This document shows positions 1 to 64,000 of a DNA stretch of 64,000 bases, piece after piece (within the stretch, counting starts at the first letter, position 1; each line of letters starts with the position of its first letter). Source of the stretch: an uncultured Planctomycetales bacterium (lineage in GTDB: Bacteria; Omnitrophota; Gorgyraeia; Zapsychrales; Fredricksoniimonadaceae); assembly GCA_964583975.1 (NCBI GenBank), contig CAZOXU010000001.1, positions 291,552 through 355,551 of the forward strand, read 5' to 3'. Both the position numbers and the translations under genes were made by a program. A model generated the notes under the pieces. That model saw only the letters and a list, made by a program, of their open reading frames with translations, did not search any database and had not been told where the DNA came from.

Positions 1-1398
1 CAAATTAAATACAGCTTTGAGTGCACCAGCAAAAGCCCAGGCCAAAGGCGAACAGACCAAACCCACCCCGACCAAACCCAAACTCAAAATAATAACCAAG
101 TCTGCTAATGGCACAACAGGTATATTAGCAACGATAGATACGAGCGAAACAATTTCAAATTGATAAGCAATCAAGGGCGTTATGCCAATCCAGGCGATCA
201 GCGAGATGCTTAAGGCCTGAGCTATAAATTTTAAGAACCTAGGCTTAAAGTGCCGCTCAACCATCCCATTAACCAATGGCAAAAACGAAACAATGGACAG
301 CACGCATAGAAACGAAAGTTGAAAACCTATATCATAAAGACTTAAAGGGTTAATCAAGAGAATGATCAAGGCTGCAAGTCCAAGCGTATTAAGCGACTCT
401 CCCTCATATTCCAGACAAAATGAAGATAGAACAACACAGGCCATCAACACAGAACGCACCACCGAAGCAGACCAGCCACAGATGAAACAATAAAGCACCA
501 GAAAGACAGCTGTTAGAATGAATTGTCCCCTACGTGGCACACAAAGCACTTTTAAGGCAAACATCATCATGGCCCCAATGATCGCCATATTCATTCCGCT
601 GATCGCTAAAATATGCGATGTGCCGGTTTGACTAAAAAGCGCATACATGTCTTTGCTTAAAACTGAGCGATCACCTAAGGTCATCGCCTGAATCATACTG
701 ACTTCCTGTGGCTCTAAATAATACTCGAGAACTTGCTTAAATCGATGTTTGACCACTAAAGCAAGATGACCCCACCATGGCCCCTGATGGTGCGATAAGA
801 TTTCCAAAGATTTCTTCTTACCCACACTTAAAATGAAGAATAAACCATGGTCTTCCAAGTATTGTTGATATACAAACCTTTCTCCAGGATTACTTTTGGG
901 ACGAAATAAAGAGCCCTCAATCTTTATTCTGTCTCCATAATCAAGCTTCTGTGTCTTAAAACAATTCACCAATATGCTGCCTGTATTCGGCTGCCAGAGA
1001 TTTTCTAAAGCAAGACTCTCAATCTTTAATTCAAAAACCTGCTTGGTGCCATAAGCGGTTGCTTTAAGCTGAATATCTGAGTCAATAACTCCCTCGATCG
1101 CAGTCAGCTTCTTCTGGTCTTGATACGAAAGAAAAGCCACGTGATTTTCAGGCAGAATATAAACATTTTGATAATACAACGCCCCTAAACAAACTACCGA
1201 TAAATATAAAGGTACGATAAATAATCGAATTCTAAATAAACTTAAAGCAATGAAGGTTCCGCAAAGAACGCTCCACCAACCCCAAGTTAAAAATCCCAGA
1301 CGACCCAAGAATATACCCAGCGCAAGTGCCACACTCAAATCAAAACAAGGTCGATGGGTGCGTCGATCAAATTTTAAGATATCGGGTAATTTTCTCAT
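1..1398 (-). CDS. comEC: ComEC/Rec2-family competence membrane protein, N-terminal ~466 aa; C-terminus lies beyond the window start
   Basis: Manual minus-strand translation from the ATG at 1398 (MRKLPDILKFDRR...) stays open to position 1. It is polytopic and hydrophobic, with a competence-domain-like ILAISGMNMAII motif. It lies directly downstream of comEA, matching the conserved comEA-comEC order. Not in the ORF track because no stop codon falls inside the window. Confidence 0.6.
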   Translation of the reverse strand, partial: MRKLPDILKFDRRTHRPCFDLSVALALGIFLGRLGFLTWGWWSVLCGTFIALSLFRIRLFIVPLYLSVVCLGALYYQNVYILPENHVAFLSYQDQKKLTAIEGVIDSDIQLKATAYGTKQVFELKIESLALENLWQPNTGSILVNCFKTQKLDYGDRIKIEGSLFRPKSNPGERFVYQQYLEDHGLFFILSVGKKKSLEILSHHQGPWWGHLALVVKHRFKQVLEYYLEPQEVSMIQAMTLGDRSVLSKDMYALFSQTGTSHILAISGMNMAIIGAMMMFALKVLCVPRRGQFILTAVFLVLYCFICGWSASVVRSVLMACVVLSSFCLEYEGESLNTLGLAALIILLINPLSLYDIGFQLSFLCVLSIVSFLPLVNGMVERHFKPRFLKFIAQALSISLIAWIGITPLIAYQFEIVSLVSIVANIPVVPLADLVIILSLGLVGVGLVCSPLAWAFAGALKAVFNL

Positions 1399-1702
1399 AA
1401 CGTTGTGGACTCATTCCTCTGGCTTGATATAACGGTTCTAAATTCTTAAACTCACCTTGAGAATGCCGATAGCTGACAATAAATTGGGCGGTCTTAGGGC
1501 CAATCCCAGGAATCTTTAAAAGATCTTCGACTGAGGCTTTATTGATATTGATCTGATTAATCGGGGCACTTTTCTGAGCCGTATGTAACCAATTAAAAAC
1601 ACGCATATTCTTTTGCAGGCCAATATTAATCAAGGTCCCTGAAAAAATAATCACACACAGACCGAGCACAACAGCTCTTTCTTGAGGAGTCAGGTGAATC
1701 AC
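1367..1702 (-). CDS. comEA: ComEA-like helix-hairpin-helix DNA-binding competence protein (GTG start)
   Basis: N-terminal TM helix followed by a C-terminal (HhH)2 signature: ASVEDLLKIPGIGPKTAQFIV...LYQARGMSPQRYEKI. Confidence 0.75.
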   Translation of the reverse strand: MIHLTPQERAVVLGLCVIIFSGTLINIGLQKNMRVFNWLHTAQKSAPINQININKASVEDLLKIPGIGPKTAQFIVSYRHSQGEFKNLEPLYQARGMSPQRYEKITRYLKI

Positions 1703-1730
1703 TCGCTATTTCTTTCTTAGGGGGATATTT

Positions 1731-1797
1731 GTCATTCCCGAATGCTTTAATCGGGAATCTAGTGCCTGGATCCCCGATTAAAACTTTCGGGGATGAC
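1731..1797. repeat. Family I palindromic element, copy 1 (67 bp): GTCATTCCCGAATG...CTTTCGGGGATGAC
   Basis: Terminal inverted repeats GTCATYCCCGAA / TTCGGGGATGAC. Each arm has its own hairpin (ATTCCCGA..TCGGGAAT; ATCCCCGA..TCGGGGAT). Intergenic between comEA and the CDF gene. Confidence 0.85.
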
Positions 1798-1825
1798 ACA
1801 TGATTTTAATGCCCAGGGGGAGGGC

Positions 1826-2719
1826 TTAATTTTGATCAGGTTCAATATGAACCAAAACATCAGCGATGGATAGCGGGGATGCTATCAGGGCATCTTTAAC
1901 CTTATGCCCAATATCGTGGGCCTGACGCACAGGCATATTACCATCAACTAGCACATGGATATCAACAAATAATTGCTGACCGCTTTTACGCACGCGACAT
2001 TTTTCAATTGCAAATACACCAGACACTTGAGAAGCGATTCTACGAACAGAAGCCTCTATTTGTTCTCCAGGAGAATGGTCCATAATCTCAGCAACCGCAT
2101 GTTTAAAAAGAATAATGCCATTAAAAACAATAATGCAGCTGGCTACAATCGCTGCCCAATTATCTGCACTTTCATACCCTTTGCCGCCAACCAAAGTGAT
2201 TGAAATTCCTATAAAAGCCGCCACAGAAGTTAAAGCATCGGATCGGTGATGCCATGCATCCGTCTTAACGGAGATGCTGCGAACATCTTCAGCCACAGAA
2301 AAAAGAAATCGGAACAAAAACTCTTTAATGATTACAACGATAATGAGCACAATTAAGGTGAAGGCTGCAGGCGCGTGATGGGGATTTTTAAGTCCTTTGA
2401 TACTCTCGATTGCAATCTCCACTCCCACGCCCAAAAGCACCAAAGATACAAACATTGCGGCCAAGGATTCAGCCTTGCCATGACCATAAGGATGGTTCTT
2501 ATCAGCAGGCAAAGAACCAATCTTAATCCCTCCCCAGACAATCACAGAAGAAATGATATCCATAATCGACTCAATCCCATCAGCGATTAGGGCGTAAGAA
2601 TTACCTACAATCCCCGTCACGGTTTTGACGATAGCTAAAACTACATTACAAACCAAACCTATCGAAACACCATGTAAGCTTTTAGAGAAATGATCTTTAG
2701 AATTTGAAACGCTTGTCAT
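1826..2719 (-). CDS. Cation diffusion facilitator (CDF) family divalent-cation efflux transporter
   Basis: Six-TM N-terminal domain with the HPYGHGKAE motif, plus a C-terminal cytoplasmic domain, resembling FieF/CzcD. Confidence 0.85.
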   Translation of the reverse strand: MTSVSNSKDHFSKSLHGVSIGLVCNVVLAIVKTVTGIVGNSYALIADGIESIMDIISSVIVWGGIKIGSLPADKNHPYGHGKAESLAAMFVSLVLLGVGVEIAIESIKGLKNPHHAPAAFTLIVLIIVVIIKEFLFRFLFSVAEDVRSISVKTDAWHHRSDALTSVAAFIGISITLVGGKGYESADNWAAIVASCIIVFNGIILFKHAVAEIMDHSPGEQIEASVRRIASQVSGVFAIEKCRVRKSGQQLFVDIHVLVDGNMPVRQAHDIGHKVKDALIASPLSIADVLVHIEPDQN

Positions 2720-2722
2720 AAG

Positions 2723-4312
2723 TTAAAATAGTTTTAATTGTTGCTTTTCTGCTTCCTTACTCTTGGATAGTTTGCGGCGTAATTTGGAATTTTCGTAAGC
2801 TTTTAAATCTTCTTCGATATCAGCCAAGAATAACGATGGCGGATTAAAATAAGTTTGTCCGAAAATTTGCCGGCGGCCAGCACGTGTGAGAAATAAATGC
2901 TCCTTGGCTCTTGTCATTCCAACATAGAAAAGCCGACGTTCTTCCTGAGCGTCTCCTTTAAGTTCATGGATATCTAACGGCAGCAGTCTAGCTTCACATC
3001 CGATCATAAAAACAACCGGAAATTCCAAACCCTTAGCCGCATGTAAGGTTAAAAGAGAGACTCGCTCGACCTTGTAATCCAAAGTTTCTTCAAAACAATC
3101 TAATATTTGTTCATCGATTTGTTCCTGCGGTAGGGGCAGGGTTTCCCTGCCCTTATTAGGGTCGGGCGACCCGACCCCTACAGTACGTTTAGCTGAAACC
3201 GAATAAGGAATTCCTAAATGATCAAGCGCTTCGATAATCACATTTTTCTGGGCATTGAGGCGATAGAGAATGGCGATATCGCCAAAACTTCTCTGAGCTC
3301 CCCGATAAGATTCAACCCGATGTGAATCTTGTGAAAACATGCTTACCCCACCGATTAACTGTTCGATCTGGTGCGCCACATACTCTGCCTCGGCGCGGTC
3401 AGTGGCTGCTTCATGGATCACCAATCTACCTTCATCATAAATCTTAGCTACTGCCTCTGGGACCTTTTGTGTGTTTTCCTTAGCAATCACCTGCGAGCTT
3501 GCGGTTAACAAATTAACGGTCGAACGATAATTCTCTGTCAGATAAAGCTTAGCTGCACCAGCAAAATCTTCTTCAAATCGATTAAAGAATCTCACCTGAC
3601 TACCGCGGAATGAATAGATACTTTGATTAGGATCACCAATTACGGTTAATATCGCCCCCTGCTGGATCAAAACCTTCAACAAGGCCACTTGGATCAAATT
3701 GATATCCTGGTATTCATCGACAAAAATATAGCGATAGCGCTGCTGGACTTGCGCGAGCACCTCTTCATTTTCCAATAACATCAAGGCCTCACGTAGGATA
3801 TCATCAAAATCAATTAGGCCCTTGGCTCGTAACAAACGGTGATATTTCTGAAAATCTGCGCTGGCATCAATGACCAATTGGGTCGATTTCGCCCAAGATA
3901 TTTCATCGAGCGCCTTTTTACGTTCAAGGGGATTTTTATCAGGAAACATCTCAGACAAGAAACCTTGGATATCTTGAGGCAACGCGATCTGGAAGTCTTG
4001 AGGCAACGGCGTATGCTGGCTAAACTCACGCAGTAAGCTTAAAGCAAATCGATGAAATGTCCCCACTGTGATGTGCCGAAAAAAACGAGCATCCTTAGCC
4101 TCTAAACGAGTGCGCATTTCATGAGCGGCTTTATTAGTAAATGTAATGGCCAGAATCTTTTCGTCTGGTTTTAAATTGTTGAGGGTGCGAAGGATTCGGT
4201 AGGTGATCGTATGAGTTTTGCCAGTTCCTGGACCAGCTACAATCAGAAGATGTGAACCCTCATGAGCAACAGCCTGCCATTGTGCATCATTAAGATCTTC
4301 GGGTCTATTCAT
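2723..4312 (-). CDS. UvrD/PcrA-family superfamily-1 DNA helicase (short, 529 aa)
   Basis: Motifs: I GPGTGKT, Ia TFTNKAAHEM, II VDEYQD, III GDPNQSIYSFRG, IV LTENYRS, V LHAAKGLEFPVV, VI YVGMTRAKE. Carries an in-frame palindromic-element insertion at 3130-3181. Confidence 0.85.
   Translation of the reverse strand: MNRPEDLNDAQWQAVAHEGSHLLIVAGPGTGKTHTITYRILRTLNNLKPDEKILAITFTNKAAHEMRTRLEAKDARFFRHITVGTFHRFALSLLREFSQHTPLPQDFQIALPQDIQGFLSEMFPDKNPLERKKALDEISWAKSTQLVIDASADFQKYHRLLRAKGLIDFDDILREALMLLENEEVLAQVQQRYRYIFVDEYQDINLIQVALLKVLIQQGAILTVIGDPNQSIYSFRGSQVRFFNRFEEDFAGAAKLYLTENYRSTVNLLTASSQVIAKENTQKVPEAVAKIYDEGRLVIHEAATDRAEAEYVAHQIEQLIGGVSMFSQDSHRVESYRGAQRSFGDIAILYRLNAQKNVIIEALDHLGIPYSVSAKRTVGVGSPDPNKGRETLPLPQEQIDEQILDCFEETLDYKVERVSLLTLHAAKGLEFPVVFMIGCEARLLPLDIHELKGDAQEERRLFYVGMTRAKEHLFLTRAGRRQIFGQTYFNPPSLFLADIEEDLKAYENSKLRRKLSKSKEAEKQQLKLF
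3130..3181. repeat. Family II nested-palindrome element, divergent copy (52 bp), inserted in-frame in the helicase gene
   Basis: GTAGGGG-CAGGGtttCCCTGCC-cttatta-GGGTCGGgcgaCCGACCC-CTAC. Outer IR GTAGGGG/CCCCTAC plus two internal hairpins. Encodes VGVGSPDPNKGRETLPL. Confidence 0.8.
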
Positions 4313-4315
4313 AAC

Positions 4316-5620
4316 TTAAAATAACGCTAATTGTTTTTCGATTTGGTCACGCTCACCATCTTTGAAAATCTCAACCGTGCCAAACTCTCCGTCATATCCT
4401 GCCGCGATTTTAATATCCCCTTTGCGCATTCGGTTGATACCTTCGGCAATCACTTCGCCTGCCAAGCGGCTAATCTGGTCAATCGGAGCATCGATTAAGA
4501 TGTAAAATTCATTTCCTAAGGAGCCTAACATTTTCATATAAGCTTCCTGTACAGCTTTACTGGCAGGCCCGACACCCTTGGCTTTGGCAATGATTTCTGG
4601 CAGAGGAACAATGTTCCAATAGGGACGATGACGTGGGCCTTTTTGTCCCTCGGGTCTATCCGCCAATTCCTCAACGCGGGCCATGACCCCGACAGTCACA
4701 GGTTTACCACAGCCTGAGCAGAGTCCTTTATTCTCAATCGTCTCTTTAGGATGCCAACGCACATGACACAGGCGATGGCCATCGTAATGGTACTTGCCTT
4801 CTTCAGGGAAAAACTCAATAGTACCTACCAATCCTCGATCTTTCTCTTCAGATAAAGCGCGGTAAATGGCCGAATAAGAAAAATCGGTATTAAAAATATT
4901 GGCTTCACGCCCTAACTTGGAAGGTGAATGCGCATCAGAGTTTGAGACTAAGATAAAAGGATCAAGTTGCTTTAAACGCCAATTCATAAGAGGATCGGAA
5001 GACAATCCTGTTTCAACCGCAAAGACATGCCGGGTTAAATCAGCAAAGCAATCTTCCATGCGATCAAATCCGCCCATTGAACCCAAAGCTGAAAACCATG
5101 GCGTCCAAATATGTGCCGGCACAAAAATATTCCTAGGGTCTGCTTCGAGGGTGATTTCCAAAAGATCACGGGAATCAAGCCCAAGAATTGGTCGGCCATC
5201 AGACTTTATATTACCAATGCTTCCAAGTTTTGCCTGGATCTTCTTAGCTGACTCGATCGATGGAACCCAGATCAAATTATGGACCTTACGCACACGATCC
5301 AAGCGTTTATAGATGTTAGAAATTTCAACGGTGAGCATGAAACGCACCGGCATACGACAAGCCGCAGGAAGCATCTTATCCATCTCTTTTGCATACTGAT
5401 CTTTAAGCTTATAAAAGCCTTCCTCAGCAGGCTCGAGTTTGTCTTCAATCTCTTTAAGCCATGCTGGGTGAACGAAATCCCCTGTACCAACTAAGTGAAT
5501 CCCCTTATATTGGGCCCAAAGGTAGAGATTTTCTAGATCAAGATTCTTGGCGGTGGCTCGAGAGTATTTGGAATGAATGTGCAGATCTGCGTAAAACTTC
5601 ATGCGGTCAGTATATCCCAA
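4316..5620 (-). CDS. PHP-domain nuclease with C-terminal Cys4 zinc ribbon, endonuclease Q (EndoQ)-like
   Basis: N-terminal DLHIHSKYSRA PHP metal-binding motif, HxxWxPW-like core, and CHVRWHP...CSGCGKP zinc ribbon; ~430 aa as for EndoQ-family proteins. Only 3 bp upstream of the helicase gene. Confidence 0.6.
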   Translation of the reverse strand: MGYTDRMKFYADLHIHSKYSRATAKNLDLENLYLWAQYKGIHLVGTGDFVHPAWLKEIEDKLEPAEEGFYKLKDQYAKEMDKMLPAACRMPVRFMLTVEISNIYKRLDRVRKVHNLIWVPSIESAKKIQAKLGSIGNIKSDGRPILGLDSRDLLEITLEADPRNIFVPAHIWTPWFSALGSMGGFDRMEDCFADLTRHVFAVETGLSSDPLMNWRLKQLDPFILVSNSDAHSPSKLGREANIFNTDFSYSAIYRALSEEKDRGLVGTIEFFPEEGKYHYDGHRLCHVRWHPKETIENKGLCSGCGKPVTVGVMARVEELADRPEGQKGPRHRPYWNIVPLPEIIAKAKGVGPASKAVQEAYMKMLGSLGNEFYILIDAPIDQISRLAGEVIAEGINRMRKGDIKIAAGYDGEFGTVEIFKDGERDQIEKQLALF

Positions 5621-5700
5621 GGGTTATAACGCGTCAACTGTCCGGAATTACCGGATAGTTGGATTATGCAAAGAATGCATATTGCTTTTCTGTACGGGGA

Positions 5701-8196
5701 TTAAATGACAATACTAACAAGCTTCTTGGGGACGACAATAATTTTCTTGATAGTAGCCCCTTCGAGATAGCGGGCCACATTGGCATCTGCCAGGCAGAGT
5801 TTTTTCAGATCTTCATCAGAGGTGCAAACCGATGTCGTAAACTGACCACGAACCTTACCATTGATTTGAACGGCATAGGTGACTTCATCTTGCACCAGGG
5901 CTCGCTCATCAAAGGCGGGCCAGGCGACCTTACTGACGGTCTGATCTTTTTTGCCCATCATCTGCCAAAGCTCTTCGCACAAATGCGGCGTAAATGGGGT
6001 TAACAATAAGACGAGGGTTTCAATGGCTTGATTCAACGTAACCGTTGATTCTTGCTTATACTTATCAACGGCATTTGCCAAGATCATAGCCTGACTAATG
6101 GCTGTATTAAATTTATAACCTTCTTCAAAAGCTTGGGTAATCTGTCGGATAGCTAGATGACGGGCACGCTCTAAGGTTTGATCTGCTCCCTGCTCGGTGG
6201 TTTCTTTCGCATAACGTTTCTCAACCATCAAGTAAACACGGTTTAAAAATCGCCAGGCCCCCTCTAAACCATCACTATTCCATTCGAGCTGATCTTCTGG
6301 CGGAGCAGCAAAAAGAATAAATAAACGTAAAGTATCTGCACCATATCTATTTAAAACTTCATCCGGATCAACTGTGTTGCCCCGAGATTTAGACATCACT
6401 TCTCCATCTTTAAGCACCATCCCCTGGGTTAAAAGACGGACAAACGGTTCATTTAAATCAGTTAGTCCTAAATCTTTGAAGAATTTAGTAAAAAAACGAG
6501 AGTACAACAAATGTAATATAGCATGCTCGATACCACCGATGTATTGATCGACCGCCATCCAATATTTGGCTTCATCCTTATTAAAGACTTCTTGGTTGTT
6601 ATCTGCAGAACAAAACCGTAAGAAATACCAGGAAGAATCAAAGAAGGTGGCCATGGTATCGGTTTCACGGCGGGCTGCTTTAGAACATTTAGGGCACTTC
6701 ACATTAACGAAATCTTCTACACGATTTAAAGGAGAGCCTCCCTGCCCCGTGATTTCCACATTCTTAGGTAATGCTACAGGCAATTGCGCATAAGGAACAG
6801 GAACCACACCGCAAGCCTCGCAATAAATCATGGGAATCGGCGTTCCCCAGTAACGCTGGCGGGAAATCAGCCAATCACGCAAGCGCCAATGAATGGTTGT
6901 TTTACCCATGCGTTCTTGAGCCATCCATTCAGCAATTTTCTTCTTAGCTTCTTCATTATTAAGACCATCAAATTGCTTCGAATTAACCAAAACACCCGCA
7001 TCTTCATAAGCCTTGGTCATATCTTTTAATTCAAAAACCTCTTTAGGGTTTTGAATAACAATTTTCATGGCAAGCTTATGGTTGGTAGCGAATTCAAAAT
7101 CGCGCTGGTCATGGGTGGGTACCGCCATAATGGCGCCAGTCCCATACTCCATCAATACATAGTCCCCAATATAAACCGGAATAGAATCACCATTAACAGG
7201 ATTGATGGCATAACGGCCTGTAAACACGCCTTCCTTACGCTGATCGCCTGACATACGAAGGCTTTTACTTTTATTGGCTGTCTTCTCAATAAAGGTCCCA
7301 ATTTCTTTTTCTTGAGGAGTGCCAGCGACAAGTTTTTTAACCAAAGGATGTTCTGGAGCCAGGACCACATAGGTAGCCCCAAAAATGGTGTCGGGACGGG
7401 TAGTGAAAACCGGAATAATTTCGTCCGTAGGGGCAGGCCCCTGTGCCTGCCCTTCTTGAGGGCGACCACGGGGGGTCGCCCCTACAATTTTAAAATAAAT
7501 CTCTACCCCAAAACTCTTACCAATCCAATTCTCCTGCATAGCTCGCACACGTGAAGGCCAATGCTCGAGCTGCTTTAAGTCTTCCAGTAAGGTTTCAGCG
7601 TAATGAGTAATCTTTAGATACCACTGATCTAAGTCTTTTTGTTCGACATTGTTTTTGCAGCGCCAGCAAGCGCCATCGATAACTTCTTCGTTGGCTAAGG
7701 TTGTCTGACAGCTAGGACACCAATTGACGGAAGAAGCTTTCTTATAGGCAAGCCCACGTTCATACATCTTTAAAAAGATCCACTGATTCCATCGGTAGTA
7801 GTCACTGTCGCAAGTGGCAATTTCACGGTCCCAGTCATAGGCAAAGCCCATTTTCTTGAGTTCTTCTCTCATCTGGTCGATACATTGGTAGGTCCACTGA
7901 CCTGGGTCGGTCTTATGTTTGATAGCCGCATTCTCAGCAGGCTGACCAAAGGCATCGTAGCCCATGGGGTGAAGCACATTAAACCCTTGCATCATTTTGT
8001 AACGGGCCATCACATCGCCGATGGTATAGTTACGCACATGGCCCATATGAATCTTGCCCGAAGGATAGGGAAACATTTCTAAGACATAATACTTCTTCTT
8101 AGAAGCATCCGCTTCGACTTTAAAAGTCTTGCGCTGTTCCCAGAAACGTTGCCATTTTGATTCAATGGATTTGATGTCGTTGGTGGTATAAGGCAT
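5701..8196 (-). CDS. leuS: Leucyl-tRNA synthetase
   Basis: HMGH (PSGKIHMGHVRNY) and KMSKS (VMSKSRGN) class-I motifs; TTRPDT editing-domain motif; bacterial LeuS length. Contains a 59-bp element insertion. Confidence 0.95.
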   Translation of the reverse strand: MPYTTNDIKSIESKWQRFWEQRKTFKVEADASKKKYYVLEMFPYPSGKIHMGHVRNYTIGDVMARYKMMQGFNVLHPMGYDAFGQPAENAAIKHKTDPGQWTYQCIDQMREELKKMGFAYDWDREIATCDSDYYRWNQWIFLKMYERGLAYKKASSVNWCPSCQTTLANEEVIDGACWRCKNNVEQKDLDQWYLKITHYAETLLEDLKQLEHWPSRVRAMQENWIGKSFGVEIYFKIVGATPRGRPQEGQAQGPAPTDEIIPVFTTRPDTIFGATYVVLAPEHPLVKKLVAGTPQEKEIGTFIEKTANKSKSLRMSGDQRKEGVFTGRYAINPVNGDSIPVYIGDYVLMEYGTGAIMAVPTHDQRDFEFATNHKLAMKIVIQNPKEVFELKDMTKAYEDAGVLVNSKQFDGLNNEEAKKKIAEWMAQERMGKTTIHWRLRDWLISRQRYWGTPIPMIYCEACGVVPVPYAQLPVALPKNVEITGQGGSPLNRVEDFVNVKCPKCSKAARRETDTMATFFDSSWYFLRFCSADNNQEVFNKDEAKYWMAVDQYIGGIEHAILHLLYSRFFTKFFKDLGLTDLNEPFVRLLTQGMVLKDGEVMSKSRGNTVDPDEVLNRYGADTLRLFILFAAPPEDQLEWNSDGLEGAWRFLNRVYLMVEKRYAKETTEQGADQTLERARHLAIRQITQAFEEGYKFNTAISQAMILANAVDKYKQESTVTLNQAIETLVLLLTPFTPHLCEELWQMMGKKDQTVSKVAWPAFDERALVQDEVTYAVQINGKVRGQFTTSVCTSDEDLKKLCLADANVARYLEGATIKKIIVVPKKLVSIVI
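7427..7485. repeat. Family II nested-palindrome element, copy A (59 bp), in-frame inside leuS
   Basis: GTAGGGG-CAGGcccctgtgCCTGCC-cttcttga-GGGCGACCacgggGGGTCGCCC-CTAC. Translated as RGRPQEGQAQGPAP immediately before the TTRPDT motif. Confidence 0.9.
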
Positions 8197-8212
8197 ATGG
8201 TGATAAACAATA

Positions 8213-8239
8213 AAGGGGATCGTTTAAAACAATCCCCTT
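8213..8239 (-). terminator. Hairpin AAGGGGAT-n11-ATCCCCTT between speH stop and leuS start; possible intrinsic terminator or attenuator
   Basis: 8-bp perfect stem, 11-nt loop. On the transcribed (minus) strand it is followed by UAUUGUUUAU. Confidence 0.3.
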
Positions 8240-8265
8240 ATATTTTCTTACAATTCAAACAACTG

Positions 8266-8796
8266 TTATTTGTGTGCTAATTCTTTTTCTTTATGAGCTG
8301 AACCACAACCGCAGGCTTCACTGTAATAGCTTAAACCTCTTTCAACAAATTGTGCCTCAACTTTTTTAGGCCCAAAAAACTTACGACAAAACTCTTCTGC
8401 CTTTTTCTTATCAAAAGATCGGCAGCAATAGATGTCGACGGTAATAAAATCTTTAGGGGTCAATGTGTGAATAACAATCGAACTTTCGATGAGGGGAACC
8501 CAACCAGAAAGTCCTGCCTTATCGGGAAAACGTGTGGCATCAGAGCGAAATATCGATGGTGGCGCTTGCTTTTCCATCCCCAAGAAACCGACGATTTCAT
8601 CGAGAAAGTTGTAACAAAGCGTTAGATCATCGCAAACACCTTTCTTGCAATCGTAAAGATCCAACAACAACTCGTAGCCGAATACTCCTGGCTTGCCCAT
8701 TTTCTGCTCCTTGATGCCAGCCTCACTCTGGCGAACAGGCCTTGATGACCCGTTGGGACTGTTAATAAATGTTTCACGAAGAAACGTATTATACAA
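8266..8796 (-). CDS. speH: Pyruvoyl-dependent S-adenosylmethionine decarboxylase proenzyme (SpeH, class 1A)-like; probable true start at 8700
   Basis: LYDC and PLIESSIVIHTLTP (self-cleavage ES site, with ...VDIYCC) motifs typical of SpeH. The internal Met at 8698-8700 is preceded by AGGAG. Unusual Cys-rich C-terminal tail. Confidence 0.6.
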   Translation of the reverse strand: MYNTFLRETFINSPNGSSRPVRQSEAGIKEQKMGKPGVFGYELLLDLYDCKKGVCDDLTLCYNFLDEIVGFLGMEKQAPPSIFRSDATRFPDKAGLSGWVPLIESSIVIHTLTPKDFITVDIYCCRSFDKKKAEEFCRKFFGPKKVEAQFVERGLSYYSEACGCGSAHKEKELAHK

Positions 8797-8955
8797 AAAG
8801 TGATCTAAAATAAAAGAAATTTTTCTTGAGCTGCCTTAATTTGGGAATGGATTTATTTTATAGCAAATCAAAATATAAAATGTATAAAATTTTCAAAATT
8901 TACGGCTAAAAGGGGAATTTGATTTTTTAAGTCAAATCGAATAGAATGTTCTTCT

Positions 8956-9156
8956 ATGAAAATCACAATTAACGGCACATCCAAAGAATTCACCAACAAC
9001 CCGCATCTTTCAGACCTGGTCAACCAGTTCTGCAAAGAGCCCCGACACATCATCACCGAAGTTAATGGCAATATCATCGTGGCCAACAACTGGGGCAGTA
9101 CCGCCCTTAAAGATGGCGATACTGTCGAATTAGTGGCCTTTGTTGGAGGCGGTTAA
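8956..9156 (+). CDS. thiS: Sulfur-carrier protein ThiS
   Basis: 66 aa, ends in VGGG (Gly-Gly C-terminus), directly upstream of thiG. Confidence 0.8.
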
Positions 9157-9944
9157 TGAGCGACTCTCCCCTGATCATTGGTGGCCGATCCTTTAAAAGC
9201 CGATTTTTCTTAGGCACTGGTAAATTCAAAAATAAACAGGACCTGAATGACTCTATTGTCGCTTCTGGGACAGAGATTGTTACCGTTGCGCTGCGGCGCA
9301 TTGATTTAGAACGTCATGAAGATAATATCCTTGAATACATCCCCCAAAATATCACCCTTTTAACCAATACCTCTGGCGCACGTACGGCCCAGGAAGCTGT
9401 CCGCATCGCACGCTTAGCCAAGGCTTCTGGCTGCGGCAATTGGGTCAAGATTGAAGTCATCAACGATAGCAAATACCTGCTGCCAGATAACGAACAGACA
9501 ATCAAAGCAACCGAAATCCTAGCTGCTGAAGGCTTTGTGGTTCTACCTTACATGTATCCCGATCTTTATACCGCCCGCGCTCTGGTGAAAGCTGGCGCAG
9601 CGACTGTCATGCCGCTCGGCTCTTTAATCGGCAGTAATCAAGGCCTAAAGACTCGTGAATTTATCAAAATCCTAATTGATGAAATTGATATTCCCATCGT
9701 AGTTGATGCCGGAATCGGCGCTCCTTCCCAAGCTGCGGAAGCAATGGAAATGGGCGCTGATGCGGTACTAACCAATACTGCTGTAGCCACGGCTGAGCAT
9801 CCAGCGTTATTAGCCAAGGCCTTTGCCCAAGCTGTCGAGTCAGGGCGTATGGCTTACTTAAGCCGATTGCCTGCTTCCAAAGATTTAGCCTCTGCTTCTT
9901 CTCCGCTGACTGGATTTTTGTATGATCCCCTTACAAAAAATTAA
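9156..9944 (+). CDS. thiG: Thiazole synthase ThiG
   Basis: TIM-barrel ThiG family ([19 protein letters not shown] motifs); start overlaps the thiS stop. Confidence 0.9.
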
Positions 9945-10938
9945 AGACTTACTTGAGGACCAACGCCCGCAAGCCCTAGAAGAAATTGCCCAGGAAGCTG
10001 CTCGGGTGACTCGACAATATTTTGGCCGTACTATTGGATTGTATGCCCCGCTTTATTTATCGAATTACTGCTCCAGTCATTGCACCTACTGCGGCTTTCA
10101 TAGTAATAACAAAATTACTCGCATAAAGCTTACTCCTGATCAATATCGCCAAGAAATGCAGGTCATTCACTCTCAAGGCATCCGTAATATTCTCATGCTT
10201 ACAGGCGAATCATATAAACACACGCCGGTTGAATATTTAAAAGAAGCAGCCCAGGCTGCCTCGGAGTATTTTCAAGGCATTGCACTTGAAGTCCATCCTA
10301 TGAAAACCAATGAATATCAAGAACTCTTTACTGCAGGGGTCGATGGCATTACGGTTTATCAGGAAACCTATGACCGCAGCCGCTATGCGCAGGTGCATCT
10401 TTCTGGCTACAAAAAAGATTATGATTTTAGACGAGCCACTCCCCAGCGAGCTGCTGAAGGTGGCATGCGCCAGATTGCCATGGGCGTTCTTTTAGGATTG
10501 AGTGATGCTGCTAGCGATCTTCTAGAACTTTATAACCACTTACGCGAGATGGAACAATCTTTTCCTGGCGTTGAGTACAGCGTTTCCTTTCCCAGGCTTC
10601 GCACTATTAAAGACAAAGAATTTGCCCACTGTGATGTCGATGATATCCAATTAACCAAGATTGTTGCCTTAACACGCATCCTTTTTCCTCGGGTAGGAAT
10701 CAATCTTTCCACCCGTGAAGATGCGCGCTTACGTGATCATTTGCTTGAAATCGGAATTACCCGTATGTCCGCAGGTTCAAATACATCGGTGGGTGGATAC
10801 TCTCTGCTGAACGAAGAAGAACAAGACCCTCAATTTGATATTAAAGATGAACGCTCGGTGGCTGATATTATTGCCCTACTTAAACGTAAGAATTTTGATC
10901 CTGTCTTTACGGACTGGCGACGAATTGAAAATAGGTAA
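9922..10938 (+). CDS. thiH: Radical-SAM 2-iminoacetate synthase ThiH (tyrosine lyase)
   Basis: [10 protein letters not shown] radical-SAM cluster motif; located in the thiS-thiG-thiH cluster. Confidence 0.8.
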
Positions 10939-10943
10939 AAAAT

Positions 10944-11048
10944 GTCATCCCCGAATGCTTTTATCGGGGATCCAGGCACAAGTGCCAGCCAGAGGCTGGT
11001 CAGCCCTGGACTGAAACTAGGTTCCCGATTAAAACGTTCGGGGATGAC
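10944..11048. repeat. Family I palindromic element, copy 2 (105 bp, extra GC-rich hairpin inserted in its centre)
   Basis: GTCATCCCCGAATGCTTTTATCGGGGAT...GTTCCCGATTAAAACGTTCGGGGATGAC, with the internal palindrome CCAGCCAGAGGCTGG. Intergenic between thiH and thiF. Confidence 0.85.
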
Positions 11049-11060
11049 ATAAGGTTATCC

Positions 11061-11669
11061 ATGAATATCTTTGAACAAGGCCTTTTAAAATACTTAAAAC
11101 CCGAACAGTTACATCAAATCCAATCTAAAAAGATCGGTATTGGTGGCGCGGGCGGATTGGGTTCGAATTGCGCCATGATGCTGGTACGAACAGGTTTTAA
11201 ACATTTTGAAATTATCGACAAAGATGTGATCGATCCTTCAAATTTAAACCGTCAGCAATACTTCATTGATGAAATTGGCTTATCCAAGGTTGAAATCACC
11301 AAGCAGAGGCTTTTAAAAATCAATCCGCAGGCTGAAATCATTATTCACCAAGCAGAGTGGAATGAACAAAATGCTGATCAATTCTTCAAAGGTTTTGATT
11401 TTATTGTAGAAGCCTTTGATGTGGCTGATTGGAAATACCGCTTCGCGCAGTACCACTCTCCTCGTTTTCCTGTAGTTGTTAGCGGTGTTGGAATGGCAGG
11501 CTTGACTCAAAAGCAACCCATGACGGTCAAAAAGATGGGCAATATCTACATCTGTGGAGATAGAAACACTGACTCGCACCAAGGCCATCCACCTATGGCT
11601 CCGCGCGTGAGTGCTTGTGCAGCCATGATGGCTGAGACCATTCTCGATTTAACTCTTAATATTAAATAG
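11061..11669 (+). CDS. thiF: ThiF/MoeB-family adenylyltransferase (short E1-like form)
   Basis: Gly-rich Rossmann motif GIGGAGGLGS; ~200 aa; last gene of the thi cluster. Confidence 0.7.
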   Translation: MNIFEQGLLKYLKPEQLHQIQSKKIGIGGAGGLGSNCAMMLVRTGFKHFEIIDKDVIDPSNLNRQQYFIDEIGLSKVEITKQRLLKINPQAEIIIHQAEWNEQNADQFFKGFDFIVEAFDVADWKYRFAQYHSPRFPVVVSGVGMAGLTQKQPMTVKKMGNIYICGDRNTDSHQGHPPMAPRVSACAAMMAETILDLTLNIK

Positions 11670-11670
11670 A

Positions 11671-12267
11671 TTATTTACTCGTGGCAGGCTTTTCCTGGCA
11701 TCCAGCAGGGTCGCCTTTGCGGGTGCCAAAAAGCTTCTTGGCTTCTGCGAACTCTGTAGTGAATCCCCACTGCTGGATTAACTGATTAGCAGCCCGCTCG
11801 GCATTGCAATCGACATTACCATTTTTGATGTGTTCTAAAATACGATGGGCTATTTCGTGGGCTACCACTCCTTCAATGGCTTGCGTGGCCTTAGCGATCC
11901 CTAGCCCCTGCCCCAACTTAATTAAAGTGAAACCTTCCTGACAACAAGGTGGATCATTAGGGCCAACTAAAAACTCAGTGGAAGAAGCAAAGCGGGATGT
12001 ACCATCCACAGAATAGTCGACAAAAATCACAGGACGATTGCGATTAGTGATGTAAGCATAATCCTTGTAGGGCATCTTCAATAGAACCTGAAGAATAGCT
12101 TTATAAATGATGGAGCTCTCATCAATGGCACAAAACTCAGCCAAATATTTCTTGGCACTTAAGGGGCGGTCGTCTGAAGAGGCAAACACCAAATTGATAA
12201 ACAACAAAGACATTAAGCATACAACAATTAATCTCATTTCTTTAGTTGTTCTCCAACGCAAGAACAT
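11671..12267 (-). CDS. Secreted hypothetical protein with HExxH (HEIAHRILEH) putative zinc-metallopeptidase motif
   Basis: Signal peptide at the internal start MRLIVVCLMSLLFINLVFA, and a C-terminal HExxH. Confidence 0.35.
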   Translation of the reverse strand: MFLRWRTTKEMRLIVVCLMSLLFINLVFASSDDRPLSAKKYLAEFCAIDESSIIYKAILQVLLKMPYKDYAYITNRNRPVIFVDYSVDGTSRFASSTEFLVGPNDPPCCQEGFTLIKLGQGLGIAKATQAIEGVVAHEIAHRILEHIKNGNVDCNAERAANQLIQQWGFTTEFAEAKKLFGTRKGDPAGCQEKPATSK

Positions 12268-12485
12268 CGCGAATCAGAAAAGATCGACCATTTAAAATCA
12301 TATCCTGGGAAACCTTGTTCCGTACATTTCTTTTCACATTCCTTAGTTTTTATAGGAGCTTGTTCGTTCTTGGTATAAGCAAAATAGATCAACCCTACAA
12401 TAATTGGAATACAAATAACACTTAGGATAACTATACGTGAAAACTTAGAGTCACCATCTTGGCTACTTTGAGAATTATTGGTCAT
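12234..12485 (-). CDS. Small single-TM, Cys-rich hypothetical protein
   Basis: One N-terminal TM helix, six Cys in the C-terminal ~45 aa. Overlaps the downstream gene by 34 nt. Confidence 0.3.
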   Translation of the reverse strand: MTNNSQSSQDGDSKFSRIVILSVICIPIIVGLIYFAYTKNEQAPIKTKECEKKCTEQGFPGYDFKWSIFSDSRCSCVGEQLKK

Positions 12486-12508
12486 TTTTTATCCTTTGTA
12501 GTTGCCTG

Positions 12509-14476
12509 TTAAATGACTCGATCATTTCCCCCATCTATGGGGATTTGCGCGCCGGTGGTCTTGGCAAAGATGCGACCTGCCAAGCAACAAACTAAATCAG
12601 CCACATGATAAGAGGTGATTTCTGTCTTTAAAAGATTGCTCTTTTTGTAGTCTTCAATCGACAGACCATAAGCTTTGGCGCGCTTCTCTAAAACTTCCTT
12701 GGTCCAAATCGCTGTATCAAATACTTGATTAGGATGAACCACATTCACACGAATACCTTGGGGCGCTAATTCCAGAGCTGCCACTCTGGCCATTTGGGTT
12801 AGACCTGCCTTGGCGACCGAATACGCCCCTGCTCCAGGGCCTGGTGCTGGAACATTCTTAGAACCAATGATAATAAAGGTCGGATCAATACCCTGACTCA
12901 AATACGAAATAGCAGCCTTCAACAAACGCTGATGCGAAGTTAAATTAATCTTCACGCTGCGATCCCAAGTCTCAGGATTCATATTCTCAAGAGTTTCGCT
13001 GGCAGGAAAAATACCTGCATTACTCACCACAATATCCAAACCACCAAATCGTCTGACCGTGGCAGCCACAGCTTTCTGCAATTCAGCATCCTTAGTCACA
13101 TCACAAACCATTCCTACCACACTTACTCGGTTAAAGATCTTGGTAATTTCCTTATTGATATCAAGCGCCACTACGTGTGCTCCCTGAGCAGCTACTCTCT
13201 CAACACAGGCCTTGCCGATCCCGCTCGCCGCGCCAGTCACCAATGCAATCTTGCCTTGCAGCTCGAGCGGCTTAGGGTTCTTGGCAAGCTTGGCTTGCTC
13301 GAGCTCCCAGTATTCCATCTCAAAAATATCTTTCTCAGACAAAACCTTCCAGCCGCCCAAGCCCTCGGCAATCTGAATAGCAGCAATCGTATGCTCCACG
13401 ATATCGGAAATGATCTGGGCATCCTTGATCGAGCGACCAAAGCTTACTAACCCTTGTCCTGGCCACACAGCCCAGCGTGGGGCTAGATCAAGGCACTTCA
13501 ATTTGTTATTGGTATTGCAGTCAAAATAGAATTGATAATTCTTAGCGTAGGCTACGACATCCTTGGCAGGATCTTTGCCGATGACAACCGGAATAGGTTT
13601 GGTGCGAATCACGTGATCAGGGGTGAGTGTGCCTCGGGTGGCGATTTTTCCTACATCTGGAAGTTTTGAGAAGCCAACTGAACCAGCATCGTTTCTTAAA
13701 TCGGCAATAACTGCTGCCCCCAAAGCTACCGAGACAGCCTTTCGTATTTTACTTAAGGTTAATAACTCTTCCGAGCCAGCCTTGGCCGAAGCAATCTTAA
13801 TTCGCTTCTTAGCAATGAACTTCTCTGCCTCGATGACTAACCGGATATGATTTTCGTAGCTCGTCTTGGCATCATCACCAAAGGTGAATAAGCCATGGTT
13901 TAATAAAACAATGCCCTCGCACTTACTCCAATTCAGATCACGTGTCATTTCATAAACTTTTTTAGCTAACACAAAGCCAGGCATTACATAAGGAACAACT
14001 AAAACGCGATTGCCGTAAATTTCTTTAATAAGCGAGGCACCCTTAGGCGTATTGGTAATGGTTACAACAGCATCAGTGTGTGAGTGATCGACAAAGGTAT
14101 GTGGAATAATGGCGTGCAGGATGGCTTCGACCGACGGATTGGGTGCATGCGGATTAATCATGGCTGCTCTTTGCCCCACGACCATTTGCGCATCAGACAG
14201 CTCTGAAAAGGTAGCCATACGCTTTAAGGCGTCCAACCTGACAGCAGCAAACCCTTCCGCTTCAATCGTAGCTAAATCCCAGCCACTGGCTTTAATATAG
14301 AGAACTTCTTGGGTGTCTTGGAAGAAATCTTTGACGAGGGCTTTGACAGAAGTATTGCCACCCCCGTGCATAACCAGGGATGGCTCTCTTCCTAAAAGAC
14401 GAGACGTGTAAACACGTAGCTTTAGTGGATCATTTCCACAAACATCCGCTACCTGTTGGTCCCACAAACTTTTCAT
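12509..14476 (-). CDS. Bifunctional class II aldolase/adducin-domain plus short-chain dehydrogenase (rhamnulose-1-phosphate aldolase/SDR-like)
   Basis: N-terminal class II aldolase domain; C-terminal SDR with the TGAASGIGKA Rossmann motif and a YxxxK region. Confidence 0.75.
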   Translation of the reverse strand: MKSLWDQQVADVCGNDPLKLRVYTSRLLGREPSLVMHGGGNTSVKALVKDFFQDTQEVLYIKASGWDLATIEAEGFAAVRLDALKRMATFSELSDAQMVVGQRAAMINPHAPNPSVEAILHAIIPHTFVDHSHTDAVVTITNTPKGASLIKEIYGNRVLVVPYVMPGFVLAKKVYEMTRDLNWSKCEGIVLLNHGLFTFGDDAKTSYENHIRLVIEAEKFIAKKRIKIASAKAGSEELLTLSKIRKAVSVALGAAVIADLRNDAGSVGFSKLPDVGKIATRGTLTPDHVIRTKPIPVVIGKDPAKDVVAYAKNYQFYFDCNTNNKLKCLDLAPRWAVWPGQGLVSFGRSIKDAQIISDIVEHTIAAIQIAEGLGGWKVLSEKDIFEMEYWELEQAKLAKNPKPLELQGKIALVTGAASGIGKACVERVAAQGAHVVALDINKEITKIFNRVSVVGMVCDVTKDAELQKAVAATVRRFGGLDIVVSNAGIFPASETLENMNPETWDRSVKINLTSHQRLLKAAISYLSQGIDPTFIIIGSKNVPAPGPGAGAYSVAKAGLTQMARVAALELAPQGIRVNVVHPNQVFDTAIWTKEVLEKRAKAYGLSIEDYKKSNLLKTEITSYHVADLVCCLAGRIFAKTTGAQIPIDGGNDRVI

Positions 14477-14489
14477 AAATTAATCTCAT

Positions 14490-14557
14490 GTCATCCCCGA
14501 ATGTATTTATCGGGGATCTAGTACACTAGGTTCCCGATTAAAGCATTCGGAAACGAC
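14490..14557. repeat. Family I palindromic element, copy 3 (68 bp, right terminus degenerate)
   Basis: GTCATCCCCGAATGTATTTATCGGGGATCTAGTACACTAGGTTCCCGATTAAAGCATTCGGAAACGAC. Intergenic between the aldolase/SDR gene and cysK. Confidence 0.85.
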
Positions 14558-14568
14558 AGAAAGTTTTC

Positions 14569-15501
14569 TTAGCTTCGGTATTCTGCGAAAAGATCCGTCG
14601 ATAAATAGCGTTCGCCTGTTGAAGGGATGATGGCTACAATCAACTTACCCTTATTCTCTGGACGTCGACCAACCTGAATAGCAGCTTCAATCGCCGCACC
14701 AGAAGAAATACCGCAAAGAATCCCTTCTTCTTTAATAAGACGTTTGGCCATGGCAAAGGCTTGATCGTTATCGATTTGGATCACTTCATCAATGAGCTTA
14801 GTGTCTAAGATACTGGGTACAAATCCTGCTCCGATTCCTTGAATTTTATGAGGACCAGGTGCCCCGCCAGAAAGAACTGGAGAAGCTTTAGGTTCGATCG
14901 CAATCGCCTTAAATGAAGGTTTGCGAGCTTTAATCACTTGAGACACACCGGTTAATGTTCCGCCAGTACCAATACCAGAAATCAGAATATCAACCTTACC
15001 ATCGGTATCGCGCCAAATTTCTTCAGCGGTAGTCAGACGATGGATTTCAGGATTAGCTGGGTTATCAAACTGTTGAGGCATGTAATATTTAGCATCGCTG
15101 TCAGCCAACTCTTTGGCCTTCTTGATCGCTCCACGCATGCCTTCTGGGCCAGGGGTTAAGATCAACTCAGCACCCAAAGCTTTTAGAAGGGCTCGACGTT
15201 CGAGTGACATGGTTTCAGGCATAGTCAAAAGGAGTTTATAACCTTTCACAGCGCAAACAAACGCTAAGGCAATACCAGTATTTCCAGAAGTTGGCTCGAC
15301 AATGACAGTGTCTTTCTTGATTTTGCCTGCTTTTTCAGCAGCTTGAATCATGTTAAAACCGATGCGATCTTTGACTGAGCCTAGTGGGTTATAAAACTCC
15401 AACTTGCCAACGATGGTAGCCTGGCAGTCCTTGGTGACTTTATTGATTCTAACAAGCGGTGTATTACCTATTAATTCTGTGATGTCATTTGCAATTTTCA
15501 T
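14569..15501 (-). CDS. cysK: Cysteine synthase A (O-acetylserine sulfhydrylase)
   Basis: PLP-enzyme motifs [12 protein letters not shown] and GIGTGGT; 310 aa. Confidence 0.9.
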
Positions 15502-15555
15502 ACTGATCTCCCCTAACAGGACTCCGCTGCTTGGGCCAACAGCCCAAGCGGAGCC

Positions 15556-17436
15556 TCATTGTTTAGTACTACTTTTTATTTTTCTTAAATAAACCATCAT
15601 TAAAGTGATCGCTGCTGGTGTCATACCAGAAATGCGATTGGCTTGTCCCAAGGTCGTAGGTGCAAAACGCTTTAATTTCTCTACGATTTCTTTGGAAAGA
15701 CCAGGTATTGTATCAAATTTTAGATCTGATGGAATGCGTATATATTCAATATGCTTGAATTTCTCTACATCTTTATTTTGTCGTGAGATAAAGCCTTCAT
15801 ATTTAATTTCGTACTCAACTTGCGAGATCACTTGTTCGCCTTGATCTTTAAGCGTGCCATCGAAATCTGCAATCATATGGTAATTCACCTGTGGTCTTTT
15901 TAACAAATCATATAACGAGGTTGGTTGACGCAAGGCGCTGGTATTGTTATCTTCTAAAATCTTATCTAACTCGGTGCCAGGATTAACCTTGGTCTGACGC
16001 AAATGCTCGATCTCTTTTTCGATCATGGCATATTTGTTCTCGACCTTCTGGTATTCCTCATCCGATAAAAGGCCTAAGGCATGGCCTAGACTTGAAAGCC
16101 TGCGATCAGCATTATCCTCACGCACAATCAAGCGGTACTCCACACGCGACGTAAACATACGATAAGGCTCTTCAGTTCCCTTAGTTACTAAATCATCAAT
16201 TAATACTCCGATATACGACTGCCGATCTAAAATGAATGGTTCTTGGTTTTTCACGATCAAAGCGGCATTGATTCCAGCAATTAACCCTTGAGCACCAGCT
16301 TCTTCATAGCCTGTAGTCCCATTGATTTGTCCTGCCATAAACAACCCTTTAATCTTCTTGGTCTCTAAGGTTGGTTTTAAGTCGGTTGCATCCACAACTC
16401 CATGTTCAATTGAATAACCTGGACGAACAATAATAGCTCGCTCTAAGCCAGGAATCGAATGCACAAATTCTTCCTGCACGTTGGCTGGAAGTCCTGTAGA
16501 AATACCATTGGGATAATATTCAAAGGTGTCCAATCCTTCTGGCTCGAGAAATACGTGATGCGTCGCTTTATCAGCAAATTTTTTTAATTTATCTTCGATC
16601 GAGGGGCAATAACGCACCCCAGTTGCCTGGATCTGCCCAGAGTACATTGGGGACAAATGAAAATTAGCACGAATGATATCATGGGTCCTCTCAACAGTTC
16701 TAGTGATATGGCATGGTAGCAGCTTTTGTTCTTTAGGAATACATGGTGTGCGAAATGAAAATGGCACAGGTGGATTATCAGAATCCTGGCGCTCTAAATT
16801 GGTAAAATCAATGCTGCGCCCATCAATGCGTGGCGGAGTACCTGTTTTAAACATACGGACTGATAAACCAAGATGTCGGATCGAGTCAGCCAGCCGATTC
16901 GATGCTTCCTCCCCAATACGACCTCCCACGGTGATCTGTGGGCCTACGTGGATACGTCCATTTAAAAATGTACCAGTTGTGATTACTAAAGCTTGTGCGT
17001 AAATGGTTGAGCCATCATTGGTCTTAATGCCTTTAAAACAACCGCCTTCAACGATGATTTCGGTTACCTTATCAGCTTTGACTGTTAAATTTTTTTGATT
17101 GAGAACGACCGACTGCATGTAGAGTCTGTATTGTTTGCGGTCGCTCTGGCAGCGGGAAGAACGTACGGCTGGGCCTTTAGAGGCATTTAACTGACGAAAT
17201 TGGATTCCGGTGCGGTCGGCAGCCAAACCCATTTCACCACCTAGGGCGTCAATTTCCTTAACCAATTGTCCCTTACCAACCCCGCCAATGGCTGGATTGC
17301 AGCTCATTTGGCCAATGGTATCTTTGGATAAGGTGACCATCAGCGTGCGAACACCCATGCGCGCCGAAGCTAAGGCAGCCTCTACGCCTGCGTGTCCAGC
17401 ACCGATTATAATTGTATCGAAATTTGAATTTTCCAT
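15556..17436 (-). CDS. mnmG: tRNA uridine-5-carboxymethylaminomethyl modification enzyme MnmG (GidA)
   Basis: FAD-binding DTIIIGAGHAGVEAA N-terminus, GRxxE..SN motif; 626 aa. Confidence 0.95.
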   Translation of the reverse strand: MENSNFDTIIIGAGHAGVEAALASARMGVRTLMVTLSKDTIGQMSCNPAIGGVGKGQLVKEIDALGGEMGLAADRTGIQFRQLNASKGPAVRSSRCQSDRKQYRLYMQSVVLNQKNLTVKADKVTEIIVEGGCFKGIKTNDGSTIYAQALVITTGTFLNGRIHVGPQITVGGRIGEEASNRLADSIRHLGLSVRMFKTGTPPRIDGRSIDFTNLERQDSDNPPVPFSFRTPCIPKEQKLLPCHITRTVERTHDIIRANFHLSPMYSGQIQATGVRYCPSIEDKLKKFADKATHHVFLEPEGLDTFEYYPNGISTGLPANVQEEFVHSIPGLERAIIVRPGYSIEHGVVDATDLKPTLETKKIKGLFMAGQINGTTGYEEAGAQGLIAGINAALIVKNQEPFILDRQSYIGVLIDDLVTKGTEEPYRMFTSRVEYRLIVREDNADRRLSSLGHALGLLSDEEYQKVENKYAMIEKEIEHLRQTKVNPGTELDKILEDNNTSALRQPTSLYDLLKRPQVNYHMIADFDGTLKDQGEQVISQVEYEIKYEGFISRQNKDVEKFKHIEYIRIPSDLKFDTIPGLSKEIVEKLKRFAPTTLGQANRISGMTPAAITLMMVYLRKIKSSTKQ

Positions 17437-17543
17437 AGATTATCTGACCTTTAATCCTCGGGCCAAGAGAGTAAAATTTACAACGAAAGTCACGAATTGT
17501 CAAATGTTTACGAATAACTGCCTATTAAAAAATTGATTAAAAA

Positions 17544-18554
17544 TTAGGAGGAAGGTGGAGCGCAAGATTCCCTAATAATCAGATCAGGTGAGAGCACTTT
17601 CTGGACCAAGGTTTGCCCTTTGGATTGCATGGCTTCATAGATGATTTTGACAGCCTCTTCACCCATAGAAAACAAAGGTTGTTTGATGGTAGTCAAGGCC
17701 ACCGATCCAAAAAGACCAGCAGGGTTATCATCAAAACCAATGACAGAGATATCTTCAGGCACCTTGATTCCATTTTCATGCGCTACCGAGATGATTTCTA
17801 AGGCCATATCATCGCTAGCGGCAAAAATTGCTGTGGGAGGATTCTCTAAAGAGAAGAAATGAGCTGCTGCTTCACGGGCGGAACGTCTGGAATAATCCCC
17901 TTTAAAGAAATATTCGGGATTAAAATCAACGCCCTTTTTCATTAACGTCTTTTGAAAACCTTCATATCGATCAATACCTGCCTGGGTCTGCATATTTCCT
18001 GTGACAGTGGCGATACGTTTATGACCTAAGCTAATTAAATACTCGGCAGCAATCACTCCACCCTTCACATTATCAACGGCAATATAACTTACATTCAAAT
18101 CTTTGACCAAATGATTGATAATCAAGGCTGGCGTACCATCCGTGAGGGCATCTTCGACTTGCGCACGGTTTTCAATGATATCTGCAAAAATGAGTCCCCC
18201 TGCATAACTAGAACGCAAAGGACTTTTACCATCGGTAATGTAAAAGATTAAGTCCAAATGCTGGGTTTCGCAGCCATGACCAATGCCACGCATCAATTCA
18301 ACCGCATAAAAAGAATGGAATATACCTGGAAAACCTGGAATGACAAAGCCAACGGCGGTACCAATACCACCTTTAGCAAGACGTTGAGCAGTTGGATTGG
18401 GTCGAAATTTTAATTCGCTAATGGCTTCTTCAACACGGGCGGCAATTTGCTTATCAACGGTAGAAACTTTGTTGATAACACGAGATACGGTGGTAATGGA
18501 GACATTAGCCTTTTTGGCTACATCTGTAATGCTGATTCTTTTGGAAGATTTCAT
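17544..18554 (-). CDS. LacI-family transcriptional regulator
   Basis: N-terminal HTH ITDVAKKANVSITTVSRVIN and periplasmic-binding-fold sugar-sensor domain. Last gene of the glycan-utilisation operon. Confidence 0.85.
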   Translation of the reverse strand: MKSSKRISITDVAKKANVSITTVSRVINKVSTVDKQIAARVEEAISELKFRPNPTAQRLAKGGIGTAVGFVIPGFPGIFHSFYAVELMRGIGHGCETQHLDLIFYITDGKSPLRSSYAGGLIFADIIENRAQVEDALTDGTPALIINHLVKDLNVSYIAVDNVKGGVIAAEYLISLGHKRIATVTGNMQTQAGIDRYEGFQKTLMKKGVDFNPEYFFKGDYSRRSAREAAAHFFSLENPPTAIFAASDDMALEIISVAHENGIKVPEDISVIGFDDNPAGLFGSVALTTIKQPLFSMGEEAVKIIYEAMQSKGQTLVQKVLSPDLIIRESCAPPSS

Positions 18555-19945
18555 CGAACTTGGTCGCCAACTTGTATCTTTGTCTTTTGGTCTTTGACAT
18601 CGGCTGCAGAAATATCTCGACGAACCTGAATGACTTCAAGTGTAGCAATCTCTTTATTATTTCGGAAAACTTTTAAACCACGTCCAACGCTACTACCTTG
18701 GGTTTCGCCATAATCAACAATAACAAAGCCGTTCTTTTCATTAACACTAATGACTTTGTGCGCTTGCTTTAAAGGATCGCCTGAAGGAGCACTCACGGGA
18801 GTGATCGCTTCATTAGCTGAGGCATTGACAACGATGGGAGGTAATTCGACATCTCTATTGCCACTTTTTACATCATTGATCTGGGTGATTTTATCATCAA
18901 GGGTCTTTTTAATTTGCCAAATCTCATTGATACGATCTTGGATAACTCCTTCTGTTTCAGCAAGTTTCTTACCTAAATCAGATCTTTCTTCGGTTAAACG
19001 GGCTACGGTTTTCTCTAAGGCAACCTTGGTTGCAACCAATTGTCTGACTTGAGATTGTAATTGACCGTTATCACCTTTAACTTTTCCGATGAAGTCGTTG
19101 GCATTCTTTTGATCGCCACGAGCTCGTGCAGCTTCCATCGACAAATTGCTGGCTAAATCTTCGCCATCTTTGATTTTTCTCAATAGATCTTGTTTTTCTT
19201 TGGTGAAATTATCGATTAATGCTTTTTTCTCATTGGTTAAACGTCGATCAATTTCTTCTTTATCACTATTGAGTTGTTTGATTTGCAATTGCATTTCAGA
19301 ATTTTGTTTTCTTAAGTCAGCCACTTGCAAAGCGTCATTGTTAAGATCGGTGTTGGCTTTATCCAACAACACTTGTAATTCAGCTTTTTGCTTAAGAACG
19401 CTAGCTAAATATTCATCATTGCTAGCACCTTCAGGCACTGGAATTGAAGTAGGCGTTGTGGCAATAGGAGCGCTTTCAGCAGGACGGTCTTTGTAAACGA
19501 TCTTTTCAGGTTGATTTTGTAATTTGGTGACAGCTTCATCGCGTTCTTTACGAATCGTTTCAATGCGAGATTTCCAGCTCTCTCTTTCTTGATTGAACTG
19601 TTCGATCTGAGCATTTAAATCATCGGCCTTGCGTTTGGCTTCTTCGAACGATGCTTGAGCTTGATCTTTTTGTTTGTTGGAATCTTTGAGGCGCTGATTT
19701 AAATCATCAATTTGTTGTTTGATTTTACCAGCATCAGCAATGGCTTTTTCTTGTTTCTTTTGGGATTCATTGAGTTGATCTTGAAGGCTTAAATTTCTAT
19801 CTTCAGCGTTCTTTTTTTGAATCAAGGCCCAACCAGCAAGTCCTACGGCAAGAACTAAAAGAGCCGCTAAAATCACAATACCACTTCGAATTGCCTGGGA
19901 CATAACACCTCCAAATAAAGATTTAATTAAATACGAATATAACAA
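18551..19945 (-). CDS. Membrane-anchored long coiled-coil protein with C-terminal beta-rich domain (function unknown)
   Basis: One N-terminal TM helix, ~330 aa of heptad-rich K/E/Q sequence, and a C-terminal ~70-aa GFVIVDYGETQGSSVGRGLKVF...QVGDQV domain. Confidence 0.45.
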   Translation of the reverse strand: MLYSYLIKSLFGGVMSQAIRSGIVILAALLVLAVGLAGWALIQKKNAEDRNLSLQDQLNESQKKQEKAIADAGKIKQQIDDLNQRLKDSNKQKDQAQASFEEAKRKADDLNAQIEQFNQERESWKSRIETIRKERDEAVTKLQNQPEKIVYKDRPAESAPIATTPTSIPVPEGASNDEYLASVLKQKAELQVLLDKANTDLNNDALQVADLRKQNSEMQLQIKQLNSDKEEIDRRLTNEKKALIDNFTKEKQDLLRKIKDGEDLASNLSMEAARARGDQKNANDFIGKVKGDNGQLQSQVRQLVATKVALEKTVARLTEERSDLGKKLAETEGVIQDRINEIWQIKKTLDDKITQINDVKSGNRDVELPPIVVNASANEAITPVSAPSGDPLKQAHKVISVNEKNGFVIVDYGETQGSSVGRGLKVFRNNKEIATLEVIQVRRDISAADVKDQKTKIQVGDQVR

Positions 19946-19988
19946 ACGTATTGTCTAAGCACAAGAGAATTTATATTTATTTTATTAT

Positions 19989-20588
19989 TTATTCGAAGTG
20001 AATGTCGTCGAGAAAGAAGGTGCAGGAGTTTGGATTGTTTTCAACATTCGCAATCCAAGAAAAACCACCACTAATGTAGGACAAATCTTTGCCACGCAGG
20101 TCTATTGAATATTGGCGCCATTGTTGCGACAAAATAACAGGCCCAATGCTTGCAGAATCAGAATCAGGATATGCTCGAGTAGCTCCTACCCCACCAATTC
20201 TAAATTCAGCTATTTGTTCCGAACCTTTTTCGCCCTTGGCCCAAAACACTAATTTCTTGGCCCCTGTTAAATTATAACCACCTTTGACATCGCCCCAATT
20301 ATCAGCTGGATGAAGCCAGTATACACCAGCCCACTGACGACTTTTGGATGAGCAAACGGTGTCATAGGTTACCTTGACACAACTTTTACCTTCATGGCAG
20401 TCTTGCACCCATGAATCTTCCATCTTAATACATTCTCCAGTTGGCATGTAACCTGAAGGAACATAACGATTAGGTGAGGTTTTATCTTGGTAGACAATAA
20501 ATTTATTAAATGTTTTGCTTTCGCTAGATTGAGCTTGGACACAAACAGGAAGGACAATCAAAAACAACACCAACAAATTTATTCTCAT
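19989..20588 (-). CDS. Secreted hypothetical protein (Cys-containing, possible carbohydrate-binding)
   Basis: Signal peptide MRINLLVLFLIVLPVCVQA, Trp/Tyr/Cys-rich. Confidence 0.4.
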   Translation of the reverse strand: MRINLLVLFLIVLPVCVQAQSSESKTFNKFIVYQDKTSPNRYVPSGYMPTGECIKMEDSWVQDCHEGKSCVKVTYDTVCSSKSRQWAGVYWLHPADNWGDVKGGYNLTGAKKLVFWAKGEKGSEQIAEFRIGGVGATRAYPDSDSASIGPVILSQQWRQYSIDLRGKDLSYISGGFSWIANVENNPNSCTFFLDDIHFE

Positions 20589-20663
20589 AAGAATCCTAAA
20601 AACTTCACCCCCACCATTTCACCTAAAAGCAAAACAGTGGGGGTTATAAATTAATAAATTATT

Positions 20664-21569
20664 TTAAGAAATACTACTCATCTCGCCTAATTTTTGCTGA
20701 GCAGCTTCAGCTGGTTTCCAAAACCATCCTTTGGAATCCCAACATTGGGCATAGAAGTATTCATCCACTAATTTCTTATAAACAGCAGAAGCTTCATCTT
20801 TTTTACCAGCTTGACGATAAGCTTCTCCTAAGACAAATAAACCCGTACCGACATCATTCAGAGCCCAATATTTGAAAATTTCATCATTGGTTCCAGCGGC
20901 ATAATCTTTAAGTTCGGTTTGCATGCCATGAGCTTTGACAGCATATAATTCGTTGATCTTGTTAACATAGGCAACAACGGCATTTAAATCATTAGCAGCC
21001 AATGAAGACCATGCTTTTGCCACTAATGTTGATGATTTGAAATCACCATAATCAACGCTAAGACCCGATTCGATCATAGCTAATTTTTCTTTGGCAGCTT
21101 CAGCTGGTTTCCAGAACCAGCCTTTAGGATCCCAACATTGACCAAAGGTATAATTTTTAATAAGTTTATTGAAAGCTTCTTTGCTTTCTTCTTTCATATT
21201 AGCCTTACGATAGGCTTCGCCTTGCTGATAATAGCTGGTTGCCACATCGTTCAGAGCCCATAATTTAAAAATTTCATCATTACTACCAGTTACATAATCT
21301 TTTAAGCCTTCCTGCATTTTACGAGCAGTTTCAGCATACATTTCAATATTTTTATTGGAATAAGCAAGAACGGCTTCAATATCATTCTTATCAAGAGCAG
21401 TCCACGCTTTAGCTACCAGGGTGGAAGATTTAAAATCACCAAAATTATAAGCTTCGGCTTGAGGAGCAGCGGCACTGGCGATCGCCTGCGCATCTTTAGC
21501 CTCTTCTTGAGCAGCGTATCCTACGGAAGATAAAACAAAAATTAGACAAAAACTTAACAACTTCTTCAT
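20664..21569 (-). CDS. Secreted protein built from two tandem copies of a ~125-aa domain (motif QCWDxKGWFWKPAEAA)
   Basis: Signal peptide. Halves align clearly: GDFKSSTLVAKAW...NDEIFKxWALNDV...GEAYRxA...QCWDxKGWFWKPAEAAxxKL. Confidence 0.5.
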   Translation of the reverse strand: MKKLLSFCLIFVLSSVGYAAQEEAKDAQAIASAAAPQAEAYNFGDFKSSTLVAKAWTALDKNDIEAVLAYSNKNIEMYAETARKMQEGLKDYVTGSNDEIFKLWALNDVATSYYQQGEAYRKANMKEESKEAFNKLIKNYTFGQCWDPKGWFWKPAEAAKEKLAMIESGLSVDYGDFKSSTLVAKAWSSLAANDLNAVVAYVNKINELYAVKAHGMQTELKDYAAGTNDEIFKYWALNDVGTGLFVLGEAYRQAGKKDEASAVYKKLVDEYFYAQCWDSKGWFWKPAEAAQQKLGEMSSIS

Positions 21570-21701
21570 AACTTCCTCCTGATTAACTAATGAGTTTTAA
21601 CAAATTTAGCGGTTTTAAAACTATCCTATTTGATAGGTATACTAAGAGTATAGTATATACATAGGCCATTTTGCAAATTTATATTTTCAACGGAGGATTT
21701 A

Positions 21702-23993
21702 TTACTCTGAGGCCCAAAGATCTTTATAGACATAGTATACTTTGCGCGGTTCACGCAAATAGGGGCTATTTCTACCATTACCCTGACCAAAAAGCCCAAA
21801 CCACTCTTCAAAGTAATAACCACCAGGAAAAGGACCCAAGACATCGGCTTTCGTATCATGGTTCGATGGTTCATAATTCTTCCACCACTCATCTAACCAT
21901 TCAAAAGCAATGCCTCCTACTGCATTCCCTTCTCCGTCGGAGAAGCCAGCACTATTGTGATAAATATCCAACCAATTACCTTTATGATACTCAGCCTGCG
22001 CCTCAATAGCCTCTTGAGCCGTTAAACTAGGACCACTGTAAGCGGGGGCCCCATATTCGGTAATAAATGCTGGTCTATCAGCTGCCTCAGCTACTTGCTG
22101 CCAAAAAGAACCAAACCCATAATCACCACGATAAACATTACCCCCATAGGCATCAACATCAGGGGCCAATTGGCCAAATTTATCCAAAAATAACGTATCT
22201 CCATTACATAAAGCCACGGGATGGTTAGAATCGATCGATTTAATCATGCGGGCAGCTTCATTAATAAACTTAAAATAAGCTTCGGGCTTTTTATCAGCAT
22301 TAGAAGCAACCCCATAATTATTTTCATTCCCTAATAACCAGAACAATACATAAGGCTCATCCTTAAACTCCATCACCATCGTTTTAATCGACTCTAACAT
22401 CTTTTTTTGATGCTCAGGATTCTCATAATCGGTTCCTTCAGCCCATGTGGCCCCCGAACCCAAAGCATATTTACCCACATAATCACCCATAATGACCCTT
22501 AGCCCATATTCTTCATACATTTTCTTCAGCAATTCTTTATTAGGTTTCATCGGATGATGATAAATACGTAAAACATTGACCCCCATTTGCTTCATTAATG
22601 CAAAATCACCCACATTGGGCTCATCTTGATCTTGAATACCATTGTGATTAACATCAACCCACGCAGTAAATGCTGGATTGGGATCATCATCCATCCAGTT
22701 CGTTAAGGTGCCGTTATCCGGCCCTTGCCCTACCTTGGTAGGAGTATAGGTAATTCCTTTAATAAGGAATGGTTTATCATCAACCACTAATTGCCAATGT
22801 CCTGTAGCGTACTTAGCAAAATGAACCCTGCCAGTCCCTAGAGTTTTAACAACTTCTCCTAAAGCAATCTTAGGAGGATTAGCACTAGCTTCCCTGGCTT
22901 GTTGTTCACTAGCTAATAAACGTAAACTACCGGGCTGAGTAATCGGAAATTTGTTATTTGGATCATTATCAAAAGAATTTAAAATTTGGATCTTGGCTGA
23001 TTTAAATTCTAATTTTAATTCGGGATGGACTAATAAAATGTGCTGGATCTTTGAAATAGCAGCTTGGGCTGGAAACCAGGGTGTATGCCAATACGTCCAA
23101 GCCAAGGTCCCAGGATAATGAATAATCAAAGCTTGGTAACATTTAACTGCTTGATAATACATCTTGGCCTTCTCAAATATAATACCTAAATAAAATAACT
23201 TAACTCCCCATGGTTCAGGAGCCGTGACCCATTTATAAAAAGCAGCCTGTAAATCAGGAGTATTGATAAAATCCCAATGACTACCCTCCATACGACCAGA
23301 CTTAAGAACCTTCTTATAATTAGGATCAGCATAAACATCAGTTAGGTTAGGATAAATCCCTTCTCCCACCGCCTTGGCCAAGCCTTTACGATCTTCAATC
23401 TGATAACGATAGTCTGTCGTACCAGGATTTAAAAACTTTCCATATTTACTATAATCAACAACCTTCTCTCCTGTAAAAACAAGCGTAGGCTGAGTCGGTG
23501 GACCAACCTTGACTACAGGCTGCTTAGATTCCTTGCCTTCAATCAAATCAATAGCGGCCTGAGATTTTTCAGCAATAGACCAATACGATCCACGCGATGG
23601 ATCCCAACTTTGGGCCCAAGGGTATTGCGTAATGATATCAGTAAATTGTTTCTTCGCCTCTTCGGTCTTCCCTTGATTCCTTAAAGCTTCTGCCTTGATG
23701 AACAAGACCGTAGCTAAATCTGACATGGTTTTAAAATCATTGAACTTGTCACGGGGAGGGAAATCTTTAAGCATAGAAGCTAATCTCTTAGCTTCTGACT
23801 CATAACCTTTTAGTATTTCATTAACTAAAACATTAAGAGCCTCTATATCTGATTTATGTGAAGCTTCCCAAGACAATCGCACAATTTCGACCGTGGGACG
23901 CGCACTAGTAGACTCTGGACTAGGTTCGCTTTGGGCAAAAGCAGGACTCACAGTCAAAAACAGACACACCACTATTTGAAGGAAGCGATTCAT
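21702..23993 (-). CDS. Secreted glycoside hydrolase (TIM-barrel-like catalytic region) with an N-terminal copy of the WAQSWDP domain
   Basis: Signal peptide; LLGNENNYG-type motif and aromatic-rich barrel; N-terminal ~130 aa are homologous to the 20664-21569 repeat domain. Sits in a sugar-uptake operon. Confidence 0.55.
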   Translation of the reverse strand: MNRFLQIVVCLFLTVSPAFAQSEPSPESTSARPTVEIVRLSWEASHKSDIEALNVLVNEILKGYESEAKRLASMLKDFPPRDKFNDFKTMSDLATVLFIKAEALRNQGKTEEAKKQFTDIITQYPWAQSWDPSRGSYWSIAEKSQAAIDLIEGKESKQPVVKVGPPTQPTLVFTGEKVVDYSKYGKFLNPGTTDYRYQIEDRKGLAKAVGEGIYPNLTDVYADPNYKKVLKSGRMEGSHWDFINTPDLQAAFYKWVTAPEPWGVKLFYLGIIFEKAKMYYQAVKCYQALIIHYPGTLAWTYWHTPWFPAQAAISKIQHILLVHPELKLEFKSAKIQILNSFDNDPNNKFPITQPGSLRLLASEQQAREASANPPKIALGEVVKTLGTGRVHFAKYATGHWQLVVDDKPFLIKGITYTPTKVGQGPDNGTLTNWMDDDPNPAFTAWVDVNHNGIQDQDEPNVGDFALMKQMGVNVLRIYHHPMKPNKELLKKMYEEYGLRVIMGDYVGKYALGSGATWAEGTDYENPEHQKKMLESIKTMVMEFKDEPYVLFWLLGNENNYGVASNADKKPEAYFKFINEAARMIKSIDSNHPVALCNGDTLFLDKFGQLAPDVDAYGGNVYRGDYGFGSFWQQVAEAADRPAFITEYGAPAYSGPSLTAQEAIEAQAEYHKGNWLDIYHNSAGFSDGEGNAVGGIAFEWLDEWWKNYEPSNHDTKADVLGPFPGGYYFEEWFGLFGQGNGRNSPYLREPRKVYYVYKDLWASE

Positions 23994-24838
23994 TATCCGA
24001 CAACTGCTCCTGAAGATAGACCTTTCACAATGTGTTTCTGCATAGCTAAGTATACCATGATAATAGGGACAGCGGCCATGGTGAGACCCGCCATCAAGAC
24101 AGGATAATCTGTACTATTCGCTCCCTGAAAAACCATCAATCCTCTTTGCAAAGGCATTAAATGAGAATCTCCTAAGAGCAAAAAGGCCAAGATATATTCA
24201 TTCCATACATTCAACGAATTAAAAATAACGATAACGGCAATGGCTGGGCGTGCCAATGGCAAAGCTACATGCCACCAAATTCCAATCTTACTGCAACCGT
24301 CAATACGTGCCGCATCTTCTAAATCATGCGACATTTTATCAAAGAAAGTCTTCAATAGTAAAATACTCATGGAAAGCCCAACATTGATCATGCACAAAAT
24401 ATACCCAAAGCGGCTATTAACCAACCCTAAATTTTTCATGATGACAAACAAGGCCACAAACGATCCAGGCAAAGGGATCATCATCGCAGCGACAAATATA
24501 TAAAAAATGATGTTCTTACCAGGAAATTTTAACCGAGAAAAAGAATAGGCTGCCAAGGAAGAGATCAACAAAATCCCTCCCACCACACAGACTGTATAAA
24601 TGACACTGTTTAAAAAATAGACCGCAAAATTACCCTTGGTCCAGGCGATGGCAAAATTATCGAAATTCAAATGCTGCGGAATTAACCCTTTATCCACAAA
24701 AACTGTTTCATTGGTCATAAAAGCGCAACGCAACATCCATAATATAGGCGCCAAACAGGTCAAAGCCACACTGGCTAGAAACACATGGATCAACGTTGAC
24801 TTGGTCATGCCCCACAAAATATATTTATTGGTTTTCAT
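23993..24838 (-). CDS. Carbohydrate ABC transporter permease (MalG/UgpE-like)
   Basis: Six TM helices and the EAA loop DLEDAARIDGCSKIGIWWHVALPLARPAI. Confidence 0.85.
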   Translation of the reverse strand: MKTNKYILWGMTKSTLIHVFLASVALTCLAPILWMLRCAFMTNETVFVDKGLIPQHLNFDNFAIAWTKGNFAVYFLNSVIYTVCVVGGILLISSLAAYSFSRLKFPGKNIIFYIFVAAMMIPLPGSFVALFVIMKNLGLVNSRFGYILCMINVGLSMSILLLKTFFDKMSHDLEDAARIDGCSKIGIWWHVALPLARPAIAVIVIFNSLNVWNEYILAFLLLGDSHLMPLQRGLMVFQGANSTDYPVLMAGLTMAAVPIIMVYLAMQKHIVKGLSSGAVVG

Positions 24839-25749
24839 ACTTGTTTAACCTTATCTGACATTTTCTTTGTAATAAATGAAATACCTACCAAGATAACCCC
24901 AAAAATCATGGCCTCGGTGCAGGCATAACCAAAACGATTGGTTCCTGTCATCGCAGATAAAATACGTGTAACAGGCACATCTGTATGATTTACCAATCCT
25001 TCATTGACCATGGAAAGAATCAAAACAAAAACCTGCATACACCCTAATATGGTCAGGATCACAACCACTAAAATCACAGGTAAAATCATAGGAATTGTCA
25101 CATTTGTAAAAGTTTTCCAAGCGCCTGCTCCATCAATTCTGGCAGCTTCATATAATTGCTTATCAATCGTCTGCAACCCCGCTAATAACATGATAAAACC
25201 CCAGCCAAAACCTTTCCAACTGTTCACAATTGCAATGGTCGTCAAGGCTGTATTGGGATCGCCTAACCAGTTATGTACAAGATTAGGAAATCCAGAAATG
25301 AATAAGAGATGATTAAATAACCCGATATGCTGTCCGTTTTGCATTTGAGGATTAAGGATCCAGTTCCAAATAAGCCCTACCACCACTTCCGAAAGCACGG
25401 GTGGAATAAAAAATACCACACTATAAAAACGTTTCATGCGGATTTCACGGTCACAAGCTAAGGCCAGCGCAAGGGCCAAGAGATTTTGAAATGTCAAGGC
25501 GATCAAGGTAATGTAGCCCGCATGCCAGATGGAATTCCACCACAGTTTATCACCTATTAATTCCTTATAATTTTCTAATCCAATAAAATGCATCGGACCA
25601 ATCCCCCGCCACTCATGGAATGATAAGAAAATCATGTTGAGAAATGGATAAATATAAAAAATGCAGAAAATAGCAAAAGCAGGAAGAACAAAGAGGAAAT
25701 TTTGAAAATTATCTTTAAAAATAAAAGCAGATTTTGCTTTTGTATTCAT
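24835..25749 (-). CDS. Carbohydrate ABC transporter permease (MalF/UgpA-like)
   Basis: Six TM helices and the EAA loop YEAARIDGAGAWKTFTNVTIPM. Confidence 0.85.
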   Translation of the reverse strand: MNTKAKSAFIFKDNFQNFLFVLPAFAIFCIFYIYPFLNMIFLSFHEWRGIGPMHFIGLENYKELIGDKLWWNSIWHAGYITLIALTFQNLLALALALACDREIRMKRFYSVVFFIPPVLSEVVVGLIWNWILNPQMQNGQHIGLFNHLLFISGFPNLVHNWLGDPNTALTTIAIVNSWKGFGWGFIMLLAGLQTIDKQLYEAARIDGAGAWKTFTNVTIPMILPVILVVVILTILGCMQVFVLILSMVNEGLVNHTDVPVTRILSAMTGTNRFGYACTEAMIFGVILVGISFITKKMSDKVKQV

Positions 25750-27038
25750 TAAAGCGGTTTCCTTTTCGCCATCTGACGGTCTTTAACAACCTGAACATCG
25801 GCAGCTACTTGGAGCGGGGTCTTCTCTCCAATTATAATTGATTGAATACCTCTATCAAACGCTTCACTAACTAATGGATCTTCATTTAAAGGCCATATAT
25901 TAGGATGAGTCGATTGATTCATGCCTTTAGCAAATTCACCCAAGGTTGGAGAGATCACAGCTAATGCATTTTTGTTGGAAGGCAAATTGTTAGTTTCCTG
26001 GGCCAAAATGACCTGTTGTTTTTCAGCTGTCAGCCACTTTAAAAAGGCCACGGCTTTATCTTTATTAGGAGACGTGGCATTAACTACAAACGAAGAACCA
26101 GCACTTCCCCAAATTTTTAAAGGATATTTTGTACTGATGGGTGGTGGGACCATAACGCCATAGTCTAAATTAGGATTCATCGTACGATAAACATTTACGC
26201 ACCACGATCCATTAAAAGTGAATGCCACACGTTCCAGGGCAAAATCCTGTTCAGCATATTTATTGCCCTTGGTCACAATTCCATCAATTAAAGCTCCACT
26301 ATCACGCAATTGGGCAAATACATTAAAAACTTTAACCCAATCAGGATCAGTGTACTTGACCTCACCACGATAGGTTGCAAATATCTTTTCTTCACCCATA
26401 ATGTTAAAGGCATAATTAGAAGCAAAACAATCGAGCAGCCATAACTCTCCCCAACCCGAAACAAAAGGCGCTATCCCTACACGTTTAAGCGCCCCCACAG
26501 CTTTAAGGAATTCATCAAAGGTTTTAGGTGGCTCGGTAATGCCAGCCTTAGCCAAAAGCTTTTTATTGTAAAGCATTTGTTCATTACTCACATCTATAGG
26601 AACACCATAAATCCCCGCCTTCACTCCATAGCTATTTCCAGCGTCAAATTGTCTGTCCGCTAAAGCTTTATCAAATAAACTGCTTTTCCAATTAGCATTT
26701 TCAGCATCCATGGTCTCGGTCAAATCTGCAACCAATCCGGCTTTGATAAAATCTGCCAAAATAGATTTCTTATCTAATACTCCATAAATATCTGGCAATA
26801 CATTAGCCTGGGCTGAAGCGATCACTTTTTGGGAATAAGATTCGGAGGGGGCAAACAATTGAACAGAGACTTCAATGCCAGTTTCATCTTTATATTGTTG
26901 AGCGAGTTTTTGAAGAGTATCGTTACGATCCGTCATCCAATGCCACATGACAATTTTATTGCTTGGTTGGCTTGGCTTTCCACATCCAGCCATCAAAACC
27001 AACATACAACAAATGATATAGGTCAAACATTTGGACAT
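25749..27038 (-). CDS. Extracellular solute-binding lipoprotein (family 1) of the sugar ABC transporter
   Basis: Lipobox LMAGCG; family-1 sugar-binding protein length and composition. Confidence 0.8.
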   Translation of the reverse strand: MSKCLTYIICCMLVLMAGCGKPSQPSNKIVMWHWMTDRNDTLQKLAQQYKDETGIEVSVQLFAPSESYSQKVIASAQANVLPDIYGVLDKKSILADFIKAGLVADLTETMDAENANWKSSLFDKALADRQFDAGNSYGVKAGIYGVPIDVSNEQMLYNKKLLAKAGITEPPKTFDEFLKAVGALKRVGIAPFVSGWGELWLLDCFASNYAFNIMGEEKIFATYRGEVKYTDPDWVKVFNVFAQLRDSGALIDGIVTKGNKYAEQDFALERVAFTFNGSWCVNVYRTMNPNLDYGVMVPPPISTKYPLKIWGSAGSSFVVNATSPNKDKAVAFLKWLTAEKQQVILAQETNNLPSNKNALAVISPTLGEFAKGMNQSTHPNIWPLNEDPLVSEAFDRGIQSIIIGEKTPLQVAADVQVVKDRQMAKRKPL

Positions 27039-27039
27039 C

Positions 27040-28470
27040 TTAGGCTTTTCCTCTTCTTTTTTCTAGTTCCTTGCGAATTTCGTAGGCTTTATCTTCGGAG
27101 ATTTCAAAAGTCATAATAAAATAGATCGCGATTGCAGAAGCAATGATTGGAATACCAATATCGCAAATCCTCATAAGAAACAATGTATGTGCTGTTTGAT
27201 TGCCATGCAAAGATTCTTTAAATCCTGTCCAATTTAACAAGAAACCTGAAAATAACGATGCTGCAGCCTGCCCCAATTTAATCATCCACCAATAAATGGC
27301 TCCAAACATCCCTTCGCGACGAGTGCCAGTTTGAAGTTCATCTAAATCACACACATCGGCCAACATGGAAGTAACGACCGTAAAAATCGATCCTAAACTA
27401 AAAGCAATCAATGGCGCTGTGATCAGCAATAGTTCAGGATGTTGGGGGTTATATCCCCACCATTTTAGGCCATAGCCAAGCATAGAAAGTGGAATCGTGA
27501 TCAACAGTGTATTACGTTTACCAAGTCTTGTAGCAAGCCAAGTTATCAATGGAAATATGACAAGGAAAGAAGAAACAGCAGCCACTGTTCCATTTAAACC
27601 TAATAATTTTCCGCCTTGGCCATAATCACCGCCAAATACATAAAAGAAAATAACATAAGCTGTGAAAGAAGAGGCCAGCATAAATCCATTAAAAATTAAA
27701 AAAGTAATAATACACAATTGAACAAAAGGACGATTTTTAAAGGCAATAGCGCACCAGCTAAAGAAATTCTTAAGAACTTCCTTCATTTTTCTTTTTTCAG
27801 GCTTTGGCAAATTACCAAAATGTTCTCGGTTAAAAATGGCTGGAAGAATTCCTCCCAATATAATAAATACACCAAAAACAATAGCCAGGATACGCACTCC
27901 CTGTACGAGATCCTTGCTAGAATACATAAAAGTAAACAACCATGGAGAAATAATCCAAGCAATCTGTCCCATGATATTAGCAGCCCCTTGCAGACGGGTG
28001 CGCTCATGGTAATCAGGGGTCATTTCAAATCCTAAAGCGATAAAAGGAATAGCATAGAAAGCAAAAGCTACGACAAAAAAGCATTGGATAATAAGAAAAT
28101 ACCAAAAGTTATACGCCTCACCATTTTCCTGATGAAGCTGAAACAACAACATAAACAAAACCCCTGAAATAAGAGCTCCAAAGAACATGTATGGTCTTCG
28201 ACGGCCATATTTGCTACGTGTATTATCTGAGGTGTAGCCAATCATTGGATCTGTAAAAGCATCGATCAAACGAGGAACAGTTCCAATAATACCTACCTTG
28301 GCTGGATCCATCCCTAATCCAAGGTTTAAAACAAGAACCATGGCCGTCAAAGCAGCGGCCTGCATCTGATTAACTAAGGCTCCGATACTGTATATTGTTT
28401 TTTGAAAAAGTGGAATGCGGTCTTCAGGCTTTGTTACATGGTGGGAAGAATGTTCAATAGGTGCAGCCAT
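27040..28470 (-). CDS. GPH-family glycoside/pentoside/hexuronide:cation symporter (MFS)
   Basis: 12 TM helices and the GPH signature DPMIGYTSDNTRSKYGRRRP. Confidence 0.8.
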   Translation of the reverse strand: MAAPIEHSSHHVTKPEDRIPLFQKTIYSIGALVNQMQAAALTAMVLVLNLGLGMDPAKVGIIGTVPRLIDAFTDPMIGYTSDNTRSKYGRRRPYMFFGALISGVLFMLLFQLHQENGEAYNFWYFLIIQCFFVVAFAFYAIPFIALGFEMTPDYHERTRLQGAANIMGQIAWIISPWLFTFMYSSKDLVQGVRILAIVFGVFIILGGILPAIFNREHFGNLPKPEKRKMKEVLKNFFSWCAIAFKNRPFVQLCIITFLIFNGFMLASSFTAYVIFFYVFGGDYGQGGKLLGLNGTVAAVSSFLVIFPLITWLATRLGKRNTLLITIPLSMLGYGLKWWGYNPQHPELLLITAPLIAFSLGSIFTVVTSMLADVCDLDELQTGTRREGMFGAIYWWMIKLGQAAASLFSGFLLNWTGFKESLHGNQTAHTLFLMRICDIGIPIIASAIAIYFIMTFEISEDKAYEIRKELEKRRGKA

Positions 28471-28585
28471 TATTTCTCCAATAGTTCTTATGCATATGTT
28501 GGCAGGCTATTCTTTATCAAATTGAAGCTAAAAATTTAACATAGCGTATAGCCGAGGTCAAGAGGTTTTCTCTAAGTTAGTGCAT

Positions 28586-30709
28586 TTAAATAATTTTTGT
28601 TTCTAAATTAAACTCTATGGAAAACAAGGCCCTAAGGCTAATAAGTCCTAAAATAGCTATGGCCCATAAAATCCCTAAGAAAGCAAGAAAATAGCTCAAG
28701 AAAGACATGAAACCATTCCAATATTCTAACCTTAGTTCATACTCACCTTTGGGAAGAAAGACGGATTTAAAAGCTATATTAGCCCTTAACACATCTGTTG
28801 GGACATGATTAATGTAAGCCTTCCAGCCTGGATGATAGCCATCGGCATATATGAGCCAAGATCCTTCTTCCTGTTGAATGTTCACATGAGCCACAAGTTC
28901 ATTAGCATTAAATTTAGATACTTTCATTTGATCTTCTAAAGAAAGCAATTGTAGTTTAGGTTGCCCAATACCCGTCAAAGAGTCGCGCATGTCTGCCGAA
29001 AGTGAGCTATCCAGGAGCTTTCTAACATACTGATTGACCAATACAGCCTTATTTAATTGGCCGAAGCGAGGATCCATTTGAGCAAATCCCCAGAAGGTAT
29101 CATCGTAATGGGCCAGCGCTGCTTGTCTTAACTCTTTTTCCAAAAGCAAAGACAATCTTTGATGTTCATTGCTGGCTTCCCCAGCCCTTTGAAGCACATA
29201 TTCTAATTCATGAACATTGGTTGCTTTTAATAAATGCACAGAGGTTTTGGGTAAATGAGGCATCTTTTTGGCCAAAGCTTCTTGATAAAAAAAGCTATCC
29301 ACACCAAGAGATAGAAAAATACTGACCAAAAGCCATCGATAGTCTCCTCTGGCAATCAAAATCATCACTAGCGCAATCGCATAGCCCAAAAACCGATACT
29401 GAATGTTACTGTAATCGGCGCTTGTTAATAAATGACTCCATACACCTGAGTGTATGAGCATAAACACAACCGAACTAGCCTCCAAAGAACTATAAATGAG
29501 AAGCAACGATACGCCAAAACAGATCAAAAACTTCTTGAGTCTCACCTTTGATGCCGAGTTAAGTAAATCTGCAAGGCCAAAGCCTGCTCCGAGGATTATA
29601 AGAAGTTTGATAAGAGGAAGAATCAATCCGACATGACGAAAATATTTCATTCCTGGAAAGTAATAGACCAGATGCGTCAGCCAGCCTCCCATAGTTATCA
29701 AAATGAGAACCAGCACAGCCAAACCTATGCTCAGCGAATATTGGTTTCTATTATAGAGCATGGCCCAAATAAAGAAAAAGCTAGCAGCTAGTGTTGGATA
29801 AACGGTGTTATCAAACCCTGTCCCAATGTTGGTATAGGTTGGAACACCAAAGAACAACCATTTAACTATATTGGCATAGGTAGGATTACGTCCATAGTGA
29901 GCAAAAATATCGATGGTGTTCTGAGCATTACTGCGCGTGGCTATATTGATACTATCAAAGGCATGGATTAAAAAAAATAGGTAACTTGCAAGAACTCCCG
30001 TAAAGATAGCAAACGACAAAAAGTCCTTGGATGATTGAGGCATCAACGCTCGTAAAGCTTCCTTTTGGGAGATGAGAAGAACCGTGGCGATTAGAAAGAA
30101 AACAAAAAACCATAATGGCGCAAAATAAACCCCGCTTCCCAGCGCCCAGATAACACCAACTGTTGCGCTGATCCATAAATAAAAAGACTTCTGACGTTGA
30201 AAAAATAGCACTAAAAAATAAAAGACCCACGGAAGGTAATCATAAATCTTAAAATTAAAAAATATTTGATAGCTCCAATCCAAACTACACAAAGCACTCA
30301 GACAGACAAAAGCCACTACAGCTCTTCGGTTAAAAAACAATCGGGATAAGAAATAAAGACCGCTAACAAATATCGATTGTTTTAAAATCATGCCGATTTT
30401 AAAGAGACACAGCACATCTTGGATGGCAAAAATCTTACCCAAAACGAACATTAAATAGTCCACCGGTGAGAATGAAGATATTTGTGCTTCAGCGCCAGGG
30501 ATTCCATAAACTCCATAAGGCAACCACTGTGCTAAAATATGATGAAAATAAAATTCATTGTAGAAAAAATAAAAATGCTCAAAAACAGACAAGGTATCAT
30601 GCTGGGGATAAAAATTAGGACTGAAATAACGAAGATTGATAAAGATCACAGCTGCCAAAATCGAAAGAAAACAATAATCGATCTTTAAATTAAGACGGCT
30701 TTTAATCAT
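28586..30709 (-). CDS. YfhO-like polytopic membrane protein (putative glycosyltransferase) with C-terminal extracytoplasmic domain
   Basis: About 12 TM helices across the first ~450 aa, then a soluble ~200-aa domain and a final TM helix. Confidence 0.45.
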   Translation of the reverse strand: MIKSRLNLKIDYCFLSILAAVIFINLRYFSPNFYPQHDTLSVFEHFYFFYNEFYFHHILAQWLPYGVYGIPGAEAQISSFSPVDYLMFVLGKIFAIQDVLCLFKIGMILKQSIFVSGLYFLSRLFFNRRAVVAFVCLSALCSLDWSYQIFFNFKIYDYLPWVFYFLVLFFQRQKSFYLWISATVGVIWALGSGVYFAPLWFFVFFLIATVLLISQKEALRALMPQSSKDFLSFAIFTGVLASYLFFLIHAFDSINIATRSNAQNTIDIFAHYGRNPTYANIVKWLFFGVPTYTNIGTGFDNTVYPTLAASFFFIWAMLYNRNQYSLSIGLAVLVLILITMGGWLTHLVYYFPGMKYFRHVGLILPLIKLLIILGAGFGLADLLNSASKVRLKKFLICFGVSLLLIYSSLEASSVVFMLIHSGVWSHLLTSADYSNIQYRFLGYAIALVMILIARGDYRWLLVSIFLSLGVDSFFYQEALAKKMPHLPKTSVHLLKATNVHELEYVLQRAGEASNEHQRLSLLLEKELRQAALAHYDDTFWGFAQMDPRFGQLNKAVLVNQYVRKLLDSSLSADMRDSLTGIGQPKLQLLSLEDQMKVSKFNANELVAHVNIQQEEGSWLIYADGYHPGWKAYINHVPTDVLRANIAFKSVFLPKGEYELRLEYWNGFMSFLSYFLAFLGILWAIAILGLISLRALFSIEFNLETKII

Positions 30710-31989
30710 TCTAAAACCTTTTTACCTCGCAATAGACGATGATAGGTAATGGCAAAGCGATGGGCTTCATTACGGACCCGTTGCAACAATTGCAATCCCA
30801 AGGAGTCTTTAGGTAACACAATACTTCTGCGTTTAAGCGGTAAAAAAATCTCTTCTTCACGCTTAGCCAAAGAAATAATGTTAATACTGATATCTAACTT
30901 CTTAAGCTCTGCGAGCGCGGCAGCCAATTGGCCTTTACCACCATCGATCACAATCAAATCCGGATAGGCCAATCCTTCTTTTTTTAAACGCTTATAACGG
31001 CGGCCTACAATCTCCGCGATCATTTTAAAATCATCGATACCAGCGACTGTCTTGATTCTAAACCTACGGTAATTGCTTTTATCTGGCTTGCCATTTAAAA
31101 ACGACACCATCGATCCGACCGCCTGATTACCCATGATATTGGAAATATCAAAACATTCAAGGCGATGAGGAACCTGCTCTAACCCAAGAGCTCTTTGCAG
31201 TTGTTCTGCTTCTTTAAAATAATTAATGTCCTTAGTTCCAGAATATAACGCCCCGATGGCTCGAATTTGATCCCTGATCTTGGCTGCCCCCTCAAAATCT
31301 TTATTCCTGGCTGCCGCTTCCATTTGCGCTTGTAAATCTCGATAAAGATCGTCTTTCTTGCCTTCAAGAATGAGTCGCACGTGCTTGATATTGCGCAGAT
31401 ATTCTTGCTTTGAAACATTTTGGATACAAGGCGCATTGCACAAACCAATATGAAAATCTAAACACGTTTTATTGGGAAGGATTTCGCAACTACGAAAAGG
31501 AAATATTTTACGTATAATCCCTAAGGCCTCGCGAATTAAGGCTGGATTTACATAAGGCCCATAAAAGTCAGCTTTAACATGAGGGTTCTTACGAGTATTT
31601 AATCTCACCACAGAGACTAGCGGGTACTCATCCTTGGTAATTTGAATATATGGATAGGTTTTACCGTCTTTGAGTTCAGTATTATATTTGGGCTGATGTT
31701 GTTTGATTAAACTGGCTTCGAGAAGCAAGGCCTCAGCTTCTGAAAAGGTTGGAATAATTTCAATGTCCCCAATATTTTCAACTAAAAGACCAGTTTTAGG
31801 ATGTTTATGATCGGAACGAAAATAAGATTCAACTCGGCGCCTTAAAGCAACAGCTTTGCCGACATAAATAATTTGACCATTAGAATCTTTGAATAAATAA
31901 ACGCCCGATGTTAGGGGGAGATTTTTGACCTTCGCTTTAATGTTTTCCATACTGACCTGACCTGAGAAATCTGCATAAAAAGGCAGCAA
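30706..31989 (-). CDS. uvrC: Excinuclease ABC subunit C (UvrC) lacking the C-terminal (HhH)2 domain; probable start at 31950
   Basis: GIY-YIG domain (LTSGVYLFKD..IIYVGKA...RRV), a UvrBC region, and an RNase-H-like endonuclease domain (RNEAHRFAITYHR). Confidence 0.75.
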   Translation of the reverse strand: MLPFYADFSGQVSMENIKAKVKNLPLTSGVYLFKDSNGQIIYVGKAVALRRRVESYFRSDHKHPKTGLLVENIGDIEIIPTFSEAEALLLEASLIKQHQPKYNTELKDGKTYPYIQITKDEYPLVSVVRLNTRKNPHVKADFYGPYVNPALIREALGIIRKIFPFRSCEILPNKTCLDFHIGLCNAPCIQNVSKQEYLRNIKHVRLILEGKKDDLYRDLQAQMEAAARNKDFEGAAKIRDQIRAIGALYSGTKDINYFKEAEQLQRALGLEQVPHRLECFDISNIMGNQAVGSMVSFLNGKPDKSNYRRFRIKTVAGIDDFKMIAEIVGRRYKRLKKEGLAYPDLIVIDGGKGQLAAALAELKKLDISINIISLAKREEEIFLPLKRRSIVLPKDSLGLQLLQRVRNEAHRFAITYHRLLRGKKVLE

Positions 31990-33497
31990 AGCACAAATGC
32001 TGCTCCTCCCGCGATTCCAACAATAAGAAGTTTAAATAATCCTTTCACTGATAGGAAGGTATCAAGCAAAAACATCATGGCTCCCATCATGATCAAACAA
32101 GGAAATAACCGTAATAAAAAGTTTTTGAGGATCCCTCTGGTCTTGCCCAGCTTTGCTCTCATAACCATATAAAGCATGACAAAATTAACGATGCCTGAAA
32201 TGCTGCTGGCCAAAGCAATAGACCCGACTTGGAATTTACAAATCAACACAAAGATGACATTTAAGATCACATTCACCAAAAGAGCAATCGTAGCTATTTT
32301 AACAGGAGTCGCAGTGTCTTGCATGGCATAAAATCCTGACACCAAAATACGGCTCGCCCCAAAAAATGGCAGACCTAAACTTAAAAACTGTACTACCGAT
32401 GATGTAATTGCAGTGGAATGTTCATCAAAAGCGCCATGTTGAAAGATTGTGGCAATGGCTAACGGAGCCAACACAACCAAATAAACCGCACAAGGCAAAA
32501 GAACAAACAAAAGATTCTTTAACGAAAAATACAGTGTCTCTTTAAATGCAGTATAATCGCCTCCGGCTGACATCGATGATAATGAAGGCAAAGAAGCATT
32601 ACTTAACGAATAGGCAAAAACACCTAAAGGAAACTGGATCAAGCGATTTGCAAAATAAATGGCAGCAATTCCACCTGGACCAACAATAAAGGCTAAAGAA
32701 GCAAAAAGCGTATCTACAAACACGTTAACTTGATACACAGCAGAACCCCATAAACGCGGCGCCAACAGTTTAGCAATTTTTCCCATTCCTTCATGCCGCA
32801 AACGCTTAGGCCAGCTCCAGCGAAATCCCAATTCAGCCAAGGCCTGGCTTTGCCAAAGCAGTTGTAAAATGCCTCCTATAACCACCCCAATGGCCAAAAT
32901 ATAGGCTGTGGCCCACGAAAAGACTGTTGCTACCCAGGCACTTAGAATCATAGCGATATTTAACAAACATGAAGAAAACGCGGGGGCTTTAAATGAATTT
33001 AAGGTGTACAAAACCCCCATTTGCAAGGCTGTTAAGGCAACGAGGATCAGGTAAGGAAACATGATCCAAGTTAACTCGATTGTCAGATTAAACAAGGAAG
33101 CCTTACCTAAAAATCCAGGAGCCATAAACCTTATAATCCAAGGGGTTAGGATAATACCTAAGACCGTAAGAAGCGTTAAAATGATCGTTCCCCAGGCCAA
33201 AAGCACATTGACAAATAAGTGCCACTGCTGTTTGGTCTTAGTCTTCTGGTATTCAGCTAAAACAGGCACAATAGCGGCATTTGCAGCCCCTTCACCTACT
33301 AAATCTCGAAGCATATTTGGAATGCGCTGGGCCACAAAAAAAGCCTCAGCAATAATTCCAGTTCCAAGAAGATTAGCCAGGACAATATCACGAATAAAGC
33401 CTAAAACACGGGAGGTAAGCACCCCTGCGGATATAAGAGCGCTGGATTTAAGAAGGTTCTTATTGGACTTAGCGGCGTCCCAATTATCTGTTGACAT
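31911..33497 (-). CDS. murJ: Lipid II flippase MurJ (MviN)
   Basis: 14-TM MOP-superfamily protein; conserved SRVLGFIRDIVLANLLGTG N-terminus. Confidence 0.9.
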   Translation of the reverse strand: MSTDNWDAAKSNKNLLKSSALISAGVLTSRVLGFIRDIVLANLLGTGIIAEAFFVAQRIPNMLRDLVGEGAANAAIVPVLAEYQKTKTKQQWHLFVNVLLAWGTIILTLLTVLGIILTPWIIRFMAPGFLGKASLFNLTIELTWIMFPYLILVALTALQMGVLYTLNSFKAPAFSSCLLNIAMILSAWVATVFSWATAYILAIGVVIGGILQLLWQSQALAELGFRWSWPKRLRHEGMGKIAKLLAPRLWGSAVYQVNVFVDTLFASLAFIVGPGGIAAIYFANRLIQFPLGVFAYSLSNASLPSLSSMSAGGDYTAFKETLYFSLKNLLFVLLPCAVYLVVLAPLAIATIFQHGAFDEHSTAITSSVVQFLSLGLPFFGASRILVSGFYAMQDTATPVKIATIALLVNVILNVIFVLICKFQVGSIALASSISGIVNFVMLYMVMRAKLGKTRGILKNFLLRLFPCLIMMGAMMFLLDTFLSVKGLFKLLIVGIAGGAAFVLCCLFMQISQVRSVWKTLKRRSKISP

Positions 33498-33557
33498 AAA
33501 AATTGGTCTTTGGTATATTATCGACCTTGTTAATTAAACTTTCTATCGGAGAACAAC

Positions 33558-33818
33558 ATGCCACAACGTCGTAATGCTATTAAAGAACTTAGAAAAAACC
33601 GCACACGTCACATGCAAAATTTAGACATCAAAAGTGACCTAAAAAAGACTGTCAAAAACCTTGTTAGCGCTACTAAAGGTGATAAAACTAAAGCTCAAGA
33701 TCTACTCAAAACCCTCTACAAAAAGATGGATAAGGCAGCCAAAAGAAACATCATGCACAAAAAAACAGCTGCTCGTCGTAAATCTCGTTTCGCTAAACTC
33801 GTCGCAAGTTCCAAGTAA
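33558..33818 (+). CDS. rpsT: 30S ribosomal protein S20
   Basis: MPQRRNAIKELRKNRTRHMQN...; basic 86-aa protein. The only plus-strand gene in a 50-kb minus-strand run. Confidence 0.9.
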   Translation: MPQRRNAIKELRKNRTRHMQNLDIKSDLKKTVKNLVSATKGDKTKAQDLLKTLYKKMDKAAKRNIMHKKTAARRKSRFAKLVASSK

Positions 33819-34463
33819 TTATTTTTGTAATTCGACCAATTCTACCACTAATTTTTCCATGGCATACTCGGGCATCAAACGGCTACGTTTGATGTTCAAG
33901 TCTGCCTCTTCGAGCGCCTTCAGTCCCCTTTGAAACTTCTGCGGACCTAACATTCTGCCCTCTTTCCCCCAATACCATACCAAGGCTCCCATCATCTGTA
34001 GTGGGTACATCCCTTCATCAAAGAATTCATTGAGTATTTTTAATGCATCCGTGGTTTTCTTAGCAGTCATTAACTTTGTCATATCAAAAATATTGGACTC
34101 TTGGGTGACTCCAAAATGAGAAGTCTGAGCCTGGGCTACAATATTTTTAAAATCAGCTTTGAGCGTGTCGATAGCCTCCAGGATCACATCACAAGATTCA
34201 TACTTTTCAGCTACAAAGGCCTCTAAGACCTTAATGGCTTCACTTTTTAATTGATGAGCATGGCGTATTAACAATAATCGTTTATTGGACATGACCGGCA
34301 AAGCCAACAAAGCTTTCTTTAAATTCGCACCGGATAAGTGCTGGGCATCGAGGGATTCAAAATCAAAATGATGGGATTCTGGCTTGACCAAAATGGAAGC
34401 CTTGATCTGGATAATTTTATTGTCTTTTGCGTAGGAGTCTTCGCCGAGGATTAGGTATAACAT
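33819..34463 (-). CDS. holA: DNA polymerase III delta subunit (HolA)-like, short form
   Basis: LYLILGEDSY N-terminus and clamp-loader delta-like helical C-terminus; conserved lptE-holA adjacency. Confidence 0.5.
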   Translation of the reverse strand: MLYLILGEDSYAKDNKIIQIKASILVKPESHHFDFESLDAQHLSGANLKKALLALPVMSNKRLLLIRHAHQLKSEAIKVLEAFVAEKYESCDVILEAIDTLKADFKNIVAQAQTSHFGVTQESNIFDMTKLMTAKKTTDALKILNEFFDEGMYPLQMMGALVWYWGKEGRMLGPQKFQRGLKALEEADLNIKRSRLMPEYAMEKLVVELVELQK

Positions 34464-34482
34464 AGATATAGTGTCATTCTGA

Positions 34483-34549
34483 GCGGAGCGAAGAATCTTA
34501 AAGTAGCGATGATCTTGAGATCCTTCGTCCCTTTAGGACTCAGGATGAC
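34483..34549. repeat. Family IV palindromic element (67 bp): GTCATTCTGAGCGGAGCGAAGAATC ... GATCCTTCGTCCCTTTAGGACTCAGGATGAC
   Basis: Inverted-repeat arms GTCATYCTGAG..CGAAGRATC. Same GTCATYC terminus and same 67-bp length as Family I copy 1. Sits between the lptE stop and the holA start. Confidence 0.8.
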
Positions 34550-34560
34550 GAAATTTTCAT

Positions 34561-35076
34561 TTACCAGTTTTCGATCGTACGTTCAACAACCCGACGAGCA
34601 AGATCCGTCAGGGTATCATTTAAAGCTTGGGCTTCGCTCTTGGCTTGAGGGCCGCTGGTAAAGAATGTTGATTCACCTACAAGAGAAGGTTCCTGCCAAA
34701 AAATTTGGCCGGTGGTGTTGTCCATCATAGTCAATGCAACAACAATACGTAAACGAAACTCTAAAACATTCTGTGATGTATCAGTTCTTAAATCATCTCG
34801 TTCATACGCTATTAATTCTCCTTTAAGAACTAAATCGCTCTTATCTGAATCACTTAAACGCAAATGCCCATCTAATTGGAATCGATCAATAATGGCATTT
34901 CGCACCTTGGTCTCTAAAAGCGGTACATATAATTTTTGTGAATTTTCGTCAATAAAAGCTACCTTGTTTTGAAAAGGCGTGACATGCAAAGTTTTATAAC
35001 TCGAAGATAATAAAGAACCGGTTGTGTACCCACAACCAGAGAAAAACACCAACATACAAATTAACAGGCGTCGCAT
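34561..35076 (-). CDS. lptE: LptE-like outer-membrane LPS-assembly lipoprotein
   Basis: Lipobox FFSGC; ~170 aa; located immediately upstream of holA as in the conserved leuS-lptE-holA arrangement. Confidence 0.5.
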   Translation of the reverse strand: MRRLLICMLVFFSGCGYTTGSLLSSSYKTLHVTPFQNKVAFIDENSQKLYVPLLETKVRNAIIDRFQLDGHLRLSDSDKSDLVLKGELIAYERDDLRTDTSQNVLEFRLRIVVALTMMDNTTGQIFWQEPSLVGESTFFTSGPQAKSEAQALNDTLTDLARRVVERTIENW

Positions 35077-36021
35077 TTATTTTGCTCCAACGATTCTTAG
35101 ACGGGCCATGGCCTTAGCCCCAAATTTGGTATCGCTATAGCGGTCGACAATTTTATTATAATAAATCGTCGCTGATTTATAGTTTTTCTGCTTCTCGTAG
35201 AACTGGGCAATCACAAAATTGTTTTCTGCTTCTTTTTCACGCAAACGAGAAATCTGGTCTTTGGCTTGAGGGGTTAATTCACTCTCTGGATGGCTCTTCA
35301 CAAATTCTTTGAATCCTTCGATGGCTTGCTGGGTGATTTTTTGTTCATGCTGAGCATTGGCTGAACGATTGGTATCAGCCATGGCAATCTGGAATTGAGC
35401 AGCCTTGGCCCATTCGCTATTAGGATAATCATTCACGGTCTTTTCAAATTCATCGCGTGCTTCATCGTAAAGGCCTTTTTCTTTTAGGTAGAGGCCAATT
35501 TTATACTGGGAAACAGCTGCAAATTTGCCGTAAGGAGCATTTTTAATGACTGTACGAAAAATTTCAATCACCCGCTCGCTGCCTACAAACATCTCCACCC
35601 ATTTGCCACGGCGACTGCGTCCTTCTAAAAGCTGATTGCCGATTTGATATTCCAATTCGACGATTTCAGCGGCGCGTTCACTAAAGGGGTATTTATCGAT
35701 CACAACTTGATAGGCTTTAAACGCTTCAAAAGGCTTATTAAGCTCTTCAAAAACCCTTCCGATGCTATATTGGGCTTCAGGAGCTTCTTTGGCACGGGGA
35801 TAATGTTTAATGAGCTTCTTGAATTCAGCAATGGCTTCGTTGTATTTCTTGCCTTCTAAAAAGGTTAAACCATATTCGAGTTGAGACTTAGGTGTTGATT
35901 TAACCGACCATTTGGGATTGATAAACTTGCCTGTTTGAGGGGTCCAGATCCAAACAGCATGGGCCTGGGATAAAAAGAGGAAACTAAAGAATAAAACCAA
36001 TAAAACTCGTCGAAATTTCAT
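35077..36021 (-). CDS. bamD: BamD/YfiO-like TPR-repeat outer-membrane assembly protein
   Basis: Signal peptide followed by a TPR-rich ~290-aa body resembling BamD/YbgF. Confidence 0.5.
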   Translation of the reverse strand: MKFRRVLLVLFFSFLFLSQAHAVWIWTPQTGKFINPKWSVKSTPKSQLEYGLTFLEGKKYNEAIAEFKKLIKHYPRAKEAPEAQYSIGRVFEELNKPFEAFKAYQVVIDKYPFSERAAEIVELEYQIGNQLLEGRSRRGKWVEMFVGSERVIEIFRTVIKNAPYGKFAAVSQYKIGLYLKEKGLYDEARDEFEKTVNDYPNSEWAKAAQFQIAMADTNRSANAQHEQKITQQAIEGFKEFVKSHPESELTPQAKDQISRLREKEAENNFVIAQFYEKQKNYKSATIYYNKIVDRYSDTKFGAKAMARLRIVGAK

Positions 36022-36089
36022 TGCGTCAATTTAACATAGTTGATTTACTTTGTCAATCAACTGCCCCGACATGTTTAATTAAAAAATAC

Positions 36090-39000
36090 CTACCCTTTGG
36101 CTAGCTGGGTGTTCTTTTGAAGCTGCGAGAACATGGGCAAAGTGATGGCTGGCCTGATTTCCATGATAACCGGCACCAGACCATCAATATGAATATTTTC
36201 CAAATTCTGCTGACTAATTGGCAGCGGCACACCTGCTCCATCACGCTTGATCTGCAAATTCAAATTTGCTGCGTTAAAGTCGATACCACCCTTTGTCGCC
36301 ATTGCAGAGTCAGAGATTTTATCCGTCACGTATTGCACGATATCGCCAACCGTTCGAAGTGATGCCGTTTTGTCGTTAGGAATTCGAATATTAAAACTAT
36401 CCTCAAGCTCTATCATTAGCACAATGACGTCTTGAGAATCTACACTGAAATCCTTTTGGAGATCATCGGTATCTTTAAATTCAATGTGATCAAGACTTGG
36501 AACTACTTTCTTGATTGCTTCATGTACTTTCTGTCTTACCCCTTCAGATTTGGTTGTCATGGCAGAATCATATAAAGCGTTTATTTGATCTTTAATCGCT
36601 TTAATTTCTTGGTCCAATTTTTGCAATTGATTCCCCAAAACTGTTGGGCTATATGCTCCCCCTTGTTGAGCCCCATATCCCCTTCCCAAAGCCGACACAT
36701 AATCGACGTTAACCTTAACTCTTTGAGCACTCAATTCGCTTTCTTTATTTTGCAATTTCCTTCTATAATCAGTTTTTGAAATTACTTCTATATTCAGCTT
36801 CTCTGCTACGATTGACAATGCCCCTTCTTGAGTAAGAAGCTCTGCTGCGGTAATTCTTTGAAATGCATCATCTGACAAAACAATTGTCGTATTCTCAACG
36901 CCTTCACTTAAATATCTCTCAAATGCAACCATAGGGTCATTGTTCTGGGAAATCTCAAGATCTGCTTTTCCATCTCTAGAAATTTTTAATTTCCCTGAAG
37001 ACCATGAAACACTCGTATGTATTTTATTAAAACCTATCATCCAATAATTAGCATTTTGATAATTATAAAACACATCGACCTCGCCACTTGTTGCTTGTAA
37101 AACGCCTGTCTTCTTACCTGTAAACGCCATTTTTTGCTCTTGTAAACCATTGAAGTCCGGTGCGTTAACTAATTGGTCAAAGGCTTCACGCCATAAAGGA
37201 ATTTTAATCTTTGTAATCGCAATCATCGCTTCATCAACAAACCTAGCCTGGTGATCGTCTTGATCTGGACGACCTATTTCTGCCTGAGCCTGATGAATAG
37301 CAGTATCGAGGCTATCTAATTCTCGCTGCAGGGTCTCAATTTCCATTGCGTGCTGTAATCTGTCAGATTCATTATTCTGAACAGCAGCGGCATTCATTAA
37401 TTTGCGCTCTTGGGCTATTCGATCATTAATCTTACCTTGTTGCTTTAGAAGATTATCTAAACTTGTTTGAGGCAATTCGCCACGCATCGCGGCATCGCCG
37501 CTTCCAGTAGCGTTACTAATCTCTGCCCATGCTGTATTAATTTCTGCTTTTACATTCTCAAGTTCGCGCTTCAATACATCAATTTGTACTCTTAAACGGC
37601 TTATTATTGAAGGATTTGCAACAACATTTACACCCGCTGCTGCTGTATTTTTGGCGTACTCTGCATCTAATTCTCGTTGAAATGAATCAATTTGAGCTTG
37701 AATCGATCTTTGACGCTGTTCTAATTCGCCTTTTTGTTTGGAAGCTGTCAAAAGTTTAGCAGCACCAAGATTGGATTGATTGATACCTGCTTCTAATCGC
37801 GCTTGGGGTGGCAATTCGCCACTCATCGCGGCGTCAGAATCATCACGGCCGTTATCAATTTCTGGCAGTAACGCAAGAATATTGACCTTTATTCTTTCAA
37901 GCTGAATCTGTAATGCAGCAATTTGTGGTCTTAACGAATCGGCTTTAGTACGATCTAACTCTAATTCTTTTTGCAGACTATCGATTTGTGCTTGAAGCTC
38001 GCGTTGTTGCGCTTCTAACTGTCCTTTTCTAACTGAAGGACTGATCTGTAGATCACTTCTATTCGCCATTGCCGCGTCAGCCTTCGCTGTTGTCACTACT
38101 CCTTGACCCTCTTTAATAGGAGAAACTAATTTTGTATCAATGCCCTTGGCCTCAATGGCAGATAAAACAATATTTCTAATGTCAGGATCTATGCTACTAT
38201 CGGTATTGATTAATCCTGCTTTTTGTAGTGTAGCCTTTGGCCCATCATAAATCTTAAAATCTGGACTTCTTGCTAAATCTTCCAAATCAGCTAATGTCAA
38301 TGCGCCTAGAGTTTGATTCAACACTCCTCTTAACTTCTCCATCGTGCTATCCACCACTTCCTTACTTGCTTGCGATCCATTTCTTAAAGTGACTACATCC
38401 ATCGCTGCATCAAAACCTTGTAATAAATTCAATTCCTCTTGCGCCCTTAGCAGGGATTTTTCTGTTTTTCTTAAAGCTGCTTCCAAATCAGTCATTTTTG
38501 CAAACTTATCCTCTGCTCTTGCTATGGCCAACTCACGATTAAGCCCATCAAATTGACCTTCCAACTCTTCAACCTTTTTTTGAGCATCAGCAATAGCTTG
38601 AGAAGATTTTTGAGCCGCCATCGCGGAGTCTCTGCGCAAGATTTCATCCCAAATTCGCTGCATTATTTTCTTATCATTTGTTATTTGCTTGGCAATTCTT
38701 TTTCGTTGACGCGAACTTAAAAGAAAACTATCGACTATTGCGACTCCAATGGCATGATGCGCTGCCCACAAGGAAGATAGATAGATCGTCTGAAGCGCTG
38801 TCTTATAATTCTTACTAACAGCCAAATCAAAAATTTGCAAAGGGCTCATTTTCTTTAAACGGGGCTTAGCCGCCATCGCTGCATCTTTTTTAGTCTTCAT
38901 CGCATCTTTGATAGCACCTAAGGCTTTTACATATTTGAGTTCGGTCAATGTTCTATCAGCAATGCCATCTTCTAAATAGTCTGCTGCTGCTTGAAGTTCA

Positions 39001-40745
39001 TCTGATGTAATTTGATCTGTTGGCTCCTCATTAATAAACTGATCAACAACTACAGATGGGGTGAGCTTTACTACGTCACTTTGTAGCGATTCAACTTTTT
39101 CTTCTAACTTTTTCAGCAATTGATTCAAAACTGCCAATTCTCCAACCAATTTATTGCCTGCGCCTTGAACTCGTCGCAAAGCTCTGACATTTTCTCGATC
39201 CTTCAACATTAATCTTGTTGCACGAATAACTGTCAATATTTGCTGACGCTTTTCAGCATCCCCTATCGCAAGACGCTTCAAATCGATACCACGAAACACA
39301 TTAGAAACCGCAGCAATTCTTGCCAAAATTGATTGAAAAAGGAGAACGTCTTTACCATTTCCGCTGATCGCACCTTCCATACTTGTAATAACACTGTCGA
39401 ATTTTATATTTAACGTTCTGATCAAATCCTCTGAATCTTCTTCAGCCTTTGTCATCGCCGCATCAGCCTCAGACTTCTCTGCTAATACAGCTTCTACAGC
39501 ATCTAACTTTCCCGCCTCGGTAGTCAGGATCGGCGTTGCCATAGCAGAATCGGTTGTTGTGCGCATTACCTTTCCATATTCATTCTTTGTTCCACCTGAA
39601 AAATACTTCCTTGGCACGGGCTGATGGGTGAATCGGTCGGTGTCTTCTTTAATATAGTTAAATACACCCTTCTTATAAGCCTTAATGTATTGCTGATAAA
39701 TGGCTTCATTGTTCTTAGGATCTTGATTAATACCGTTAACCTTGGCTTTGTTAGCATAGATCTTGCTTAATAGAGATTCCTTCAAAGCTCGCTTGTACCA
39801 GGCTGCTAAAATCATGCCGCTATACACCTGACGAAGCATGACAAAGTTCTTGCCTTCATTGACTTCTTTTTCAAGGGCTGGAAGTACTATTTCACGGACG
39901 ATTTGGGAGCCGATTTGATTGGTTTCCGTAGGGGCAGGCCCCTGTGCCTGCCCTTCTTGAGGGCGACCACGGGGGGGCGCCCCTACAGCATTTTTATTCA
40001 TAGCCATGTAATCCTCTTCTAGCATCACCTTCAAATGATTCTTTAACACATACGCTGTATTACCAGATTCATACACCGTGGCATCATCTGGCACAATCCA
40101 TACCTTATTAAAGGTATTAACTGGAATCTCTGTGCTGCCAAATTGCTGCTGAGCTTGGGTATACACCTTATCCCAGAACTTCTTACCTAACTCATCTTCA
40201 GGGTATATTAAAGAAGCAGTGATTTGCTTTAATAGGTAGTCTTGAGCTAATAAATCCCGGCCCATCTCAGTCTTACCAAAGTCTTCTTCTACGATACGGT
40301 TCTTTTCATAGGGTGATAGGTTGACCCATTGATTCTCATCAGGCACGGCTAAAGAAGCCATAAAGTACTTAATTAAATTCTTATAAGCGATTTGTTTATC
40401 TTGATCAGATAGACTTTCATCACCTTTGTAGATGATGAAGTCGAATTTAAGAGGATTTTCAGGATGAATAACTAAACCTTTAAGATGTGCAGGGGTGAAT
40501 TCAGGGCTTAGAGCAACTCTGACTCCTGGACTTGGCATCCATGGCATCGAACCAGCAGCCACTTGAGAATAAGCAGGCCGTTGAATGGAAGTACTAAGAA
40601 AAGTCACTAAAATGGTGATAGAAATAAACTTACGAATGGTCATAAAAACCCTTCTTCCTGAGGTATAAATAGTAAATTTGGGGTCAAAAATTCTACACTT
40701 CTTGAAATATGCGGCAAGTATGCCATGGGAAAAGCGCTTTGTCAA
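36090..40745 (-). CDS. Giant secreted modular protein (probable start 40642, ~1517 aa) with coiled-coil repeats, recurrent D-[SA]-A-M-x motif, and a C-terminal acyl-carrier-protein-like domain
   Basis: Long single ORF. Signal peptide follows the internal Met (MTIRKFISITILVTFLSTSIQRPAYS), which is preceded by AGGAAG. Carries a palindromic-element insertion at 39928-39986. The ACP-like segment is FSVDSQDVIVLMIELEDSFNIRIPNDKTASLRTVGDIVQYV. Confidence 0.7.
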   Translation of the reverse strand: MTKRFSHGILAAYFKKCRIFDPKFTIYTSGRRVFMTIRKFISITILVTFLSTSIQRPAYSQVAAGSMPWMPSPGVRVALSPEFTPAHLKGLVIHPENPLKFDFIIYKGDESLSDQDKQIAYKNLIKYFMASLAVPDENQWVNLSPYEKNRIVEEDFGKTEMGRDLLAQDYLLKQITASLIYPEDELGKKFWDKVYTQAQQQFGSTEIPVNTFNKVWIVPDDATVYESGNTAYVLKNHLKVMLEEDYMAMNKNAVGAPPRGRPQEGQAQGPAPTETNQIGSQIVREIVLPALEKEVNEGKNFVMLRQVYSGMILAAWYKRALKESLLSKIYANKAKVNGINQDPKNNEAIYQQYIKAYKKGVFNYIKEDTDRFTHQPVPRKYFSGGTKNEYGKVMRTTTDSAMATPILTTEAGKLDAVEAVLAEKSEADAAMTKAEEDSEDLIRTLNIKFDSVITSMEGAISGNGKDVLLFQSILARIAAVSNVFRGIDLKRLAIGDAEKRQQILTVIRATRLMLKDRENVRALRRVQGAGNKLVGELAVLNQLLKKLEEKVESLQSDVVKLTPSVVVDQFINEEPTDQITSDELQAAADYLEDGIADRTLTELKYVKALGAIKDAMKTKKDAAMAAKPRLKKMSPLQIFDLAVSKNYKTALQTIYLSSLWAAHHAIGVAIVDSFLLSSRQRKRIAKQITNDKKIMQRIWDEILRRDSAMAAQKSSQAIADAQKKVEELEGQFDGLNRELAIARAEDKFAKMTDLEAALRKTEKSLLRAQEELNLLQGFDAAMDVVTLRNGSQASKEVVDSTMEKLRGVLNQTLGALTLADLEDLARSPDFKIYDGPKATLQKAGLINTDSSIDPDIRNIVLSAIEAKGIDTKLVSPIKEGQGVVTTAKADAAMANRSDLQISPSVRKGQLEAQQRELQAQIDSLQKELELDRTKADSLRPQIAALQIQLERIKVNILALLPEIDNGRDDSDAAMSGELPPQARLEAGINQSNLGAAKLLTASKQKGELEQRQRSIQAQIDSFQRELDAEYAKNTAAAGVNVVANPSIISRLRVQIDVLKRELENVKAEINTAWAEISNATGSGDAAMRGELPQTSLDNLLKQQGKINDRIAQERKLMNAAAVQNNESDRLQHAMEIETLQRELDSLDTAIHQAQAEIGRPDQDDHQARFVDEAMIAITKIKIPLWREAFDQLVNAPDFNGLQEQKMAFTGKKTGVLQATSGEVDVFYNYQNANYWMIGFNKIHTSVSWSSGKLKISRDGKADLEISQNNDPMVAFERYLSEGVENTTIVLSDDAFQRITAAELLTQEGALSIVAEKLNIEVISKTDYRRKLQNKESELSAQRVKVNVDYVSALGRGYGAQQGGAYSPTVLGNQLQKLDQEIKAIKDQINALYDSAMTTKSEGVRQKVHEAIKKVVPSLDHIEFKDTDDLQKDFSVDSQDVIVLMIELEDSFNIRIPNDKTASLRTVGDIVQYVTDKISDSAMATKGGIDFNAANLNLQIKRDGAGVPLPISQQNLENIHIDGLVPVIMEIRPAITLPMFSQLQKNTQLAKG
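39928..39986. repeat. Family II nested-palindrome element, copy B (59 bp), in-frame inside the giant ORF
   Basis: Nearly identical to copy A (differs by about 2 nt, in the second hairpin). Encodes PPRGRPQEGQAQGPAPT. Confidence 0.9.
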
Positions 40746-40751
40746 GCTGGC

Positions 40752-41996
40752 TTAAATAGCCTCTTTATTAATCATTCCTGCTAATTTAATCGGTAAAATG
40801 GCTTTCAGTCGAATGCCTTTAACTAAATACTTGACCTCCAAAACCTGTCCCTGGGCGTAAGCGCTGTTAACTAAATCCATACGTGATTTCTCTAATAGAA
40901 CATCCACCTCGATCGAACGCTCGCCTAAAGCTTCTTCAATCGTTAATAGCAGTGAATGGATGTTCTGACCCTTTAAAGCTGAAACAGCCACCATCCAAGG
41001 ATAATCATTCTTAAATTCCAGCAAACGTTTCTGGTCCTCAAGCAGGTCAACTTTATTGAGAACTAAAACAGTAGGTTTATCAAGCACTTGCAGTTCTTTC
41101 AATACAGCGTTTACTGCCAAATAGAAATTTTTATACTGAGGATTACTGATATCCATCACGTGTAAAAGCAAATCAGCTTGTTGGACCTCCTCCAGCGTCG
41201 CCTTAAAAGCTTCAATCAGACCGTGCGGCAAGTCATGCATAAATCCAACCGTATCAGTCAACACCACCTTACGATGATCTGGCAAGGAAGTCTGACGCGA
41301 CAAAGAATCCAAGGTCGTGAAAAGTCCATCATGTGTACGTGTAGCCGCATCGGTTATGGTATTGAGCAAGGTACTTTTACCTGCATTGGTATAGCCCACC
41401 AGAGCAATCGTGGGCACAAGCTGTTCTTGACGCTTCTTGCGCTTAACCTGCCGGGATAGGCTTACTTGCTTAAGGTCTTTGGTAAGCTTGGTAATGCGAG
41501 CGGCAATGCGGCGTCGGTCAACTTCCAGCTTGGTTTCACCAGGCCCTGAGGTTCCAATACCACCACCCTGCCTCGACATTTCAGCCCCATGACCAGTTAA
41601 GCGAGGCAGACGATACTGAAGTTGCGCTAACTCAACTTGCATTTTACCTTCCATGCTCTTGGCATTACGGGCAAAAATCTCTAAGATTAACTGCGTACGG
41701 TCTATCGTCTTGACCCCAAAGTCTGCCTCGAGATTTCGCTGCTGCACGCCTTTTAAATCATAGCTTATAATCACACAATCAACACCCCCTAAGGCACAAA
41801 TAGCAGTTATCTCCTCCACCTTACCGTGGGTAATCAAATGAGAAGCCGTAGGCGGAATGGCTTTACAAAAAACTGTCTGAACAACTTCACCTGAACACGA
41901 ATGAATGAGATCAGTCATTTCAGCAGCTTCATCCTGGGGAGTCCAGTTGCTGCGCTGATTTAAGGTGACGATCACTAAAAGTATTTTTTCTCGCAT
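40752..41996 (-). CDS. hflX: GTPase HflX
   Basis: HflX N-domain plus G-domain motifs GYTNAGKST, DTVGF, NKVD. Confidence 0.9.
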   Translation of the reverse strand: MREKILLVIVTLNQRSNWTPQDEAAEMTDLIHSCSGEVVQTVFCKAIPPTASHLITHGKVEEITAICALGGVDCVIISYDLKGVQQRNLEADFGVKTIDRTQLILEIFARNAKSMEGKMQVELAQLQYRLPRLTGHGAEMSRQGGGIGTSGPGETKLEVDRRRIAARITKLTKDLKQVSLSRQVKRKKRQEQLVPTIALVGYTNAGKSTLLNTITDAATRTHDGLFTTLDSLSRQTSLPDHRKVVLTDTVGFMHDLPHGLIEAFKATLEEVQQADLLLHVMDISNPQYKNFYLAVNAVLKELQVLDKPTVLVLNKVDLLEDQKRLLEFKNDYPWMVAVSALKGQNIHSLLLTIEEALGERSIEVDVLLEKSRMDLVNSAYAQGQVLEVKYLVKGIRLKAILPIKLAGMINKEAI

Positions 41997-41998
41997 AG

Positions 41999-42063
41999 AA
42001 AATTAGGGACAACCCCCTATTTTATCCTTTCACTTAAGAAAATAGGGAGTTGTCCCTAATTTT
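41999..42063. repeat. Family III palindromic element, copy 1 (65 bp): AAATTAGGGACAACCCCCTATTTT ... AAAATAGGGAGTTGTCCCTAATTT
   Basis: Hairpin with an ~20-bp stem; stem differs from copies 2/3 by paired changes (ACCC/GAGT vs GCGC). Encodes the last 8 codons plus stop of miaA. Lies 2 nt upstream of the hflX start. Confidence 0.85.
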
Positions 42064-42981
42064 ATTCACAATATCTGATATTGAATCTTCCATTACAATC
42101 CAATTAATACGTCGATCCCGCCTAAACCAAGTCATCTGACGTTTGACATAATGACGGGTGTTAAGTTTCATCTGATACTTAGCCTGCTGTAGATCATATT
42201 GTCCTTGCAGGTACCCTTGGATTTCTGGCACGCCGATTAACGTTCGAGCAGTTGGGCTTAATGACTTCTTAGTAATCTGTTCAATTTCCTCAACCAATCC
42301 CTTCTCAAACATCGCTTCAATGCGATCTTCGGCTCGGCTATAAAGTTCTGGTCTGGGCCGCTCTAATCCAACTATTTTGATCTCACAGCTACCCCATAGC
42401 CCCTGGCGTCTTTGCTGTAAAGCAGAAAATGGTTTTTGCGTAATCTCAATGACCTCAAGGGCCCGCACAATGCGCTTGGCATCATTGCTATGAATCTTAG
42501 CCGCTGCCTGCGGATCTAACTCTTTCAAACGTTGATACAAAGCTTCTGTTCCTTCTTTTTTAATCTGGCGCTCGAGCTTCTCTCTGAGGGCATCATCCTT
42601 AGCTGCTTCATCGAAAATTCCATCGAGCAGCACTGAGATATACATTCCGCTCCCTCCCACCACGATAGGAGTTTTATTTTTCTTGTGAATCGATTCAATC
42701 GCCTGTAAGGCCGCCTTGCGATAGCGAGCTACATCAAAGTCCTCTGTCACTGAAACCAGATTAAGGCAATGATGTTTTACAGCTTTTAATTCATCCGGGG
42801 TTGGTTTGGCACTAGCGATATCGATTTCTTTGTAGACTTGCATCGCATCACACGACACAATTTCACTTTTGAATTGCTTCGCTAGCGCGAGGGCTACAGC
42901 AGTCTTACCAACAGCAGTGGGACCTACAATAAATATAATTGATTGATTTTTTCTGATCACTGACCACTGATCACTGTTCAC
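42034..42981 (-). CDS. miaA: tRNA dimethylallyltransferase MiaA
   Basis: P-loop GPTAVGKT, typical MiaA length (315 aa). Confidence 0.9.
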   Translation of the reverse strand: MNSDQWSVIRKNQSIIFIVGPTAVGKTAVALALAKQFKSEIVSCDAMQVYKEIDIASAKPTPDELKAVKHHCLNLVSVTEDFDVARYRKAALQAIESIHKKNKTPIVVGGSGMYISVLLDGIFDEAAKDDALREKLERQIKKEGTEALYQRLKELDPQAAAKIHSNDAKRIVRALEVIEITQKPFSALQQRRQGLWGSCEIKIVGLERPRPELYSRAEDRIEAMFEKGLVEEIEQITKKSLSPTARTLIGVPEIQGYLQGQYDLQQAKYQMKLNTRHYVKRQMTWFRRDRRINWIVMEDSISDIVNKIRDNSLFS

Positions 42982-42986
42982 TGTGT

Positions 42987-43739
42987 TTACGGATAGATAA
43001 GAGTTGGATATCCTAACTGGGCTAATCTAGCCTCCAAAGTAAGGGCATCCGACAAAGAAGTCATTTGTCCGACACGTACTCGGTAAAATTTCTTCCCATC
43101 ATTAGCAATGGTTTCAATAATATAGGCGTATTGGCCCTTGGCTTTTAATTGTTCGAGTAAATTCTGGGCCCTGTCTCTGTCTAAAAACGAACCTACCTGG
43201 ACAGCAAAATATTCCTTTTCTTCCATTAAACTGCGCGCTGAGGATGCTTCTAAACTATCAGGAAACTCTTTCATGATTTTTTGAAGGTAATCCTTGGCCT
43301 GGCCCCATTGAGTCAATTTCAAATAGGTACGTGCTAGCTTTAAATAAATAATGCTCATAAATGACGAGTGTGGACTTCTATTTAAAAGCTTCTGTCCTTC
43401 TTGCAAGGCTTCCTTATAAAATCCACTAACAAATAAAGCTTCCATCATGCCGAGGGCTGCTCGATCATACAGATCTTGTGAATCAGTTGCTGACATAACA
43501 ATCTGAAAAGCACTTCTAGCAGATACGTATTGCCCTAATCGCAATTGACTTAAGCCCAAATAATATTCAATCTGAGCTCGTTCTTTGGGATCCTTGGATG
43601 CTTTTAACTCTTTGGTAGCTAGGTCACTTACTTGTTCGTACTTTTTATCCATGATGGCTGCTTCCATATCCGCAACCGAGGCATAGACAGGCGCCAACGA
43701 TAAACATACAGCGATTAGAGTATAGAAAAATCTTCTCAT
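42987..43739 (-). CDS. TPR-repeat protein with C-terminal SPOR (septal peptidoglycan-binding) domain
   Basis: Signal peptide, TPR repeats, and a C-terminal FAVQVGSF...YRVRVG SPOR signature. Confidence 0.55.
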   Translation of the reverse strand: MRRFFYTLIAVCLSLAPVYASVADMEAAIMDKKYEQVSDLATKELKASKDPKERAQIEYYLGLSQLRLGQYVSARSAFQIVMSATDSQDLYDRAALGMMEALFVSGFYKEALQEGQKLLNRSPHSSFMSIIYLKLARTYLKLTQWGQAKDYLQKIMKEFPDSLEASSARSLMEEKEYFAVQVGSFLDRDRAQNLLEQLKAKGQYAYIIETIANDGKKFYRVRVGQMTSLSDALTLEARLAQLGYPTLIYP

Positions 43740-43740
43740 C

Positions 43741-44880
43741 TTATCCTTTTAAGGCTTGATCCAAATCGGCAATCAGATCATCCGCATCTTCAATACCCAC
43801 TGAAATACGGACAGTTTCCTTGGTAATCCCTGAAGCTTTAAGACCTTGCTCACCCATCGAAGCATGACTCATGAACCAGGGTGTTTCTGCTAAAGATTCA
43901 ACGCCTCCTAATGATTCAGCAAGGGCAAAATATTTAAGCTTCTTAAAGAAGGTATTTAAAGACACTCGCTTAGTATTGAGTTCAAAAGCTAACATAGCCC
44001 CAAAACCCTTCATCTGTCGTCGAATCAAATCTCCCTGAGGATGAGAAGCAAGGCCGGTATAATAGACTTTCTTCACATTGCGATGACTTTCTAAAAAATG
44101 GGCAATCTTCATCGCATTAGCTTGATGAGCCTCCATGCGAGGCACCAGGGTCTTCACCCCACGCAAAACAAGCCAGGCATCATAAGGTGACTGGGAAACT
44201 CCCAAGGCATTGACGATATAGCGTCCGCGTTCTTGCAATTGTTTATTTGCATAAATGATGGCTCCACCCACCACATCGCTATGGCCATTAAGATATTTAG
44301 TGGTCGAATGAACAACAATATCTACCCCAAACTCTAAAGGTTTCTGAAAATATGGTGACAAGAATGTATTGTCCACCACGGAAATAGCCTTGGCTTTTTT
44401 GGCAATAGCCACAACAGCCTGGATATCAACAATGTTAAGTAAAGGATTCGATGGTGTTTCAATCCAAATCATCTTTGTGTTTTTCTTGACTGCAGCTTTG
44501 ACTTTCTTGAGATCTCTCATATTAATGAAAGAAAAATCAAAGCCCATGGGTTTAAGGACAGCATTAAATAAACGATAGGTGCCACCATAGATATCATCAC
44601 CGGTGATAATATGATCGCCTGGCTTTAAGAAAAACATAACCGCTGTGATGGCTGACATTCCAGTTGAGGTAGTTGAACAATTAACTCCACCTTCTAAGGC
44701 AGCAATGTTAGCCTCTAGCGCAGCTCGGGTTGGATTACCGCTTCGAGTGTAATCAAAGCCTTTGTTCTTGCCAATTTCATCAAAGAAAAATGTAGAGGTT
44801 GGATAAATCGGAGTGATTACGGAATTAAATGTTTTGTCAATGTTGACACCGGTGTGCACGGCTTTTGTGCGAATTTTCAT
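43741..44880 (-). CDS. PLP-dependent trans-sulfuration enzyme (cystathionine gamma-synthase/beta-lyase family)
   Basis: PLP-lysine motif VVHSTTKYLNGHSDVVGG; 379 aa. Confidence 0.8.
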   Translation of the reverse strand: MKIRTKAVHTGVNIDKTFNSVITPIYPTSTFFFDEIGKNKGFDYTRSGNPTRAALEANIAALEGGVNCSTTSTGMSAITAVMFFLKPGDHIITGDDIYGGTYRLFNAVLKPMGFDFSFINMRDLKKVKAAVKKNTKMIWIETPSNPLLNIVDIQAVVAIAKKAKAISVVDNTFLSPYFQKPLEFGVDIVVHSTTKYLNGHSDVVGGAIIYANKQLQERGRYIVNALGVSQSPYDAWLVLRGVKTLVPRMEAHQANAMKIAHFLESHRNVKKVYYTGLASHPQGDLIRRQMKGFGAMLAFELNTKRVSLNTFFKKLKYFALAESLGGVESLAETPWFMSHASMGEQGLKASGITKETVRISVGIEDADDLIADLDQALKG

Positions 44881-44944
44881 ACCTACTCCATTAATAAATG
44901 GTTAAAGAACTCTTCAAACGGCCGGTATTCTAACATAAAAATTT

Positions 44945-45616
44945 TTATTGGGCACGGCTTAATTCAAACACAAAACCCTTAACGCGGCCGGTCACAGGAT
45001 CTTTGACCTTTGAGGTCATTCGGGCTATCTCTTCTGTCGAACACTCGTCTTCAAATTTCACCACCAGCCGGCGGCTAGGCTTAGAGCGGTTATGGACCTT
45101 GGCTACAGGTTCCTGGCCCAAAAAACAACCCTTGGTATACGAGGTAAATTTAAACTCATCGATATTTAGAATAAATTCATCCGCCTGAAAATCTCCGCCG
45201 GAGACGGATCCGCCTTTGGCGGAAACGCCCATCAAAGGGATTTTTCTTTCAAGTCGAAAGAGGGTAAATTCCTCATCAGAAACATTACTTTCTGTTATTT
45301 CATTTGAGAAAACCACGCGGCCTGAATCGATATTCATATACGACCGATACTCTGCCGATGGGATAAGGCTTGTATGATTAAGCTTAGCATAGCGCTCAAG
45401 ATGTTTTAACAACGCCTCGTTAGCCACTTGAGGTACGCTTAATAAAAAGTGATCTTCCGATCGCTTTTCTTGGGCGCAGGTGGCAATGACCCGGCCATGT
45501 TGATTTAAAAAGGCATTAAAAGGCTGATCTAGTGAATTAGACGTCAGGCCGTTTAAGAATTTCTCAGCATTGCCGCTAACTTCTAAGACAATATCATCAA
45601 GTTTGTATAGTCGCAT
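44945..45616 (-). CDS. YgfZ/GcvT-like folate-binding protein
   Basis: Conserved KGCFLGQE motif of the YgfZ family. Confidence 0.5.
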   Translation of the reverse strand: MRLYKLDDIVLEVSGNAEKFLNGLTSNSLDQPFNAFLNQHGRVIATCAQEKRSEDHFLLSVPQVANEALLKHLERYAKLNHTSLIPSAEYRSYMNIDSGRVVFSNEITESNVSDEEFTLFRLERKIPLMGVSAKGGSVSGGDFQADEFILNIDEFKFTSYTKGCFLGQEPVAKVHNRSKPSRRLVVKFEDECSTEEIARMTSKVKDPVTGRVKGFVFELSRAQ

Positions 45617-45618
45617 AT

Positions 45619-45687
45619 AAATTAGGGACAGCGCCCTATTTCACCCTATTTTTTCTTGCTTGCTAAATAGGGCGCTGTCCCTAATTT
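45619..45687. repeat. Family III palindromic element, copy 2 (69 bp): AAATTAGGGACAGCGCCCTATTT caccctattttttcttgcttgct AAATAGGGCGCTGTCCCTAATTT
   Basis: Perfect 23-bp inverted arms. Provides the cca C-terminus KLGTAPYLASKKK plus stop. Abuts the start of the downstream gene. Confidence 0.9.
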
Positions 45688-47052
45688 AGCTGCCAACACC
45701 AACGCTTCTTGTTTCGTAGCTATCTTCCCCAATGCTTGAGCCTCTTGAACTTCAGATAGAATCTTCGTAAATAGCGGCGATGGTTTTAATTTAAGCTTTT
45801 TGATTAAATCATGCCCCGTCAACAAACGTACCAGAGGTTTCTGATTTTGACTGTCGATAAAACGCTCGATCACCTGCCAGCAGGTTTTACGATGATGCTC
45901 ACTCTTGGCCTTCTTGGTCAAAGGCCCACGTGTGGCTCGCTGATCAGCGAGCGCTAAAAGTAAAACACTTAAAGCTTCCTGCTTTGTATCACGCAAAAAA
46001 CGAAAAACCATTCGCTCGGAAGGTTGTTTAAAATTTGACATATATCCTGGGCGCAAATGCCAGGCCACCATATCTTCTAAGAAATATCGCTCCTTGACCG
46101 CCAACTTTAAATGTTTAGCCACAATGCGGGTGATATCAGCCCCCACCTTTTCATGACCATGAAAGGTCATGCGGTCTTTTTCTTTTTTCTTGGTGTCAGG
46201 TTTACCGATATCATGCAACAGACAAGCAAACTTCAACAACGCATATCGCTTGTGATTGGCTGCAATTTCTTCTTGGAGATAATTTTGAATAAATGGATCT
46301 TCGATTTCGAGAGCTAACAGTTCAAACTGACGTACCACCTCGAGCGAATGCTTCCAAACATCCAGATGATGATATCCGCCTTGATGAACGCCTTCCATCA
46401 CACCGAGTTGGGGCATGATCTTTTGCAGTAATCCTGCTTTGTGCATCAAAACAATGGTCTCAACCGTTCTGCTAGAAGCTAAAACCTTAAACCATTCTTC
46501 TCGAACCCGCTCGACCGAAACCTTACTTATGCGACTAATATCTTTTTGAATCTGCTTAAAAGTCTTAGCTTCGATCTTAAATCCCAACTGAGCCGATAAA
46601 CTAAAGGCTCGCATTAGTCTCAGCGGATCATCAGCAAAAGCCCGGGACGCGACCATCCTGATAGTCTTTGATTTCAGATCTTTAGTGGCCCCACGATAAT
46701 CCAATATCTTCGTATCATTAATACTCTGGCATAAGGTATTGATCGTAAAATCACGTAGGGCTACATCCTTCTGCAGTGATTCAGCACGAAAATCAGAAAA
46801 ATCATAGGTCCACAGTTGCCCTTCTTCTTTTTTGACAACCCGTCCGCACGGATGTTCTTCATCTAAAAGAACAAAAGCCCCTTTGATCTTTTTAGCAAAG
46901 GCCCGAGCCAGTTCGATTGCATTCTTCGAGACCGTAAAATCAAAATCAAAACCTTCGCGGTTTAAATATTGGTCGCGTAAACGGCCGCCAACCAAATAAA
47001 CCGAAACTCGGCCTCGAGCTGCTAATGTTTGGATAGTAGATAAATACTTCAT
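45646..47052 (-). CDS. cca: CCA-adding tRNA nucleotidyltransferase / poly(A) polymerase family with HD domain
   Basis: Pol-beta nucleotidyltransferase N-terminus YLVGGRLRDQYL..DFDF and HD motif LLHDIGKP. Confidence 0.75.
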   Translation of the reverse strand: MKYLSTIQTLAARGRVSVYLVGGRLRDQYLNREGFDFDFTVSKNAIELARAFAKKIKGAFVLLDEEHPCGRVVKKEEGQLWTYDFSDFRAESLQKDVALRDFTINTLCQSINDTKILDYRGATKDLKSKTIRMVASRAFADDPLRLMRAFSLSAQLGFKIEAKTFKQIQKDISRISKVSVERVREEWFKVLASSRTVETIVLMHKAGLLQKIMPQLGVMEGVHQGGYHHLDVWKHSLEVVRQFELLALEIEDPFIQNYLQEEIAANHKRYALLKFACLLHDIGKPDTKKKEKDRMTFHGHEKVGADITRIVAKHLKLAVKERYFLEDMVAWHLRPGYMSNFKQPSERMVFRFLRDTKQEALSVLLLALADQRATRGPLTKKAKSEHHRKTCWQVIERFIDSQNQKPLVRLLTGHDLIKKLKLKPSPLFTKILSEVQEAQALGKIATKQEALVLAAKLGTAPYLASKKK

Positions 47053-47453
47053 TGAGGATTCATGACTGATTTTTCTAATACATCTTCAGCCACAAAAATA
47101 GGAGCCTTAAAACGCACCGCCATGGCAATGCTATCTGAGGGACGGGCGTCGATTAACTTAACCTCACCCTCTTTAGTTTTGACTTCGATCTTGGCAAAAT
47201 AGGTATTCTGCACAAGCTTATCAATCAAGATGCGTTCAATCTTGGCACCCAAGGTTTCTATCACTTGAGACAAAAGATCATGTGTCATGGGACGAGGAAC
47301 TTCTAATCCGGTGACCTTGATTTTGATGCTGGAGGCTTCCATAAAACCAATCACAATAGGGATCTGACGATCGCCATTTTTTTCTTTTAAGACAATCACC
47401 TGATCTTGGCGCTTCTCATCAATAATAATGCGAGCTAATTCCATTCGGATCAT
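47049..47453 (-). CDS. Bifunctional-nuclease (DUF151) family protein
   Basis: 134-aa BFN-domain-like sequence. Confidence 0.5.
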   Translation of the reverse strand: MIRMELARIIIDEKRQDQVIVLKEKNGDRQIPIVIGFMEASSIKIKVTGLEVPRPMTHDLLSQVIETLGAKIERILIDKLVQNTYFAKIEVKTKEGEVKLIDARPSDSIAMAVRFKAPIFVAEDVLEKSVMNPQ

Positions 47454-47459
47454 ATCGAG

Positions 47460-47948
47460 CTATTTGCCTTTCTTCTTTTTATTCTTTCCTAAAATCGTCT
47501 GCAATTCCGACATAAACTGGTTCACATCACGAAACTGGCGATACACAGAAGCAAATCTTACATAAGCCACTTCATCAACAGTTGAAAGCTGATTCATCAC
47601 CATCTCACCAATATCTTTAGCCTCAACTTCATGATCGTATTTTTTACGAACGACCCGCTCGATCTCATCCACCATTGATTCAATTTGATCAACACTCACA
47701 GGCCTTTTTTCACAAGCCTTGATGATCCCATTTGTAATCCGTGTTCGATCAAAAGTCTGTCTTCGGCCGTCACGCTTAACTACCATCAAAGGCACCTGCT
47801 CAATATATTCGTAGGTGGTAAAACGTTCTTCACATTTAGGACATTTGCGTCGGCGACGAATGGATGTCCCATCGCTGTTCATGCGAGAATCAACAACATT
47901 CGTATCTTTATAGTGACAAGCAGGACAGCGCATATATTTACATGTCAT
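47460..47948 (-). CDS. nrdR: Transcriptional repressor NrdR (conserved N-terminus MRCPACH begins at 47933)
   Basis: Zinc ribbon CPACH..CPKC followed by an ATP-cone. The first five codons (MTCKY) are contributed by the terminus of a Family I element. Confidence 0.85.
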   Translation of the reverse strand: MTCKYMRCPACHYKDTNVVDSRMNSDGTSIRRRRKCPKCEERFTTYEYIEQVPLMVVKRDGRRQTFDRTRITNGIIKACEKRPVSVDQIESMVDEIERVVRKKYDHEVEAKDIGEMVMNQLSTVDEVAYVRFASVYRQFRDVNQFMSELQTILGKNKKKKGK

Positions 47949-48066
47949 CCCCGAAATCTTTTACCTGCCTGCCGGCAGGCAGGTCGGGGATCTAGAGCTT
48001 GCAAGAAAATCTCTGATTTCCGCCAAAGGCGGACCAGCCTCAGGCTGGAAAACATTCGGGCTAGAC
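47944..48066. repeat. Family I palindromic element, copy 4 (123 bp, divergent, with internal CCTGCCTGCCGGCAGGCAGG palindrome)
   Basis: GTCATCCCCGAAATCTTTTACC...TCGGGGATCTAGAGC...GGAAAACATTCGGGCTAGAC. Intergenic between nrdR and glyA. Confidence 0.8.
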
Positions 48067-48073
48067 AGATTAA

Positions 48074-49312
48074 TTAATAAATTGGAAATTCGTGAGCCAA
48101 CTTCTCGACTTCTTTCCTAATGGCTTCCAGCGCTTTTTCATCAGCGCGATTGGTCACAGCACGGTCAATTAAATCCGCAATACGGACCATTTCCTTTTCC
48201 TTCATCCCACGAGTGGTGATCGCTGGTGTTCCAATGCGAATACCGCTGGTGACGGTTGGATTCTCTGTATCAAAAGGAATCATATTCTTATTAACTGTAA
48301 TTTGAACATGATCTAACAAGGTCGCCATATCCTTACCGGTAATATTTTTGGGTTTCAAATCCACCATGAACAAATGATTATCTGTTCCGCCAGCAACAAT
48401 GCGATAACCTTTATTAGCTAAGGCACCAGAGAGCGCCTTGGCATTGGCCACAATCTGCTGTTGGTACACTTTAAAAGCCGGCTCTAATGCTTCTTTAAAA
48501 GCAACGGCCTTGGCAGCTATAATGTGCATCAATGGACCACCTTGAATACCTGGAAATACAGCACTATCAATCTTCTTAGCAAACTCTGCCTTACATAAAA
48601 TCATTCCACCGCGAGGTCCTCTGAGGGTTTTGTGCGTGGTAGTTGTGACGAAATCAGCGTAAGGCACAGGATTAGGATGAATACCTGCAGCAACCAGACC
48701 AGCAAAGTGAGCCATGTCGACAAAAAGATAGGCACCCACCTTATCGCAAATCTCTCTGAAACGCTTAAAATCCAAAACGCGTGAATAAGCCGAGTACCCA
48801 GCCACAATCATCCGAGGTTTATGTTCCAAGGCCAGACGCTCAACTTCATCCATATTAATGAGTTCGGTTTTTTGATCGACTTTATAAGAGACAATATTAT
48901 AAAGTTTTCCAGAAATATTAAACTTCAACCCATGAGTCAAATGTCCACCACAGGCCAGGTCCATTCCCATAATAGTATCACCTGTCTTAAGAGGTGCAAT
49001 GTACACAGCTGTATTGGCTTGCGGACCTGAGTGAGGGTGGGCATTTACGTGATCAGCGCCAAACATTTTCTTTGCCCGCTCAATTGCCTTGTTTTCGATC
49101 ACATCGACATGTTCGCAACCATTGTACCAACGCGCGCCAGGATAACCTTCAGCGTATTTATTGGTTAACACCGAGCCAGCAGCCTCTAAGACAGCTTTGG
49201 AAACAATATTCTCTGAAGCAATCAATTCCAGGTTGTTCTTCTGACGGGTCAATTCATGTTCAATGGCTTGATAAATATCTGGATCATTTTTCTGCAAGTC
49301 ACTCATTTCCAA
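48074..49312 (-). CDS. glyA: Serine hydroxymethyltransferase
   Basis: PLP-lysine motif [14 protein letters not shown]; 412 aa; TTG start. Confidence 0.95.
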
Positions 49313-49329
49313 AATCTCCTCTTAAGATT

Positions 49330-49397
49330 GTCATCCCCGAATGCTTTTATCGGGGATCTAGTGCACTAGTTGCCCGACTAAAACATTCGGGCATGAC
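49330..49397. repeat. Family I palindromic element, copy 5 (68 bp)
   Basis: GTCATCCCCGAATGCTTTTATCGGGGATCTAGTGCACTAGTTGCCCGACTAAAACATTCGGGCATGAC. Intergenic between glyA and rpiB. Confidence 0.85.
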
Positions 49398-49402
49398 AGG
49401 TG

Positions 49403-49855
49403 TTATTTCATAAACTTCTTCTCAATCGCTTGAATCTGTTCAAATCGTCTCTGGTGACGACCACCTTCAAATGGGGTAGTTAACCAAGTCTCAACTATAG
49501 GAATGATATTGGCAGCTTCAATAAAAAGTGAGCCTAAAACTAAAATATTGGAATTGTTATGTTCACGCGATAACTTAGCAGCTTCCTTGGTATAACACAA
49601 AGCCGCATAGGCGCCTGGAACTTTATTGGCAGCAATTGAATGTCCTATTCCTGTCATACACACTAGAATTCCACGAGCATCGGCATTGCCAGCAACCTTG
49701 CTTGCCACCTCTAAAGAAAATTGCGGGTAATCACAACCCATTTCTTCTTGAAAGGTGCCTACATCAACTACTTCATGCCCCTTTTTGCTTAAGGATTCCA
49801 CAATGCTCTTTTTTAATTCGAATCCTCGATGATCTGCGCCAATATAAATTTTCAT
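49403..49855 (-). CDS. rpiB: Ribose-5-phosphate isomerase B
   Basis: RpiB/LacAB fold; ~150 aa with the active-site region GIGHSIAANK. Confidence 0.85.
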   Translation of the reverse strand: MKIYIGADHRGFELKKSIVESLSKKGHEVVDVGTFQEEMGCDYPQFSLEVASKVAGNADARGILVCMTGIGHSIAANKVPGAYAALCYTKEAAKLSREHNNSNILVLGSLFIEAANIIPIVETWLTTPFEGGRHQRRFEQIQAIEKKFMK

Positions 49856-50919
49856 TACAAAAGCTCCACAATACGTTCGATCGCTTCATTAATATTTAAC
49901 AAGCACTCTTCATAAGCCACATGGGATTGACCAATAGGATCTGGAATATCTTCATTGCCTTCAGGGCCAGCAGCGTGATGGCAGAATTCTTTTAAAAGAT
50001 ACACGCGCTGCTCAACATAGGGCACATGATCTAAAATTTGGGCGCGATGTGACCTAGTCATAGCCAAAATTAAATCTGCTTTGCGTAGCATCGTCCTGCC
50101 TAATGGCTTTGAAATATGAGCAGCGGCATTAATGCCTCGTTGGCGTAATACCGTTAAAGTCTCTTGGCTGGCAGAAGATTTAAAAAACACATTGGTGCCT
50201 GCGGAGAGGACTTCAACATCTTCGCGGCCAATCAACTTAGCTTTTAGCAAATATTCAGCCATAACTGAGCGACAGCTGTTTCCTGTGCAGACAAACAATA
50301 CAACCTTCTTATTAACCGCACGATCCACATCAGATTGACTGATCACTCCTTCACGAATCACTGTTGGCTTAGGTTTGGTGAAATCGACAATCGTTGAGGA
50401 AACACCAAATTCCACTGGCCCGCCATCAATGGCTAAATCAACCAATCCATCCAAATCTTCCAAGGCTTCAAAAACATTGGTCGGCGCTTTCTTACCTTCT
50501 AAATTTGCGGAAGGAGCGGCAATTGTGCAACCAGATTGCTGCACCAAATTAAGAGCAATAGTGTGATCTGGCATACGGATCCCCACCGTATCCTGGCCAT
50601 CCTTGGTTGGCACAATGACAGTTAACGGTCCTGGCCAATATTTATCAATGAGCTTATATAAATTTGGTTTTGTATAATTCGCATAATTCTCAACAATCCC
50701 TCTTTGAGCGACCAAAATTGAATATCGCTTACCGTCTGAACGTTTTTTAACGGATGATAAACGTTCTATCGCTTGGGGATTATTAGCATCAGCCGCAATC
50801 CCATAGACGGTCTCGGTCGGAAAAACAACCAAGCCTCCCTGGCGAATAATACGGGCAGCCTCGCTGATTTTGTCAGATTCAGGAACAGCAGGATTAATTT
50901 TGAGAATCTTGGTTCGCAT
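49855..50919 (-). CDS. tsaC: Fusion protein: L-threonylcarbamoyladenylate synthase TsaC/Sua5 (N) + low-molecular-weight protein (Tyr/Arg) phosphatase (C)
   Basis: N-terminal YrdC domain (VVFPTETVYGIAADA) and C-terminal LMW-PTP P-loop VLFVCTGNSCRS. Confidence 0.75.
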   Translation of the reverse strand: MRTKILKINPAVPESDKISEAARIIRQGGLVVFPTETVYGIAADANNPQAIERLSSVKKRSDGKRYSILVAQRGIVENYANYTKPNLYKLIDKYWPGPLTVIVPTKDGQDTVGIRMPDHTIALNLVQQSGCTIAAPSANLEGKKAPTNVFEALEDLDGLVDLAIDGGPVEFGVSSTIVDFTKPKPTVIREGVISQSDVDRAVNKKVVLFVCTGNSCRSVMAEYLLKAKLIGREDVEVLSAGTNVFFKSSASQETLTVLRQRGINAAAHISKPLGRTMLRKADLILAMTRSHRAQILDHVPYVEQRVYLLKEFCHHAAGPEGNEDIPDPIGQSHVAYEECLLNINEAIERIVELL

Positions 50920-50923
50920 AATT

Positions 50924-50996
50924 AAATTAGGGACAGCGCCCTATTTCACCTTATTTTTTCTTTCTTACTTGCTAAATAGGGCGCTGTCCCTAATTT
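50924..50996. repeat. Family III palindromic element, copy 3 (73 bp)
   Basis: Arms identical to copy 2. Provides the purD C-terminus KLGTAPYLASKKEKIR plus stop. Abuts the tsaC start. Confidence 0.9.
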
Positions 50997-52259
50997 AGCA
51001 AGGGCTTTTTGTCCAATATCACGTCTAAAGAAGATATGATCAAATTGGATCTTATCGACAGATTCATAGGCCTTGGCAATGGCTTTTTCAAGTGAAGCAC
51101 CTAAACTAGCAACACCTAAAACTCTTCCCCCCGCTGTGACTAGAGAACCGCCATCATTTTTTGTTCCTGCGTGAAAAACAATAGTGTCTGGATCATTAAT
51201 ATCTTCTAGGCCCTTGATCTCATAACCATTTTGATATTTGCCAGGATATCCGCCGGAAGTCAAGACCACACAGACACATGATCGCTGGTCCCATTGTACC
51301 TTTAATTCATTGAGTCTGCCGTCACACGAAGCCAACATGATTTCAACAAGATCGCTTTTCAATTTAGGTACAATACTCTGCGTTTCTGGGTCACCAAAAC
51401 GCGTGTTAAATTCTAACACAAATGGCCCGCTATTGGTTAACATTAAGCCTGCGTACAATACTCCCTTAAATGGTACACCCTGGGCATACATTCCCCGCAA
51501 AGTAGGTTCAATAATTTTCTTAATAATGATATCTAAAATCTCTGCAGTCACAATTGGGGCAGGACAATAAGAACCCATACCACCGGTATTCGGCCCTAAA
51601 TCTTCATCAAAAATCCGTTTATGATCTTGAGCGCTAGGCAAAACCAAAAAATGTTTGCCATCACAAATCGCCAACACCGAGGCTTCCTGACCTTGCAGGC
51701 AATCCTCAACGACGATTCTTTCTCCAGCCGTTCCATAAAGCTTCTGAACCATGATTTCATCAACAGCTATCTGGGCTTCTTTTAAATTGGCGCACACATA
51801 CACACCTTTACCTGCTGCAATCCCGTCAGCTTTAACTACCAAAGGAAATCTCGCTGAGTTCAAGAAATCTAAGGCATCGATAAATCTTTCAAAAACTTTA
51901 TAGCTGGCGGTTGGGATATCATGACTCGATAAGAATTGTTTCGTATAAATCTTGCTGCCTTCTAATTGTGCAGCTTCCTTACTTGGACCAAAGATCTTCA
52001 GTCCTTTTTGAGAAAAGACATCAACAATACCAACAACCAAGGCTGCCTCGGGGCCTACCACGGTCAGGTCAATTTTCTTAGATAGAGCAAATTTCAACAA
52101 GCCTTCGATATCATCAACAGCAATATTGACGCACTCGGCAATCTGAGCGATACCACCATTGCCTGGGGCGCAATAAAGCTTCTTAACCTTAGGACTCTGT
52201 TTGATCTTCCAGCACAGCGCATGCTCTCTGCCGCCAGAACCAATGACTAGAATGTTCAT
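50946..52259 (-). CDS. purD: Phosphoribosylamine-glycine ligase
   Basis: ATP-grasp PurD; MNILVIGSGGREHAL N-terminus. Confidence 0.9.
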   Translation of the reverse strand: MNILVIGSGGREHALCWKIKQSPKVKKLYCAPGNGGIAQIAECVNIAVDDIEGLLKFALSKKIDLTVVGPEAALVVGIVDVFSQKGLKIFGPSKEAAQLEGSKIYTKQFLSSHDIPTASYKVFERFIDALDFLNSARFPLVVKADGIAAGKGVYVCANLKEAQIAVDEIMVQKLYGTAGERIVVEDCLQGQEASVLAICDGKHFLVLPSAQDHKRIFDEDLGPNTGGMGSYCPAPIVTAEILDIIIKKIIEPTLRGMYAQGVPFKGVLYAGLMLTNSGPFVLEFNTRFGDPETQSIVPKLKSDLVEIMLASCDGRLNELKVQWDQRSCVCVVLTSGGYPGKYQNGYEIKGLEDINDPDTIVFHAGTKNDGGSLVTAGGRVLGVASLGASLEKAIAKAYESVDKIQFDHIFFRRDIGQKALAKLGTAPYLASKKEKIR

Positions 52260-52268
52260 TTTTTCCCT

Positions 52269-52295
52269 GTACGGGCTGGGTAACCCAGCCCCTAC
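52269..52295. repeat. Mini single-hairpin relative of Family II: GTACGGG-CTGGGtaaCCCAG-CCCCTAC
   Basis: Shares the CCCCTAC terminus; the other terminus is one mismatch from GTAGGGG. Fills the purM-purD intercistronic gap and overlaps the purM stop. Confidence 0.6.
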
Positions 52296-53299
52296 CCTAT
52301 AAAAATAATTTTCTTCTTATTATCAGAAACAACCTTACCAATCACAAATGATTCTAATTTCAACTGACGAAGGAACGCTTGCACCTTAACAACATCCTTG
52401 GGTGCAACAACCAAGCTCAATCCAATTCCCATATTAAAGGTGCGATACATATCATGCTCAGGCACATGGCCCTTATCTTGAATCAAGGTAAATATACGTG
52501 GCACAGGCCAGCTACCCTTATGTATAGAGAAGGCCAATCCCTTTGGTAAAACCTTGGTTAATTTCTCATACCAAGCACCGCCGGTCATGTGCGCCATGCC
52601 CTTGACGGTAAACTTTTCTAATAAAGCTAAAACTGGCTTCACATAAATACACGTTGGTTTGAGCAAAATCTGTGCATAGTCTCGTTGTTCTTTAGCGCTT
52701 AAAGCTTTGCGAGCCAGAGAATATCCATTGGAGTGTAATCCTGAGGAAGGCAAACCAATGACCACATCACCGTCTTGGATTTTTGTACCATCTATAATAC
52801 GATCGCGCTCAACAATTCCTACAGTAAACCCTGCTAAATCGTAGTCTTCGCCTCGGTACATATCGGGCATTTCAGCGGTCTCGCCCCCGATGAGAGCGCA
52901 GCCGGCCTGATGACATCCAGCCACAATGCCCTTCATCACATCCTTCATCATCCGGTTATTGAGTTTGCCGGTCGCAATATAATCGAGGAAGAACAATGGT
53001 TTAGCACCCGTACACAAGACATCATTGACGTTCATGGCTACCAAATCAACGCCTACCTTATCATGCTTACCAACCAAATTAGCAACAAGAAGTTTGGTGC
53101 CAACGCCATCCGTCGAAGAAACAAGGACTGGATTTTTATATCCTTTTAAATCCAAAGCAAACAAAGCACCAAACGAACCTGGACGATTTAATACCCCTTT
53201 ACTGATGGTTGATCGAGCCAAGCCTTTGATATCATCGACAAAGCGATTGGCCTTAGCAATATCCACACCAGCTTTTTTATAGGTTAATGATAGTTTCAT
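52292..53299 (-). CDS. purM: Phosphoribosylformylglycinamidine cyclo-ligase
   Basis: AIR synthase family; 335 aa. Confidence 0.9.
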   Translation of the reverse strand: MKLSLTYKKAGVDIAKANRFVDDIKGLARSTISKGVLNRPGSFGALFALDLKGYKNPVLVSSTDGVGTKLLVANLVGKHDKVGVDLVAMNVNDVLCTGAKPLFFLDYIATGKLNNRMMKDVMKGIVAGCHQAGCALIGGETAEMPDMYRGEDYDLAGFTVGIVERDRIIDGTKIQDGDVVIGLPSSGLHSNGYSLARKALSAKEQRDYAQILLKPTCIYVKPVLALLEKFTVKGMAHMTGGAWYEKLTKVLPKGLAFSIHKGSWPVPRIFTLIQDKGHVPEHDMYRTFNMGIGLSLVVAPKDVVKVQAFLRQLKLESFVIGKVVSDNKKKIIFIG

Positions 53300-53325
53300 A
53301 GCTTAAAATTCCTAAAGATAAAAAT

Positions 53326-54045
53326 TTATGAAATGATCTTAAGAATATCTTTTTGTAGATCGTTAATACTCTTAACTTTGGCAGATTCATCAAATTGTTC
53401 TTTTGCTAAATATATTCCATCAAGTTCATATTCCATAACGATCCGCGCTTTTCTTGGCTTTTTATTATCCCCCTCACCTCTAATAAAACTAATCTCATCA
53501 TCATTATCCGGAGTAATCATAAAAACACGTATCGCTTTTGTATTTGGATTTTCTTTTAATTTTAATTTCCAAAAAGGTGTTTCAGTATACCTCTCTCGAA
53601 AAGAATTCTTCACAGATAAAATACAAATGATATTAACTTTCTTTATTTTCTCTTGATACTTATAAATAATCATGTCCGCATCAGGCAAAAGAGCATATTC
53701 TTCAAAATGAACCATAATTGCTCGCTTTACAAGATCGTGCTCTCCATCTCGAACATTCTTCAAATTCTTATCTTTAATAATTCTTAAATTATATTTCTGA
53801 CAAAAGTCTTCCAAAGAAGATGCGACGATTTTTTCAAGAGAACTACCAACAAAACTCACCCATCCTTGTCGACTCTTATTTTGCGCTTCTGACTCACTGA
53901 ATCCAGACTTCTTCCATTGAGCACTTTTATTTCTCATAAAAGTTATACGCATTTTATTTAAAAAGTCTCCCAATAAACTCAATGTGCGATCTTTATGAAC
54001 AGTTTTAAATTTATTAAACTCTTTTTCTAATTCTTTATAATCCAT
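53326..54045 (-). CDS. Candidate type II restriction endonuclease (partner of the adjacent methyltransferase)
   Basis: AT-rich gene 23 bp downstream of a DNA methyltransferase, inserted inside the pur operon. Possible PD..(S/E)xK-like core LLPDADMIIY...ILSVK. No family recognisable by eye. Confidence 0.4.
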   Translation of the reverse strand: MDYKELEKEFNKFKTVHKDRTLSLLGDFLNKMRITFMRNKSAQWKKSGFSESEAQNKSRQGWVSFVGSSLEKIVASSLEDFCQKYNLRIIKDKNLKNVRDGEHDLVKRAIMVHFEEYALLPDADMIIYKYQEKIKKVNIICILSVKNSFRERYTETPFWKLKLKENPNTKAIRVFMITPDNDDEISFIRGEGDNKKPRKARIVMEYELDGIYLAKEQFDESAKVKSINDLQKDILKIIS

Positions 54046-54068
54046 AGTTAGATTCCTTCACAAAAATC

Positions 54069-54884
54069 TTACTTAAATAAAACTTCCGTAAACTCTTCTA
54101 ATCTTCTACGGGCCAATTGACAATAATTCTTATCTATGTCAACTCCTATGCCTTTTCGATTATGAATTGTAGCTTCAATTAAAGTCGTGCCGCTTCCTAA
54201 AAACGGATCTAAAACCACATCTCCAATATAACTAAACAATTTAACACATCTTTTGGGCAATTCTCGAGGGAATGGCGCAGGATGACCTATCCTCTTCTTA
54301 CTTTCACCGTTAAATGTCCACACACCGTTAGTCCATCCCATAAACTCTTCTTTTGTAATATCATTTTCCCGACTTCCTCCAACTTTCTTCCAATCTTTTT
54401 TATACAAAATCACAATCAATTCAACAGGAGCAATAACGTATGGAGCAGAAGCGCTCATCCAGGAGCCCCATGCCGTTCTACGAGATATGTTTCCTTCATT
54501 CCAAATAATTGTTGAATGATATTTCCATCCTATACTTTTTGCAATAGCAGTGATGTCTGAGCCTACACTTTGTTGACCATTTTTATTCTTGTCTAAAGGA
54601 ATATTTAAACAAAATCTTCCTTCGTCTTTGGAAAGCTCAAAACATTTTTTAATCCATTTTCTTGTAAATTCTAAATAATCAGTATAAGAAGTTTGGTCAT
54701 TATGAGAATTATATTTAATATCTACGTTATAGGGAGGGGATGTGACAATCAAATCAATGCTAGATAGTGGAATTGCATCGGTCAATATAAAGTCATCATT
54801 TATAATCTTTAGATCTTCATTTTCATAAAAAACTTTTCTCTTTTTTTTCATTTCATCAGTATTAATTAACAATGTGTCTTCCAT
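54069..54884 (-). CDS. Beta-class amino-DNA methyltransferase (N4-cytosine or N6-adenine); SPPY catalytic motif precedes DPFLGSGTT SAM-binding motif
   Basis: Motif IV TSPPYNV followed ~180 aa later by motif I VLDPFLGSGTT (beta permutation). SPPY favours N4-cytosine specificity. Confidence 0.8.
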   Translation of the reverse strand: MEDTLLINTDEMKKKRKVFYENEDLKIINDDFILTDAIPLSSIDLIVTSPPYNVDIKYNSHNDQTSYTDYLEFTRKWIKKCFELSKDEGRFCLNIPLDKNKNGQQSVGSDITAIAKSIGWKYHSTIIWNEGNISRRTAWGSWMSASAPYVIAPVELIVILYKKDWKKVGGSRENDITKEEFMGWTNGVWTFNGESKKRIGHPAPFPRELPKRCVKLFSYIGDVVLDPFLGSGTTLIEATIHNRKGIGVDIDKNYCQLARRRLEEFTEVLFK

Positions 54885-55014
54885 GTATCCTCCCGTTTTT
54901 ATGGAATGTTATAAATGCGTTGGGGAGGACGCAAGGTTACAAAAATCTATTTAATCAACATGGGGAATGTTGTGACATTCTATACTTAACTTTATGATTT
55001 ACCAAATAATAAAT

Positions 55015-55812
55015 TTAGAAGACTTTTTCTTTAATATATTTAACGCCATTTTCAAAAATCTTAGCTCCATCTCCAAGCTTCGACTTCTTATCTAATCTCG
55101 ACCAAAATGGATGGTGCTGAAATAAGAAATGACGTTCTGGATGCGGCATTAATCCTAACACACGTCCTGTCGTATCACAAATACCTGCGATGTGCTCGGT
55201 TGAACCATTAGGATCCTGGGGATACTCAGGTGCCCCACCATTTTGAGTACAATAATGAAATATAATCTGACCATTGGCTTTCAATGTTTCTAGCACCTTA
55301 GCATCGCGAGGAATAAATTTCCCTTCCCCATGAGCTACGGGCAAATAAATTTGACTAGGCAAATCCTTGGTCCATACACTTTTATTGCCAGTTACCGACA
55401 AATGCACCCAGCGTGCTTCAAATTTGGCTGAATCATTATGAAACAAGGTTGCTTCTTGACCCTGATGCTGATTTAAGCCCGGTAAGATTCCTGCCTTAAC
55501 TAAAATCTGAAAACCATTGCAGATTCCAATGATGAGTTTTCCTTGAGCGACAAACTTCTTTAAATCATCGGCTAATTTCAGCCGTAATTCATTGGCCAGG
55601 ATTCGACCTGAGGCAATATCATCGCCATAACTAAATCCACCAGGCAGCGCCATGATATGAAAATCAGCAAGTTTCACTCGTCCTGAAACAAGTTCATTAA
55701 TATGGATCTGCTTAACAACAGCCCCAAAATGAGAAAAGGCCGCAGCTGTTTCTTCATTGCAGTTGGTTCCTGCTGTTCTCAAAACTAAGACATTAACGGC
55801 GTTTTTTAGCAT
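55015..55812 (-). CDS. purQ: Phosphoribosylformylglycinamidine synthase subunit PurQ (glutaminase)
   Basis: Class-I GATase triad region GICNGFQ and C-terminal His; 265 aa. Confidence 0.85.
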   Translation of the reverse strand: MLKNAVNVLVLRTAGTNCNEETAAAFSHFGAVVKQIHINELVSGRVKLADFHIMALPGGFSYGDDIASGRILANELRLKLADDLKKFVAQGKLIIGICNGFQILVKAGILPGLNQHQGQEATLFHNDSAKFEARWVHLSVTGNKSVWTKDLPSQIYLPVAHGEGKFIPRDAKVLETLKANGQIIFHYCTQNGGAPEYPQDPNGSTEHIAGICDTTGRVLGLMPHPERHFLFQHHPFWSRLDKKSKLGDGAKIFENGVKYIKEKVF

Positions 55813-56479
55813 AAAATTTCTTAATCAGATTAATGACATCTTCAGGTTTATCAACAAGCTGGATAATCCCCAATTCTTCTTTGTGAACACAACCTTCTTG
55901 CAACATCGGTCCGTGCATCCAATCGATGAACCCTTTCCAATAGGCGCTGCCGTAAAGAATAACGGGAAAACGTTCCATACGTTGCGTTTGGATGAGCGTC
56001 AAACTTTCAGATAATTCATCAAGGGTTCCATAACCGCCCGGAAAAATCACAAAGGCTTTCGCGTATTTCACAAAACAAACCTTACGGCAGAAAAAGTAAT
56101 GAAAATTAATCAAATGATTGATGTGATCATTGGGTTTTTGTTCAAAAGGTAAATCAATATTCATACCAATCGATTTACCACCAGCCATGGTCGCACCTTT
56201 GTTTCCTGCTTCCATAATGCTTGGACCACCACCAGTAATGACCGCATAGCCTGCCTTCACTAATAATTGGGCTGTCTTTTGGGCAGCCACATAATATTTA
56301 TGTCCGGGTTTAATACGTGCTGAACCAAAAATACTAACGGCGGGCCCCACATCCTTCATTTCTTCAAAACCATCGACGAATTCCGCCATGATTCTAAAAA
56401 TGCGCCAAGGATCTTCTAATATGTCTAAATCAGGAACGTGCGGGTGTCGTGTTCGGGACTGTTTCTTTGCCATGTTCAC
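55793..56479 (-). CDS. LOG-family nucleotide 5'-monophosphate nucleosidase (TIGR00730-like)
   Basis: GGGPSIMEAGNKGA and PGGYGTLDE LOG motifs. Confidence 0.8.
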   Translation of the reverse strand: MNMAKKQSRTRHPHVPDLDILEDPWRIFRIMAEFVDGFEEMKDVGPAVSIFGSARIKPGHKYYVAAQKTAQLLVKAGYAVITGGGPSIMEAGNKGATMAGGKSIGMNIDLPFEQKPNDHINHLINFHYFFCRKVCFVKYAKAFVIFPGGYGTLDELSESLTLIQTQRMERFPVILYGSAYWKGFIDWMHGPMLQEGCVHKEELGIIQLVDKPEDVINLIKKFYAKKRR

Positions 56480-59367
56480 CTCAATGGGGTTTGCCAGATA
56501 TCTTTCAAATCAAAAATATCAGCGTTAATAATAACTTGATCCTTAAAACCATACACAATCATTTGTGGTGTTGTCTCAACTGTTGCGATCTTGGCATGGG
56601 CAATTCCTGCAAAAATCTTCTTAAAAGATTTTTCGTGGCGAGGTTCAACTTCCAGCAACAGCCTTGAATTACTCTCAGAGAATAAGACTACTTCTTCTTT
56701 ACGACGAACGCCTTGATAAGGCACATTTTTAACGAACCCTGTGACCCCAAGCCCACCAGCAAAAGCCATTTCAGCTAAGGCAACTGCAATACCTCCCTCA
56801 GAAACATCATGAGCTGAAGATATCAATCCTGCTTGATTAGCCTTTTCGATAGCTCGGTATGTTTTGATGGCTGATTTAAAATTAACTTTTGGAACATTTT
56901 GACCCAATTGTTCACTGTTAGCTAAATAAATACTTCCGCCTAGTTCATCTGAGCTTCTTCCCACAATATAAATGCTGTTTCCTGCTTTTTTCAAATCCAT
57001 GGTGAGGGTCTTAGCGCTATCTTCAACAATCCCGATAGCTGAAATTAAAATCGTGCCAGGAATGGCCAAAGATCGACCTTTATGCGCATATTCATTATAA
57101 AGACTGTCTTTACCTGAGATAAATGGCGCTCCAAAAGCTTTAGCAGCTTCATAACATCCTTGTGCACAACGAACCAGAGACCCTAAGCGATCGCTTTTAT
57201 CAGGATTACCCCAACAGAAATTATCCAACAGAGCTATTCTCTCTAAACTTCCGCCTACGGCAACGATCTGGCGAATTGCTTCATCAATACAAGAGGCTGC
57301 CATCCAAAAAGGATCAACCATCCCAAAACGAATATTAATGCCATTGCTGATCGCGACCGCTTTCTTGGAACCACGTACAGGAGAAAGAACAGCTGCATCA
57401 GACGGTCCATCGGTATGAACGCCCACCAGAGGTTTAATCACGCTAGTTGCCTGTACTTCATGATCATACACACGAATGATGGATTCTTTTGAAGCTACGT
57501 TTAAATGAGCCAGCGCAGCACAAAGATCATCATTGAGATCTTTTTTAGCTTTCAGTGTTTCTTTCTTCAATTTTGGAGCTTCATACACAGCTTCCTTGGT
57601 AATCTTAGGAAGACCATCGTGCAAGAAATGCATGTCTAAATCACAAACCTGGTGTCCTTGGAAAAATAATTGCAATCGTCCGCTGCCATCAAACTCGCCT
57701 AAGACCACGGCTTCGACATTTTCATCAGCAAAAACTTTTAAGAGCTCCTCGACCTTGGTTGGCGGGACTGACAAGACAATTCTTTCTTGCGATTCTGAAA
57801 TCCAAATTTCGGTGTAATTAAGACCTTGGTATTTTAAAGGAGCTCGATCCAAATCCACACGCGCGCCAGTCTGCGAACCCATTTCTCCCACAGCTGAAGA
57901 AAAACCACCAGCCCCGCAATCGGTGATCGCTGAATAAAGGTTACGATCGCGTGCTTTAAGAAGCGCATCCAAGACCTTCTTCTCTTCAATAGGATTACCA
58001 ATCTGTACCGCACCTGAAGAGACAGTTTCCGATTCACTGGTTAATTCACCTGAAGAAAAAGTGGCTCCATGAATACCATCGCGACCAGTTCGTCCACCGA
58101 CCGCAACAATCACATCGCCCTTATTGACCTTCTTAAATTCTTTGCCCTTAGGAATGATGCCTACGTTACCACAAAAGACCAATGGATTACCGACAAAATG
58201 CTTATCAAATACAATGGCGCCGTTAACAGTTGGGATCCCCATCTTATTGCCGTAATCACGGACCCCGGAAACAACCCCTTTCATCACACGTCTAGGATGC
58301 AGCGCTCCAGATGGAATCTCACTGGCTGGTGTATCAGGAGGTGCAAAACAAAATACGTCGGTATTAGCTAGAGGCTTGGCTGCCAAACCGGTACCTAAAA
58401 TATCACGAATGACACCGCCGACTCCGGTATTGGCTCCACCAAAAGGCTCAAGAGCTGAAGGATGATTGTGTGTCTCAACCTTAAAACACACATGATAATC
58501 CTTATCAAAGCTGATAATGCCTGCATTGTCATGAAAAACCGAGACACACCATTTTTTCTTTAAATCATTAGTGACCTTAGCAATCGTACTTTTAAATAAA
58601 CTACGGATAATCTGCGGCCGGCCTTTTTTACCCTCACGGTAACGGATGATGCCGCGAAACGTCTTATGATTACAGTGCTCACTCCAGGTTTGCGCAATGG
58701 TTTCTAATTCCACATCGGAGGGATTGCGGCCCTCCTTCTTAAAATGCGCCTGGATGGCTCGCATCTCATCAAGATTTAAATACAGTTGGCCTTTTTGGGA
58801 GAGCTCTTTTAACTGCCGATCATTGGCAGAAAGAAGATCAACAACTACTACGTCAAATTTAGTCTTGGCAGCAGCACTAATTAAAAGTGTTGATGGAATA
58901 GCCTGTGCCGCGTTCTTAACAGAATGCTGGATCAGTTTATTCATGAGCACGCGGGAGGTAATATGCTCAATTTCCTTCTCGGATAAACGTCCGAATAGAT
59001 GATATTGCTTAGCTGTACGCACAGCTTTGATACCATCAATGCCTAAATCACGAATACCTTTGATAGTGGATGCCTCCACGGGGTCCATGACTCCAGGATT
59101 GTAAGCAACTTCCACGATGTGGTGGTCTGAAGATGTCTTGGCTAGGGAAAATGAAAAGCCATATTCTTCAACGATAGGGTCAACTAAAAGCTCTTCACAG
59201 ATTTTTTTGACATCATCACGGCCAATGTCGCCCTCTAAAAGGTAAACACTCACCATCGAAACACGATCGAGGTGAGTGATCCCTAAATCTGTAATGTCTT
59301 TTAAAACAGCAGCGCCAGCGGAATCTAATAATCCGCTTTTTTGTCGAATTTCAACACGCCAAATCAT
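56476..59367 (-). CDS. purL: PurS-PurL fusion: phosphoribosylformylglycinamidine synthase II with N-terminal PurS domain
   Basis: First ~80 aa resemble PurS (MIWRVEIRQKSGLLDSAGAAVLKDI...); the remainder is PurL with duplicated AIRS-like domains. Confidence 0.9.
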   Translation of the reverse strand: MIWRVEIRQKSGLLDSAGAAVLKDITDLGITHLDRVSMVSVYLLEGDIGRDDVKKICEELLVDPIVEEYGFSFSLAKTSSDHHIVEVAYNPGVMDPVEASTIKGIRDLGIDGIKAVRTAKQYHLFGRLSEKEIEHITSRVLMNKLIQHSVKNAAQAIPSTLLISAAAKTKFDVVVVDLLSANDRQLKELSQKGQLYLNLDEMRAIQAHFKKEGRNPSDVELETIAQTWSEHCNHKTFRGIIRYREGKKGRPQIIRSLFKSTIAKVTNDLKKKWCVSVFHDNAGIISFDKDYHVCFKVETHNHPSALEPFGGANTGVGGVIRDILGTGLAAKPLANTDVFCFAPPDTPASEIPSGALHPRRVMKGVVSGVRDYGNKMGIPTVNGAIVFDKHFVGNPLVFCGNVGIIPKGKEFKKVNKGDVIVAVGGRTGRDGIHGATFSSGELTSESETVSSGAVQIGNPIEEKKVLDALLKARDRNLYSAITDCGAGGFSSAVGEMGSQTGARVDLDRAPLKYQGLNYTEIWISESQERIVLSVPPTKVEELLKVFADENVEAVVLGEFDGSGRLQLFFQGHQVCDLDMHFLHDGLPKITKEAVYEAPKLKKETLKAKKDLNDDLCAALAHLNVASKESIIRVYDHEVQATSVIKPLVGVHTDGPSDAAVLSPVRGSKKAVAISNGINIRFGMVDPFWMAASCIDEAIRQIVAVGGSLERIALLDNFCWGNPDKSDRLGSLVRCAQGCYEAAKAFGAPFISGKDSLYNEYAHKGRSLAIPGTILISAIGIVEDSAKTLTMDLKKAGNSIYIVGRSSDELGGSIYLANSEQLGQNVPKVNFKSAIKTYRAIEKANQAGLISSAHDVSEGGIAVALAEMAFAGGLGVTGFVKNVPYQGVRRKEEVVLFSESNSRLLLEVEPRHEKSFKKIFAGIAHAKIATVETTPQMIVYGFKDQVIINADIFDLKDIWQTPLR

Positions 59368-60071
59368 TATTTTTCTACTCTACGCAGAACCTCTTGGTAG
59401 GCCTCTTCAACATTGCCTAAATCTCGTCTGAAGCGATCCTTATCTAATTTCTTACCTGTACCAACTTCCCAAAGACGGCAGGTGTCTGGAGAAATTTCAT
59501 CAGCTAAAATGATATCTCCCTTGCAGCGTCCTAATTCAATCTTAAAATCAATCAATTCAATGTTGAGCTTCAAGAAGAATTGCTTGAGTGCATCATTGAC
59601 TTTGAAAGCCATAGCTGAAATTTTCTTCATTTCCTCATCGGTTGCTAATTTCAAAGCTCTGATATGATAATCATTGATAAGAGGGTCACCTAAGCTGTCA
59701 TCCTTAAAGCAATATTCCAAAATAGGACAAGCTAATTGTAAACCTTCTTGTAAACCTAACAAACGGCAAATCGAACCAGCGGCACGATTACGTATAATGA
59801 CCTCAATAGGAACAATCTCGACCTTTTTGACTAACATTTCTCGGTCGGAAAGTGTTTTGACGTAATGGGTGGTGACTCCCTCTTTAGCGAGATATTCAAA
59901 AATCTTTGAGGCAATACGGTTATTCATGACACCTTTTTGATCGATCATCCCCTTCTTTTGGGCATTAAAGGCTGTCGCCTCATCCTTAAAATACTGGATT
60001 AAAAGATCAGGATCTTTGGTGGTATAAAGAATTTTTGCTTTACCTTCGTAGATAGGATTAATTTTTTCCAT
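59367..60071 (-). CDS. purC: SAICAR synthetase
   Basis: YEGKAKILY N-terminal motif; 234 aa. Confidence 0.9.
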   Translation of the reverse strand: MEKINPIYEGKAKILYTTKDPDLLIQYFKDEATAFNAQKKGMIDQKGVMNNRIASKIFEYLAKEGVTTHYVKTLSDREMLVKKVEIVPIEVIIRNRAAGSICRLLGLQEGLQLACPILEYCFKDDSLGDPLINDYHIRALKLATDEEMKKISAMAFKVNDALKQFFLKLNIELIDFKIELGRCKGDIILADEISPDTCRLWEVGTGKKLDKDRFRRDLGNVEEAYQEVLRRVEK

Positions 60072-61366
60072 TATTTTATCCCCGCACGTTTAAAGATTTT
60101 ATCACGATGACGAATGTAGTATTTGATATCGAATGCACCATCGATTTCATTTTTAGATAAATACTTACGAACATGACGATCACGGTACAACACATCCTTG
60201 AATTCAGAAGATTCTTGCCAAACTTGCATGGCGCAAGACTGGACAATATCGTAAGCCGCATCACGAGAAAGACCTTTTTTCATTAATTCCAATAGCAAAC
60301 GTTGAGAATAAATCAATCCTCTGGTTTTGGATAATGAGGTGATCATGTTCTTTGGATAAACCAAAAGTCCCTCGATGATTGGGATGAATTTATTGATCAT
60401 GTAATTTAAAGCGATTGTAGAATCTGGTAGGATGACGCGCTCAGCAGATGAATGGCTGATATCACGTTCGTGCCATAAGTTGATATTTTCAAAGGCAACG
60501 ATGGCATTGGCTCTCAGGATACGAGAAAGACCGCAGATTCTTTCGCAGGTCACAGGATTTCTCTTATGAGGCATGGCCGAAGAACCAATTTGTCCTTTGA
60601 AGAAAGGCTCTTCAACTTCTAGAATCTCGGTTTTTTGTAAGGAACGAATTTCAGTAGCAAACTTCTCTAGTGAGCAACCAATCATCGCAATAACGCTGAC
60701 CAGCTGGCAATGCAAATCACGCTGCAAGATTTGCGTGGCCACATTAGCTGGTTTTAAATTCAATTGTTCACATACATATTCTTCGACAGAAGGATCAATG
60801 TTGGCATATGTACCGACAGCGCCAGAAAGTTTACCATAGCGCATCATTTCACGGGCTTGCTCTAAACGTTCTAAATTGCGAGTCATTTCATCATACCAAA
60901 TGGCCAATTTCAAACCAAAGGTCGTTGGTTCGGCATGTACCCCATGAGTACGAGCAATACAAACGGTGTCTTTATATTTTTTGGCTTTTTCTTTAATAAC
61001 AGCATTGAGCTTTTTGACATCGGAAATAAGAATATCGCAAGCTTCCACGCATTGCATCGATAAAGAGGTGTCTAACAGATCTGATGAAGTCATTCCCATG
61101 TGAAGATATTGCGCTTCTGGTCCAAGGCTCTGTCCTACGTTTTGGATGAATGCTACAACATCATGCTTAGTGCGTTCTTCTAAGCGACGAACTTCTTCTA
61201 AGTCAAATTTGGCATTCTTATTAATTTTGTCCATAGCTGCTTTAGGGATCATTCCTAATTTTGTCATGGCTTGGCAGGCTAAGATTTCAATTTTTAGCAT
61301 AATTTCCATCTTATGCTCGTCGGACCAAATGCGACTCATTTTTGACAGGGAATAACGATCAATCAT
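60071..61366 (-). CDS. purB: Adenylosuccinate lyase
   Basis: Fumarase/aspartase family signature GSSAMPHKRNP. Confidence 0.9.
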   Translation of the reverse strand: MIDRYSLSKMSRIWSDEHKMEIMLKIEILACQAMTKLGMIPKAAMDKINKNAKFDLEEVRRLEERTKHDVVAFIQNVGQSLGPEAQYLHMGMTSSDLLDTSLSMQCVEACDILISDVKKLNAVIKEKAKKYKDTVCIARTHGVHAEPTTFGLKLAIWYDEMTRNLERLEQAREMMRYGKLSGAVGTYANIDPSVEEYVCEQLNLKPANVATQILQRDLHCQLVSVIAMIGCSLEKFATEIRSLQKTEILEVEEPFFKGQIGSSAMPHKRNPVTCERICGLSRILRANAIVAFENINLWHERDISHSSAERVILPDSTIALNYMINKFIPIIEGLLVYPKNMITSLSKTRGLIYSQRLLLELMKKGLSRDAAYDIVQSCAMQVWQESSEFKDVLYRDRHVRKYLSKNEIDGAFDIKYYIRHRDKIFKRAGIK

Positions 61367-61551
61367 GGTAACTCCTTGAAAATACGGTTAATAAAATGTA
61401 GCTAAACAATTCAACCTCATTGATTTAGGGTGGGTGTGAAAGCGGGATAGAATATAGCAAAGAATATTTATTAGGTCAATCTAAAAAACACCACTTCCCA
61501 ACTATAAATATTGTAAGATATTGATATATATGCACTTACGTATATAAAAAA

Positions 61552-62178
61552 TTATTTGGTTTCCATCATTTCAGGAAATTTTTCCTTTAAATAACTAGCA
61601 CTTACATCCACGCTTTCTTTCATAATCTCACCAATGTGCCCTACGAGCTTCTTTCCCTTTTCCGAAGAGTAAAATTCAATATAGGTATTTAATTCCACCG
61701 AAGTAAAGTGCTTGTCATATAAAGGGATAAGTCTTTCAATAATTTCATCAACCTTGACTCGTTCACGAATTTTAGCCGCCATATCTGGCTTTTGTTGCTC
61801 CACCGCACTTAACATGGCTTCCATATTTTGAGCCATAACCTTGCGCGTGCCAAAAACTTCAATGAATTTTAGGATTAACGCTCTTTTTTGGACAGGATCA
61901 TCTTCGGTCTTGCTTGATATTGCATTCACAATAGAGCCGCCAACCGATTGAATAGGGACCTGAACCTGTTGTGAAGCAATCAATGGCTGGCCATCGATAT
62001 CTTTAATCTCATCTGCAAAATAGGTAATCTCTGTTCCATTAACCTCCACAGTCACACTTTTAAAATCTCTTTTGGTAATTTTTCCAACGATGGTTTTTCC
62101 ATCGTTTAAATTCACAGTCTCAGCCAGAGCTAAAGAACTCAAAGATAAAAATAGGACCGACAAAAATATTTTCTTCAT
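61552..62178 (-). CDS. Secreted hypothetical protein
   Basis: Signal peptide MKKIFLSVLFLSLSSLALA; no motif recognised. Confidence 0.3.
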   Translation of the reverse strand: MKKIFLSVLFLSLSSLALAETVNLNDGKTIVGKITKRDFKSVTVEVNGTEITYFADEIKDIDGQPLIASQQVQVPIQSVGGSIVNAISSKTEDDPVQKRALILKFIEVFGTRKVMAQNMEAMLSAVEQQKPDMAAKIRERVKVDEIIERLIPLYDKHFTSVELNTYIEFYSSEKGKKLVGHIGEIMKESVDVSASYLKEKFPEMMETK

Positions 62179-62205
62179 ATGATCTCCTTAAAGTTTTGTT
62201 GAGCT

Positions 62206-63318
62206 GTGAAATGTTCTATGTTACCATACGCAACCATGATTGAACAATTACGAAAAAATATTGATGTTTCTCTGGCTTCCTTCTTAAAAACCGTCAAGCG
62301 AGACTACAAATTACACCTTGTCTCTCCCCTTTTATTTGAGAGCATCCGGGAATTCACGTTAAGAGAAGGCAAACGTCTTCGTCCCCTACTCTTAATCCTT
62401 ACCTATAAAGCTTATAGCCCATCCGAGAAAAAAATTTCCAAAGAATTGTTTAATGCTTCAACTTGTATGGAATTCTTGCATAATTTCATGCTCATCCATG
62501 ATGATATCATCGATCGTTCTGATCTTCGTCGAGGACGACCAACACTCCATAAGGTCCTAGCACACACCGTGCCTACCAATAATCCTGATAAATTAGGCAT
62601 TGATCTGGGAATTATTGCAGGAGATATTGTTTACGCGCTCGCCATTGACGCCTTTTTGTCAATCAATGAACCTCTGGACCGTAAAGAACGTGCACTGAAA
62701 TATTTTATCCAAACAGCGGCTTTCACAGCTATGGGAGAATTTATTGACACAGTGCATGGAGTCAAGGGGCTTAAAGAAATTACCGAGAAAGATGTCTTCC
62801 TTAATTATACGTTAAAAACCGCGCGCTACACCTTTGATTGCCCGATGGTCACAGGCGCTATTCTTGCAGGAGCTCCGGAAAAAGACATTAAAAAACTCTC
62901 CGATTTTGGGGTACTAATTGGCCAAGCTTTTCAAATCCAAGATGACATCATTGGTATCTTTGAAACTGAGGAGAATATTGGCAAATCAATTTTAAGTGAC
63001 TTAGCTGAAGAGAAGAAAACCATCATGGTGATTCATGCGAATAAAACTCTGAAAGGTAAGAAGCACAGCCAATTCTTAAAGATCTTTACTAAAAAGACCA
63101 AAACTCTTAAAGATTTGGAAGAAATTAAGAAGATCTTTATCGAGGCCGGCAGCCTTGCTTACGCACTTGAAGCTGTGACATCGCGTCTGAAGAAATCTCA
63201 GGAAATTCTCTCTACATTGAAGATGAACGCCCAATACAAAGGTATCATCGAGCAATCATTATTAAAACTCTTCTCCCACAGTCAACGCATTGTAGACCTA
63301 TATCAACCGCACCGATAA
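62206..63318 (+). CDS. Polyprenyl diphosphate synthase (trans-isoprenyl diphosphate synthase family)
   Basis: First DDxxD LIHDDIIDRSDLRRGRPT and second FQIQDDIIG motifs. Confidence 0.8.
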   Translation: MKCSMLPYATMIEQLRKNIDVSLASFLKTVKRDYKLHLVSPLLFESIREFTLREGKRLRPLLLILTYKAYSPSEKKISKELFNASTCMEFLHNFMLIHDDIIDRSDLRRGRPTLHKVLAHTVPTNNPDKLGIDLGIIAGDIVYALAIDAFLSINEPLDRKERALKYFIQTAAFTAMGEFIDTVHGVKGLKEITEKDVFLNYTLKTARYTFDCPMVTGAILAGAPEKDIKKLSDFGVLIGQAFQIQDDIIGIFETEENIGKSILSDLAEEKKTIMVIHANKTLKGKKHSQFLKIFTKKTKTLKDLEEIKKIFIEAGSLAYALEAVTSRLKKSQEILSTLKMNAQYKGIIEQSLLKLFSHSQRIVDLYQPHR

Positions 63319-64000
63319 TTCATCTAAAACCAACTGCCCTTTTTGTGTGGCTTTGATTCTATTATTGTCTTTTAAAAAATACCCTTCATCGATAAATTCT
63401 TGCATCATCTTTTTATTAGATTCTGGAATCAAGGATGCCTCAATACCTTCATTCATCCGCAAACCAAATAAAACTTTCTCCATTAATAGGGTGTGTTCAT
63501 TTAAAATTTCAAAACCTTCAACCCTATCTTCTTCCACAAGATACTCCTGGAGCTTAGATTTATTCCAGTAGCGTCGATTATCCACAAATCCATGCGCGCC
63601 CATGCCTAAGCCGATATATCGTCCGCCCAACCAGTAATTCTTATTATGTTGTGACTCAAATCCTGCTTTTGAGAAATTACTAATCTCATATTGCTCAAAA
63701 CCATGCTGACCTAAAATCTCTGCAACCTTTAAATATCCTTGAGCAATCGTTTCTTCATCGTCTAATTTTATAGCACTGACGTGGAATCGGCTATTAGGCT
63801 CGATGGTTAAAGTGTATAACGATAAATGTTCGCTGCCCAAAGAAGCAATAGCCTTTACATCTTCTCGTAGCTCATCAGCTGTTTGAGAAGGAAACGCATA
63901 CATCAAATCTAAATTGATGTTTTTAAATCCTATTTTTCTAAGCAGATGGTAGACATTTCTGGCCTCTTGAGCACTATGCCGGCGTCCTAGAAATTTTAAA
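63298..64000 (-). CDS. hemW: HemW-like radical-SAM heme chaperone, C-terminal ~230 aa (N-terminus beyond window end)
   Basis: The frame stays open upstream of the annotated Met to position 64000 (…GRRHSAQEARNVYHLLRKIGFKNINLDLMYAFPSQT), which is typical of HemW/HemN. Confidence 0.7.
   Translation of the reverse strand, partial: LKFLGRRHSAQEARNVYHLLRKIGFKNINLDLMYAFPSQTADELREDVKAIASLGSEHLSLYTLTIEPNSRFHVSAIKLDDEETIAQGYLKVAEILGQHGFEQYEISNFSKAGFESQHNKNYWLGGRYIGLGMGAHGFVDNRRYWNKSKLQEYLVEEDRVEGFEILNEHTLLMEKVLFGLRMNEGIEASLIPESNKKMMQEFIDEGYFLKDNNRIKATQKGQLVLDELSVRLI

Follow-up and report, generated by a model that had tools for sequence, protein, structure and literature searches.

The 64-kb stretch analysed here (the window) belongs to an Omnitrophota genome assembled from metagenome (MAG). 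It is very probably a compact stretch colonised by three already known kinds of small, non-autonomous, hairpin-forming repeats. Families A and E are inverted TGTC/CGTC-tagged hairpin dimers of the NTS/dRS3/"Ssn-related motif" (SRM) type, the type whose cognate protein is Ssn. C and D are GTAG-tagged REP/REPIN elements, and B is a REPIN-like dimer that lacks the canonical tag; all three families would be served by RAYT transposases (Y1/HUH, IS200-like). The observed basis is the structure of the elements, the gains or losses seen on comparison with sister genomes, with no duplication of the target, and the presence in other genomes of partner genes flanked by the same kinds of arms.

According to published biochemistry, the substrates of RAYT transposases are REP hairpins in their single-stranded form. 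Enzymes encoded elsewhere in the genome, or formerly present, would have spread the copies seen here. The survivors would be those that spared genes, either by lying between stop and start codons or by being in frame and stop-free in tolerant protein loops. Neither an ssn nor a RAYT gene was found in the 64-kb window, and its copies could therefore be relics.

Thirteen repeats in a compact stretch

The nearest relatives of the LeuRS and SHMT encoded in the window are Omnitrophota proteins. The window is ~95% coding, and its 13 structured repeats, ~955 bp summed (~0.95 kb, 1.5% of the window; span 1729-52295), make up about a quarter of the DNA between genes. There are five copies of A, one of E, three of B, three C dimers and D, a single hairpin; coordinates of elements are given without strand. 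A preliminary description had reported 13 copies and about 0.9 kb, which agrees with our census, and its outer limits coincide with element boundaries (the first A copy has its GTCAT at 1731, and D ends at 52295).

The repeats are well above chance. Seed motifs exceed the dinucleotide-shuffle expectation in families A, B and C: the A 14-mer has 11 matches (shuffle mean 3.8; 11 reached in 0 of 100 shuffles), the B 17-mer six against 0.03, and the C 15-mer four against 0.62. When folded as single-stranded DNA, 11 of 12 elements have z between -3.5 and -10.6, E being weaker (z = -2.0), and the minimum-energy fold of every dimer is a single long arm-to-arm hairpin. The design ascribed earlier to all families, two hairpins within an outer inverted repeat, is seen in A, C and E, is weaker in B and fails for the single hairpin D. 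Placement exclusively in minus-strand transcription units also has an exception, the copy at 10942-11050. Ten of the 13 elements occupy short gaps separating co-directional genes. The tolerance of copies inside ORFs and at gene ends was described correctly: the three C copies are in frame, and upstream ORFs end in codons and a stop provided by the B copies.

TGTC/CGTC-tagged dimers and the Ssn nuclease

The first A copy (1729..1799) is an inverted dimer of two TGTC-tagged, SRM/NTS-like hairpins (single-stranded fold -22.1 kcal/mol, z = -8.2), with a ComEA-like ORF (1367-1702) and a CDF transporter gene (1826-2719) as neighbours. The second (10942..11050) is a mosaic with a 41-nt insert between its arms (CCAGCC-N3-GGCTGG module); it separates plus-strand thiH and thiF, which overlap in sister loci L069 and L070. 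The third (14489..14559) lies between a PALP-enzyme gene (14569-15501) and an aldolase/SDR gene (12509-14476), which overlap in L069. The fourth (47942..48068), between SHMT and nrdR, where the sister has a 9-bp gap, is a partly decayed mosaic with a palindrome nested in its left hairpin loop and two more small hairpins. The fifth (49329..49398) lies between rpiB and SHMT, and its left arm is a 30-mer present in 68 loci of other genomes. E (34470..34553) is a single-copy TGTC/CGTC-tagged heterodimer (GTCATTCTGAGCG... / ...CTCAGGATGACG) of the same A-like superfamily, the one element with the weak fold noted above.

Arms of A and E follow one plan: a tag, an 8-bp stem starting with AT, then a C after the stem. 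The form TGTC-AT-CCCCGA...TCGGGG-AT is found in 9 of 10 family A arms, those of the decayed copies being divergent. The A arms, TGTCATCCCCGA-ATGCTTTTA-TCGGGGATCYAG, parallel the published NTS CGTCATTCCCGCGMAVGCGGGAATCYRG, and they end in ...TCGGGGAT-C-YAG. Thus A and E share with NTS/dRS3 and SRM (Chenal et al. 2025, PMC11893778) the [C/T]GTC tag immediately 5' of a GC-rich hairpin with an AT-initial stem, the C directly 3' of the palindrome and the YRG tail. That C is reported to be the most critical base for binding by Ssn, a ~95-aa GIY-YIG nuclease; Ssn binds the hairpin when the DNA is single-stranded and cleaves immediately 5' to it (PMC11893778). As with SRMs, the repeats are seldom inside genes.

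The likeness has limits. The A loop is 9 nt as against about 4 nt in SRM, so the published SRM search pattern, HGTCWYN(0-2)YYVSBRHN(0-5)WNVSBRGN(0-2)RNCYNB, misses A arms; it has no match in the window because the A gap is 2 nt over the limit. When the loop limit was raised from 5 to 8 (counted as unspecified bases of the pattern, the hairpin loop itself being 9 nt), four arms were matched, compared with 0-1 in 30 shuffles. The window arms also differ in forming tight homodimers, some with nested modules, and in that no ssn gene was seen in the window, and Omnitrophota is not mentioned by Chenal et al. (2025, PMC11893778).

The CGTC-tagged REP superfamily, which includes RPE-4 and RPE-6 of Rickettsia and CGTC-4 of Wolbachia, offers a second comparison (PMC3733652). 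Shared with it are the TGTC tag variant, the 8-bp stem with AT first, the CCA-like tail, the predominance of dimers and the location after co-directional ORFs. The window loop exceeds the 4-5 nt loops of CGTC-1 to CGTC-4, however, and Omnitrophota is absent from the five phyla listed (PMC3733652). The copies at 10942 and 47942, which have one palindromic module in common, recall BIMEs and Neisseria intergenic mosaic elements in that tagged hairpins bracket small palindromic modules, but the window has just these two mosaics, neither has more than a single pair of arms, and long arrays are absent.

A profile search detected Ssn homologues in three A-bearing loci. A small, putative single-domain GIY-YIG gene (cd10448-type) with flanking motif occurs in L018 (Omnitrophota), L027, L059, L162 and L092, all in related genomes only. 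As in the published SRM/Ssn units, the gene in the L018 MAG is wrapped by arms: an A-type arm ends 2 nt before the ATG and an inverted arm encodes the C-terminus, the tags facing outward as in the window dimers. The spacing Y7/Y18/E65 in the L018 protein mirrors the catalytic Y6/Y17/E64 of Neisseria SsnA. The ssn genes found on B-bearing contigs are flanked by TGTC-tagged hairpins and not by B arms.

A bolder proposal, which we hold only tentatively and consider rather doubtful, is that the SRM-ssn-SRM unit of L018 may be self-mobilising, in which case the A dimers of the window would be derivatives that lack the gene and were spread by the GIY-YIG nuclease itself. An IS-like architecture of ssn units was put forward as a hypothesis by the authors of the Ssn paper (PMC11893778). 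If true, Ssn would be the catalytic core of a new, non-HUH and non-DDE class of single-strand-DNA transposition, and self-mobilisation could explain an identical 30-nt arm from Omnitrophota to Vibrio. Because the tags face outward, Ssn would cut a different strand at each end, which by itself would not excise a single-stranded unit; this weighs against the main reading too.

GTAG-tagged elements within coding sequences

Three C copies are inserted in frame in minus-strand ORFs. The first, a C-like variant at 3129..3182, lies in a UvrD-like helicase ORF (2723-4312) and encodes VGVGSPDPNKGRETLPLP. The second (7427..7485) lies in the editing domain of leuS (ORF 5701-8196) and encodes VGATPRGRPQEGQAQGPAPT; it is 98% identical to the third (39928..39986), which lies in a 1551-aa ORF (36090-40745) and encodes VGAPPRGRPQEGQAQGPAPT. 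The LeuRS insert is missing in 32 of the 40 closest homologues. The copies at 7427 and 39928 have the GTAG tag in the inverted pair characteristic of REPINs, GTAGGGGCAGGC...GCCTGCCC / GGGCGACC...GGTCGCCCCTAC, with a variant at 3129 and a singlet in D. The latter (52269..52295) is a GTAG/GTAC-ended REP hairpin between purM and purD, a junction that in the sister is a 12-bp gap.

The candidate partner was found in sister locus L069, where a RAYT-like gene directly follows leuS. Its product scores 31.6-37 bits with Y1_Tnp (cut-off 23) and 67-72 bits with the NCBIfam RAYT equivalog model, which is below the cut-off of 80. A GTAG REPIN is present at the 3' end of the gene and another in frame inside it, with none on the 5' side; they resemble family C but are not identical in sequence. 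Four GTAG copies are present in the 64-kb window, and eight GTAGGGGC sites in 66 kb of sister loci L069 and L071.

Ogata et al. reportedly described, in 2000, palindromic elements of Rickettsia that sit in frame within protein-coding genes. The C copies resemble the intragenic REPs of Rickettsia in being in-frame, stop-free inserts of ~18-20 residues in housekeeping genes, including that of a UvrD/Rep-type helicase (PMC3733652). They differ in that the window inserts are GTAG-tagged REPINs, whereas the intragenic RPE-4 and RPE-6 of R. conorii are CGTC-tagged, and in that the host does not belong to the obligate intracellular alphaproteobacteria.

A REPIN-like dimer at gene ends

The B copies lie at the ends of genes. 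The first (41999..42063; arms AAAATTAGGGACAACCCCCTATTTT) is between miaA and hflX and overlaps the 3' end of miaA. The second (45613..45693) gives a CCA-adding enzyme ORF its last ~15 codons and stop, and abuts the next start codon; the sister junction, AAATTA|TAATTT, is empty. The third (50923..50997) has 24-nt arms of 100% complementarity and makes purD 11 residues longer than in the sister. Each arm pairs over ~8 bp with a bulge and reads AATTAGGGACAGCGCCCTATTT, with TTAG or ATAG instead of GTAG.

In their two inverted hairpins, short spacer and single long fold, B and C match REPINs (Bertels & Rainey 2011, PMC3116915; Nunvar et al. 2010, PMC2817692). A further shared feature of B is that its arms flank RAYT genes in metagenome contigs; for C, the sister genome has the RAYT-like gene with GTAG REPINs at its 3' end and inside it. 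Of 120 B-bearing loci retrieved, 15 contain RAYT homologues, and in at least nine, all metagenome contigs, a B arm stands within 37 bp of the RAYT ORF at either end. Scores with Pfam Y1_Tnp are 52-58 bits, and the protein of L117 reaches 84.1 bits with the NCBIfam model of REP-associated tyrosine transposases, above the cut-off of 80. Besides the missing GTAG tag of B, two features depart from the REPIN-RAYT pattern. All three GTAG dimers of the window are intragenic, and the exact 19-mer arm of B is found in contigs whose proteins share no more than ~60% identity with those of the window; Pseudomonas and enterobacterial REPINs, in contrast, are mostly lineage-specific and vertically inherited. 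The search for RAYT/IS200-like partners suggested in the preliminary description thus succeeds for B (arms flanking RAYT) and yields a candidate for C and D (the RAYT-like gene of the sister). For A, the largest family, and E, no such HUH partner applies, the partner type being the GIY-YIG nuclease Ssn (PMC11893778).

Mobility or host-selected signals

Seven intergenic elements could be tested against orthologous junctions in sister genomes, and all seven were absent there. No target-site duplication was seen at any of these filled-versus-empty comparisons. The earlier view of the elements as non-autonomous is in keeping with these absences and with the lack of a partner gene in the window.

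An alternative is that the elements are chiefly RNA or DNA signals selected by the host (to punctuate operons, to attenuate or terminate transcription, or to stabilise mRNA) and not selfish or mobilised repeats. REPs of E. coli influence mRNA stability and translation, which lends this some appeal. Such effects are discussed in a survey of tagged repeats (PMC3733652). Location, exactly in the short gaps of co-directional genes in 10 of 13 cases, is as expected of such signals, and B arms were picked up as weak terminator-like hairpins with T-rich tails after them on the transcribed strand. However, the count of terminator-like structures in the region, 19, is not significantly higher than in shuffles (12.1 +/- 4.0). 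Moreover, the sister genes at the seven empty sites couple tightly or overlap, three copies are within coding sequences, and the same arms occur beside unrelated genes in distant lineages and around their own nuclease or transposase genes. We therefore regard selection as signals as an unlikely main explanation, and prefer colonisation by mobilised repeats.

Distribution and the nature of the host

The A arm is also found on several separate contigs of related Omnitrophota MAGs, which counts against an isolated hotspot. The exact arm recurs in Geobacter/Desulfuromonadales MAGs, a Zoogloea MAG, a Vibrio superstes isolate and other taxa, although some cross-phylum labels are possibly binning errors (several "Pedobacter", "Bacillota" and "Dongiaceae" flanks resemble Desulfuromonadales ones).

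The preliminary description took the density and diversity of repeats to mark a host-restricted or small-population genome and, being unusual beside a free-living type of metabolism, an undescribed element/host system. It is true that Rickettsia, Wolbachia and Neisseria are rich in CGTC-tagged repeats, that the published Omnitrophota accounts examined make no mention of such repeats, and that host-dependent traits are reported for Omnitrophota (PMC10066038), so that the "free-living" premise is itself uncertain. But with the identical A arm in the other taxa, the elements do not mark host restriction, and tagged REPs are just as typical of free-living Pseudomonas, enterobacteria and Opitutus (PMC3733652). 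Nor is the combination unusual. Di Nocera et al. (2013, PMC3733652) catalogued the same two tagged-hairpin superfamilies across 8 phyla, with dimers, sites after co-directional ORFs and in-frame intragenic copies, including in repair genes such as those of UvrD/Rep helicases. As every family falls in a described superfamily with a known type of partner, we consider host restriction with an undescribed system improbable. What is new in the colonisation proposed here is mainly that such repeats were so far unreported in the little-studied phylum Omnitrophota.

Finally, it is hardly credible that we are dealing with classical MITEs, DDE-type insertion sequences that have lost their interior but kept their terminal inverted repeats and are moved by cut-and-paste. 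Terminal inverted symmetry, small size, intergenic sites and presence/absence polymorphism would fit, but no direct repeat borders the filled sites, every arm is a tagged hairpin in its own right, and the arm-bounded genes found encode not DDE transposases but a GIY-YIG nuclease and Y1 transposases.

The repeats and their host

Direct and inverted repeat searches, an intergenic inventory and a hairpin scan revealed 13 structured elements in the window, spanning about 955 bp in total. The first and the last of them, which start at 1729 and end at 52295, match the limits given in the preliminary description. Family A has five copies (1729-1799, 10942-11050, 14489-14559, 47942-48068 and 49329-49398), and family E is a single A-like element (34470-34553). 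Family B has three copies (41999-42063, 45613-45693 and 50923-50997), family C consists of three GTAG-ended dimers (3129-3182, 7427-7485 and 39928-39986), and family D is one single GTAG/GTAC hairpin (52269-52295). The seed motifs of families A, B and C occur well above the expectation from dinucleotide shuffles. Folded as ssDNA, 11 of 12 elements gave z-scores of -3.5 to -10.6, the fold of family E being weaker (z = -2.0). The elements had been described as pairs of hairpins within an outer inverted repeat. That form exists as an alternative conformation, but each dimer folds preferentially into a single long hairpin in which one arm (hairpin unit) pairs with the other. Nor do all elements lie in minus-strand transcription units, as had been thought, since the copy at 10942-11050 sits between the plus-strand genes thiH and thiF. 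Intergenic DNA amounts to only 2918 bp in the window, which is about 95% coding, and the ten intergenic elements thus fill roughly a quarter of it. An Rfam search of the window at gathering thresholds matched no family, and no TPP riboswitch.

The nearest named relatives of the LeuRS and SHMT of the window are Candidatus Omnitrophota/Omnitrophica MAGs. A cyanobacterial origin, suspected from the GTAG repeats, was rejected: HIP1 (GCGATCGC) occurs just twice in the window and the proteins are Omnitrophota-like. The 1551-aa ORF at 36090-40745 gave one weak phosphopantetheine-binding match near its C-terminus and no other. At the corresponding place the sister genomes have larger ORFs (1752 and 2321 aa), and all these agree with reports of very long proteins in Omnitrophota. 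An apparent 359-bp gap upstream of thiG (8797-9155) holds a short thiS-like ORF ending in ...VAFVGGG.

TGTC-tagged dimers and the Ssn nuclease

The arm of families A and E reads TGTC-AT-CCCCGA-(9-nt loop)-TCGGGG-AT-C-YAG. A full-text search with the related sequence GTCATTCCCGC led to the study of Chenal et al. (2025; PMC11893778), where the Neisseria repeat NTS is defined as CGTCATTCCCGCGMAVGCGGGAATCYRG, together with a degenerate "Ssn-related motif" (SRM). The partner of these repeats is SsnA, a 94-aa GIY-YIG nuclease that binds the hairpin as ssDNA only and cuts just upstream of it; the ssn gene often has the motif on either side (PMC11893778). The same repeats were earlier classed as the CGTC-tagged REP superfamily, which includes dRS3 and Rickettsia RPE-4 and RPE-6 (Di Nocera et al., 2013; PMC3733652). 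In that superfamily the tag is often TGTC, the stem has 8-9 bp and an AT start, the tail is CCA, and the repeats are mainly dimers; a dedicated transposase was not known at the time (PMC3733652).

The window arms agree with SRM/NTS in tag, stem and tail and in the critical C that follows the palindrome, but their hairpin loop is 9 nt long and is missed by the published search pattern. The strict pattern had no match in the window because the unspecified stretch between the half-sites is 7 nt, whereas the pattern allows 5. With the limit raised to 8, four matches were obtained, against about none in shuffles. The 9-nt-loop variant is widespread, and surveys using the published pattern, which misses it, therefore undercount the repeats.

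Among species-representative genomes, the left-arm 30-mer of family A has exact matches at 68 loci, 26 of which come from Omnitrophota MAGs (often several contigs per MAG) and 14 from Geobacter/Desulfuromonadales. The remaining loci are spread over many other taxon labels, among them the isolate Vibrio superstes JCM 21480, and some labels may reflect binning errors. The partner arm in most of these loci is of the classical GGATTCCCGC-N4-GCGGGAATGACA type. As vehicles for spread across lineages, viruses and plasmids were considered: 2.9 million viral contigs had neither the A 29-mer nor a 19-mer of family B, and the A dimer had no plasmid match.

A profile built from Ssn-like proteins found no ssn gene in the 64-kb window, and homologues in three loci that bear the A arm in other genomes (L027, L059 and the Omnitrophota locus L018). 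At L018, 2 nt separate an A-type arm from the ssn ATG downstream, and an inverted arm codes the last residues of the protein. As in the window dimers, the tags point outward. The protein consists of one GIY-YIG domain, and its Y7/Y18/E65 have the spacing of Y6/Y17/E64 in SsnA; by sequence, no solved structure exists for Ssn. Crude enrichment was discarded as a test of pairing: the densities are similar (3-4 Ssn genes per 479 kb in A-bearing loci vs. 4 per 646 kb in B-bearing ones), and only direct adjacency discriminates. The 6.9-kb L018 carries nine SRM-type arms between its positions 1138 and 6788 (three dimers and the ssn-wrapping pair), or about one dimer per 1.7 kb, a higher density than in the window.

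REPINs and RAYT genes

In families C and D, each unit consists of GTAG and then a GC-rich hairpin. As family C has two such units in inverted orientation, it is a REPIN (an inverted pair of REP hairpins) by definition. All three C dimers are in frame in minus-strand ORFs and start GTA GGG (Val-Gly). One lies in the leuS editing domain (7427-7485) and codes VGATPRGRPQEGQAQGPAPT; another, in the 1551-aa ORF (39928-39986), is 98% identical to it in DNA and nearly identical in peptide; the third is in a UvrD-like helicase (3129-3182). The LeuRS loop that carries the insert is empty in 32 of the 40 closest homologues, and the nearest relatives have decayed or different inserts there. In the sister UvrD, a diverged insert occupies the site used in the window, and a second insert is missing from the window.

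The sister genome GCA_044225175.1, whose LeuRS is 81% identical to that of the window, has a gene for a 183-aa protein resembling a RAYT (REP-associated tyrosine transposase) right after leuS (12596-13147 of its syntenic locus L069). This gene is missing from the window, where leuS is directly adjoined by the next gene. The protein matches Pfam Y1_Tnp at 31.6-37 bits (cut-off 23), and in NCBIfam it fits the "REP-associated tyrosine transposase" model best, with 67-72 bits, under the cut-off of 80. A GTAG REPIN forms the 3' end of the gene, and another, in frame inside it, codes VGAGSEPAFMPNGAGLEPAPT between the HUH motif and the C-terminal half.

The arms of family B are AATTAGGGACAGCGCCCTATTT. 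They are absent from the 71 loci that comprise the family A loci and the sister genomes, and present in more than 120 metagenome contigs, in 31 cases as short dimers with co-varying arms. Palindromy in these dimers runs a variable 1-12 nt past the conserved core. The contigs are not close kin of the window (protein identity at most about 62%). RAYT homologues were found in 15 of the 120 B-bearing loci examined, and nine of the 15 have B arms on both sides, at most 37 bp away. Two representatives of the B-flanked RAYTs score 52-58 bits on Y1_Tnp, and one exceeds the NCBIfam RAYT equivalog cut-off (84.1 bits vs. 80). Where Ssn genes occur on B-bearing contigs, the flanking hairpins are TGTC-tagged and are not B arms; hence the arm-enzyme pairings are specific.

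Gain and loss at operon junctions

All seven comparable intergenic elements are missing from the sisters at the syntenic loci (L069, L070 and L071). The sister genes overlap at thiH-thiF (ATGA), where the window has 122 bp with an A mosaic, and at the junction of the PALP and aldolase genes, where it has an A copy. Between SHMT and nrdR the window has 125 bp where the sister has 9 bp; between rpiB and SHMT the window has a family A copy, and the sister a 65-bp spacer of unrelated sequence. The sister spacers of 12 bp at purM-purD, 11 bp at purD-sua5 and 3 bp after cca correspond in the window to a D hairpin, a B copy and another B copy, respectively. A target-site duplication was not visible at any of the seven junctions. 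At the cca junction, the empty sister site (L071 13530-13550, compared with window 45613-45693) reads AAATTA|TAATTT, the exact outer ends of the B element, which may reflect a target preference or an excision footprint. Together with the palindromy of the B dimers, this match could also mean that the dimers arise via inverted duplication.

In a closer relative (91% SHMT identity), gene spacing implies that both B copies are absent, consistent with the perfect arms of the window B copies; the relative probably does have the A copy before SHMT. The sister has other families, for example GTCATTGCGAG..., at other junctions, and no family A or B copy in its 66 kb of syntenic DNA. One TGTC-tagged dimer family, TGTCATTGCGAG...CTCGCAATGACA, lies at L069 16133-16294 and 20422-20529, and the same junctions are empty in the window. 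The presence of different families at different junctions means that the repeat populations turn over among genomes whose proteins are about 80-85% identical. The turnover in this clade is quick.

How the copies may have spread

To the anatomy, enrichment and hairpin potential of the elements, and their indel polymorphism without duplications, can be added that ssn and RAYT genes are directly wrapped by matching arms in other genomes. Ssn cuts ssDNA beside its hairpin (PMC11893778), and RAYTs are Y1/HUH enzymes that the literature ties to REPs. We infer that the window copies were spread in trans by enzymes of the Ssn and RAYT types. Selection would then have retained solely those copies that fit exactly between the stop codon of one gene and the start codon of the next, or that are read in frame within tolerant protein loops, one of which belongs to the editing domain of an essential tRNA synthetase. 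The elements may also have a regulatory role at the RNA level as a side effect. The B arms resemble weak terminators. That the copies are missing from the same operon junctions in the sisters argues against regulation as the chief explanation. The lack of target-site duplications, together with partner genes of the ssn and RAYT types, excludes classical DDE-type MITEs.

The repeats do not reveal a new kind of element. Such a repeat density in a genome with a free-living type of metabolism had been considered unusual, and possibly the mark of an undescribed system, but every feature of the repeats that had seemed striking was already described for tagged REPs in 2013: hairpin dimers, several families per genome, gene-end sites and in-frame housekeeping copies (PMC3733652). 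The partner that the CGTC type had lacked was identified in 2025 (PMC11893778). What appears to be new is the host phylum, as such repeats are unmentioned in the Omnitrophota papers checked and Omnitrophota in the main text of the Ssn paper (PMC11893778). The 9-nt-loop SRM variant that escapes the published pattern, the non-GTAG REPIN family (B) with its RAYT, and the occurrence of three systems together in a region about 95% coding also appear new. SRM-Ssn and REPIN-RAYT, repeat-enzyme systems that were connected recently, are thereby extended to an uncultured phylum of very small cells, and three such systems are able to share a genome region with less than 5% intergenic DNA.

Mosaic copies and gene calls

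Both expanded A copies (10942-11050 and 47942-48068) are mosaics in their inner parts (10976-11016 and 47963-48045), with a common internal module, CCAGCC-N3-GGCTGG. In the copy starting at 47942, a perfect 22-nt palindrome, ACCTGCCTGCC|GGCAGGCAGGT (47963-47984), lies within the left hairpin loop and is followed by a CCGCC-AAA-GGCGG hairpin. Such nesting resembles BIME/NIME mosaics.

ORF calls run into the elements, producing false C-termini and one false upstream start, which matters for annotating such MAGs. The B copies code the C-termini of purD, the CCA-adding enzyme and miaA. The end of the A copy at 47942-47948 (ATGACA) places an ATG in frame with nrdR, 15 nt before the conserved start of that gene (MRCP...), and mechanical ORF calling therefore begins nrdR inside the repeat.

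Follow-up and report, generated by a model that had tools for sequence, protein, structure and literature searches.

Within a helicase gene of the window (the whole stretch of 64 kb analysed here, from an uncultured member of the Omnitrophota) lies a 52-nt palindromic element, which we call copy C and which shares its plan with two other elements of the same window, copies A and B. The locus raises the questions of what kind of element this is, how it came to occupy a coding sequence, and why its hairpins are still paired when so much of their sequence has changed. Copy C is very probably a GTAG-tagged REP doublet, that is, a REPIN-like heterodimer, of a superfamily that owes its spread and renewal to a RAYT-type HUH/Y1 single-strand DNA transposase. 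We infer that a RAYT mobilised the doublets in the window genome, as we infer the cause of pair maintenance at copy C itself, from the observations set out below.

A tagged doublet within a helicase gene

Positions 3130-3181 of the window read GTAG-GGGCAGGG-ttt-CCCTGCCC-ttatta-GGGTCGGG-cga-CCCGACCC-CTAC, in agreement with the letters quoted in a preliminary description of this DNA. Each half is a GTAG-tagged REP unit, and the whole element is therefore an inverted REP heterodimer. Its parts and its host gene are as follows.

3130..3181, minus strand: copy C, inverted doublet of two GTAG-tagged REP units, 52 nt, with the minus-strand in-frame peptide VGVGSPDPNKGRETLPL
3130..3152, plus strand: 'constant' REP unit of copy C, GTAG-GGGCAGGG-ttt-CCCTGCCC, of the GGCAGG/CCTGCC type (GTAG 3130-3133; stem GGGCAGGG 3134-3141; loop TTT; stem CCCTGCCC 3145-3152)
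3153..3158, no strand assigned: spacer TTATTA between the units of copy C
3159..3181, minus strand: 'variable' REP unit of copy C, GTAG-GGGTCGGG-tcg-CCCGACCC in the minus-strand reading (stem GGGTCGGG 3159-3166; loop CGA; stem CCCGACCC 3170-3177; CTAC 3178-3181)
2723..4312, minus strand: UvrD/PcrA-like SF1 helicase, 529 aa, without a 2B domain (Pfam PF00580 and PF13361; alignment to PcrA and UvrD)

The two stems, each of 8 bp, are GC-rich and pair perfectly, the loops measure 3 nt, and the tags lie outermost, outside the stems (GTAG occupies plus-strand positions 3130-3133 and minus-strand positions 3181-3178). The constant unit forms the 3' half on the coding strand, where it encodes ...GRETLPL, and the translation of the whole doublet supplies residues 378-394 of the 529-aa ORF. 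Since 52 nt is not a multiple of 3, the inserted unit must take in two more flanking bases, or the flank must have been adjusted. The outer GTAG...CTAC repeat and the two-hairpin plan that had been described for all three copies were recovered both by reading and by pattern search, as was the matching of stem changes in both arms: relative to copies A and B, hairpin 1 of copy C has one changed stem pair (C-G to G-C) and hairpin 2 five changed positions (GGGCGACC to GGGTCGGG), and every one of these changes is compensated in the partner arm. Copy C is not simply a decayed A/B copy; it belongs to a 23-nt unit subtype of its own, and two related genomes have other variants at the orthologous position. 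Integron attC sites, CRISPR repeats and IS200/IS605 ends were rejected on anatomy alone.

The region folds far better than shuffled sequence on both strands (z = -4.5 and -4.7, with none of 200 shuffles as good). As RNA, its minimum-energy structure is one long imperfect hairpin at -36.7 kcal/mol, against -32.2 for two separate hairpins, with internal loops where the two arms differ; with DNA parameters the minimum is the two-hairpin form (-19.2).

Alignment to PcrA places the insert between motif IV (ILYRLNAQ) and motif V (LTLHAAKGLEF), as had been proposed, at the point where PcrA and UvrD carry domain 2B. Helicase residues 7-372 align to PcrA 12-380 and residues 415-504 to PcrA 556-646, so that residues 373-414 stand in place of PcrA 381-555. 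As judged from this alignment, the insert sits in a linker of about 25 residues that replaces the 2B domain. The expectation that it would map to a surface loop of domain 2B was thus right as to position and wrong as to the domain, in lieu of which there is a short linker modelled as low-confidence coil. In the AlphaFold model built from 119 sequences (mean pLDDT 82.6), residues 367-395 are coil and residues 375-390 have a pLDDT below 50; this model repeats one from 21 sequences, which was discarded for a pLDDT below 50 in the C-terminal half.

Copies in the window and pairing across the family

Beyond copy C, the window holds the following REP units and host genes.

7427..7485, minus strand: copy A, 59-nt doublet in frame in LeuRS, peptide VGATPRGRPQEGQAQGPAPT
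5701..8196, minus strand: LeuRS gene, host of copy A
39928..39986, minus strand: copy B, 59-nt doublet in frame in a 1551-aa ORF, peptide VGAPPRGRPQEGQAQGPAPT
36090..40745, minus strand: 1551-aa ORF, host of copy B
52273..52295, minus strand: single extragenic REP unit GTAG-GGGCTGGG-tta-CCCAGCCC, just upstream of the ATG opening MNILVIGSGGREH

REPs are classically extragenic. All three window doublets are intragenic and in frame, in minus-strand genes (LeuRS, the 1551-aa ORF and the UvrD-like helicase), and the same frame is used by the doublets of Omnitrophota-like low-GC loci, which are intragenic in 10 of 10 cases. The pattern GTAGGGG-N25-50-CCCCTAC matches three times in the window against 0.00 expected (100 shuffles), which excludes a chance palindrome; altogether, the 64 kb contain three doublets and one singlet where none is expected. 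Copies A and B are identical at 58 of 59 positions (98.3%), spacer included, in host genes that are unrelated, and their sole difference breaks one stem pair in copy B. The singlet has the 23-nt geometry of both copy C arms, and its stem positions are compensated.

A scan of genomes for the family identified at least 120 loci in many phyla, with many stem types that are nearly always self-complementary. The GTAG tag was present on every listed unit, in the window as in the family scan, and T or C precedes it in 81-88% of 131 doublets. A metagenome search of 280 kb of Omnitrophota-like loci detected no GTAG REP units, a result useful only as a negative control showing that the distribution is patchy.

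The preliminary description had taken preserved pairing to mean that the hairpins themselves are maintained, and had proposed an analysis of covariation over the copies. We ran this on 62 unique, independent units from many phyla, a set free of search-pattern constraint. Here 89.7% of cells pair (75.0±1.1% in shuffles), double-sided changes number 86 (31 in shuffles), and the covariation score is 0.429 compared with 0.159±0.015, a value that none of 500 shuffles reaches and that slid registers, at 0.175 or less, do not approach. In line with these figures, a second, independent script found 78% of the cells of the inner five pairs to be Watson-Crick, where shuffles give 46±2.7% and slid registers 25-45%. 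Pairing is thus maintained across the family well beyond the controls. That need not mean selection on copy C, because filtering by a transposase across the family, gene conversion or template switching would each yield the same pattern.

Orthologous sites and a RAYT-like gene in relatives

Two helicases, P0003 (from locus L001) and P0004 (from L003), carry inserts, VGAALADALLGQGQALPL and VGVPLAGTLSGQGQALPL, at the same codon as copy C. The constant-arm stem GGGCAGGG is common to all three, and the variable arms differ at 4-5 of their 8 positions; read directly, the three orthologues still pair in 47 of 48 stem cells. The inserts are 73-82% identical, compared with 66-78% for the 150-nt flanks. 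It is the pairing of the DNA that is conserved and not the peptides, which share only VG...LPL, a remnant dictated by the GTAG/CTAC tags. The L001 helicase is 79-80% identical to that of the window, and the closest helicase, P0002, at 87% identity, has no insert, like most other relatives. Just downstream of the insert site, however, the window helicase is closer to P0003/P0004 (84%) than to P0002 (73%), which together with the want of the insert in P0002 indicates that the history includes a recombination or loss event.

The LeuRS genes offer a second such series. Copy A and a different doublet of L001 occupy the same codon and are 61.7% identical, between flanks of 72-85%; taken with the near-identity of copies A and B, this low value argues for recent activity or conversion in the window genome. 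It appears that each genome's current REP type replaces the doublets of host genes where they stand, without a change of codon. At a further locus, L204, the helicase insert is inverted relative to the other helicase inserts, and we therefore rejected as absolute the rule that the variable arm comes first relative to the gene, which fits 10 other cases.

Locus L001, with five doublets in 21.6 kb, encodes between LeuRS and the helicase operon a 183-aa Y1 transposase (L001:8108-8659) with the HUH motif MPNHIHG and the Y motif WQRNYYE. It matches Pfam PF01797 (E=2e-7, 31.6 bits, cut-off 23) and, at 67-69 bits, NCBIfam NF047646 (REP-associated tyrosine transposase), under the equivalog cut-off of 80; the IS200 family scores 20-28 bits, far below this, and many homologues bear the JGI label 'REP element-mobilizing transposase RayT'. 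One doublet lies in frame inside the L001 gene (8354-8415) and another at its 3' end (8610-8672). L204, which like L001 belongs to a related Omnitrophota genome, has a RAYT at the corresponding syntenic position; a GGGCAGGTT REP lies 50 nt upstream of it, and another REP inside. The window encodes no RAYT, a tblastn search of the 64 kb with the L001 protein giving only noise (E of 3 or more), and has a gap of about 80 nt between LeuRS and the next gene where the relatives hold theirs. The metagenome search for relatives of the helicase returned only two close ones, and the helicase neighbourhoods of other lineages that it covered, about 1 Mb in all, contained no RAYT.

The RAYT genes have a peculiarity of their own. 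This clade carries a REP in frame right after the HUH motif, MPNHIHGII-[VGAGS...AGLEPAPT]-LxEIVRQFK. What is conserved is a DNA palindrome, whose compensated stems are specific to each taxon (Omnitrophota, Planctomycetota, Zixibacteria, Chloroflexia and Longimicrobiaceae). The palindrome tends to expand in tandem, as in the arm duplications EPARTEPARTEPART and VGAGSVGAGSVGAGS. A search of the literature on palindromes in Omnitrophota and on REPs within RAYT genes found nothing specific, and the in-frame self-REP after the HUH motif across phyla may be a new observation. Tentatively, and against our own leaning, this hairpin or doublet could be a self-embedded cognate recognition site, acting for instance as a master copy, an excision switch or a cis-regulatory hairpin, and not a hot spot for insertion. 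If it is functional, it would add to REP/RAYT systems a feature not described before and would explain the near-constant GGCAGG/CCTGCC arm of every window doublet.

Proposed origin of the doublet, alternatives and known systems

By analogy with the TnpA-REP enzyme of E. coli, the RAYT would recognise a short GC-rich hairpin together with its 5' GTAG tag. The doublet would have entered the helicase gene in an ancestor common to at least two related Omnitrophota lineages, landing in what seems to have been a short unstructured linker in lieu of domain 2B, and its survival there would follow from one open frame (GTA GGG ...), through which it adds no more than a Gly/Pro-rich loop. After entry it would have diverged at about the rate of the surrounding DNA, with the stem of each unit still paired. 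At the level of the family, pairing would persist because only units that form hairpins are recognised and copied; at a single site it is probably kept by conversion or replacement from other genomic copies, and by quasi-palindrome correction.

How far selection on the hairpin contributes is a separate matter, for pairing might be kept by mutational mechanics (intrastrand template switching that corrects quasi-palindromes, inversion of the hairpin top, gene conversion or wholesale replacement from other copies in the genome), a reading compatible with REP identity that we consider possible, although the odds are against it. Each of these processes makes 'compensated' changes in a single event. 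Turnover without a change of site can be seen in the LeuRS doublet, which is less like its L001 counterpart than its flanks are and yet nearly equals copy B; flips are frequent among the covarying pairs (at pair 11/19, 23 units have CG and 22 have GC), and three adjacent pairs are flipped between the window and L003 variable arms; and the arm duplications inside RAYT genes show such palindromes to be mechanically unstable. Flips are not the whole of the signal, however. Covariation from GC to AU is also common (GC:37 with AU:9; GC:33 with AU:11) and needs two substitutions, G·T accounts for 8 of the 16 single non-Watson-Crick pairs, an enrichment that stepwise compensation predicts, and the conservation of stem identity and GTAG tag across phyla favours recognition-based filtering.

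Selection could also act on the helicase mRNA, where the hairpins, as an exapted RNA element, would serve in stability, RNase processing or translational pausing. The sense-strand RNA fold is indeed very stable (-35.9 to -36.9 kcal/mol, z = -4.7), the stems tolerate G·U-compatible pairs, and RNA functions have been proposed for REPs (PMC3733652). We nevertheless regard such a role as very unlikely, given that units of one type are found in genes of no relation to each other and in either orientation, the inverted L204 helicase insert included, that P0002, the closest orthologue, and most relatives do without the insert, that G·T pairs are shared evenly between the strands (GT 4, TG 4), and that an Rfam search of the whole window matched no family. 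Retention for the peptide, as a functional linker or a stand-in for the missing 2B domain, is less probable again. The exact 2B position, the occupation of the site in three lineages and the 54-aa helical insert that some homologues have there might suggest it, but the three peptides have nothing in common beyond their tag-dictated ends, the segment is modelled as low-confidence coil, most orthologues lack it, and the same sequence type recurs in LeuRS, the 1551-aa ORF and the RAYT gene. Least probable of all is a MITE or RPE-like element moved by a transposase unrelated to RAYT, or a chance palindrome: the want of a RAYT in the window and the fact that in-frame palindromes are best known from Rickettsia RPEs (PMC3733652) are outweighed by GTAG rather than CGTC tags, units of 23-26 rather than about 100-150 nt, flanks in which neither long terminal inverted repeats nor target duplications are visible, and the co-occurrence of RAYT and REPs, beside and inside the gene, at the syntenic locus of two relatives.

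The REP doublet that we favour has close precedents, intragenic GTAG REP dimers and compensated stem subfamilies having been known since 2013; copy C adds a member. In the GTAG REP superfamily (Di Nocera, De Gregorio & Rocco 2013, PMC3733652) a 5' GTAG stands beside a GC-rich stem-loop of 6-9 bp, the criteria being GTAG or a close variant unpaired at one end, stems of 5-13 bp, loops of 2-20 nt and dispersal of the repeats through the genome, and units form inverted dimers, often heterodimers. The same survey describes subfamilies with 'alternative complementary stem residues', an association with RAYT genes (REPtron), intragenic copies coding for 20-30 residues, whose named hosts include UvrD/REP helicases and tRNA synthetases, and Opitutus terrae REP peptides that start with VG (VGPALAAG...). 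The doublets described here agree in tag, stem-loop, inverted heterodimer, compensated stem subfamilies, intragenic hosts and VG peptide start. They differ in that the host belongs to the uncultured Omnitrophota, outside that survey, in that every doublet is intragenic and in one frame (3/3 in the window and 10/10 in low-GC loci), and in having a near-constant arm (GGCAGG...CCTGCC) whose sequence recurs within the cognate RAYT gene.

REPINs (Bertels & Rainey 2011, PMC3116915) are two inverted REPs forming one hairpin, extragenic and replicating as a unit. Our doublets resemble them and their RAYTs (see also Bertels et al. 2017, 10.1101/119735) in that inverted REPs can fold into one long hairpin, in near-identical copies within a genome (A and B), and in a RAYT that keeps a fixed syntenic position and appears vertically inherited. 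In contrast to REPINs, however, the arms here are unlike, so that the long hairpin is imperfect and the stem of each unit perfect, all three window doublets are intragenic, and the RAYT clade differs from the Proteobacterial Group 2/3 clade on which the definition of REPINs is based. The mechanistic model for our doublets draws on E. coli REP/BIME and TnpA-REP (structure 4ER8; PMC6006769), where a HUH/Y1 enzyme recognises the GTAG guide tetranucleotide 5' of a hairpin; the same tag and enzyme type recur here, and we suggest a similar recognition, although the units are shorter, the stems perfect, and the RAYT gene holds a REP in its own ORF. The RPEs of Rickettsia (PMC3733652), among them RPE-4 and RPE-6 with CGTC tags and RPE-1 of about 100-150 bp, have no known dedicated transposase. 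Like our doublets they are selfish palindromes that lie in frame in essential genes and add surface-loop peptides while function is kept, but the tags here are GTAG, the doublets measure 52-59 nt, and the RPE sequence families are not matched.

Copy C thus extends palindromic repeats of the REP/RAYT type to the uncultured phylum Omnitrophota, in a lineage whose doublets lie almost only within essential genes, including those for the helicase, LeuRS and the transposase itself. In annotation, such VG...P(L/T) segments are best recorded as repeat-derived rather than as lineage-specific protein motifs. The orthologous helicase and LeuRS series provide a tractable case in which compensatory evolution can be separated from in-place replacement, and the Omnitrophota doublets constitute, beside the Rickettsia RPEs and the Opitutus REPs, a second natural system for the study of selfish palindromes that add loops to proteins.

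Structure and identity of the GTAG doublets

The preliminary description held that the doublet within the window's helicase gene, copy C, keeps the structure of copies A and B while its sequence has changed. The relevant elements are as follows.

3130-3181, in a minus-strand ORF: copy C, GTAG-GGGCAGGG-ttt-CCCTGCCC-ttatta-GGGTCGGG-cga-CCCGACCC-CTAC; host, a 529-aa UvrD/PcrA-like helicase; encoded peptide VGVGSPDPNKGRETLPL (residues 378-394)
7427-7485, in a minus-strand ORF: copy A, GTAG-GGGCAGGC-ccctgt-GCCTGCCC-ttcttga-GGGCGACC-acgggg-GGTCGCCC-CTAC; host, LeuRS
39928-39986, in a minus-strand ORF: copy B, organised as copy A with a single-base difference; host, a 1551-aa ORF (36090-40745)
52273-52295, minus strand: a single GTAG REP unit, GTAG-GGGCTGGG-tta-CCCAGCCC; intergenic, just upstream of an ORF beginning MNILVIGSGGREH

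The pattern GTAGGGG-N25-50-CCCCTAC matches three times in the 64 kb, at copies A, B and C, against 0.00 matches expected from shuffles. Folding of the copy C region is far more stable than that of shuffles for either strand (z = -4.5 and -4.7). As RNA, a single long imperfect hairpin (-36.7 kcal/mol) is more stable than two separate hairpins (-32.2 kcal/mol); with DNA parameters the minimum is the two-hairpin form. Since the stem of each unit is perfect and arm-to-arm pairing is broken where the arms differ, it is the individual unit that is the conserved structure, in line with the two hairpins originally drawn. Relative to A and B, copy C has one altered stem position in hairpin 1 and five in hairpin 2, and each change is matched in the partner arm, so that all differences are compensated, as had been proposed. 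The singlet, which is the sole extragenic GTAG unit of the window, shares the 23-nt geometry GTAG-GGGNNGGG-TNN-CCCNNCCC with both copy C arms, and the NN positions of these units (TC/GA, CT/AG and CA/TG) are compensated throughout.

In each half of copy C, a short GC-rich hairpin comes after a GTAG tag. Because this layout matches that reported by Di Nocera et al. 2013 (PMC3733652), copy C is a REP/REPIN-type doublet, an inverted dimer of GTAG-type REPs with unlike arms. The same study described GTAG REP dimers, including heterodimers, subfamilies that differ by alternative complementary stem residues, and an association with REP-associated tyrosine transposases (RAYTs). Its intragenic copies, most numerous in Opitutus terrae, encode 20-30 residues, with peptides starting VG, and UvrD/REP helicases and tRNA synthetases are among their hosts. 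Copy C thus adds an example of a kind of REP already described, from a phylum that had not been surveyed; the names of homologues assign the organism to Candidatus Omnitrophota. It has the structure that defines a REPIN but, unlike a REPIN, is not extragenic. A Rickettsia palindromic element was rejected, as the tag differs (GTAG versus CGTC) and so does the size.

Pairing across the family

A genome scan in which the GGCAGG...CCTGCC arm was fixed and the other left free recovered at least 120 loci from Chloroflexota, Acidobacteriota, Planctomycetota, Deltaproteobacteria, Clostridia, Omnitrophota and others. Among the matches listed, the free arms are almost always self-complementary and have many stem types (for example GGGCGACC, GGGCAACC, GGGCGGCC, GGGCACCC, GGGTAACC and GGGCGGGTT), while a few loop types recur.

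Covariation was measured in 62 unique units chosen on GTAGGGG...CCC alone, with the pattern-forced arm left out. In the inner five pairs, 78% of cells are Watson-Crick; shuffles give 46±2.7% and never exceed 54%, and slid registers give 25-45%. Pair counting gives 89.7% of cells paired versus 75.0±1.1% in shuffles, and double-sided changes number 86 versus 31. The covariation score is 0.429 against 0.159±0.015, with 0/500 shuffles as high and slid registers at or below 0.175. Covarying pairs comprise flips (CG 23, GC 22) and transition-type changes (GC 37, AU 9), and G·T accounts for 8 of the 16 single non-Watson-Crick pairs. As stem pairing and covariation exceed both shuffles and slid registers, uncompensated stem changes do not accumulate at the rate of loop changes, and the idea that pairing is maintained is borne out. 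The preliminary description is confirmed in its observation and supported in its interpretation.

Insertion into host genes

Copies A, B and C are all in phase with their host ORFs, GTA-GGG being translated as Val-Gly. For copy C this is the sole coding-strand frame without a stop: the TAG of GTAG closes one frame and a spacer TAA another. Most doublets at low-GC loci of other phyla lie outside genes. All ten doublets at Omnitrophota-like loci (the window and L001, L003, L078 and L018 from other genomes) are inside long ORFs in the GTA-GGG frame. The variable arm usually comes first relative to the gene, the order being reversed in the helicase of locus L204. In the 1551-aa host of copy B, short D(A/S)AM motifs recur many times, alongside repeats that resemble coiled coils.

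Helicase residues 7-372 align to PcrA 12-380 and residues 415-504 to PcrA 556-646, and UvrD gives the same picture; residues 373-414 thus occupy the place of domain 2B. The insert does lie between motifs IV (ILYRLNAQ) and V (LTLHAAKGLEF). Its expected mapping to a 2B surface loop was upheld in part: the model (119 sequences, mean pLDDT 82.6) has coil at this position (residues 367-395, with pLDDT <50 at 375-390), but this helicase family, typically 483 aa long, has no 2B domain. The model fits an exposed loop, although a low-confidence stretch is no proof of exposure. In a subset of homologues (P0027, P0039, P0050, P0068 and others), a conserved, apparently helical insert of about 54 aa (52-57 aa) is found between the same motifs near query residue 388. 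This could be a remnant 2B-like module or an alternative one.

Among close orthologues, P0003 (L001) and P0004 (L003) have different inserts at the copy C site, and most others, including the closest (P0002, 87% identity), have none. The constant-arm stem GGGCAGGG is common to the three inserts. The variable arm is GGGTCGGG/CCCGACCC in the window, GGGTGCCC/GGGTACCC in L003 (one G·T pair) and GGGCGGCT/AGACGCCC in L001 (one G·A mismatch). The encoded peptides have only tag-dictated residues in common, which disfavours selection on the peptide. Because the inserts are 73-82% identical and their 150-nt flanks comparably so (66-78%), copy C appears to be an old copy, passed down vertically, whose sequence changed at its site while the pairing was kept. 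Directly downstream, the window protein is 84% identical to P0003/P0004 versus 73% to P0002, which suggests that recombination or loss has occurred locally in the history of the helicase.

The LeuRS doublets of the window (7427-7485) and L001 (6224-6279) occupy the identical codon (FKI|VG...PAPT|D), yet the inserts are 61.7% identical and their flanks 72-85%. Each resembles other copies of its own genome. Copy A is 98.3% identical to copy B, in another gene, and 86.9% to an L001 doublet at a third place. These comparisons suggest in-place replacement or gene conversion, with concerted evolution within each genome. A Gly-rich stretch of 10 aa (SARGGSAFGG) near residue 748 of the L001 LeuRS has no counterpart in the window and may be a further small repeat-derived insertion.

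Two other repeat families occur in the window. The inverted doublets of Family I (TGTCAT-CCCCGA...TCGGGG-ATCTAG / CTAG...ATGACA; 1725-1808, 10938-11059, 14484-14568 and 49324-49408) are mostly intergenic and resemble the TGTC/CGTC-tagged REP superfamily; extra DNA separates the arms of the 10938-11059 copy. The third family comprises AT-rich inverted pairs (AAATTAGGGACAGCGCCCTATTT...AAATAGGGCGCTGTCCCTAATTT; 42000-42062, 45618-45690 and 50923-50999), every copy being in stop-rich intergenic DNA. Helicase homologues P0013, P0023, P0120, P0052, P0085, P0071 and P0119 carry other in-frame peptide inserts. As these resemble translated palindromes of differing families (e.g. GHVPN..FGTCP and CHSRESGNP / PDTHSCS), the coding regions of these bacteria appear to have been invaded by several repeat families.

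Association with RAYT transposases in related genomes

L001 (GCA_044225175.1), whose helicase is 79-80% identical to that of the window, encodes a 183-aa Y1 transposase (L001:8108-8659) between LeuRS and the helicase operon. It has the HUH and Tyr motifs, matches Pfam Y1_Tnp and scores 67 bits against the NCBIfam 'REP-associated tyrosine transposase' model (equivalog cut-off 80) versus 24 bits for IS200; many of its more than 7000 homologues bear the JGI name RayT. One doublet lies in frame inside the gene (8354-8415), and a second (8610-8672) follows the gene at its 3' end. L204 (GCA_015233165.1) has a RAYT in the syntenic position (L204:3679-4167); a GGGCAGGTT REP precedes it by 50 nt, and a further unit lies within it (3935-3959).

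The 64-kb window encodes no RAYT, and its gap between LeuRS and the helicase operon (5620-5701) is ~80 nt. The P0002 contig has a RhuM-like gene at this junction, in the place of the RAYT of L001 and L204; the junction is a variable hot spot. Since no RAYT occurs in ~1 Mb of DNA around the helicase genes of other lineages, and no GTAG REP unit in the 280 kb of it that is Omnitrophota-like, REPs and RAYTs co-occur patchily, as expected for such systems.

In this RAYT clade, the segment just past the HUH motif reads VGAGS...(R)AGLEPAPT in 101-106 of the best 114 of >7000 homologues. The segment is hypervariable, 12-121 aa long with tandem arm duplications, and it is the REP palindrome that encodes the peptide. 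Among the matches listed from the scan (at least 120), all five RAYT-bearing loci have the matched doublet in the RAYT ORF after the HUH motif, with taxon-specific, compensated stems. RAYT ORFs with an internal hairpin or doublet are found in L001, L204, L052, L123, L028, L082 and L022, and the internal REP is conserved as a palindrome in at least five phyla. A limited literature search found no description of such an element; the REP/RAYT studies consulted analyse RAYT-flanking REPs only. By homology, we infer that the RAYT would recognise the GTAG tag and hairpin of these doublets, in the window genome too.

Follow-up and report, generated by a model that had tools for sequence, protein, structure and literature searches.

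In-frame GTAG-tagged REP heterodimers in leuS, a UvrD-like helicase gene and a third gene of an Omnitrophota bacterium

INTRODUCTION

Rickettsia palindromic elements (RPEs) were reportedly described by Ogata et al. in 2000. RPEs are inserted in frame in many unrelated, often essential genes, and the peptides they add are tolerated in loops. To our knowledge, no RAYT link has been described for CGTC-tagged palindrome families. PMC3733652 places RPE-4 and RPE-6, which are short, in the CGTC-tagged superfamily and describes RPE-1 as much longer.

GTAG-tagged REPs form a second group. According to the paper by Di Nocera, De Gregorio and Rocco (2013, PMC3733652), they comprise 24 numbered families, carry GTAG tags, and form head-to-head dimers and heterodimers. 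A minority are intragenic, with dimers that encode 20-30 aa; in-frame copies in UvrD/Rep helicases and tRNA synthetases have already been published, and the recB genes of two Xanthomonas species carry different REPs at about the same site. Because such intragenic members exist, an extragenic location is typical of these families but not strictly defining. For the REPs of TnpAREP/RAYT subclass 2.4, Quentin et al. (2018, PMC6006769) report a stem base of three consecutive G-C pairs and "double foot" variants (GTAG…CTAC); they describe REPs inside tnpAREP as well.

Here, we analyzed a 64-kb stretch of an Omnitrophota genome (the window). A preliminary description had noted palindromes inside its reading frames and had assigned them to a distinct RPE-like family.

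RESULTS

Three palindromic dimers in unrelated reading frames

The pattern GTAGGGG-N-CCCCTAC occurred exactly three times in the window, compared with 0 times in 100 dinucleotide-preserving shuffles. As listed in Table 1, all three dimers were located inside long minus-strand ORFs, into which they introduced no stop. The copies in leuS and in the ORF of a 1551-aa protein were identical at 58/59 nt, which the preliminary description had called almost identical, and the stems and loops of the helicase dimer were unlike those of the other two, in line with its account of a loop-divergent third copy. The GC content of the elements was 0.65-0.75 vs 0.41 for the window. Including a single unit, the window contained three dimers and one single unit in 64 kb, and 3/4 of these sites were intragenic.

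TABLE 1 Host genes and palindromic elements (positions refer to the 64-kb window)
Feature	Position	Strand	Length	Sequence or remark
Short UvrD/Rep-family helicase gene	2723-4312	-	529 aa	Pfam UvrD-helicase 1.3e-65, UvrD_C 1.6e-38
Third dimer, in frame in UvrD-like helicase	3130-3181		52 nt	Translation VGVGSPDPNKGRETLPLP
Helicase dimer, unit	3130-3152	+		GTAGGGGCAGGGTTTCCCTGCCC
Helicase dimer, unit	3159-3181	-		GTAGGGGTCGGGTCGCCCGACCC
leuS, leucine-tRNA ligase	5701-8196	-	831 aa
REP head-to-head heterodimer in leuS	7427-7485		59 nt	Host gene on minus strand
leuS dimer, unit A	7427-7452	+		GTAGGGGCAGGCCCCTGTGCCTGCCC
leuS dimer, spacer	7453-7459
leuS dimer, unit B	7460-7485	-		GTAGGGGCGACCCCCCGTGGTCGCCC
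leuS dimer, minus-strand translation				VGATPRGRPQEGQAQGPAPT (LeuS residues 238-257)
Gene of 1551-aa protein	36090-40745	-	1551 aa
Second dimer copy, in frame in 1551-aa ORF	39928-39986		59 nt	Translation VGAPPRGRPQEGQAQGPAPT
1551-aa ORF dimer, unit	39928-39953	+
1551-aa ORF dimer, unit	39961-39986	-
Single REP unit, in 32-bp intergenic gap	52273-52295	-		GTAGGGGCTGGGTTACCCAGCCC
Predicted element-encoded peptide				GRPQEGQAQGPAPT

The element-encoded segment was a 20-aa VGA[T/P]PRGRPQEGQAQGPAPT, with a net gain of 17 aa over the orthologues; the preliminary description had expected such an indel. Neither unit length (59 or 52 nt) is divisible by three. The kept frame therefore cannot result from simply inserting a unit of that exact size, and the insertion events cannot be reconstructed from these lengths. 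The gap-free block common to the leuS and 1551-aa ORF copies was 63 nt long (7424-7486 and 39925-39987). The actual mobile unit may be this block, equal to 21 codons, but the four additional shared bases could also be due to chance.

The three host genes look essential. For the N-terminal domain of the 1551-aa protein, the named homologues were nearly all from Omnitrophota and had no precomputed Pfam domain. An assembly artefact seemed improbable, given the orthologue-colinear flanks and the intact frames.

The dimers have the anatomy of GTAG REPs

All REP units in the window (7/7) opened with GTAG followed directly by the stem, and the stem base was GGG/CCC (three G-C pairs) in every unit. 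GTAG was outermost at both ends of the dimers, corresponding to the HH type of PMC3733652. Stems were 8-10 bp long. Both halves shared the pattern GTAG + GGGC-NNNN-CCCYGT-NNNN-GCCC, and where their stems differed, the changes were compensatory (AGGC/GCCT vs GACC/GGTC). As DNA, the single unit had a folding energy of -9.6 kcal/mol and the dimers one of -19 to -21 kcal/mol; z was -3.7 to -6.0 for the dimers and -3.5 to -6.0 over all elements. For the single-stranded dimer, a one-hairpin fold (-21.1 kcal/mol) and a nearly equivalent two-hairpin fold (-20) were both predicted, which agrees with the earlier view of a 59-bp GC-rich nested palindrome in frame in leuS.

With the GTAG REPs and REPINs described in PMC3733652 and by Bertels and Rainey 2011 (PMC3116915), the elements share the GTAG at the ends, the GC-rich hairpin and the pairing of two different units in inverted orientation. 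GTAG REPs are recognized by a GT[AG]G within 0-2 nt of the hairpin foot and by a GC-rich stem-loop, 20-40 nt long, with better than chance folding; in the window's units, GTAG adjoined the stem directly and folding was better than chance. The elements differ from those described in their very short spacer of 6-7 nt and in their host, Omnitrophota not being among the host phyla named in the accessible text of PMC3733652 and PMC3116915. These results indicate that the elements are head-to-head GTAG-REP heterodimers and are REPIN-like. As judged from sequence, the REP type is that associated with RAYT/TnpAREP subclass 2.4: the three-G-C stem base, the double-foot variants and REPs in frame inside tnpAREP, as defined in PMC6006769, were all found.

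The LeuS insert occupies a loop with different repeats in related genomes

The 20-aa segment was missing from most of 120 LeuS homologues, the majority of which have KDS instead. It lies ahead of the TTRPDT motif, as previously noted, although not directly, since seven residues separate the two. Its position coincides with a gap in 1h3n and 4aq7, two solved LeuRS structures. In an AF2 model, the insert was a coil with pLDDT <50 at residues 242-252, between strands 227-238 and 256-265; on this model, it is a low-confidence loop at the tip of a beta-hairpin ahead of the editing domain. The low-pLDDT coil and the structure gap point to insert tolerance at this position, as had been supposed from the sequence.

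For comparison, we used a syntenic orthologue locus with an empty leuS site (P0008/L132), in which the helicase site was also empty. In two other relatives (L122 and L133), double-foot single REPs were present at the leuS site. In a neighbor-joining (NJ) tree of LeuS, at least six separate clades carried different inserts, with empty-site lineages in between. The REPs at the orthologous leuS site of related genomes were only 62% identical. On this ground, we rejected a vertically inherited leuS insert; simple insertion followed by drift does not account for the value either.

The helicase and 1551-aa protein sites are variable linkers

The helicase site, empty in L132, was occupied by a different REP dimer in the sister Omnitrophota genome L121. 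The L121 helicase also contained a dimer of the window's subfamily (87% identical), at a position with no insert in the window. The insert position in the helicase is where longer UvrD homologues have a long additional segment. In the 1551-aa protein, the segment had no counterpart in the homologues closest to the N-terminal domain (P0271 and P0272, 70% identity), and the insert site was a hypervariable linker. The variable linkers of both proteins, like the LeuS loop, argue for tolerance of the inserts. Near-identical in unrelated genes and absent in orthologues, the elements are, by these comparisons, mobile-type palindromic repeats, a point on which the preliminary description proved correct.

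A codon-by-codon comparison of occupied with empty sites, the latter from orthologues ~80% identical, revealed no target motif or target-site duplication. A MITE from a DDE insertion sequence, which would have a target-site duplication besides terminal inverted repeats, was not supported, as no duplication was visible at any junction against the same ~80% identical orthologues.

A RAYT-like gene adjoins leuS in a sister genome

In L121, a 183-aa RAYT-like protein was encoded between leuS and the helicase gene. Pfam Y1_Tnp was matched above its cutoff (2e-7), and the best NCBIfam match was REP_Tyr_transpos (1.2e-18; 67 bits, below the equivalog cutoff of 80). The sole PDB sequence found was TnpAREP (4er8), with a non-significant E value of 0.09. 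The motifs NHIH, WQ and YIQDNP and the length of ~183 aa are shared with TnpAREP/RAYT subclass 2.4 (PMC6006769; Bertels group 4). By its motifs and REP type, the protein is subclass 2.4-like.

The L121 gene had one REP dimer within it and another at its 3' end, and the arms of the latter matched the L121 leuS insert. At least 120 loci in other genomes, from many phyla, had the dimer pattern. Among the 120 loci listed, a homologue of the L121 protein was encoded in six, from other taxa; in five of them the dimer was intragenic and followed the MPNHxHGI (HUH) motif, and in one it was at the 3' end. REP dimers after the HUH motif were seen in the RAYT genes of L121, L062, L105 and L026.

By contrast with subclass 2.4 systems, the window itself contained no RAYT homologue (tblastn), and an 80-bp spacer separated leuS from the next gene where L121 has its RAYT. 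The preliminary description had seen no integrase or transposase nearby. A family with no transposase is not supported: a RAYT-type gene adjoins leuS in L121, and RAYT genes elsewhere carry the dimer. A metagenome scan with a spacer-specific 23-mer returned nine contigs, all from organisms of 61-67% GC and with CCTTGT loops; none was from this lineage.

DISCUSSION

Origin of the elements

We know of no direct demonstration of RAYT-driven REP transposition in any organism. We nevertheless consider it probable that the elements are GTAG-REP heterodimers of the subclass 2.4 type, copied by a RAYT from another part of the genome, and that the survivors are those in in-frame protein loops. A RAYT from elsewhere in the genome would recognize the GTAG foot and hairpin on single-stranded DNA and copy the dimer into new places. 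As the genome is ~95% coding, most landings would be in genes. Only in-frame copies free of stops and situated in surface loops or linkers would survive, to be translated into short Gly/Pro/Ala-rich loops. Since RAYT is absent from the window, we can only infer the mobilization; likewise, the segments would be translated and would be neutral passengers.

It is unlikely that the dimers are instead fossils, whose RAYT has been lost or inactivated here and whose copies persist, or are homogenized, only by recombination or gene conversion. The window without a RAYT and the 80-bp spacer fit such a loss, as does the variation of the REP sequence at the fixed leuS site among relatives, as if replaced in place. 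However, the 58/59 identity in two unrelated genes argues for recent copying, a 64-kb absence reveals little about a single-copy gene, and L121 retains an intact RAYT-like ORF.

We also regard as rather improbable, though compatible with RAYT-driven copying, that the elements are kept for a function, with an mRNA hairpin that pauses translation or sets mRNA stability or a flexible loop that serves the protein. The predicted mRNA hairpin was very stable (-38 kcal/mol), the same loops are repeatedly occupied, and all in-frame Omnitrophota copies examined shared the frame of the 5' foot, in which GTA GGG is read as Val-Gly. However, selection against Cys/Trp/Arg-rich frames would also give this frame bias. 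Moreover, the hosts are unrelated, the sequences turn over at each site and many orthologues lack the segment; the variety of unrelated host proteins is taken to speak against functional constraints in PMC3733652.

The elements resemble RPEs in being inserted in frame in protein-coding genes and adding peptide to them, and Rfam at gathering thresholds matched no family in the whole window. They differ in termini, length and host, having GTAG/CTAC ends and 52-59 nt. A new palindromic family tolerated in coding sequences, analogous to RPEs and unrelated to REP/RAYT, is nevertheless very improbable: GTAG REPs are defined by their GTAG feet, by GGG/CCC at the base of the stem and by head-to-head dimers (PMC6006769 and PMC3733652), the same dimer recurs across phyla and inside RAYT genes, and almost all dimers of low-GC loci lie outside genes. 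The proposal of a distinct RPE-like family consequently did not stand, the termini being the GTAG feet of REP units. That the segments are ancestral low-complexity loops is hardly credible, since, although the closest LeuS relatives (P0002-P0006) also have additional residues at this site, one 59-nt sequence is found in two unrelated genes, syntenic orthologues are empty, and empty-site lineages separate the LeuS clades with different inserts.

Omnitrophota as a host phylum

RAYT-served pairs of GTAG-tagged REPs are an element kind already described, and no new mechanism is revealed here. What is new is Omnitrophota as a host phylum, the mostly intragenic location, and the repeated occupation of the same protein loops with sequence turnover. 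RAYT-type REP systems and the in-frame decoration of proteins are thereby extended to an uncultured bacterial phylum. In the published families, most REPs lie outside genes (PMC3733652), whereas 3/4 of the window's sites were intragenic, vs 2/28 in low-GC loci (one of them Omnitrophota), in samples that are small and were partly chosen through leuS.

More tentatively, it is possible that in Omnitrophota, REPs of the subclass 2.4 type and at least one other palindromic family have shifted their main habitat from intergenic DNA to the loops of proteins. A small set of tolerant positions, namely the LeuS hairpin ahead of the editing domain and the linkers of the helicase and the 1551-aa protein, may act as reusable landing pads where REPs are exchanged in place, perhaps because old GTAG feet are RAYT targets. 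If so, these proteomes would document REP turnover in nature and could be used to study protein indels made by transposase-driven repeats.

Differences in loop length among Omnitrophota orthologues of LeuS, the helicase and the large phylum-restricted protein may often be translated mobile repeats and not ordinary indels. Such repeats matter for the annotation, alignment and phylogeny of metagenome-assembled genomes. The LeuS loop, reused by different repeats, offers a concrete place to study how REPs choose targets and survive.

The single unit in the window touches a reading frame in another way: its TAG (52294-52292) terminates the ORF at 52292-53299 as stop codon, a role that the tag's TAG also plays among the GTAG REPs of PMC3733652.

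Three REP dimers lie in frame within protein-coding genes

The pattern GTAGGGG-N-CCCCTAC matched three times in the window and never in 100 dinucleotide-preserving shuffles of it. All three matches were located within long minus-strand ORFs whose reading frames stay open throughout, and they encode VGATPRGRPQEGQAQGPAPT (LeuS), VGAPPRGRPQEGQAQGPAPT (1551-aa protein), and VGVGSPDPNKGRETLPLP (helicase). Neither element length is divisible by three. The two 59-nt copies differed by a single base and shared a gap-free block of 63 nt, and the GC content of the three elements was 65-75%, compared with 41% for the window. The pattern matches, open ORFs, and encoded segments therefore bear out the preliminary description of three in-frame palindromes. 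That description had also placed the LeuS peptide directly before the TTRPDT motif; the segment does precede the motif but ends seven residues upstream of it. A fourth REP (GTAG-tagged palindromic unit) was present as a single unit between genes, and the gene upstream terminates at this unit's TAG.

Coordinates of palindromic elements, host genes, and other repeats (in the window unless a locus is named)
Feature	Position	Strand	Size	Remark
Dimer in helicase ORF	3130-3181		52 nt	pattern match
Dimer in leuS	7427-7485		59 nt	pattern match
Dimer in 1551-aa protein ORF	39928-39986		59 nt	pattern match
Single REP unit	52273-52295			in 32-bp intergenic gap
Helicase ORF	2723-4312	minus	529 aa	Pfam UvrD-helicase, 1.3e-65
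LeuS ORF	5701-8196	minus	831 aa	
1551-aa protein ORF	36090-40745	minus	1551 aa	giant protein
RAYT-like ORF, L121	12596-13160		183 aa	between leuS and next gene
Nested REP element, L098	1884-1978			in 656-aa ORF
Second-family pair	1725-1808			
Second-family pair	10938-11059			
Second-family pair	14484-14568			
Second-family pair	49324-49408			
Second-family partial copy	47938-47975			
Third-family repeat	42000-42063			gene junction
Third-family repeat	45618-45690			gene junction
Third-family repeat	50923-50997			gene junction
CCAGCC…GGCTGG repeat	10985-11016			
CCAGCC…GGCTGG repeat	45197-45225			
CCAGCC…GGCTGG repeat	48017-48048			

Each element consists of two REP units in opposite orientations. 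In leuS, the plus-strand unit (GTAG-GGGCAGGC-CCCTGT-GCCTGCCC) and the minus-strand unit (GTAG-GGGCGACC-CCCCGT-GGTCGCCC), separated by a 7-nt spacer, have the GTAG foot, the GGGC…GCCC base of the stem, and the CCCYGT loop in common, and their stems differ by compensatory changes. Two alternative folds are predicted for the dimer as single-stranded DNA, a pair of hairpins (-20 kcal/mol) and a single long hairpin (-21.1 kcal/mol), with z ~ -4; the predicted mRNA hairpin has -38.5 kcal/mol.

The elements belong to a published REP class

Scanning one genome per species with the pattern GTAGGGGCAGG-N-CCTGCCC-N-CCCCTAC yielded at least 120 loci. The matches listed came from Acidobacteriota, Chloroflexota, Planctomycetota, Desulfobacterota, Binatia, Bacteroidota, Omnitrophota, and others, and many of them had the same two-unit layout (e.g., GGGCAGGCCCCCGTGCCTGCCC…GGGCAACCACAGGGGGTTGCCCCTAC). 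Di Nocera et al. [quoted passage not shown] Quentin et al. (2018; PMC6006769) describe TnpAREP subclass 2.4, whose REPs have a stem base of three G-C pairs. The window elements match these accounts feature by feature. The earlier proposal of a distinct new family does not hold, since the features are already published and the same dimer recurs across phyla. The feature is real, was correctly observed, and is no new class: it represents the published intragenic mode of a GTAG-tagged REP head-to-head heterodimer of the RAYT subclass-2.4 type. New are the host phylum, an apparent predominance of intragenic copies, and protein loops that are used repeatedly, with turnover of their inserts. The phylum, Omnitrophota, was assigned from the source names of LeuS homologues.

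The same dimer, with the identical TTCTTGA spacer but with CCTTGT loops, was also present on metagenome contigs (L123-L131) from organisms of 61-67% GC. Its flanks there are conserved (…CCACGTAGGGG … CCCCTACCGATTTCCCGCTTG), and the dimer seems to belong to a larger repeat unit.

A sister genome carries a RAYT-like gene

No homologue of a RAYT (REP-associated tyrosine transposase) was found in the window by tblastn, in line with the earlier remark that no transposase lies nearby. The sister Omnitrophota genome L121, with the same gene order and a LeuS 81% identical to that of the window, has a RAYT-like ORF. Its product matched Pfam Y1_Tnp (2e-7; 31.6 bits, cutoff 23), and its top NCBIfam match was REP_Tyr_transpos (1.2e-18; 67 bits, under the equivalog cutoff of 80); the sole PDB sequence retrieved, E. 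coli TnpAREP (4er8), was non-significant (E 0.09). The protein contains the motifs MPNHIHGII, WQRNYYE, and YIQDNP. Immediately past the HUH motif, a REP dimer is translated within it as VGAGSEPAFMPNGAGLEPAPT, and a second dimer overlaps the 3' end of the gene, an arrangement as published for subclass 2.4 (PMC6006769). The gene was missing at this position in the window, the syntenic orthologue locus L132, and the relative L133. Among the matches listed, 6 of 120 pattern loci held homologues of this protein (Planctomycetota, Zixibacteria, Thermodesulfobacteriota, Chloroflexia, Bacteroidota, and Longimicrobiaceae), with the dimer inside the gene past the HUH motif in five and at the 3' end in one. 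There is thus strong evidence that the dimer is associated with RAYT genes in other genomes, which is association and not mobilisation in the window's own genome.

Inserts occupy and turn over at tolerant loops

The indel anticipated in the preliminary description was seen on comparison with orthologues. Most of 120 aligned LeuS homologues lack the segment, the majority reading FKV-KDS-xE-xIxVFTTRPDT, with 20 aa in the window LeuS where they have KDS. L132 (thiS, AdoMet decarboxylase, leuS, MJ0043_C, helicase, and cation efflux) has no insert at the leuS or helicase site. The LeuRS structures 1h3n and 4aq7 have a 17-residue gap opposite the segment. In an AlphaFold2 model of LeuS (mean pLDDT 83), residues 238-257 form coil between strands 227-238 and 256-265, with pLDDT <50 at residues 242-252; the model places the insert at the tip of a hairpin leading into the editing domain, consistent with the proposed insertion-tolerating linker.

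The helicase insert maps to a position at which longer UvrD homologues carry a long additional segment and the short clade only a linker; the 2B domain sits there. The site in the 1551-aa protein is a hypervariable linker, and the nearest homologues (70% identity) are without the segment. The N-terminal domain of this protein (~370 aa) had >1300 homologues, the named ones nearly all from Omnitrophota; the region has no precomputed Pfam domain, and Pfam domains were listed for three of the homologue matches. A D[AS]AM motif is repeated along the whole protein, and the C-terminal part resembles an acyl-carrier-type domain in sequence.

The junctions at the leuS site (AAA-RTT/GTAGGGG … CCCTAC/N-GAY-GA, slashes marking the insert boundaries) are common to the window, L121, and the relative L122. 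The occupants are a CCCCYGT-loop dimer in the window, a TTCCAAA-loop dimer in L121, and single double-foot REPs (GTAG…CTAC) in L122 and L133. The window and L121 inserts are 62% identical, and the arms of the latter have their match in the dimer at the 3' end of L121's own RAYT gene. The L121 helicase carries a dimer with 87% identity to the window's leuS dimer, at a helicase position where the window and L132 have no insert. Similarity is thus higher between REPs at non-orthologous sites than between REPs at the orthologous one, a pattern that favours replacement or re-insertion over drift. A neighbour-joining LeuS tree showed different inserts at this loop in at least six or seven separate clades, with empty-site lineages between them. 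In other Omnitrophota, other LeuS loops and the linker of the 1551-aa protein carry translated copies of other palindromic repeat families. Two LeuS homologues that group with REP-bearing ones (P0077 and P0090) hold VG-TDE or VG-DNQ alone in the loop, which could be a footprint (GTAGG…AC) after hairpin loss.

Genic location, frame, and orientation

Among the matches listed, loci of <50% GC, in which spurious long ORFs are rare, had only 2 of 28 dimers within long open frames, the first in a RAYT gene and the second in the Omnitrophota locus L098. In L098, a CCCCCGT-loop dimer whose spacer holds an inserted double-foot REP is read through as VGVTPRGYPSVGAGFKPAPTLQSGQARGPAPT, in a 656-aa ORF whose product resembles a membrane VWA/TPR (BatB-like) protein in sequence. 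Intragenic sites accounted for three of the four REP sites in the window, which is ~95% coding, and four of five in L121. These samples are small and were partly picked via leuS, so a shift of REPs towards genes in Omnitrophota is a lead and not a result.

All in-frame Omnitrophota copies examined start in the frame GTA GGG (Val-Gly). On that strand, one alternative frame opens with a TAG stop and the other is open but Cys/Trp/Arg-rich; peptide-level selection suffices to account for the bias in frame. The three window dimers have identical chromosomal orientation, and GC skew is uniformly negative across the window. Strand-specific insertion is known for IS200/IS605 elements; the shared orientation may reflect such insertion or host genes all on one strand, and these two explanations cannot be separated. 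No target motif or target duplication was definable at the occupied and empty sites compared. In the best-supported mechanism, a RAYT acting in trans would copy REP dimers on single-stranded DNA and, with almost no intergenic space, selection would retain only in-frame, stop-free copies in tolerant loops.

Other repeats in the window

A second palindromic family comprises inverted pairs of TGTCATCCCCGAATGCTTTTATCGGGGATCTAG, each nearly filling its intergenic gap. SFPNASVGNP, PNALIGNP, and SSVIP, in-frame inserts at other LeuS loops in other Omnitrophota, look like translations of this repeat; these peptides also resemble the VIPAKAG-type peptides of CGTC-tagged REPs given in the supplement to PMC3733652. 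The third family consists of 24-nt perfect inverted repeats (AAATTAGGGACAGCGCCCTATTT and its complement, spacer 15-27 nt) in a co-oriented gene run, where they overlap the annotated 3' ends of upstream ORFs. A further short GC-rich repeat, CCAGCC…GGCTGG / TTTCCGCCAAAGGCGGA, is common to three places, and one copy sits in the spacer of a second-family pair.

Follow-up and report, generated by a model that had tools for sequence, protein, structure and literature searches.

Inverted hairpin-arm doublets in operon junctions of an Omnitrophota genome as probable gene-less derivatives of GIY-YIG nuclease units

Five short palindromic elements lie between genes in the window, i.e. the whole 64-kb stretch of Omnitrophota DNA that was analysed. 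We consider it probable, at roughly 65%, that they are gene-less, MITE-like derivatives of arm-bracketed units carrying the gene of an Ssn-type GIY-YIG protein of about 95 aa, with arms recognised by a nuclease supplied in trans. They are a variant, with long-loop arms, fixed gene-less doublets and an Omnitrophota host, of a kind of element described in 2025, and not a new kind. The Ssn/NTS system was first described only in that year, when Chenal et al. (2025, Nat Commun; PMC11893778) defined the Neisseria Transformation Sequence (NTS), CGTCATTCCCGCGMAVGCGGGAATCYRG, which contains dRS3, together with a second, degenerate Ssn-related motif (SRM). SsnA is a 94-aa single-domain GIY-YIG protein whose binding to the NTS hairpin requires single-stranded DNA and whose cut falls a few nucleotides 5' of GTC; the GTC before the palindrome matters for cleavage and the C after it for SsnA binding (PMC11893778). 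The sites of cleavage adjoin the motif, and empty sites are not cut; ssn genes typically have the motif on both sides, and Ssn binding and cleavage have been published for the Neisseria and Wolbachia homologues only (PMC11893778).

Five doublets in the window and their distribution

The terminal 14-mer GTCATCCCCGAATG was found at eight places with at most two mismatches, against 0.34 expected, and none of 100 shuffles reached eight. When both strands of the window were searched with an nhmmer profile and with an unfiltered covariance model, exactly five loci were significant, with E-values from 4.5e-20 to 0.003, the next match having E = 0.18. The five copies reported in the preliminary description are thus real and far beyond chance. 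Likewise, the flanking genes that it had named proved correct: Pfam searches on the neighbours identified a comEA-like HHH protein, a CDF transporter, ThiG/ThiH/ThiF, an aldolase-SDR fusion, CysK, NrdR, GlyA and RpiB.

Copy 1 (1731-1797, minus strand) is a doublet of 67 bp that separates the CDF transporter gene (1826-2719, minus) from the comEA-like HHH gene (1367-1702, minus). Its CCCC-type arm (1770-1797) is read on the minus strand and its TCCC-type arm (1731-1758) on the plus strand; with a covariance score of 80.5 bits on the minus strand vs 78.1 on the plus, it is flipped relative to copies 2-5. Copy 2 (10944-11048, plus; 71.8 bits, E = 5.7e-17) is a 105-bp doublet that starts 5 nt past the stop codon of thiH (9922-10938, plus) and ends 12 nt before the ATG of thiF (11061-11669, plus). 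Arm A (10944-10971) and the inverted arm B (11021-11048) enclose an enlarged centre with the GC mini-hairpin CCAGCCAGAGGCTGG at 10985-10999. All copies had been placed in minus-strand operons; the flanks are indeed co-directional, but the operon of copy 2, thiG-thiH-thiF, is on the plus strand. Copy 3 (14490-14557, plus; 83.5 bits) is a 68-bp doublet between cysK (14569-15501, minus) and the aldolase-SDR fusion gene (12509-14476, minus), with an arm A at 14490-14517 and a partly decayed arm B (GTCGTTTCCGA...) at 14530-14557.

The remaining two copies border glyA (48074-49312, minus). Copy 4 (47944-48066, plus) is a degenerate 123-bp doublet on the side of nrdR (47460 to about 47931, minus) and scores only 20 bits (E = 0.003). 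The loop of its arm A (47944-47991) is split by the 20-nt palindrome CCTGCCTGCCGGCAGGCAGG (47964-47983), while its right arm has a decayed 5' half, two GC mini-hairpins (48019-48033 and 48034-48048) and the right end ...AAAACATTCGGGCTAGAC. Nested GC palindromes had been described at the centre of copies 2 and 4: they are present in both and recur elsewhere in the window, but the position holds for copy 2 alone, the palindrome of copy 4 being lodged in the left-arm loop. Copy 5 (49330-49397, plus; 81.9 bits) is a 68-bp doublet between rpiB (49403-49855, minus) and glyA; its arm A (49330-49357) pairs CCCCGA with TCGGGG and its arm B (49370-49397) GCCCGA with TCGGGC, a compensatory change inside the arm.

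A sixth doublet, of a sister type, is located at 34473-34549, where it takes up the space that separates a holA-like gene (33819-34463, minus) from lptE (34561-35076, minus). Its arms, GTCATTCTGAGCGGAGCGAAGAATCT and, inverted, GTCATCCTGAGTCCTAAAGGGACGAAGGATCT, each carry a tandem G.A mismatch in the stem; against the family covariance model it reaches E = 0.18, and the same arm type was met in six other loci. All six window copies occupy short co-directional gaps, each beginning 5-28 nt past a stop codon, with its end before the next start. Besides, a separate family of GTAG-headed, GC-rich doublets is also present in the window.

An exact scan for TCCCCGAATGNNTTNATCGGGGA across one genome per species found the doublet at no fewer than 118 loci in at least 12 phyla; the family is not confined to the window. 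The hosts comprise Omnitrophota, Schekmanbacteria, Nitrospirota, Desulfuromonadales/Geobacter, Ignavibacteria, KSB1, Calditrichaeota, Elusimicrobia/Endomicrobia, Planctomycetota, Caldisericota, Melainabacteria, Coxiellaceae, Vibrio, Iodobacter, Janthinobacterium and others. Nearly all matches read GTCA/TCCCCGA-loop-TCGGGGA/TCCAG-variable-CTGGA/TTCCCG-loop-CGGGAA/TGAC, and the covariance model gave 241 hits, both strands counted, from 89 sources. Only two exact motif matches and 11 GIY-YIG relatives were found in IMG/VR, which argues that the family is not mainly viral. Kinship with two known groups of miniature elements was considered and rejected: the Coxiella QMITE1/2 are 150-400 bp long, with GTAG and direct repeats, and the Geobacter Chunjie MITE measures 178-235 bp. 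A Coxiella/Legionella origin of the window was discarded as well: its GlyA and other proteins have their best matches in Omnitrophota, GlyA being 85-86% identical to proteins named Candidatus Omnitrophica or Omnitrophota, with tblastx in agreement.

Two hairpin arms as the conserved structure

Each element is an inverted pair of arms, and each arm consists of Y-GTCAT, an 8-bp palindrome around a 9-nt loop, and ATCYRG. The palindrome follows the form ATYCCCGA...TCGGGRAT, then C-YRG; in the window it is either ATCCCCGA...TCGGGGAT or ATTCCCGA...TCGGGAAT, with the 9-nt loop ATGCTTTTA or a similar one, followed by C-TAG or C-CAG. Stems are of 8 bp, every intact window arm opens with GTCAT or GTCGT, and the tail is CTAGT or CCAGG in 7/7 window arms. 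A generic arm finder (GTC, then an 8-bp palindrome in which one mismatch and loops of 3-13 nt are allowed) returned seven arms from the 64 kb, all of them within the five elements. The termini extend to Y-GTCAT...ATGAC-R; across 94 doublets, 66 have T before GTCAT and 25 have C.

Folded as single-stranded DNA, the window copies adopt as their lowest-energy structure one long hairpin, at -15 to -30 kcal/mol (z from -4.5 to -7.7). Since the tails of the two arms can pair with each other and the GTC and GAC ends likewise, the element can also be drawn as a four-helix junction. The two foldings were compared on the same 150 aligned hits. In the two-arm structure 96.1% of the cells are paired vs 88.3% in shuffles (0/500 as high) and 18 pairs are changed on both sides, figures that lean toward the model because the alignment was fitted to it and both strands of many elements were included. 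The arm helices themselves are 99.5% and 98.7% paired, with changes on both sides in seven of the eight pairs of each. In contrast, the long hairpin is 87.9% paired vs 87.8% in shuffles (214/500), none of its inter-arm pairs is changed on both sides, and 49-85 of 149 rows are unpaired at its variable positions. The contrast between the two structures was drawn on the same columns and is independent of that leaning.

In agreement with this, an independent count was made on 96 doublets located via the left arm only. The right arm has an 8-bp stem of its own, with one mismatch at the most, in 84 of them, where 0.5 would be expected, and perfect pairing between the arms was observed in only four. 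On covariation we reject the single long hairpin as the conserved structure, though it is the minimum-energy fold of the window copies; covariation supports two independent arm hairpins in its place.

The preliminary description had also stated that the elements are not simple terminators. This is borne out: none of the five is listed among the terminator-like sites, and no copy has a U-tract. Rfam 15 gave no match at the gathering score over the whole window and none at E <= 1 in 47850-49500.

Insertion sites, orientation and a role in RNA

Evidence that the elements are mobile was obtained in several ways. In two Omnitrophota relatives, whose GlyA is 85-86% identical to that of the window (loci L204 and L205), the orthologous rpiB|glyA|nrdR junctions are empty: in L204 the three genes overlap by 4 nt, and in L205 the gaps consist of an unrelated 65-nt AT-rich spacer and of 9 nt. 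Conversely, a 60-nt doublet sits in frame inside leuS at another locus (L074, LSSPNGLIGDLKKIPASAGMT) and is absent from the leuS/LeuRS of the window, and a 63-nt in-frame doublet was found in another gene (L018). Nested copies and tandem arrays also occur in the family. No target-site duplication is present in 86 of 94 doublets, the others showing only 1-3 nt, as by chance, and the only conserved bases at the borders are the Y before GTCAT and the R after ATGAC.

The in-frame habit brings to mind the Rickettsia palindromic elements, which Ogata et al. are said to have described in 2000 as selfish DNA inserted in frame in protein genes. The family doublets in essential genes (60 nt in the leuS of L074, 63 nt in L018) resemble them in this habit, and all five window copies differ in being intergenic.

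Gene context was determined for 98 doublets by crude ORF calling, which placed 40 in co-directional gaps, 19 in convergent and eight in divergent gaps, 21 inside ORFs and 10 at contig edges. In the 40 co-directional gaps, 22 doublets have the same orientation as the flanking genes and 18 the opposite one, with 2:3 in the window; orientation relative to transcription is random.

These data bear on the view that selection maintains the elements as cis-acting structures in polycistronic mRNAs, where they would stabilise the transcript, mark sites of processing or serve as attenuators, in the way proposed for the REP elements of enterobacteria and for Correia elements, so that their operon position would reflect function and not tolerance. 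The strong predicted folding speaks for it, as does the location of all six window copies in short co-directional gaps 5-28 nt past a stop codon; moreover, the arms being palindromic, a hairpin would form in RNA of either strand. It is nevertheless difficult to reconcile with the random orientation, with the doublets in convergent gaps, in divergent gaps and inside ORFs, and with the leuS of a relative that holds a copy in frame. The same junctions are empty in relatives, where the genes even overlap, the elements have neither a U-tract nor an Rfam match even at E <= 1, and an NTS made of RNA is not bound by SsnA (PMC11893778). We therefore regard this explanation as an unlikely one. Random orientation together with the lack of an Rfam match makes a strand-specific function in RNA unlikely in particular, and the intercistronic role put forward in the preliminary description is, in a strand-specific form, not supported either by the convergent, divergent and in-frame copies and the empty junctions of close relatives. 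On the derivation from nuclease units that we favour, an effect of the hairpins on polycistronic mRNAs would be an orientation-independent by-product, and the copies may sit in operon junctions because insertions are tolerated there.

A GIY-YIG gene between the same arms

The 64-kb window holds no GIY-YIG gene (best E = 0.22), and none was found among the 118 pattern-derived loci listed; the link to a nuclease was therefore approached through the proteins. More than 8000 proteins of about 95 aa whose only Pfam domain is PF01541 matched a GIY-YIG consensus query, and in the three contexts examined (L120, L121 and L123) the gene lies between inward-facing arms. In L123 it stands exactly at the place of a doublet's variable centre, and in L121 the leuC-leuD junction holds the arm-bracketed unit as an insertion. 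An alignment of 25 GIY-YIG proteins of about 95 aa was then used to scan metagenomes and gave 80 loci. An inward arm was present within 200 bp upstream in 61 of 76 genes and downstream in 59 of 74, with both in 43 of 64; about 80% of the metagenomic 95-aa single-domain GIY-YIG genes are held tightly between two inward arms, the distance from arm to coding sequence being usually 1-20 nt. For the 95-aa proteins, which are putative members of cd10448, Pfam reports PF01541 only, NCBIfam has no specific model, and the NCBIfam and PDB matches are weak and generic.

Arms with the 9-nt loop of the window flank GIY-YIG genes in six loci (L120, L125, L129, L131, L132 and L159); the arm GTCATGCCCGAATGCTTTTATCGGGCAT of L125 carries the window's loop, and the upstream loop is identical to that of copies 2 and 5. 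L131 has, about 40 nt beyond a gene-bearing unit, a gene-less doublet of the same two arms, an arrangement that is the relation expected of an autonomous element and its miniature derivative. Within Omnitrophota, a GIY-YIG unit was found between purQ and purM (L219), on a MAG contig that also encodes a GlyA 79% identical to the one of the window.

The comparison with the published motifs is in line with a variant of the Ssn/NTS kind. The SRM pattern, HGTCWYN(0-2)YYVSBRHN(0-5)WNVSBRGN(0-2)RNCYNB, an operational one built from 29 genomes and not a biochemical criterion, has no match in the window; four arms match once up to 7 loop nucleotides are allowed instead of 5. The window arms fail the pattern because of their 9-nt loop and CCCC/GGGG arm, and with such a widespread arm variant outside it, current motif censuses probably undercount. 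The arm grammar is the same as in NTS and SRM (Y-GTCAT, ATYCCCG...CGGGRAT, C directly after, then YRG), there are hundreds of dispersed copies, and at the level of the family the arms stand on both sides of a gene for a single-domain GIY-YIG protein of about 95 aa. The right arm of the doublet even fits the NTS consensus from GTCAT onward in most other phyla (GTCATTCCCGCGAAAGCGGGAATCCAG). The differences lie in the 9-nt window loop (AATGnnTTnAT), in the one arm with CCCC/GGGG instead of TCCC/GGGA, and in the fixed gene-less inverted doublets of an Omnitrophota host. With the dRS3/NIME elements the family shares the inverted ATTCCC...GGGAAT hairpin pair around a variable centre, and the right arm reads exactly ATTCCC-N8-GGGAAT in other phyla, e.g. 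ATTCCCGCTTTCGCGGGAAT. The window arms, however, are ATYCCC-N13-GGGRAT and not N8, so they depart from the exact dRS3 motif; the element centre measures 4-40 nt, unlike the 50-150-bp RS unit of NIMEs, and the distribution extends far outside Neisseria.

Two further origins have to be weighed against the nuclease unit. The elements could be classical MITEs, i.e. internally deleted insertion sequences, Correia-like or otherwise IS-derived, whose TGTCAT...ATGACA termini are recognised by a DDE transposase. Inverted termini that start TG...CA, a size of 60-120 bp and dispersed, mostly intergenic copies would all suit them. Such MITEs are nonetheless very improbable: 86 of the 94 copies lack a target-site duplication, no transposase-like neighbour, nor any other gene, recurs among the 118 loci listed, and the only gene found between such termini is the 95-aa GIY-YIG gene. 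In addition, the arms are conserved as self-pairing hairpins, for which inverted repeats bound as duplex have no need. As to Correia elements, likewise short inverted-repeat elements within operons whose co-transcription is possible, their insertion duplicates a TA target, and they contain an IHF site together with stems sensitive to RNase III (PMC10969869); the window family has another terminal sequence and neither duplication, IHF site nor such stems. The Correia kinship proposed in the preliminary description is accordingly abandoned.

The second origin is that of REP doublets (BIME/REPIN) moved by a RAYT, an IS200/IS605-like Y1 enzyme. Inverted, non-autonomous hairpin doublets without target-site duplication, often in operon gaps and with a small cognate gene flanked by units, are indeed common to both, the logic of hairpins in single-stranded DNA fits, and GTAG-headed doublets do occur in the window as a family of their own. 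The head of the elements discussed here is GTCAT in every window arm, and not GTAG or GTGG. A phmmer search seeded with IS200 TnpA, which as a single-sequence search has limited sensitivity, returned no Y1 transposase for the window and, in the 118 loci listed, a single unrelated match, and it is GIY-YIG genes, not those of a HUH/Y1 transposase, that the arms bracket. Mobilisation by a RAYT thus appears a very poor candidate. The preliminary description was broadly right in seeing a dispersed, REP/BIME-like palindromic family that is non-autonomous and presumably mobilised in trans; its RAYT kinship fails on the missing GTAG head and on a Y1 transposase that is neither in the window nor recurrent near copies, and the place of the cognate RAYT or IS200/IS605 gene that it had suggested is taken, in full-length relatives, by the 95-aa GIY-YIG nuclease gene.

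A different emphasis would be that the arms are mainly recognition sites kept by the host, either for Ssn trimming of incoming single-stranded DNA, as in the control of transformation and recombination in Neisseria, or as attachment sites for IS110-type or phage recombinases, as for dRS3. A function of NTS and SsnA in N. meningitidis and the use of dRS3 as a phage recombinase target are published (PMC11893778), one window copy adjoins a comEA-like gene, and in two loci (L220 and L225) the arms flank a GIY-YIG gene that adjoins a large serine recombinase. The differing presence at orthologous sites, the in-frame insertions in essential genes and the nested copies and tandem arrays speak instead of spread as selfish DNA. 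As the main account, upkeep by the host is improbable in our judgement; it is compatible with a derivation from nuclease units.

In the derivation that we prefer, the parent would be a very small selfish unit, a single-domain GIY-YIG gene between two inward-facing hairpin arms. An Ssn-type nuclease encoded elsewhere in the Omnitrophota genome would recognise the arms on single-stranded DNA, reading the left arm from the top strand and the right arm from the bottom one; the cuts, on these opposite strands, would then lie just beyond the two ends of the element. This nuclease activity may underlie the spread of the elements and, by analogy with Neisseria, could modulate the recombination of incoming single-stranded DNA. 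That NTS-ssnA-NTS might be an IS-like mobile unit is an idea raised by Chenal et al. (PMC11893778); doublets with shared arms, empty sites, in-frame insertions and the lack of duplication lend it support at the level of sequence. More tentatively, and with the odds in our estimate somewhat against it, the arm-ssn-arm units of about 0.4 kb, whose sole gene encodes a 95-aa GIY-YIG single-strand nuclease, might be the smallest known autonomous transposons, moving via single-stranded hairpin ends without target duplication; the window doublets would then be their MITEs, spread over at least 12 phyla and with a preference for operon junctions, found even in frame in essential genes (leuS).

The elements also explain two recurrent features of genome records. 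One is a set of spurious annotated peptides, among them SSPNAFIGDP, VIPAKAGIQ and DSRFRGND; the other is contig breaks at operon junctions, and a Logan contig (L119) breaks exactly at the copy 5 element.

Other hairpin repeats in the window

The gap between the holA-like gene and lptE is taken up by a sixth, sister-type doublet (34473-34549). One of its arms reads GTCATTCTGAGCGGAGCGAAGAATCT, the other, in inverted orientation, GTCATCCTGAGTCCTAAAGGGACGAAGGATCT, and the stem of both carries a tandem G.A mismatch. This sister arm type was also found in six other loci (L015, L035, L063, L108, L161 and L202).

Three further doublets are GC-rich and headed by GTAG, with the layout GTAGGGGC-hairpin ... 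hairpin-GCCCCTAC, and all of them lie within long open reading frames of a genome whose GC content is 42%. They were located at approximately 3130-3181, at 7424-7486 and at 39925-39987, the host reading frames being a UvrD-like helicase gene, leuS and the gene for a 1551-aa protein. The leuS copy extends the protein in frame by 17 aa (around GATPRGRPQEGQAQGPAPT), and this insert is missing from the orthologue in the related locus L074. These GTAG-headed doublets look like REPIN-type elements sited in coding genes.

The third repeat family is intergenic, and its three copies in the window (42000-42062, 45618-45690 and 50923-50999) all fall in operon gaps as an inverted pair, AAATTAGGGACAGCGCCCTATTT ... 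AAATAGGGCGCTGTCCCTAATTT; two of them are among the listed terminator-like sites. Besides, GC-rich mini-hairpins of 15-20 nt, such as CCAGCC-NNN-GGCTGG and TCCGCC-AAA-GGCGGA, are nested in the loops of main-family copies 2 (10985-10999) and 4 (47964-47983, 48019-48033 and 48034-48048) and recur elsewhere in the window (45209-45223 and 52273-52291), the reverse complement of the latter example being present at 45209. Comparable GC hairpins nested within arm loops were observed in other phyla (L005, L027 and L079).

Insertion sites

The L074 leuS gene contains an in-frame doublet of its own (3022-3081, corresponding to approximately 7000-7060 in the window), whose right terminal ATGAC supplies the conserved Met-Thr codons, while in the window leuS a native ATGAC encodes the same two residues. 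At the empty sites of the Omnitrophota relative L204, stop and start codons overlap as ATGA. Together, the Met-Thr codons within the L074 doublet and the L204 overlaps hint that doublets may prefer an ATGA(C) target.

Selfish DNA seems to have a hot spot at the purQ/purM junction. In the window, purQ (55015-55812) and purM (52292-53299) flank a low-GC stretch with genes for a restriction endonuclease resembling BsaWI and for an N6/N4 DNA methylase (53326-54884); in L204 the genes at this junction overlap, and a GIY-YIG unit, i.e. a single-domain GIY-YIG gene between inward-facing arms, is present there in another Omnitrophota relative, L219.

Arrays, gene contexts and an assembly break

Downstream of its GIY-YIG unit, L219 carries some ten half-arm repeats of 19 nt in tandem (GGAACATGAGCGGGAATGACAT, 3371-3590). 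Whole doublets form an array in Vibrio breoganii (L026, 2678-3642), where an 80-bp doublet is present in six tandem copies spaced at intervals of about 177 bp and the right arm displays compensatory changes (TCTCCGA...TCGGAGA). In L220 and L225, the arm-flanked GIY-YIG gene adjoins the gene for a large serine recombinase, with a MiaB-like gene alongside. Finally, a 1669-bp Logan contig from the public run SRR12487046 is 100% identical to window positions 49329-50997 and ends exactly at main-family copy 5; thus, doublet repeats break short-read assemblies.
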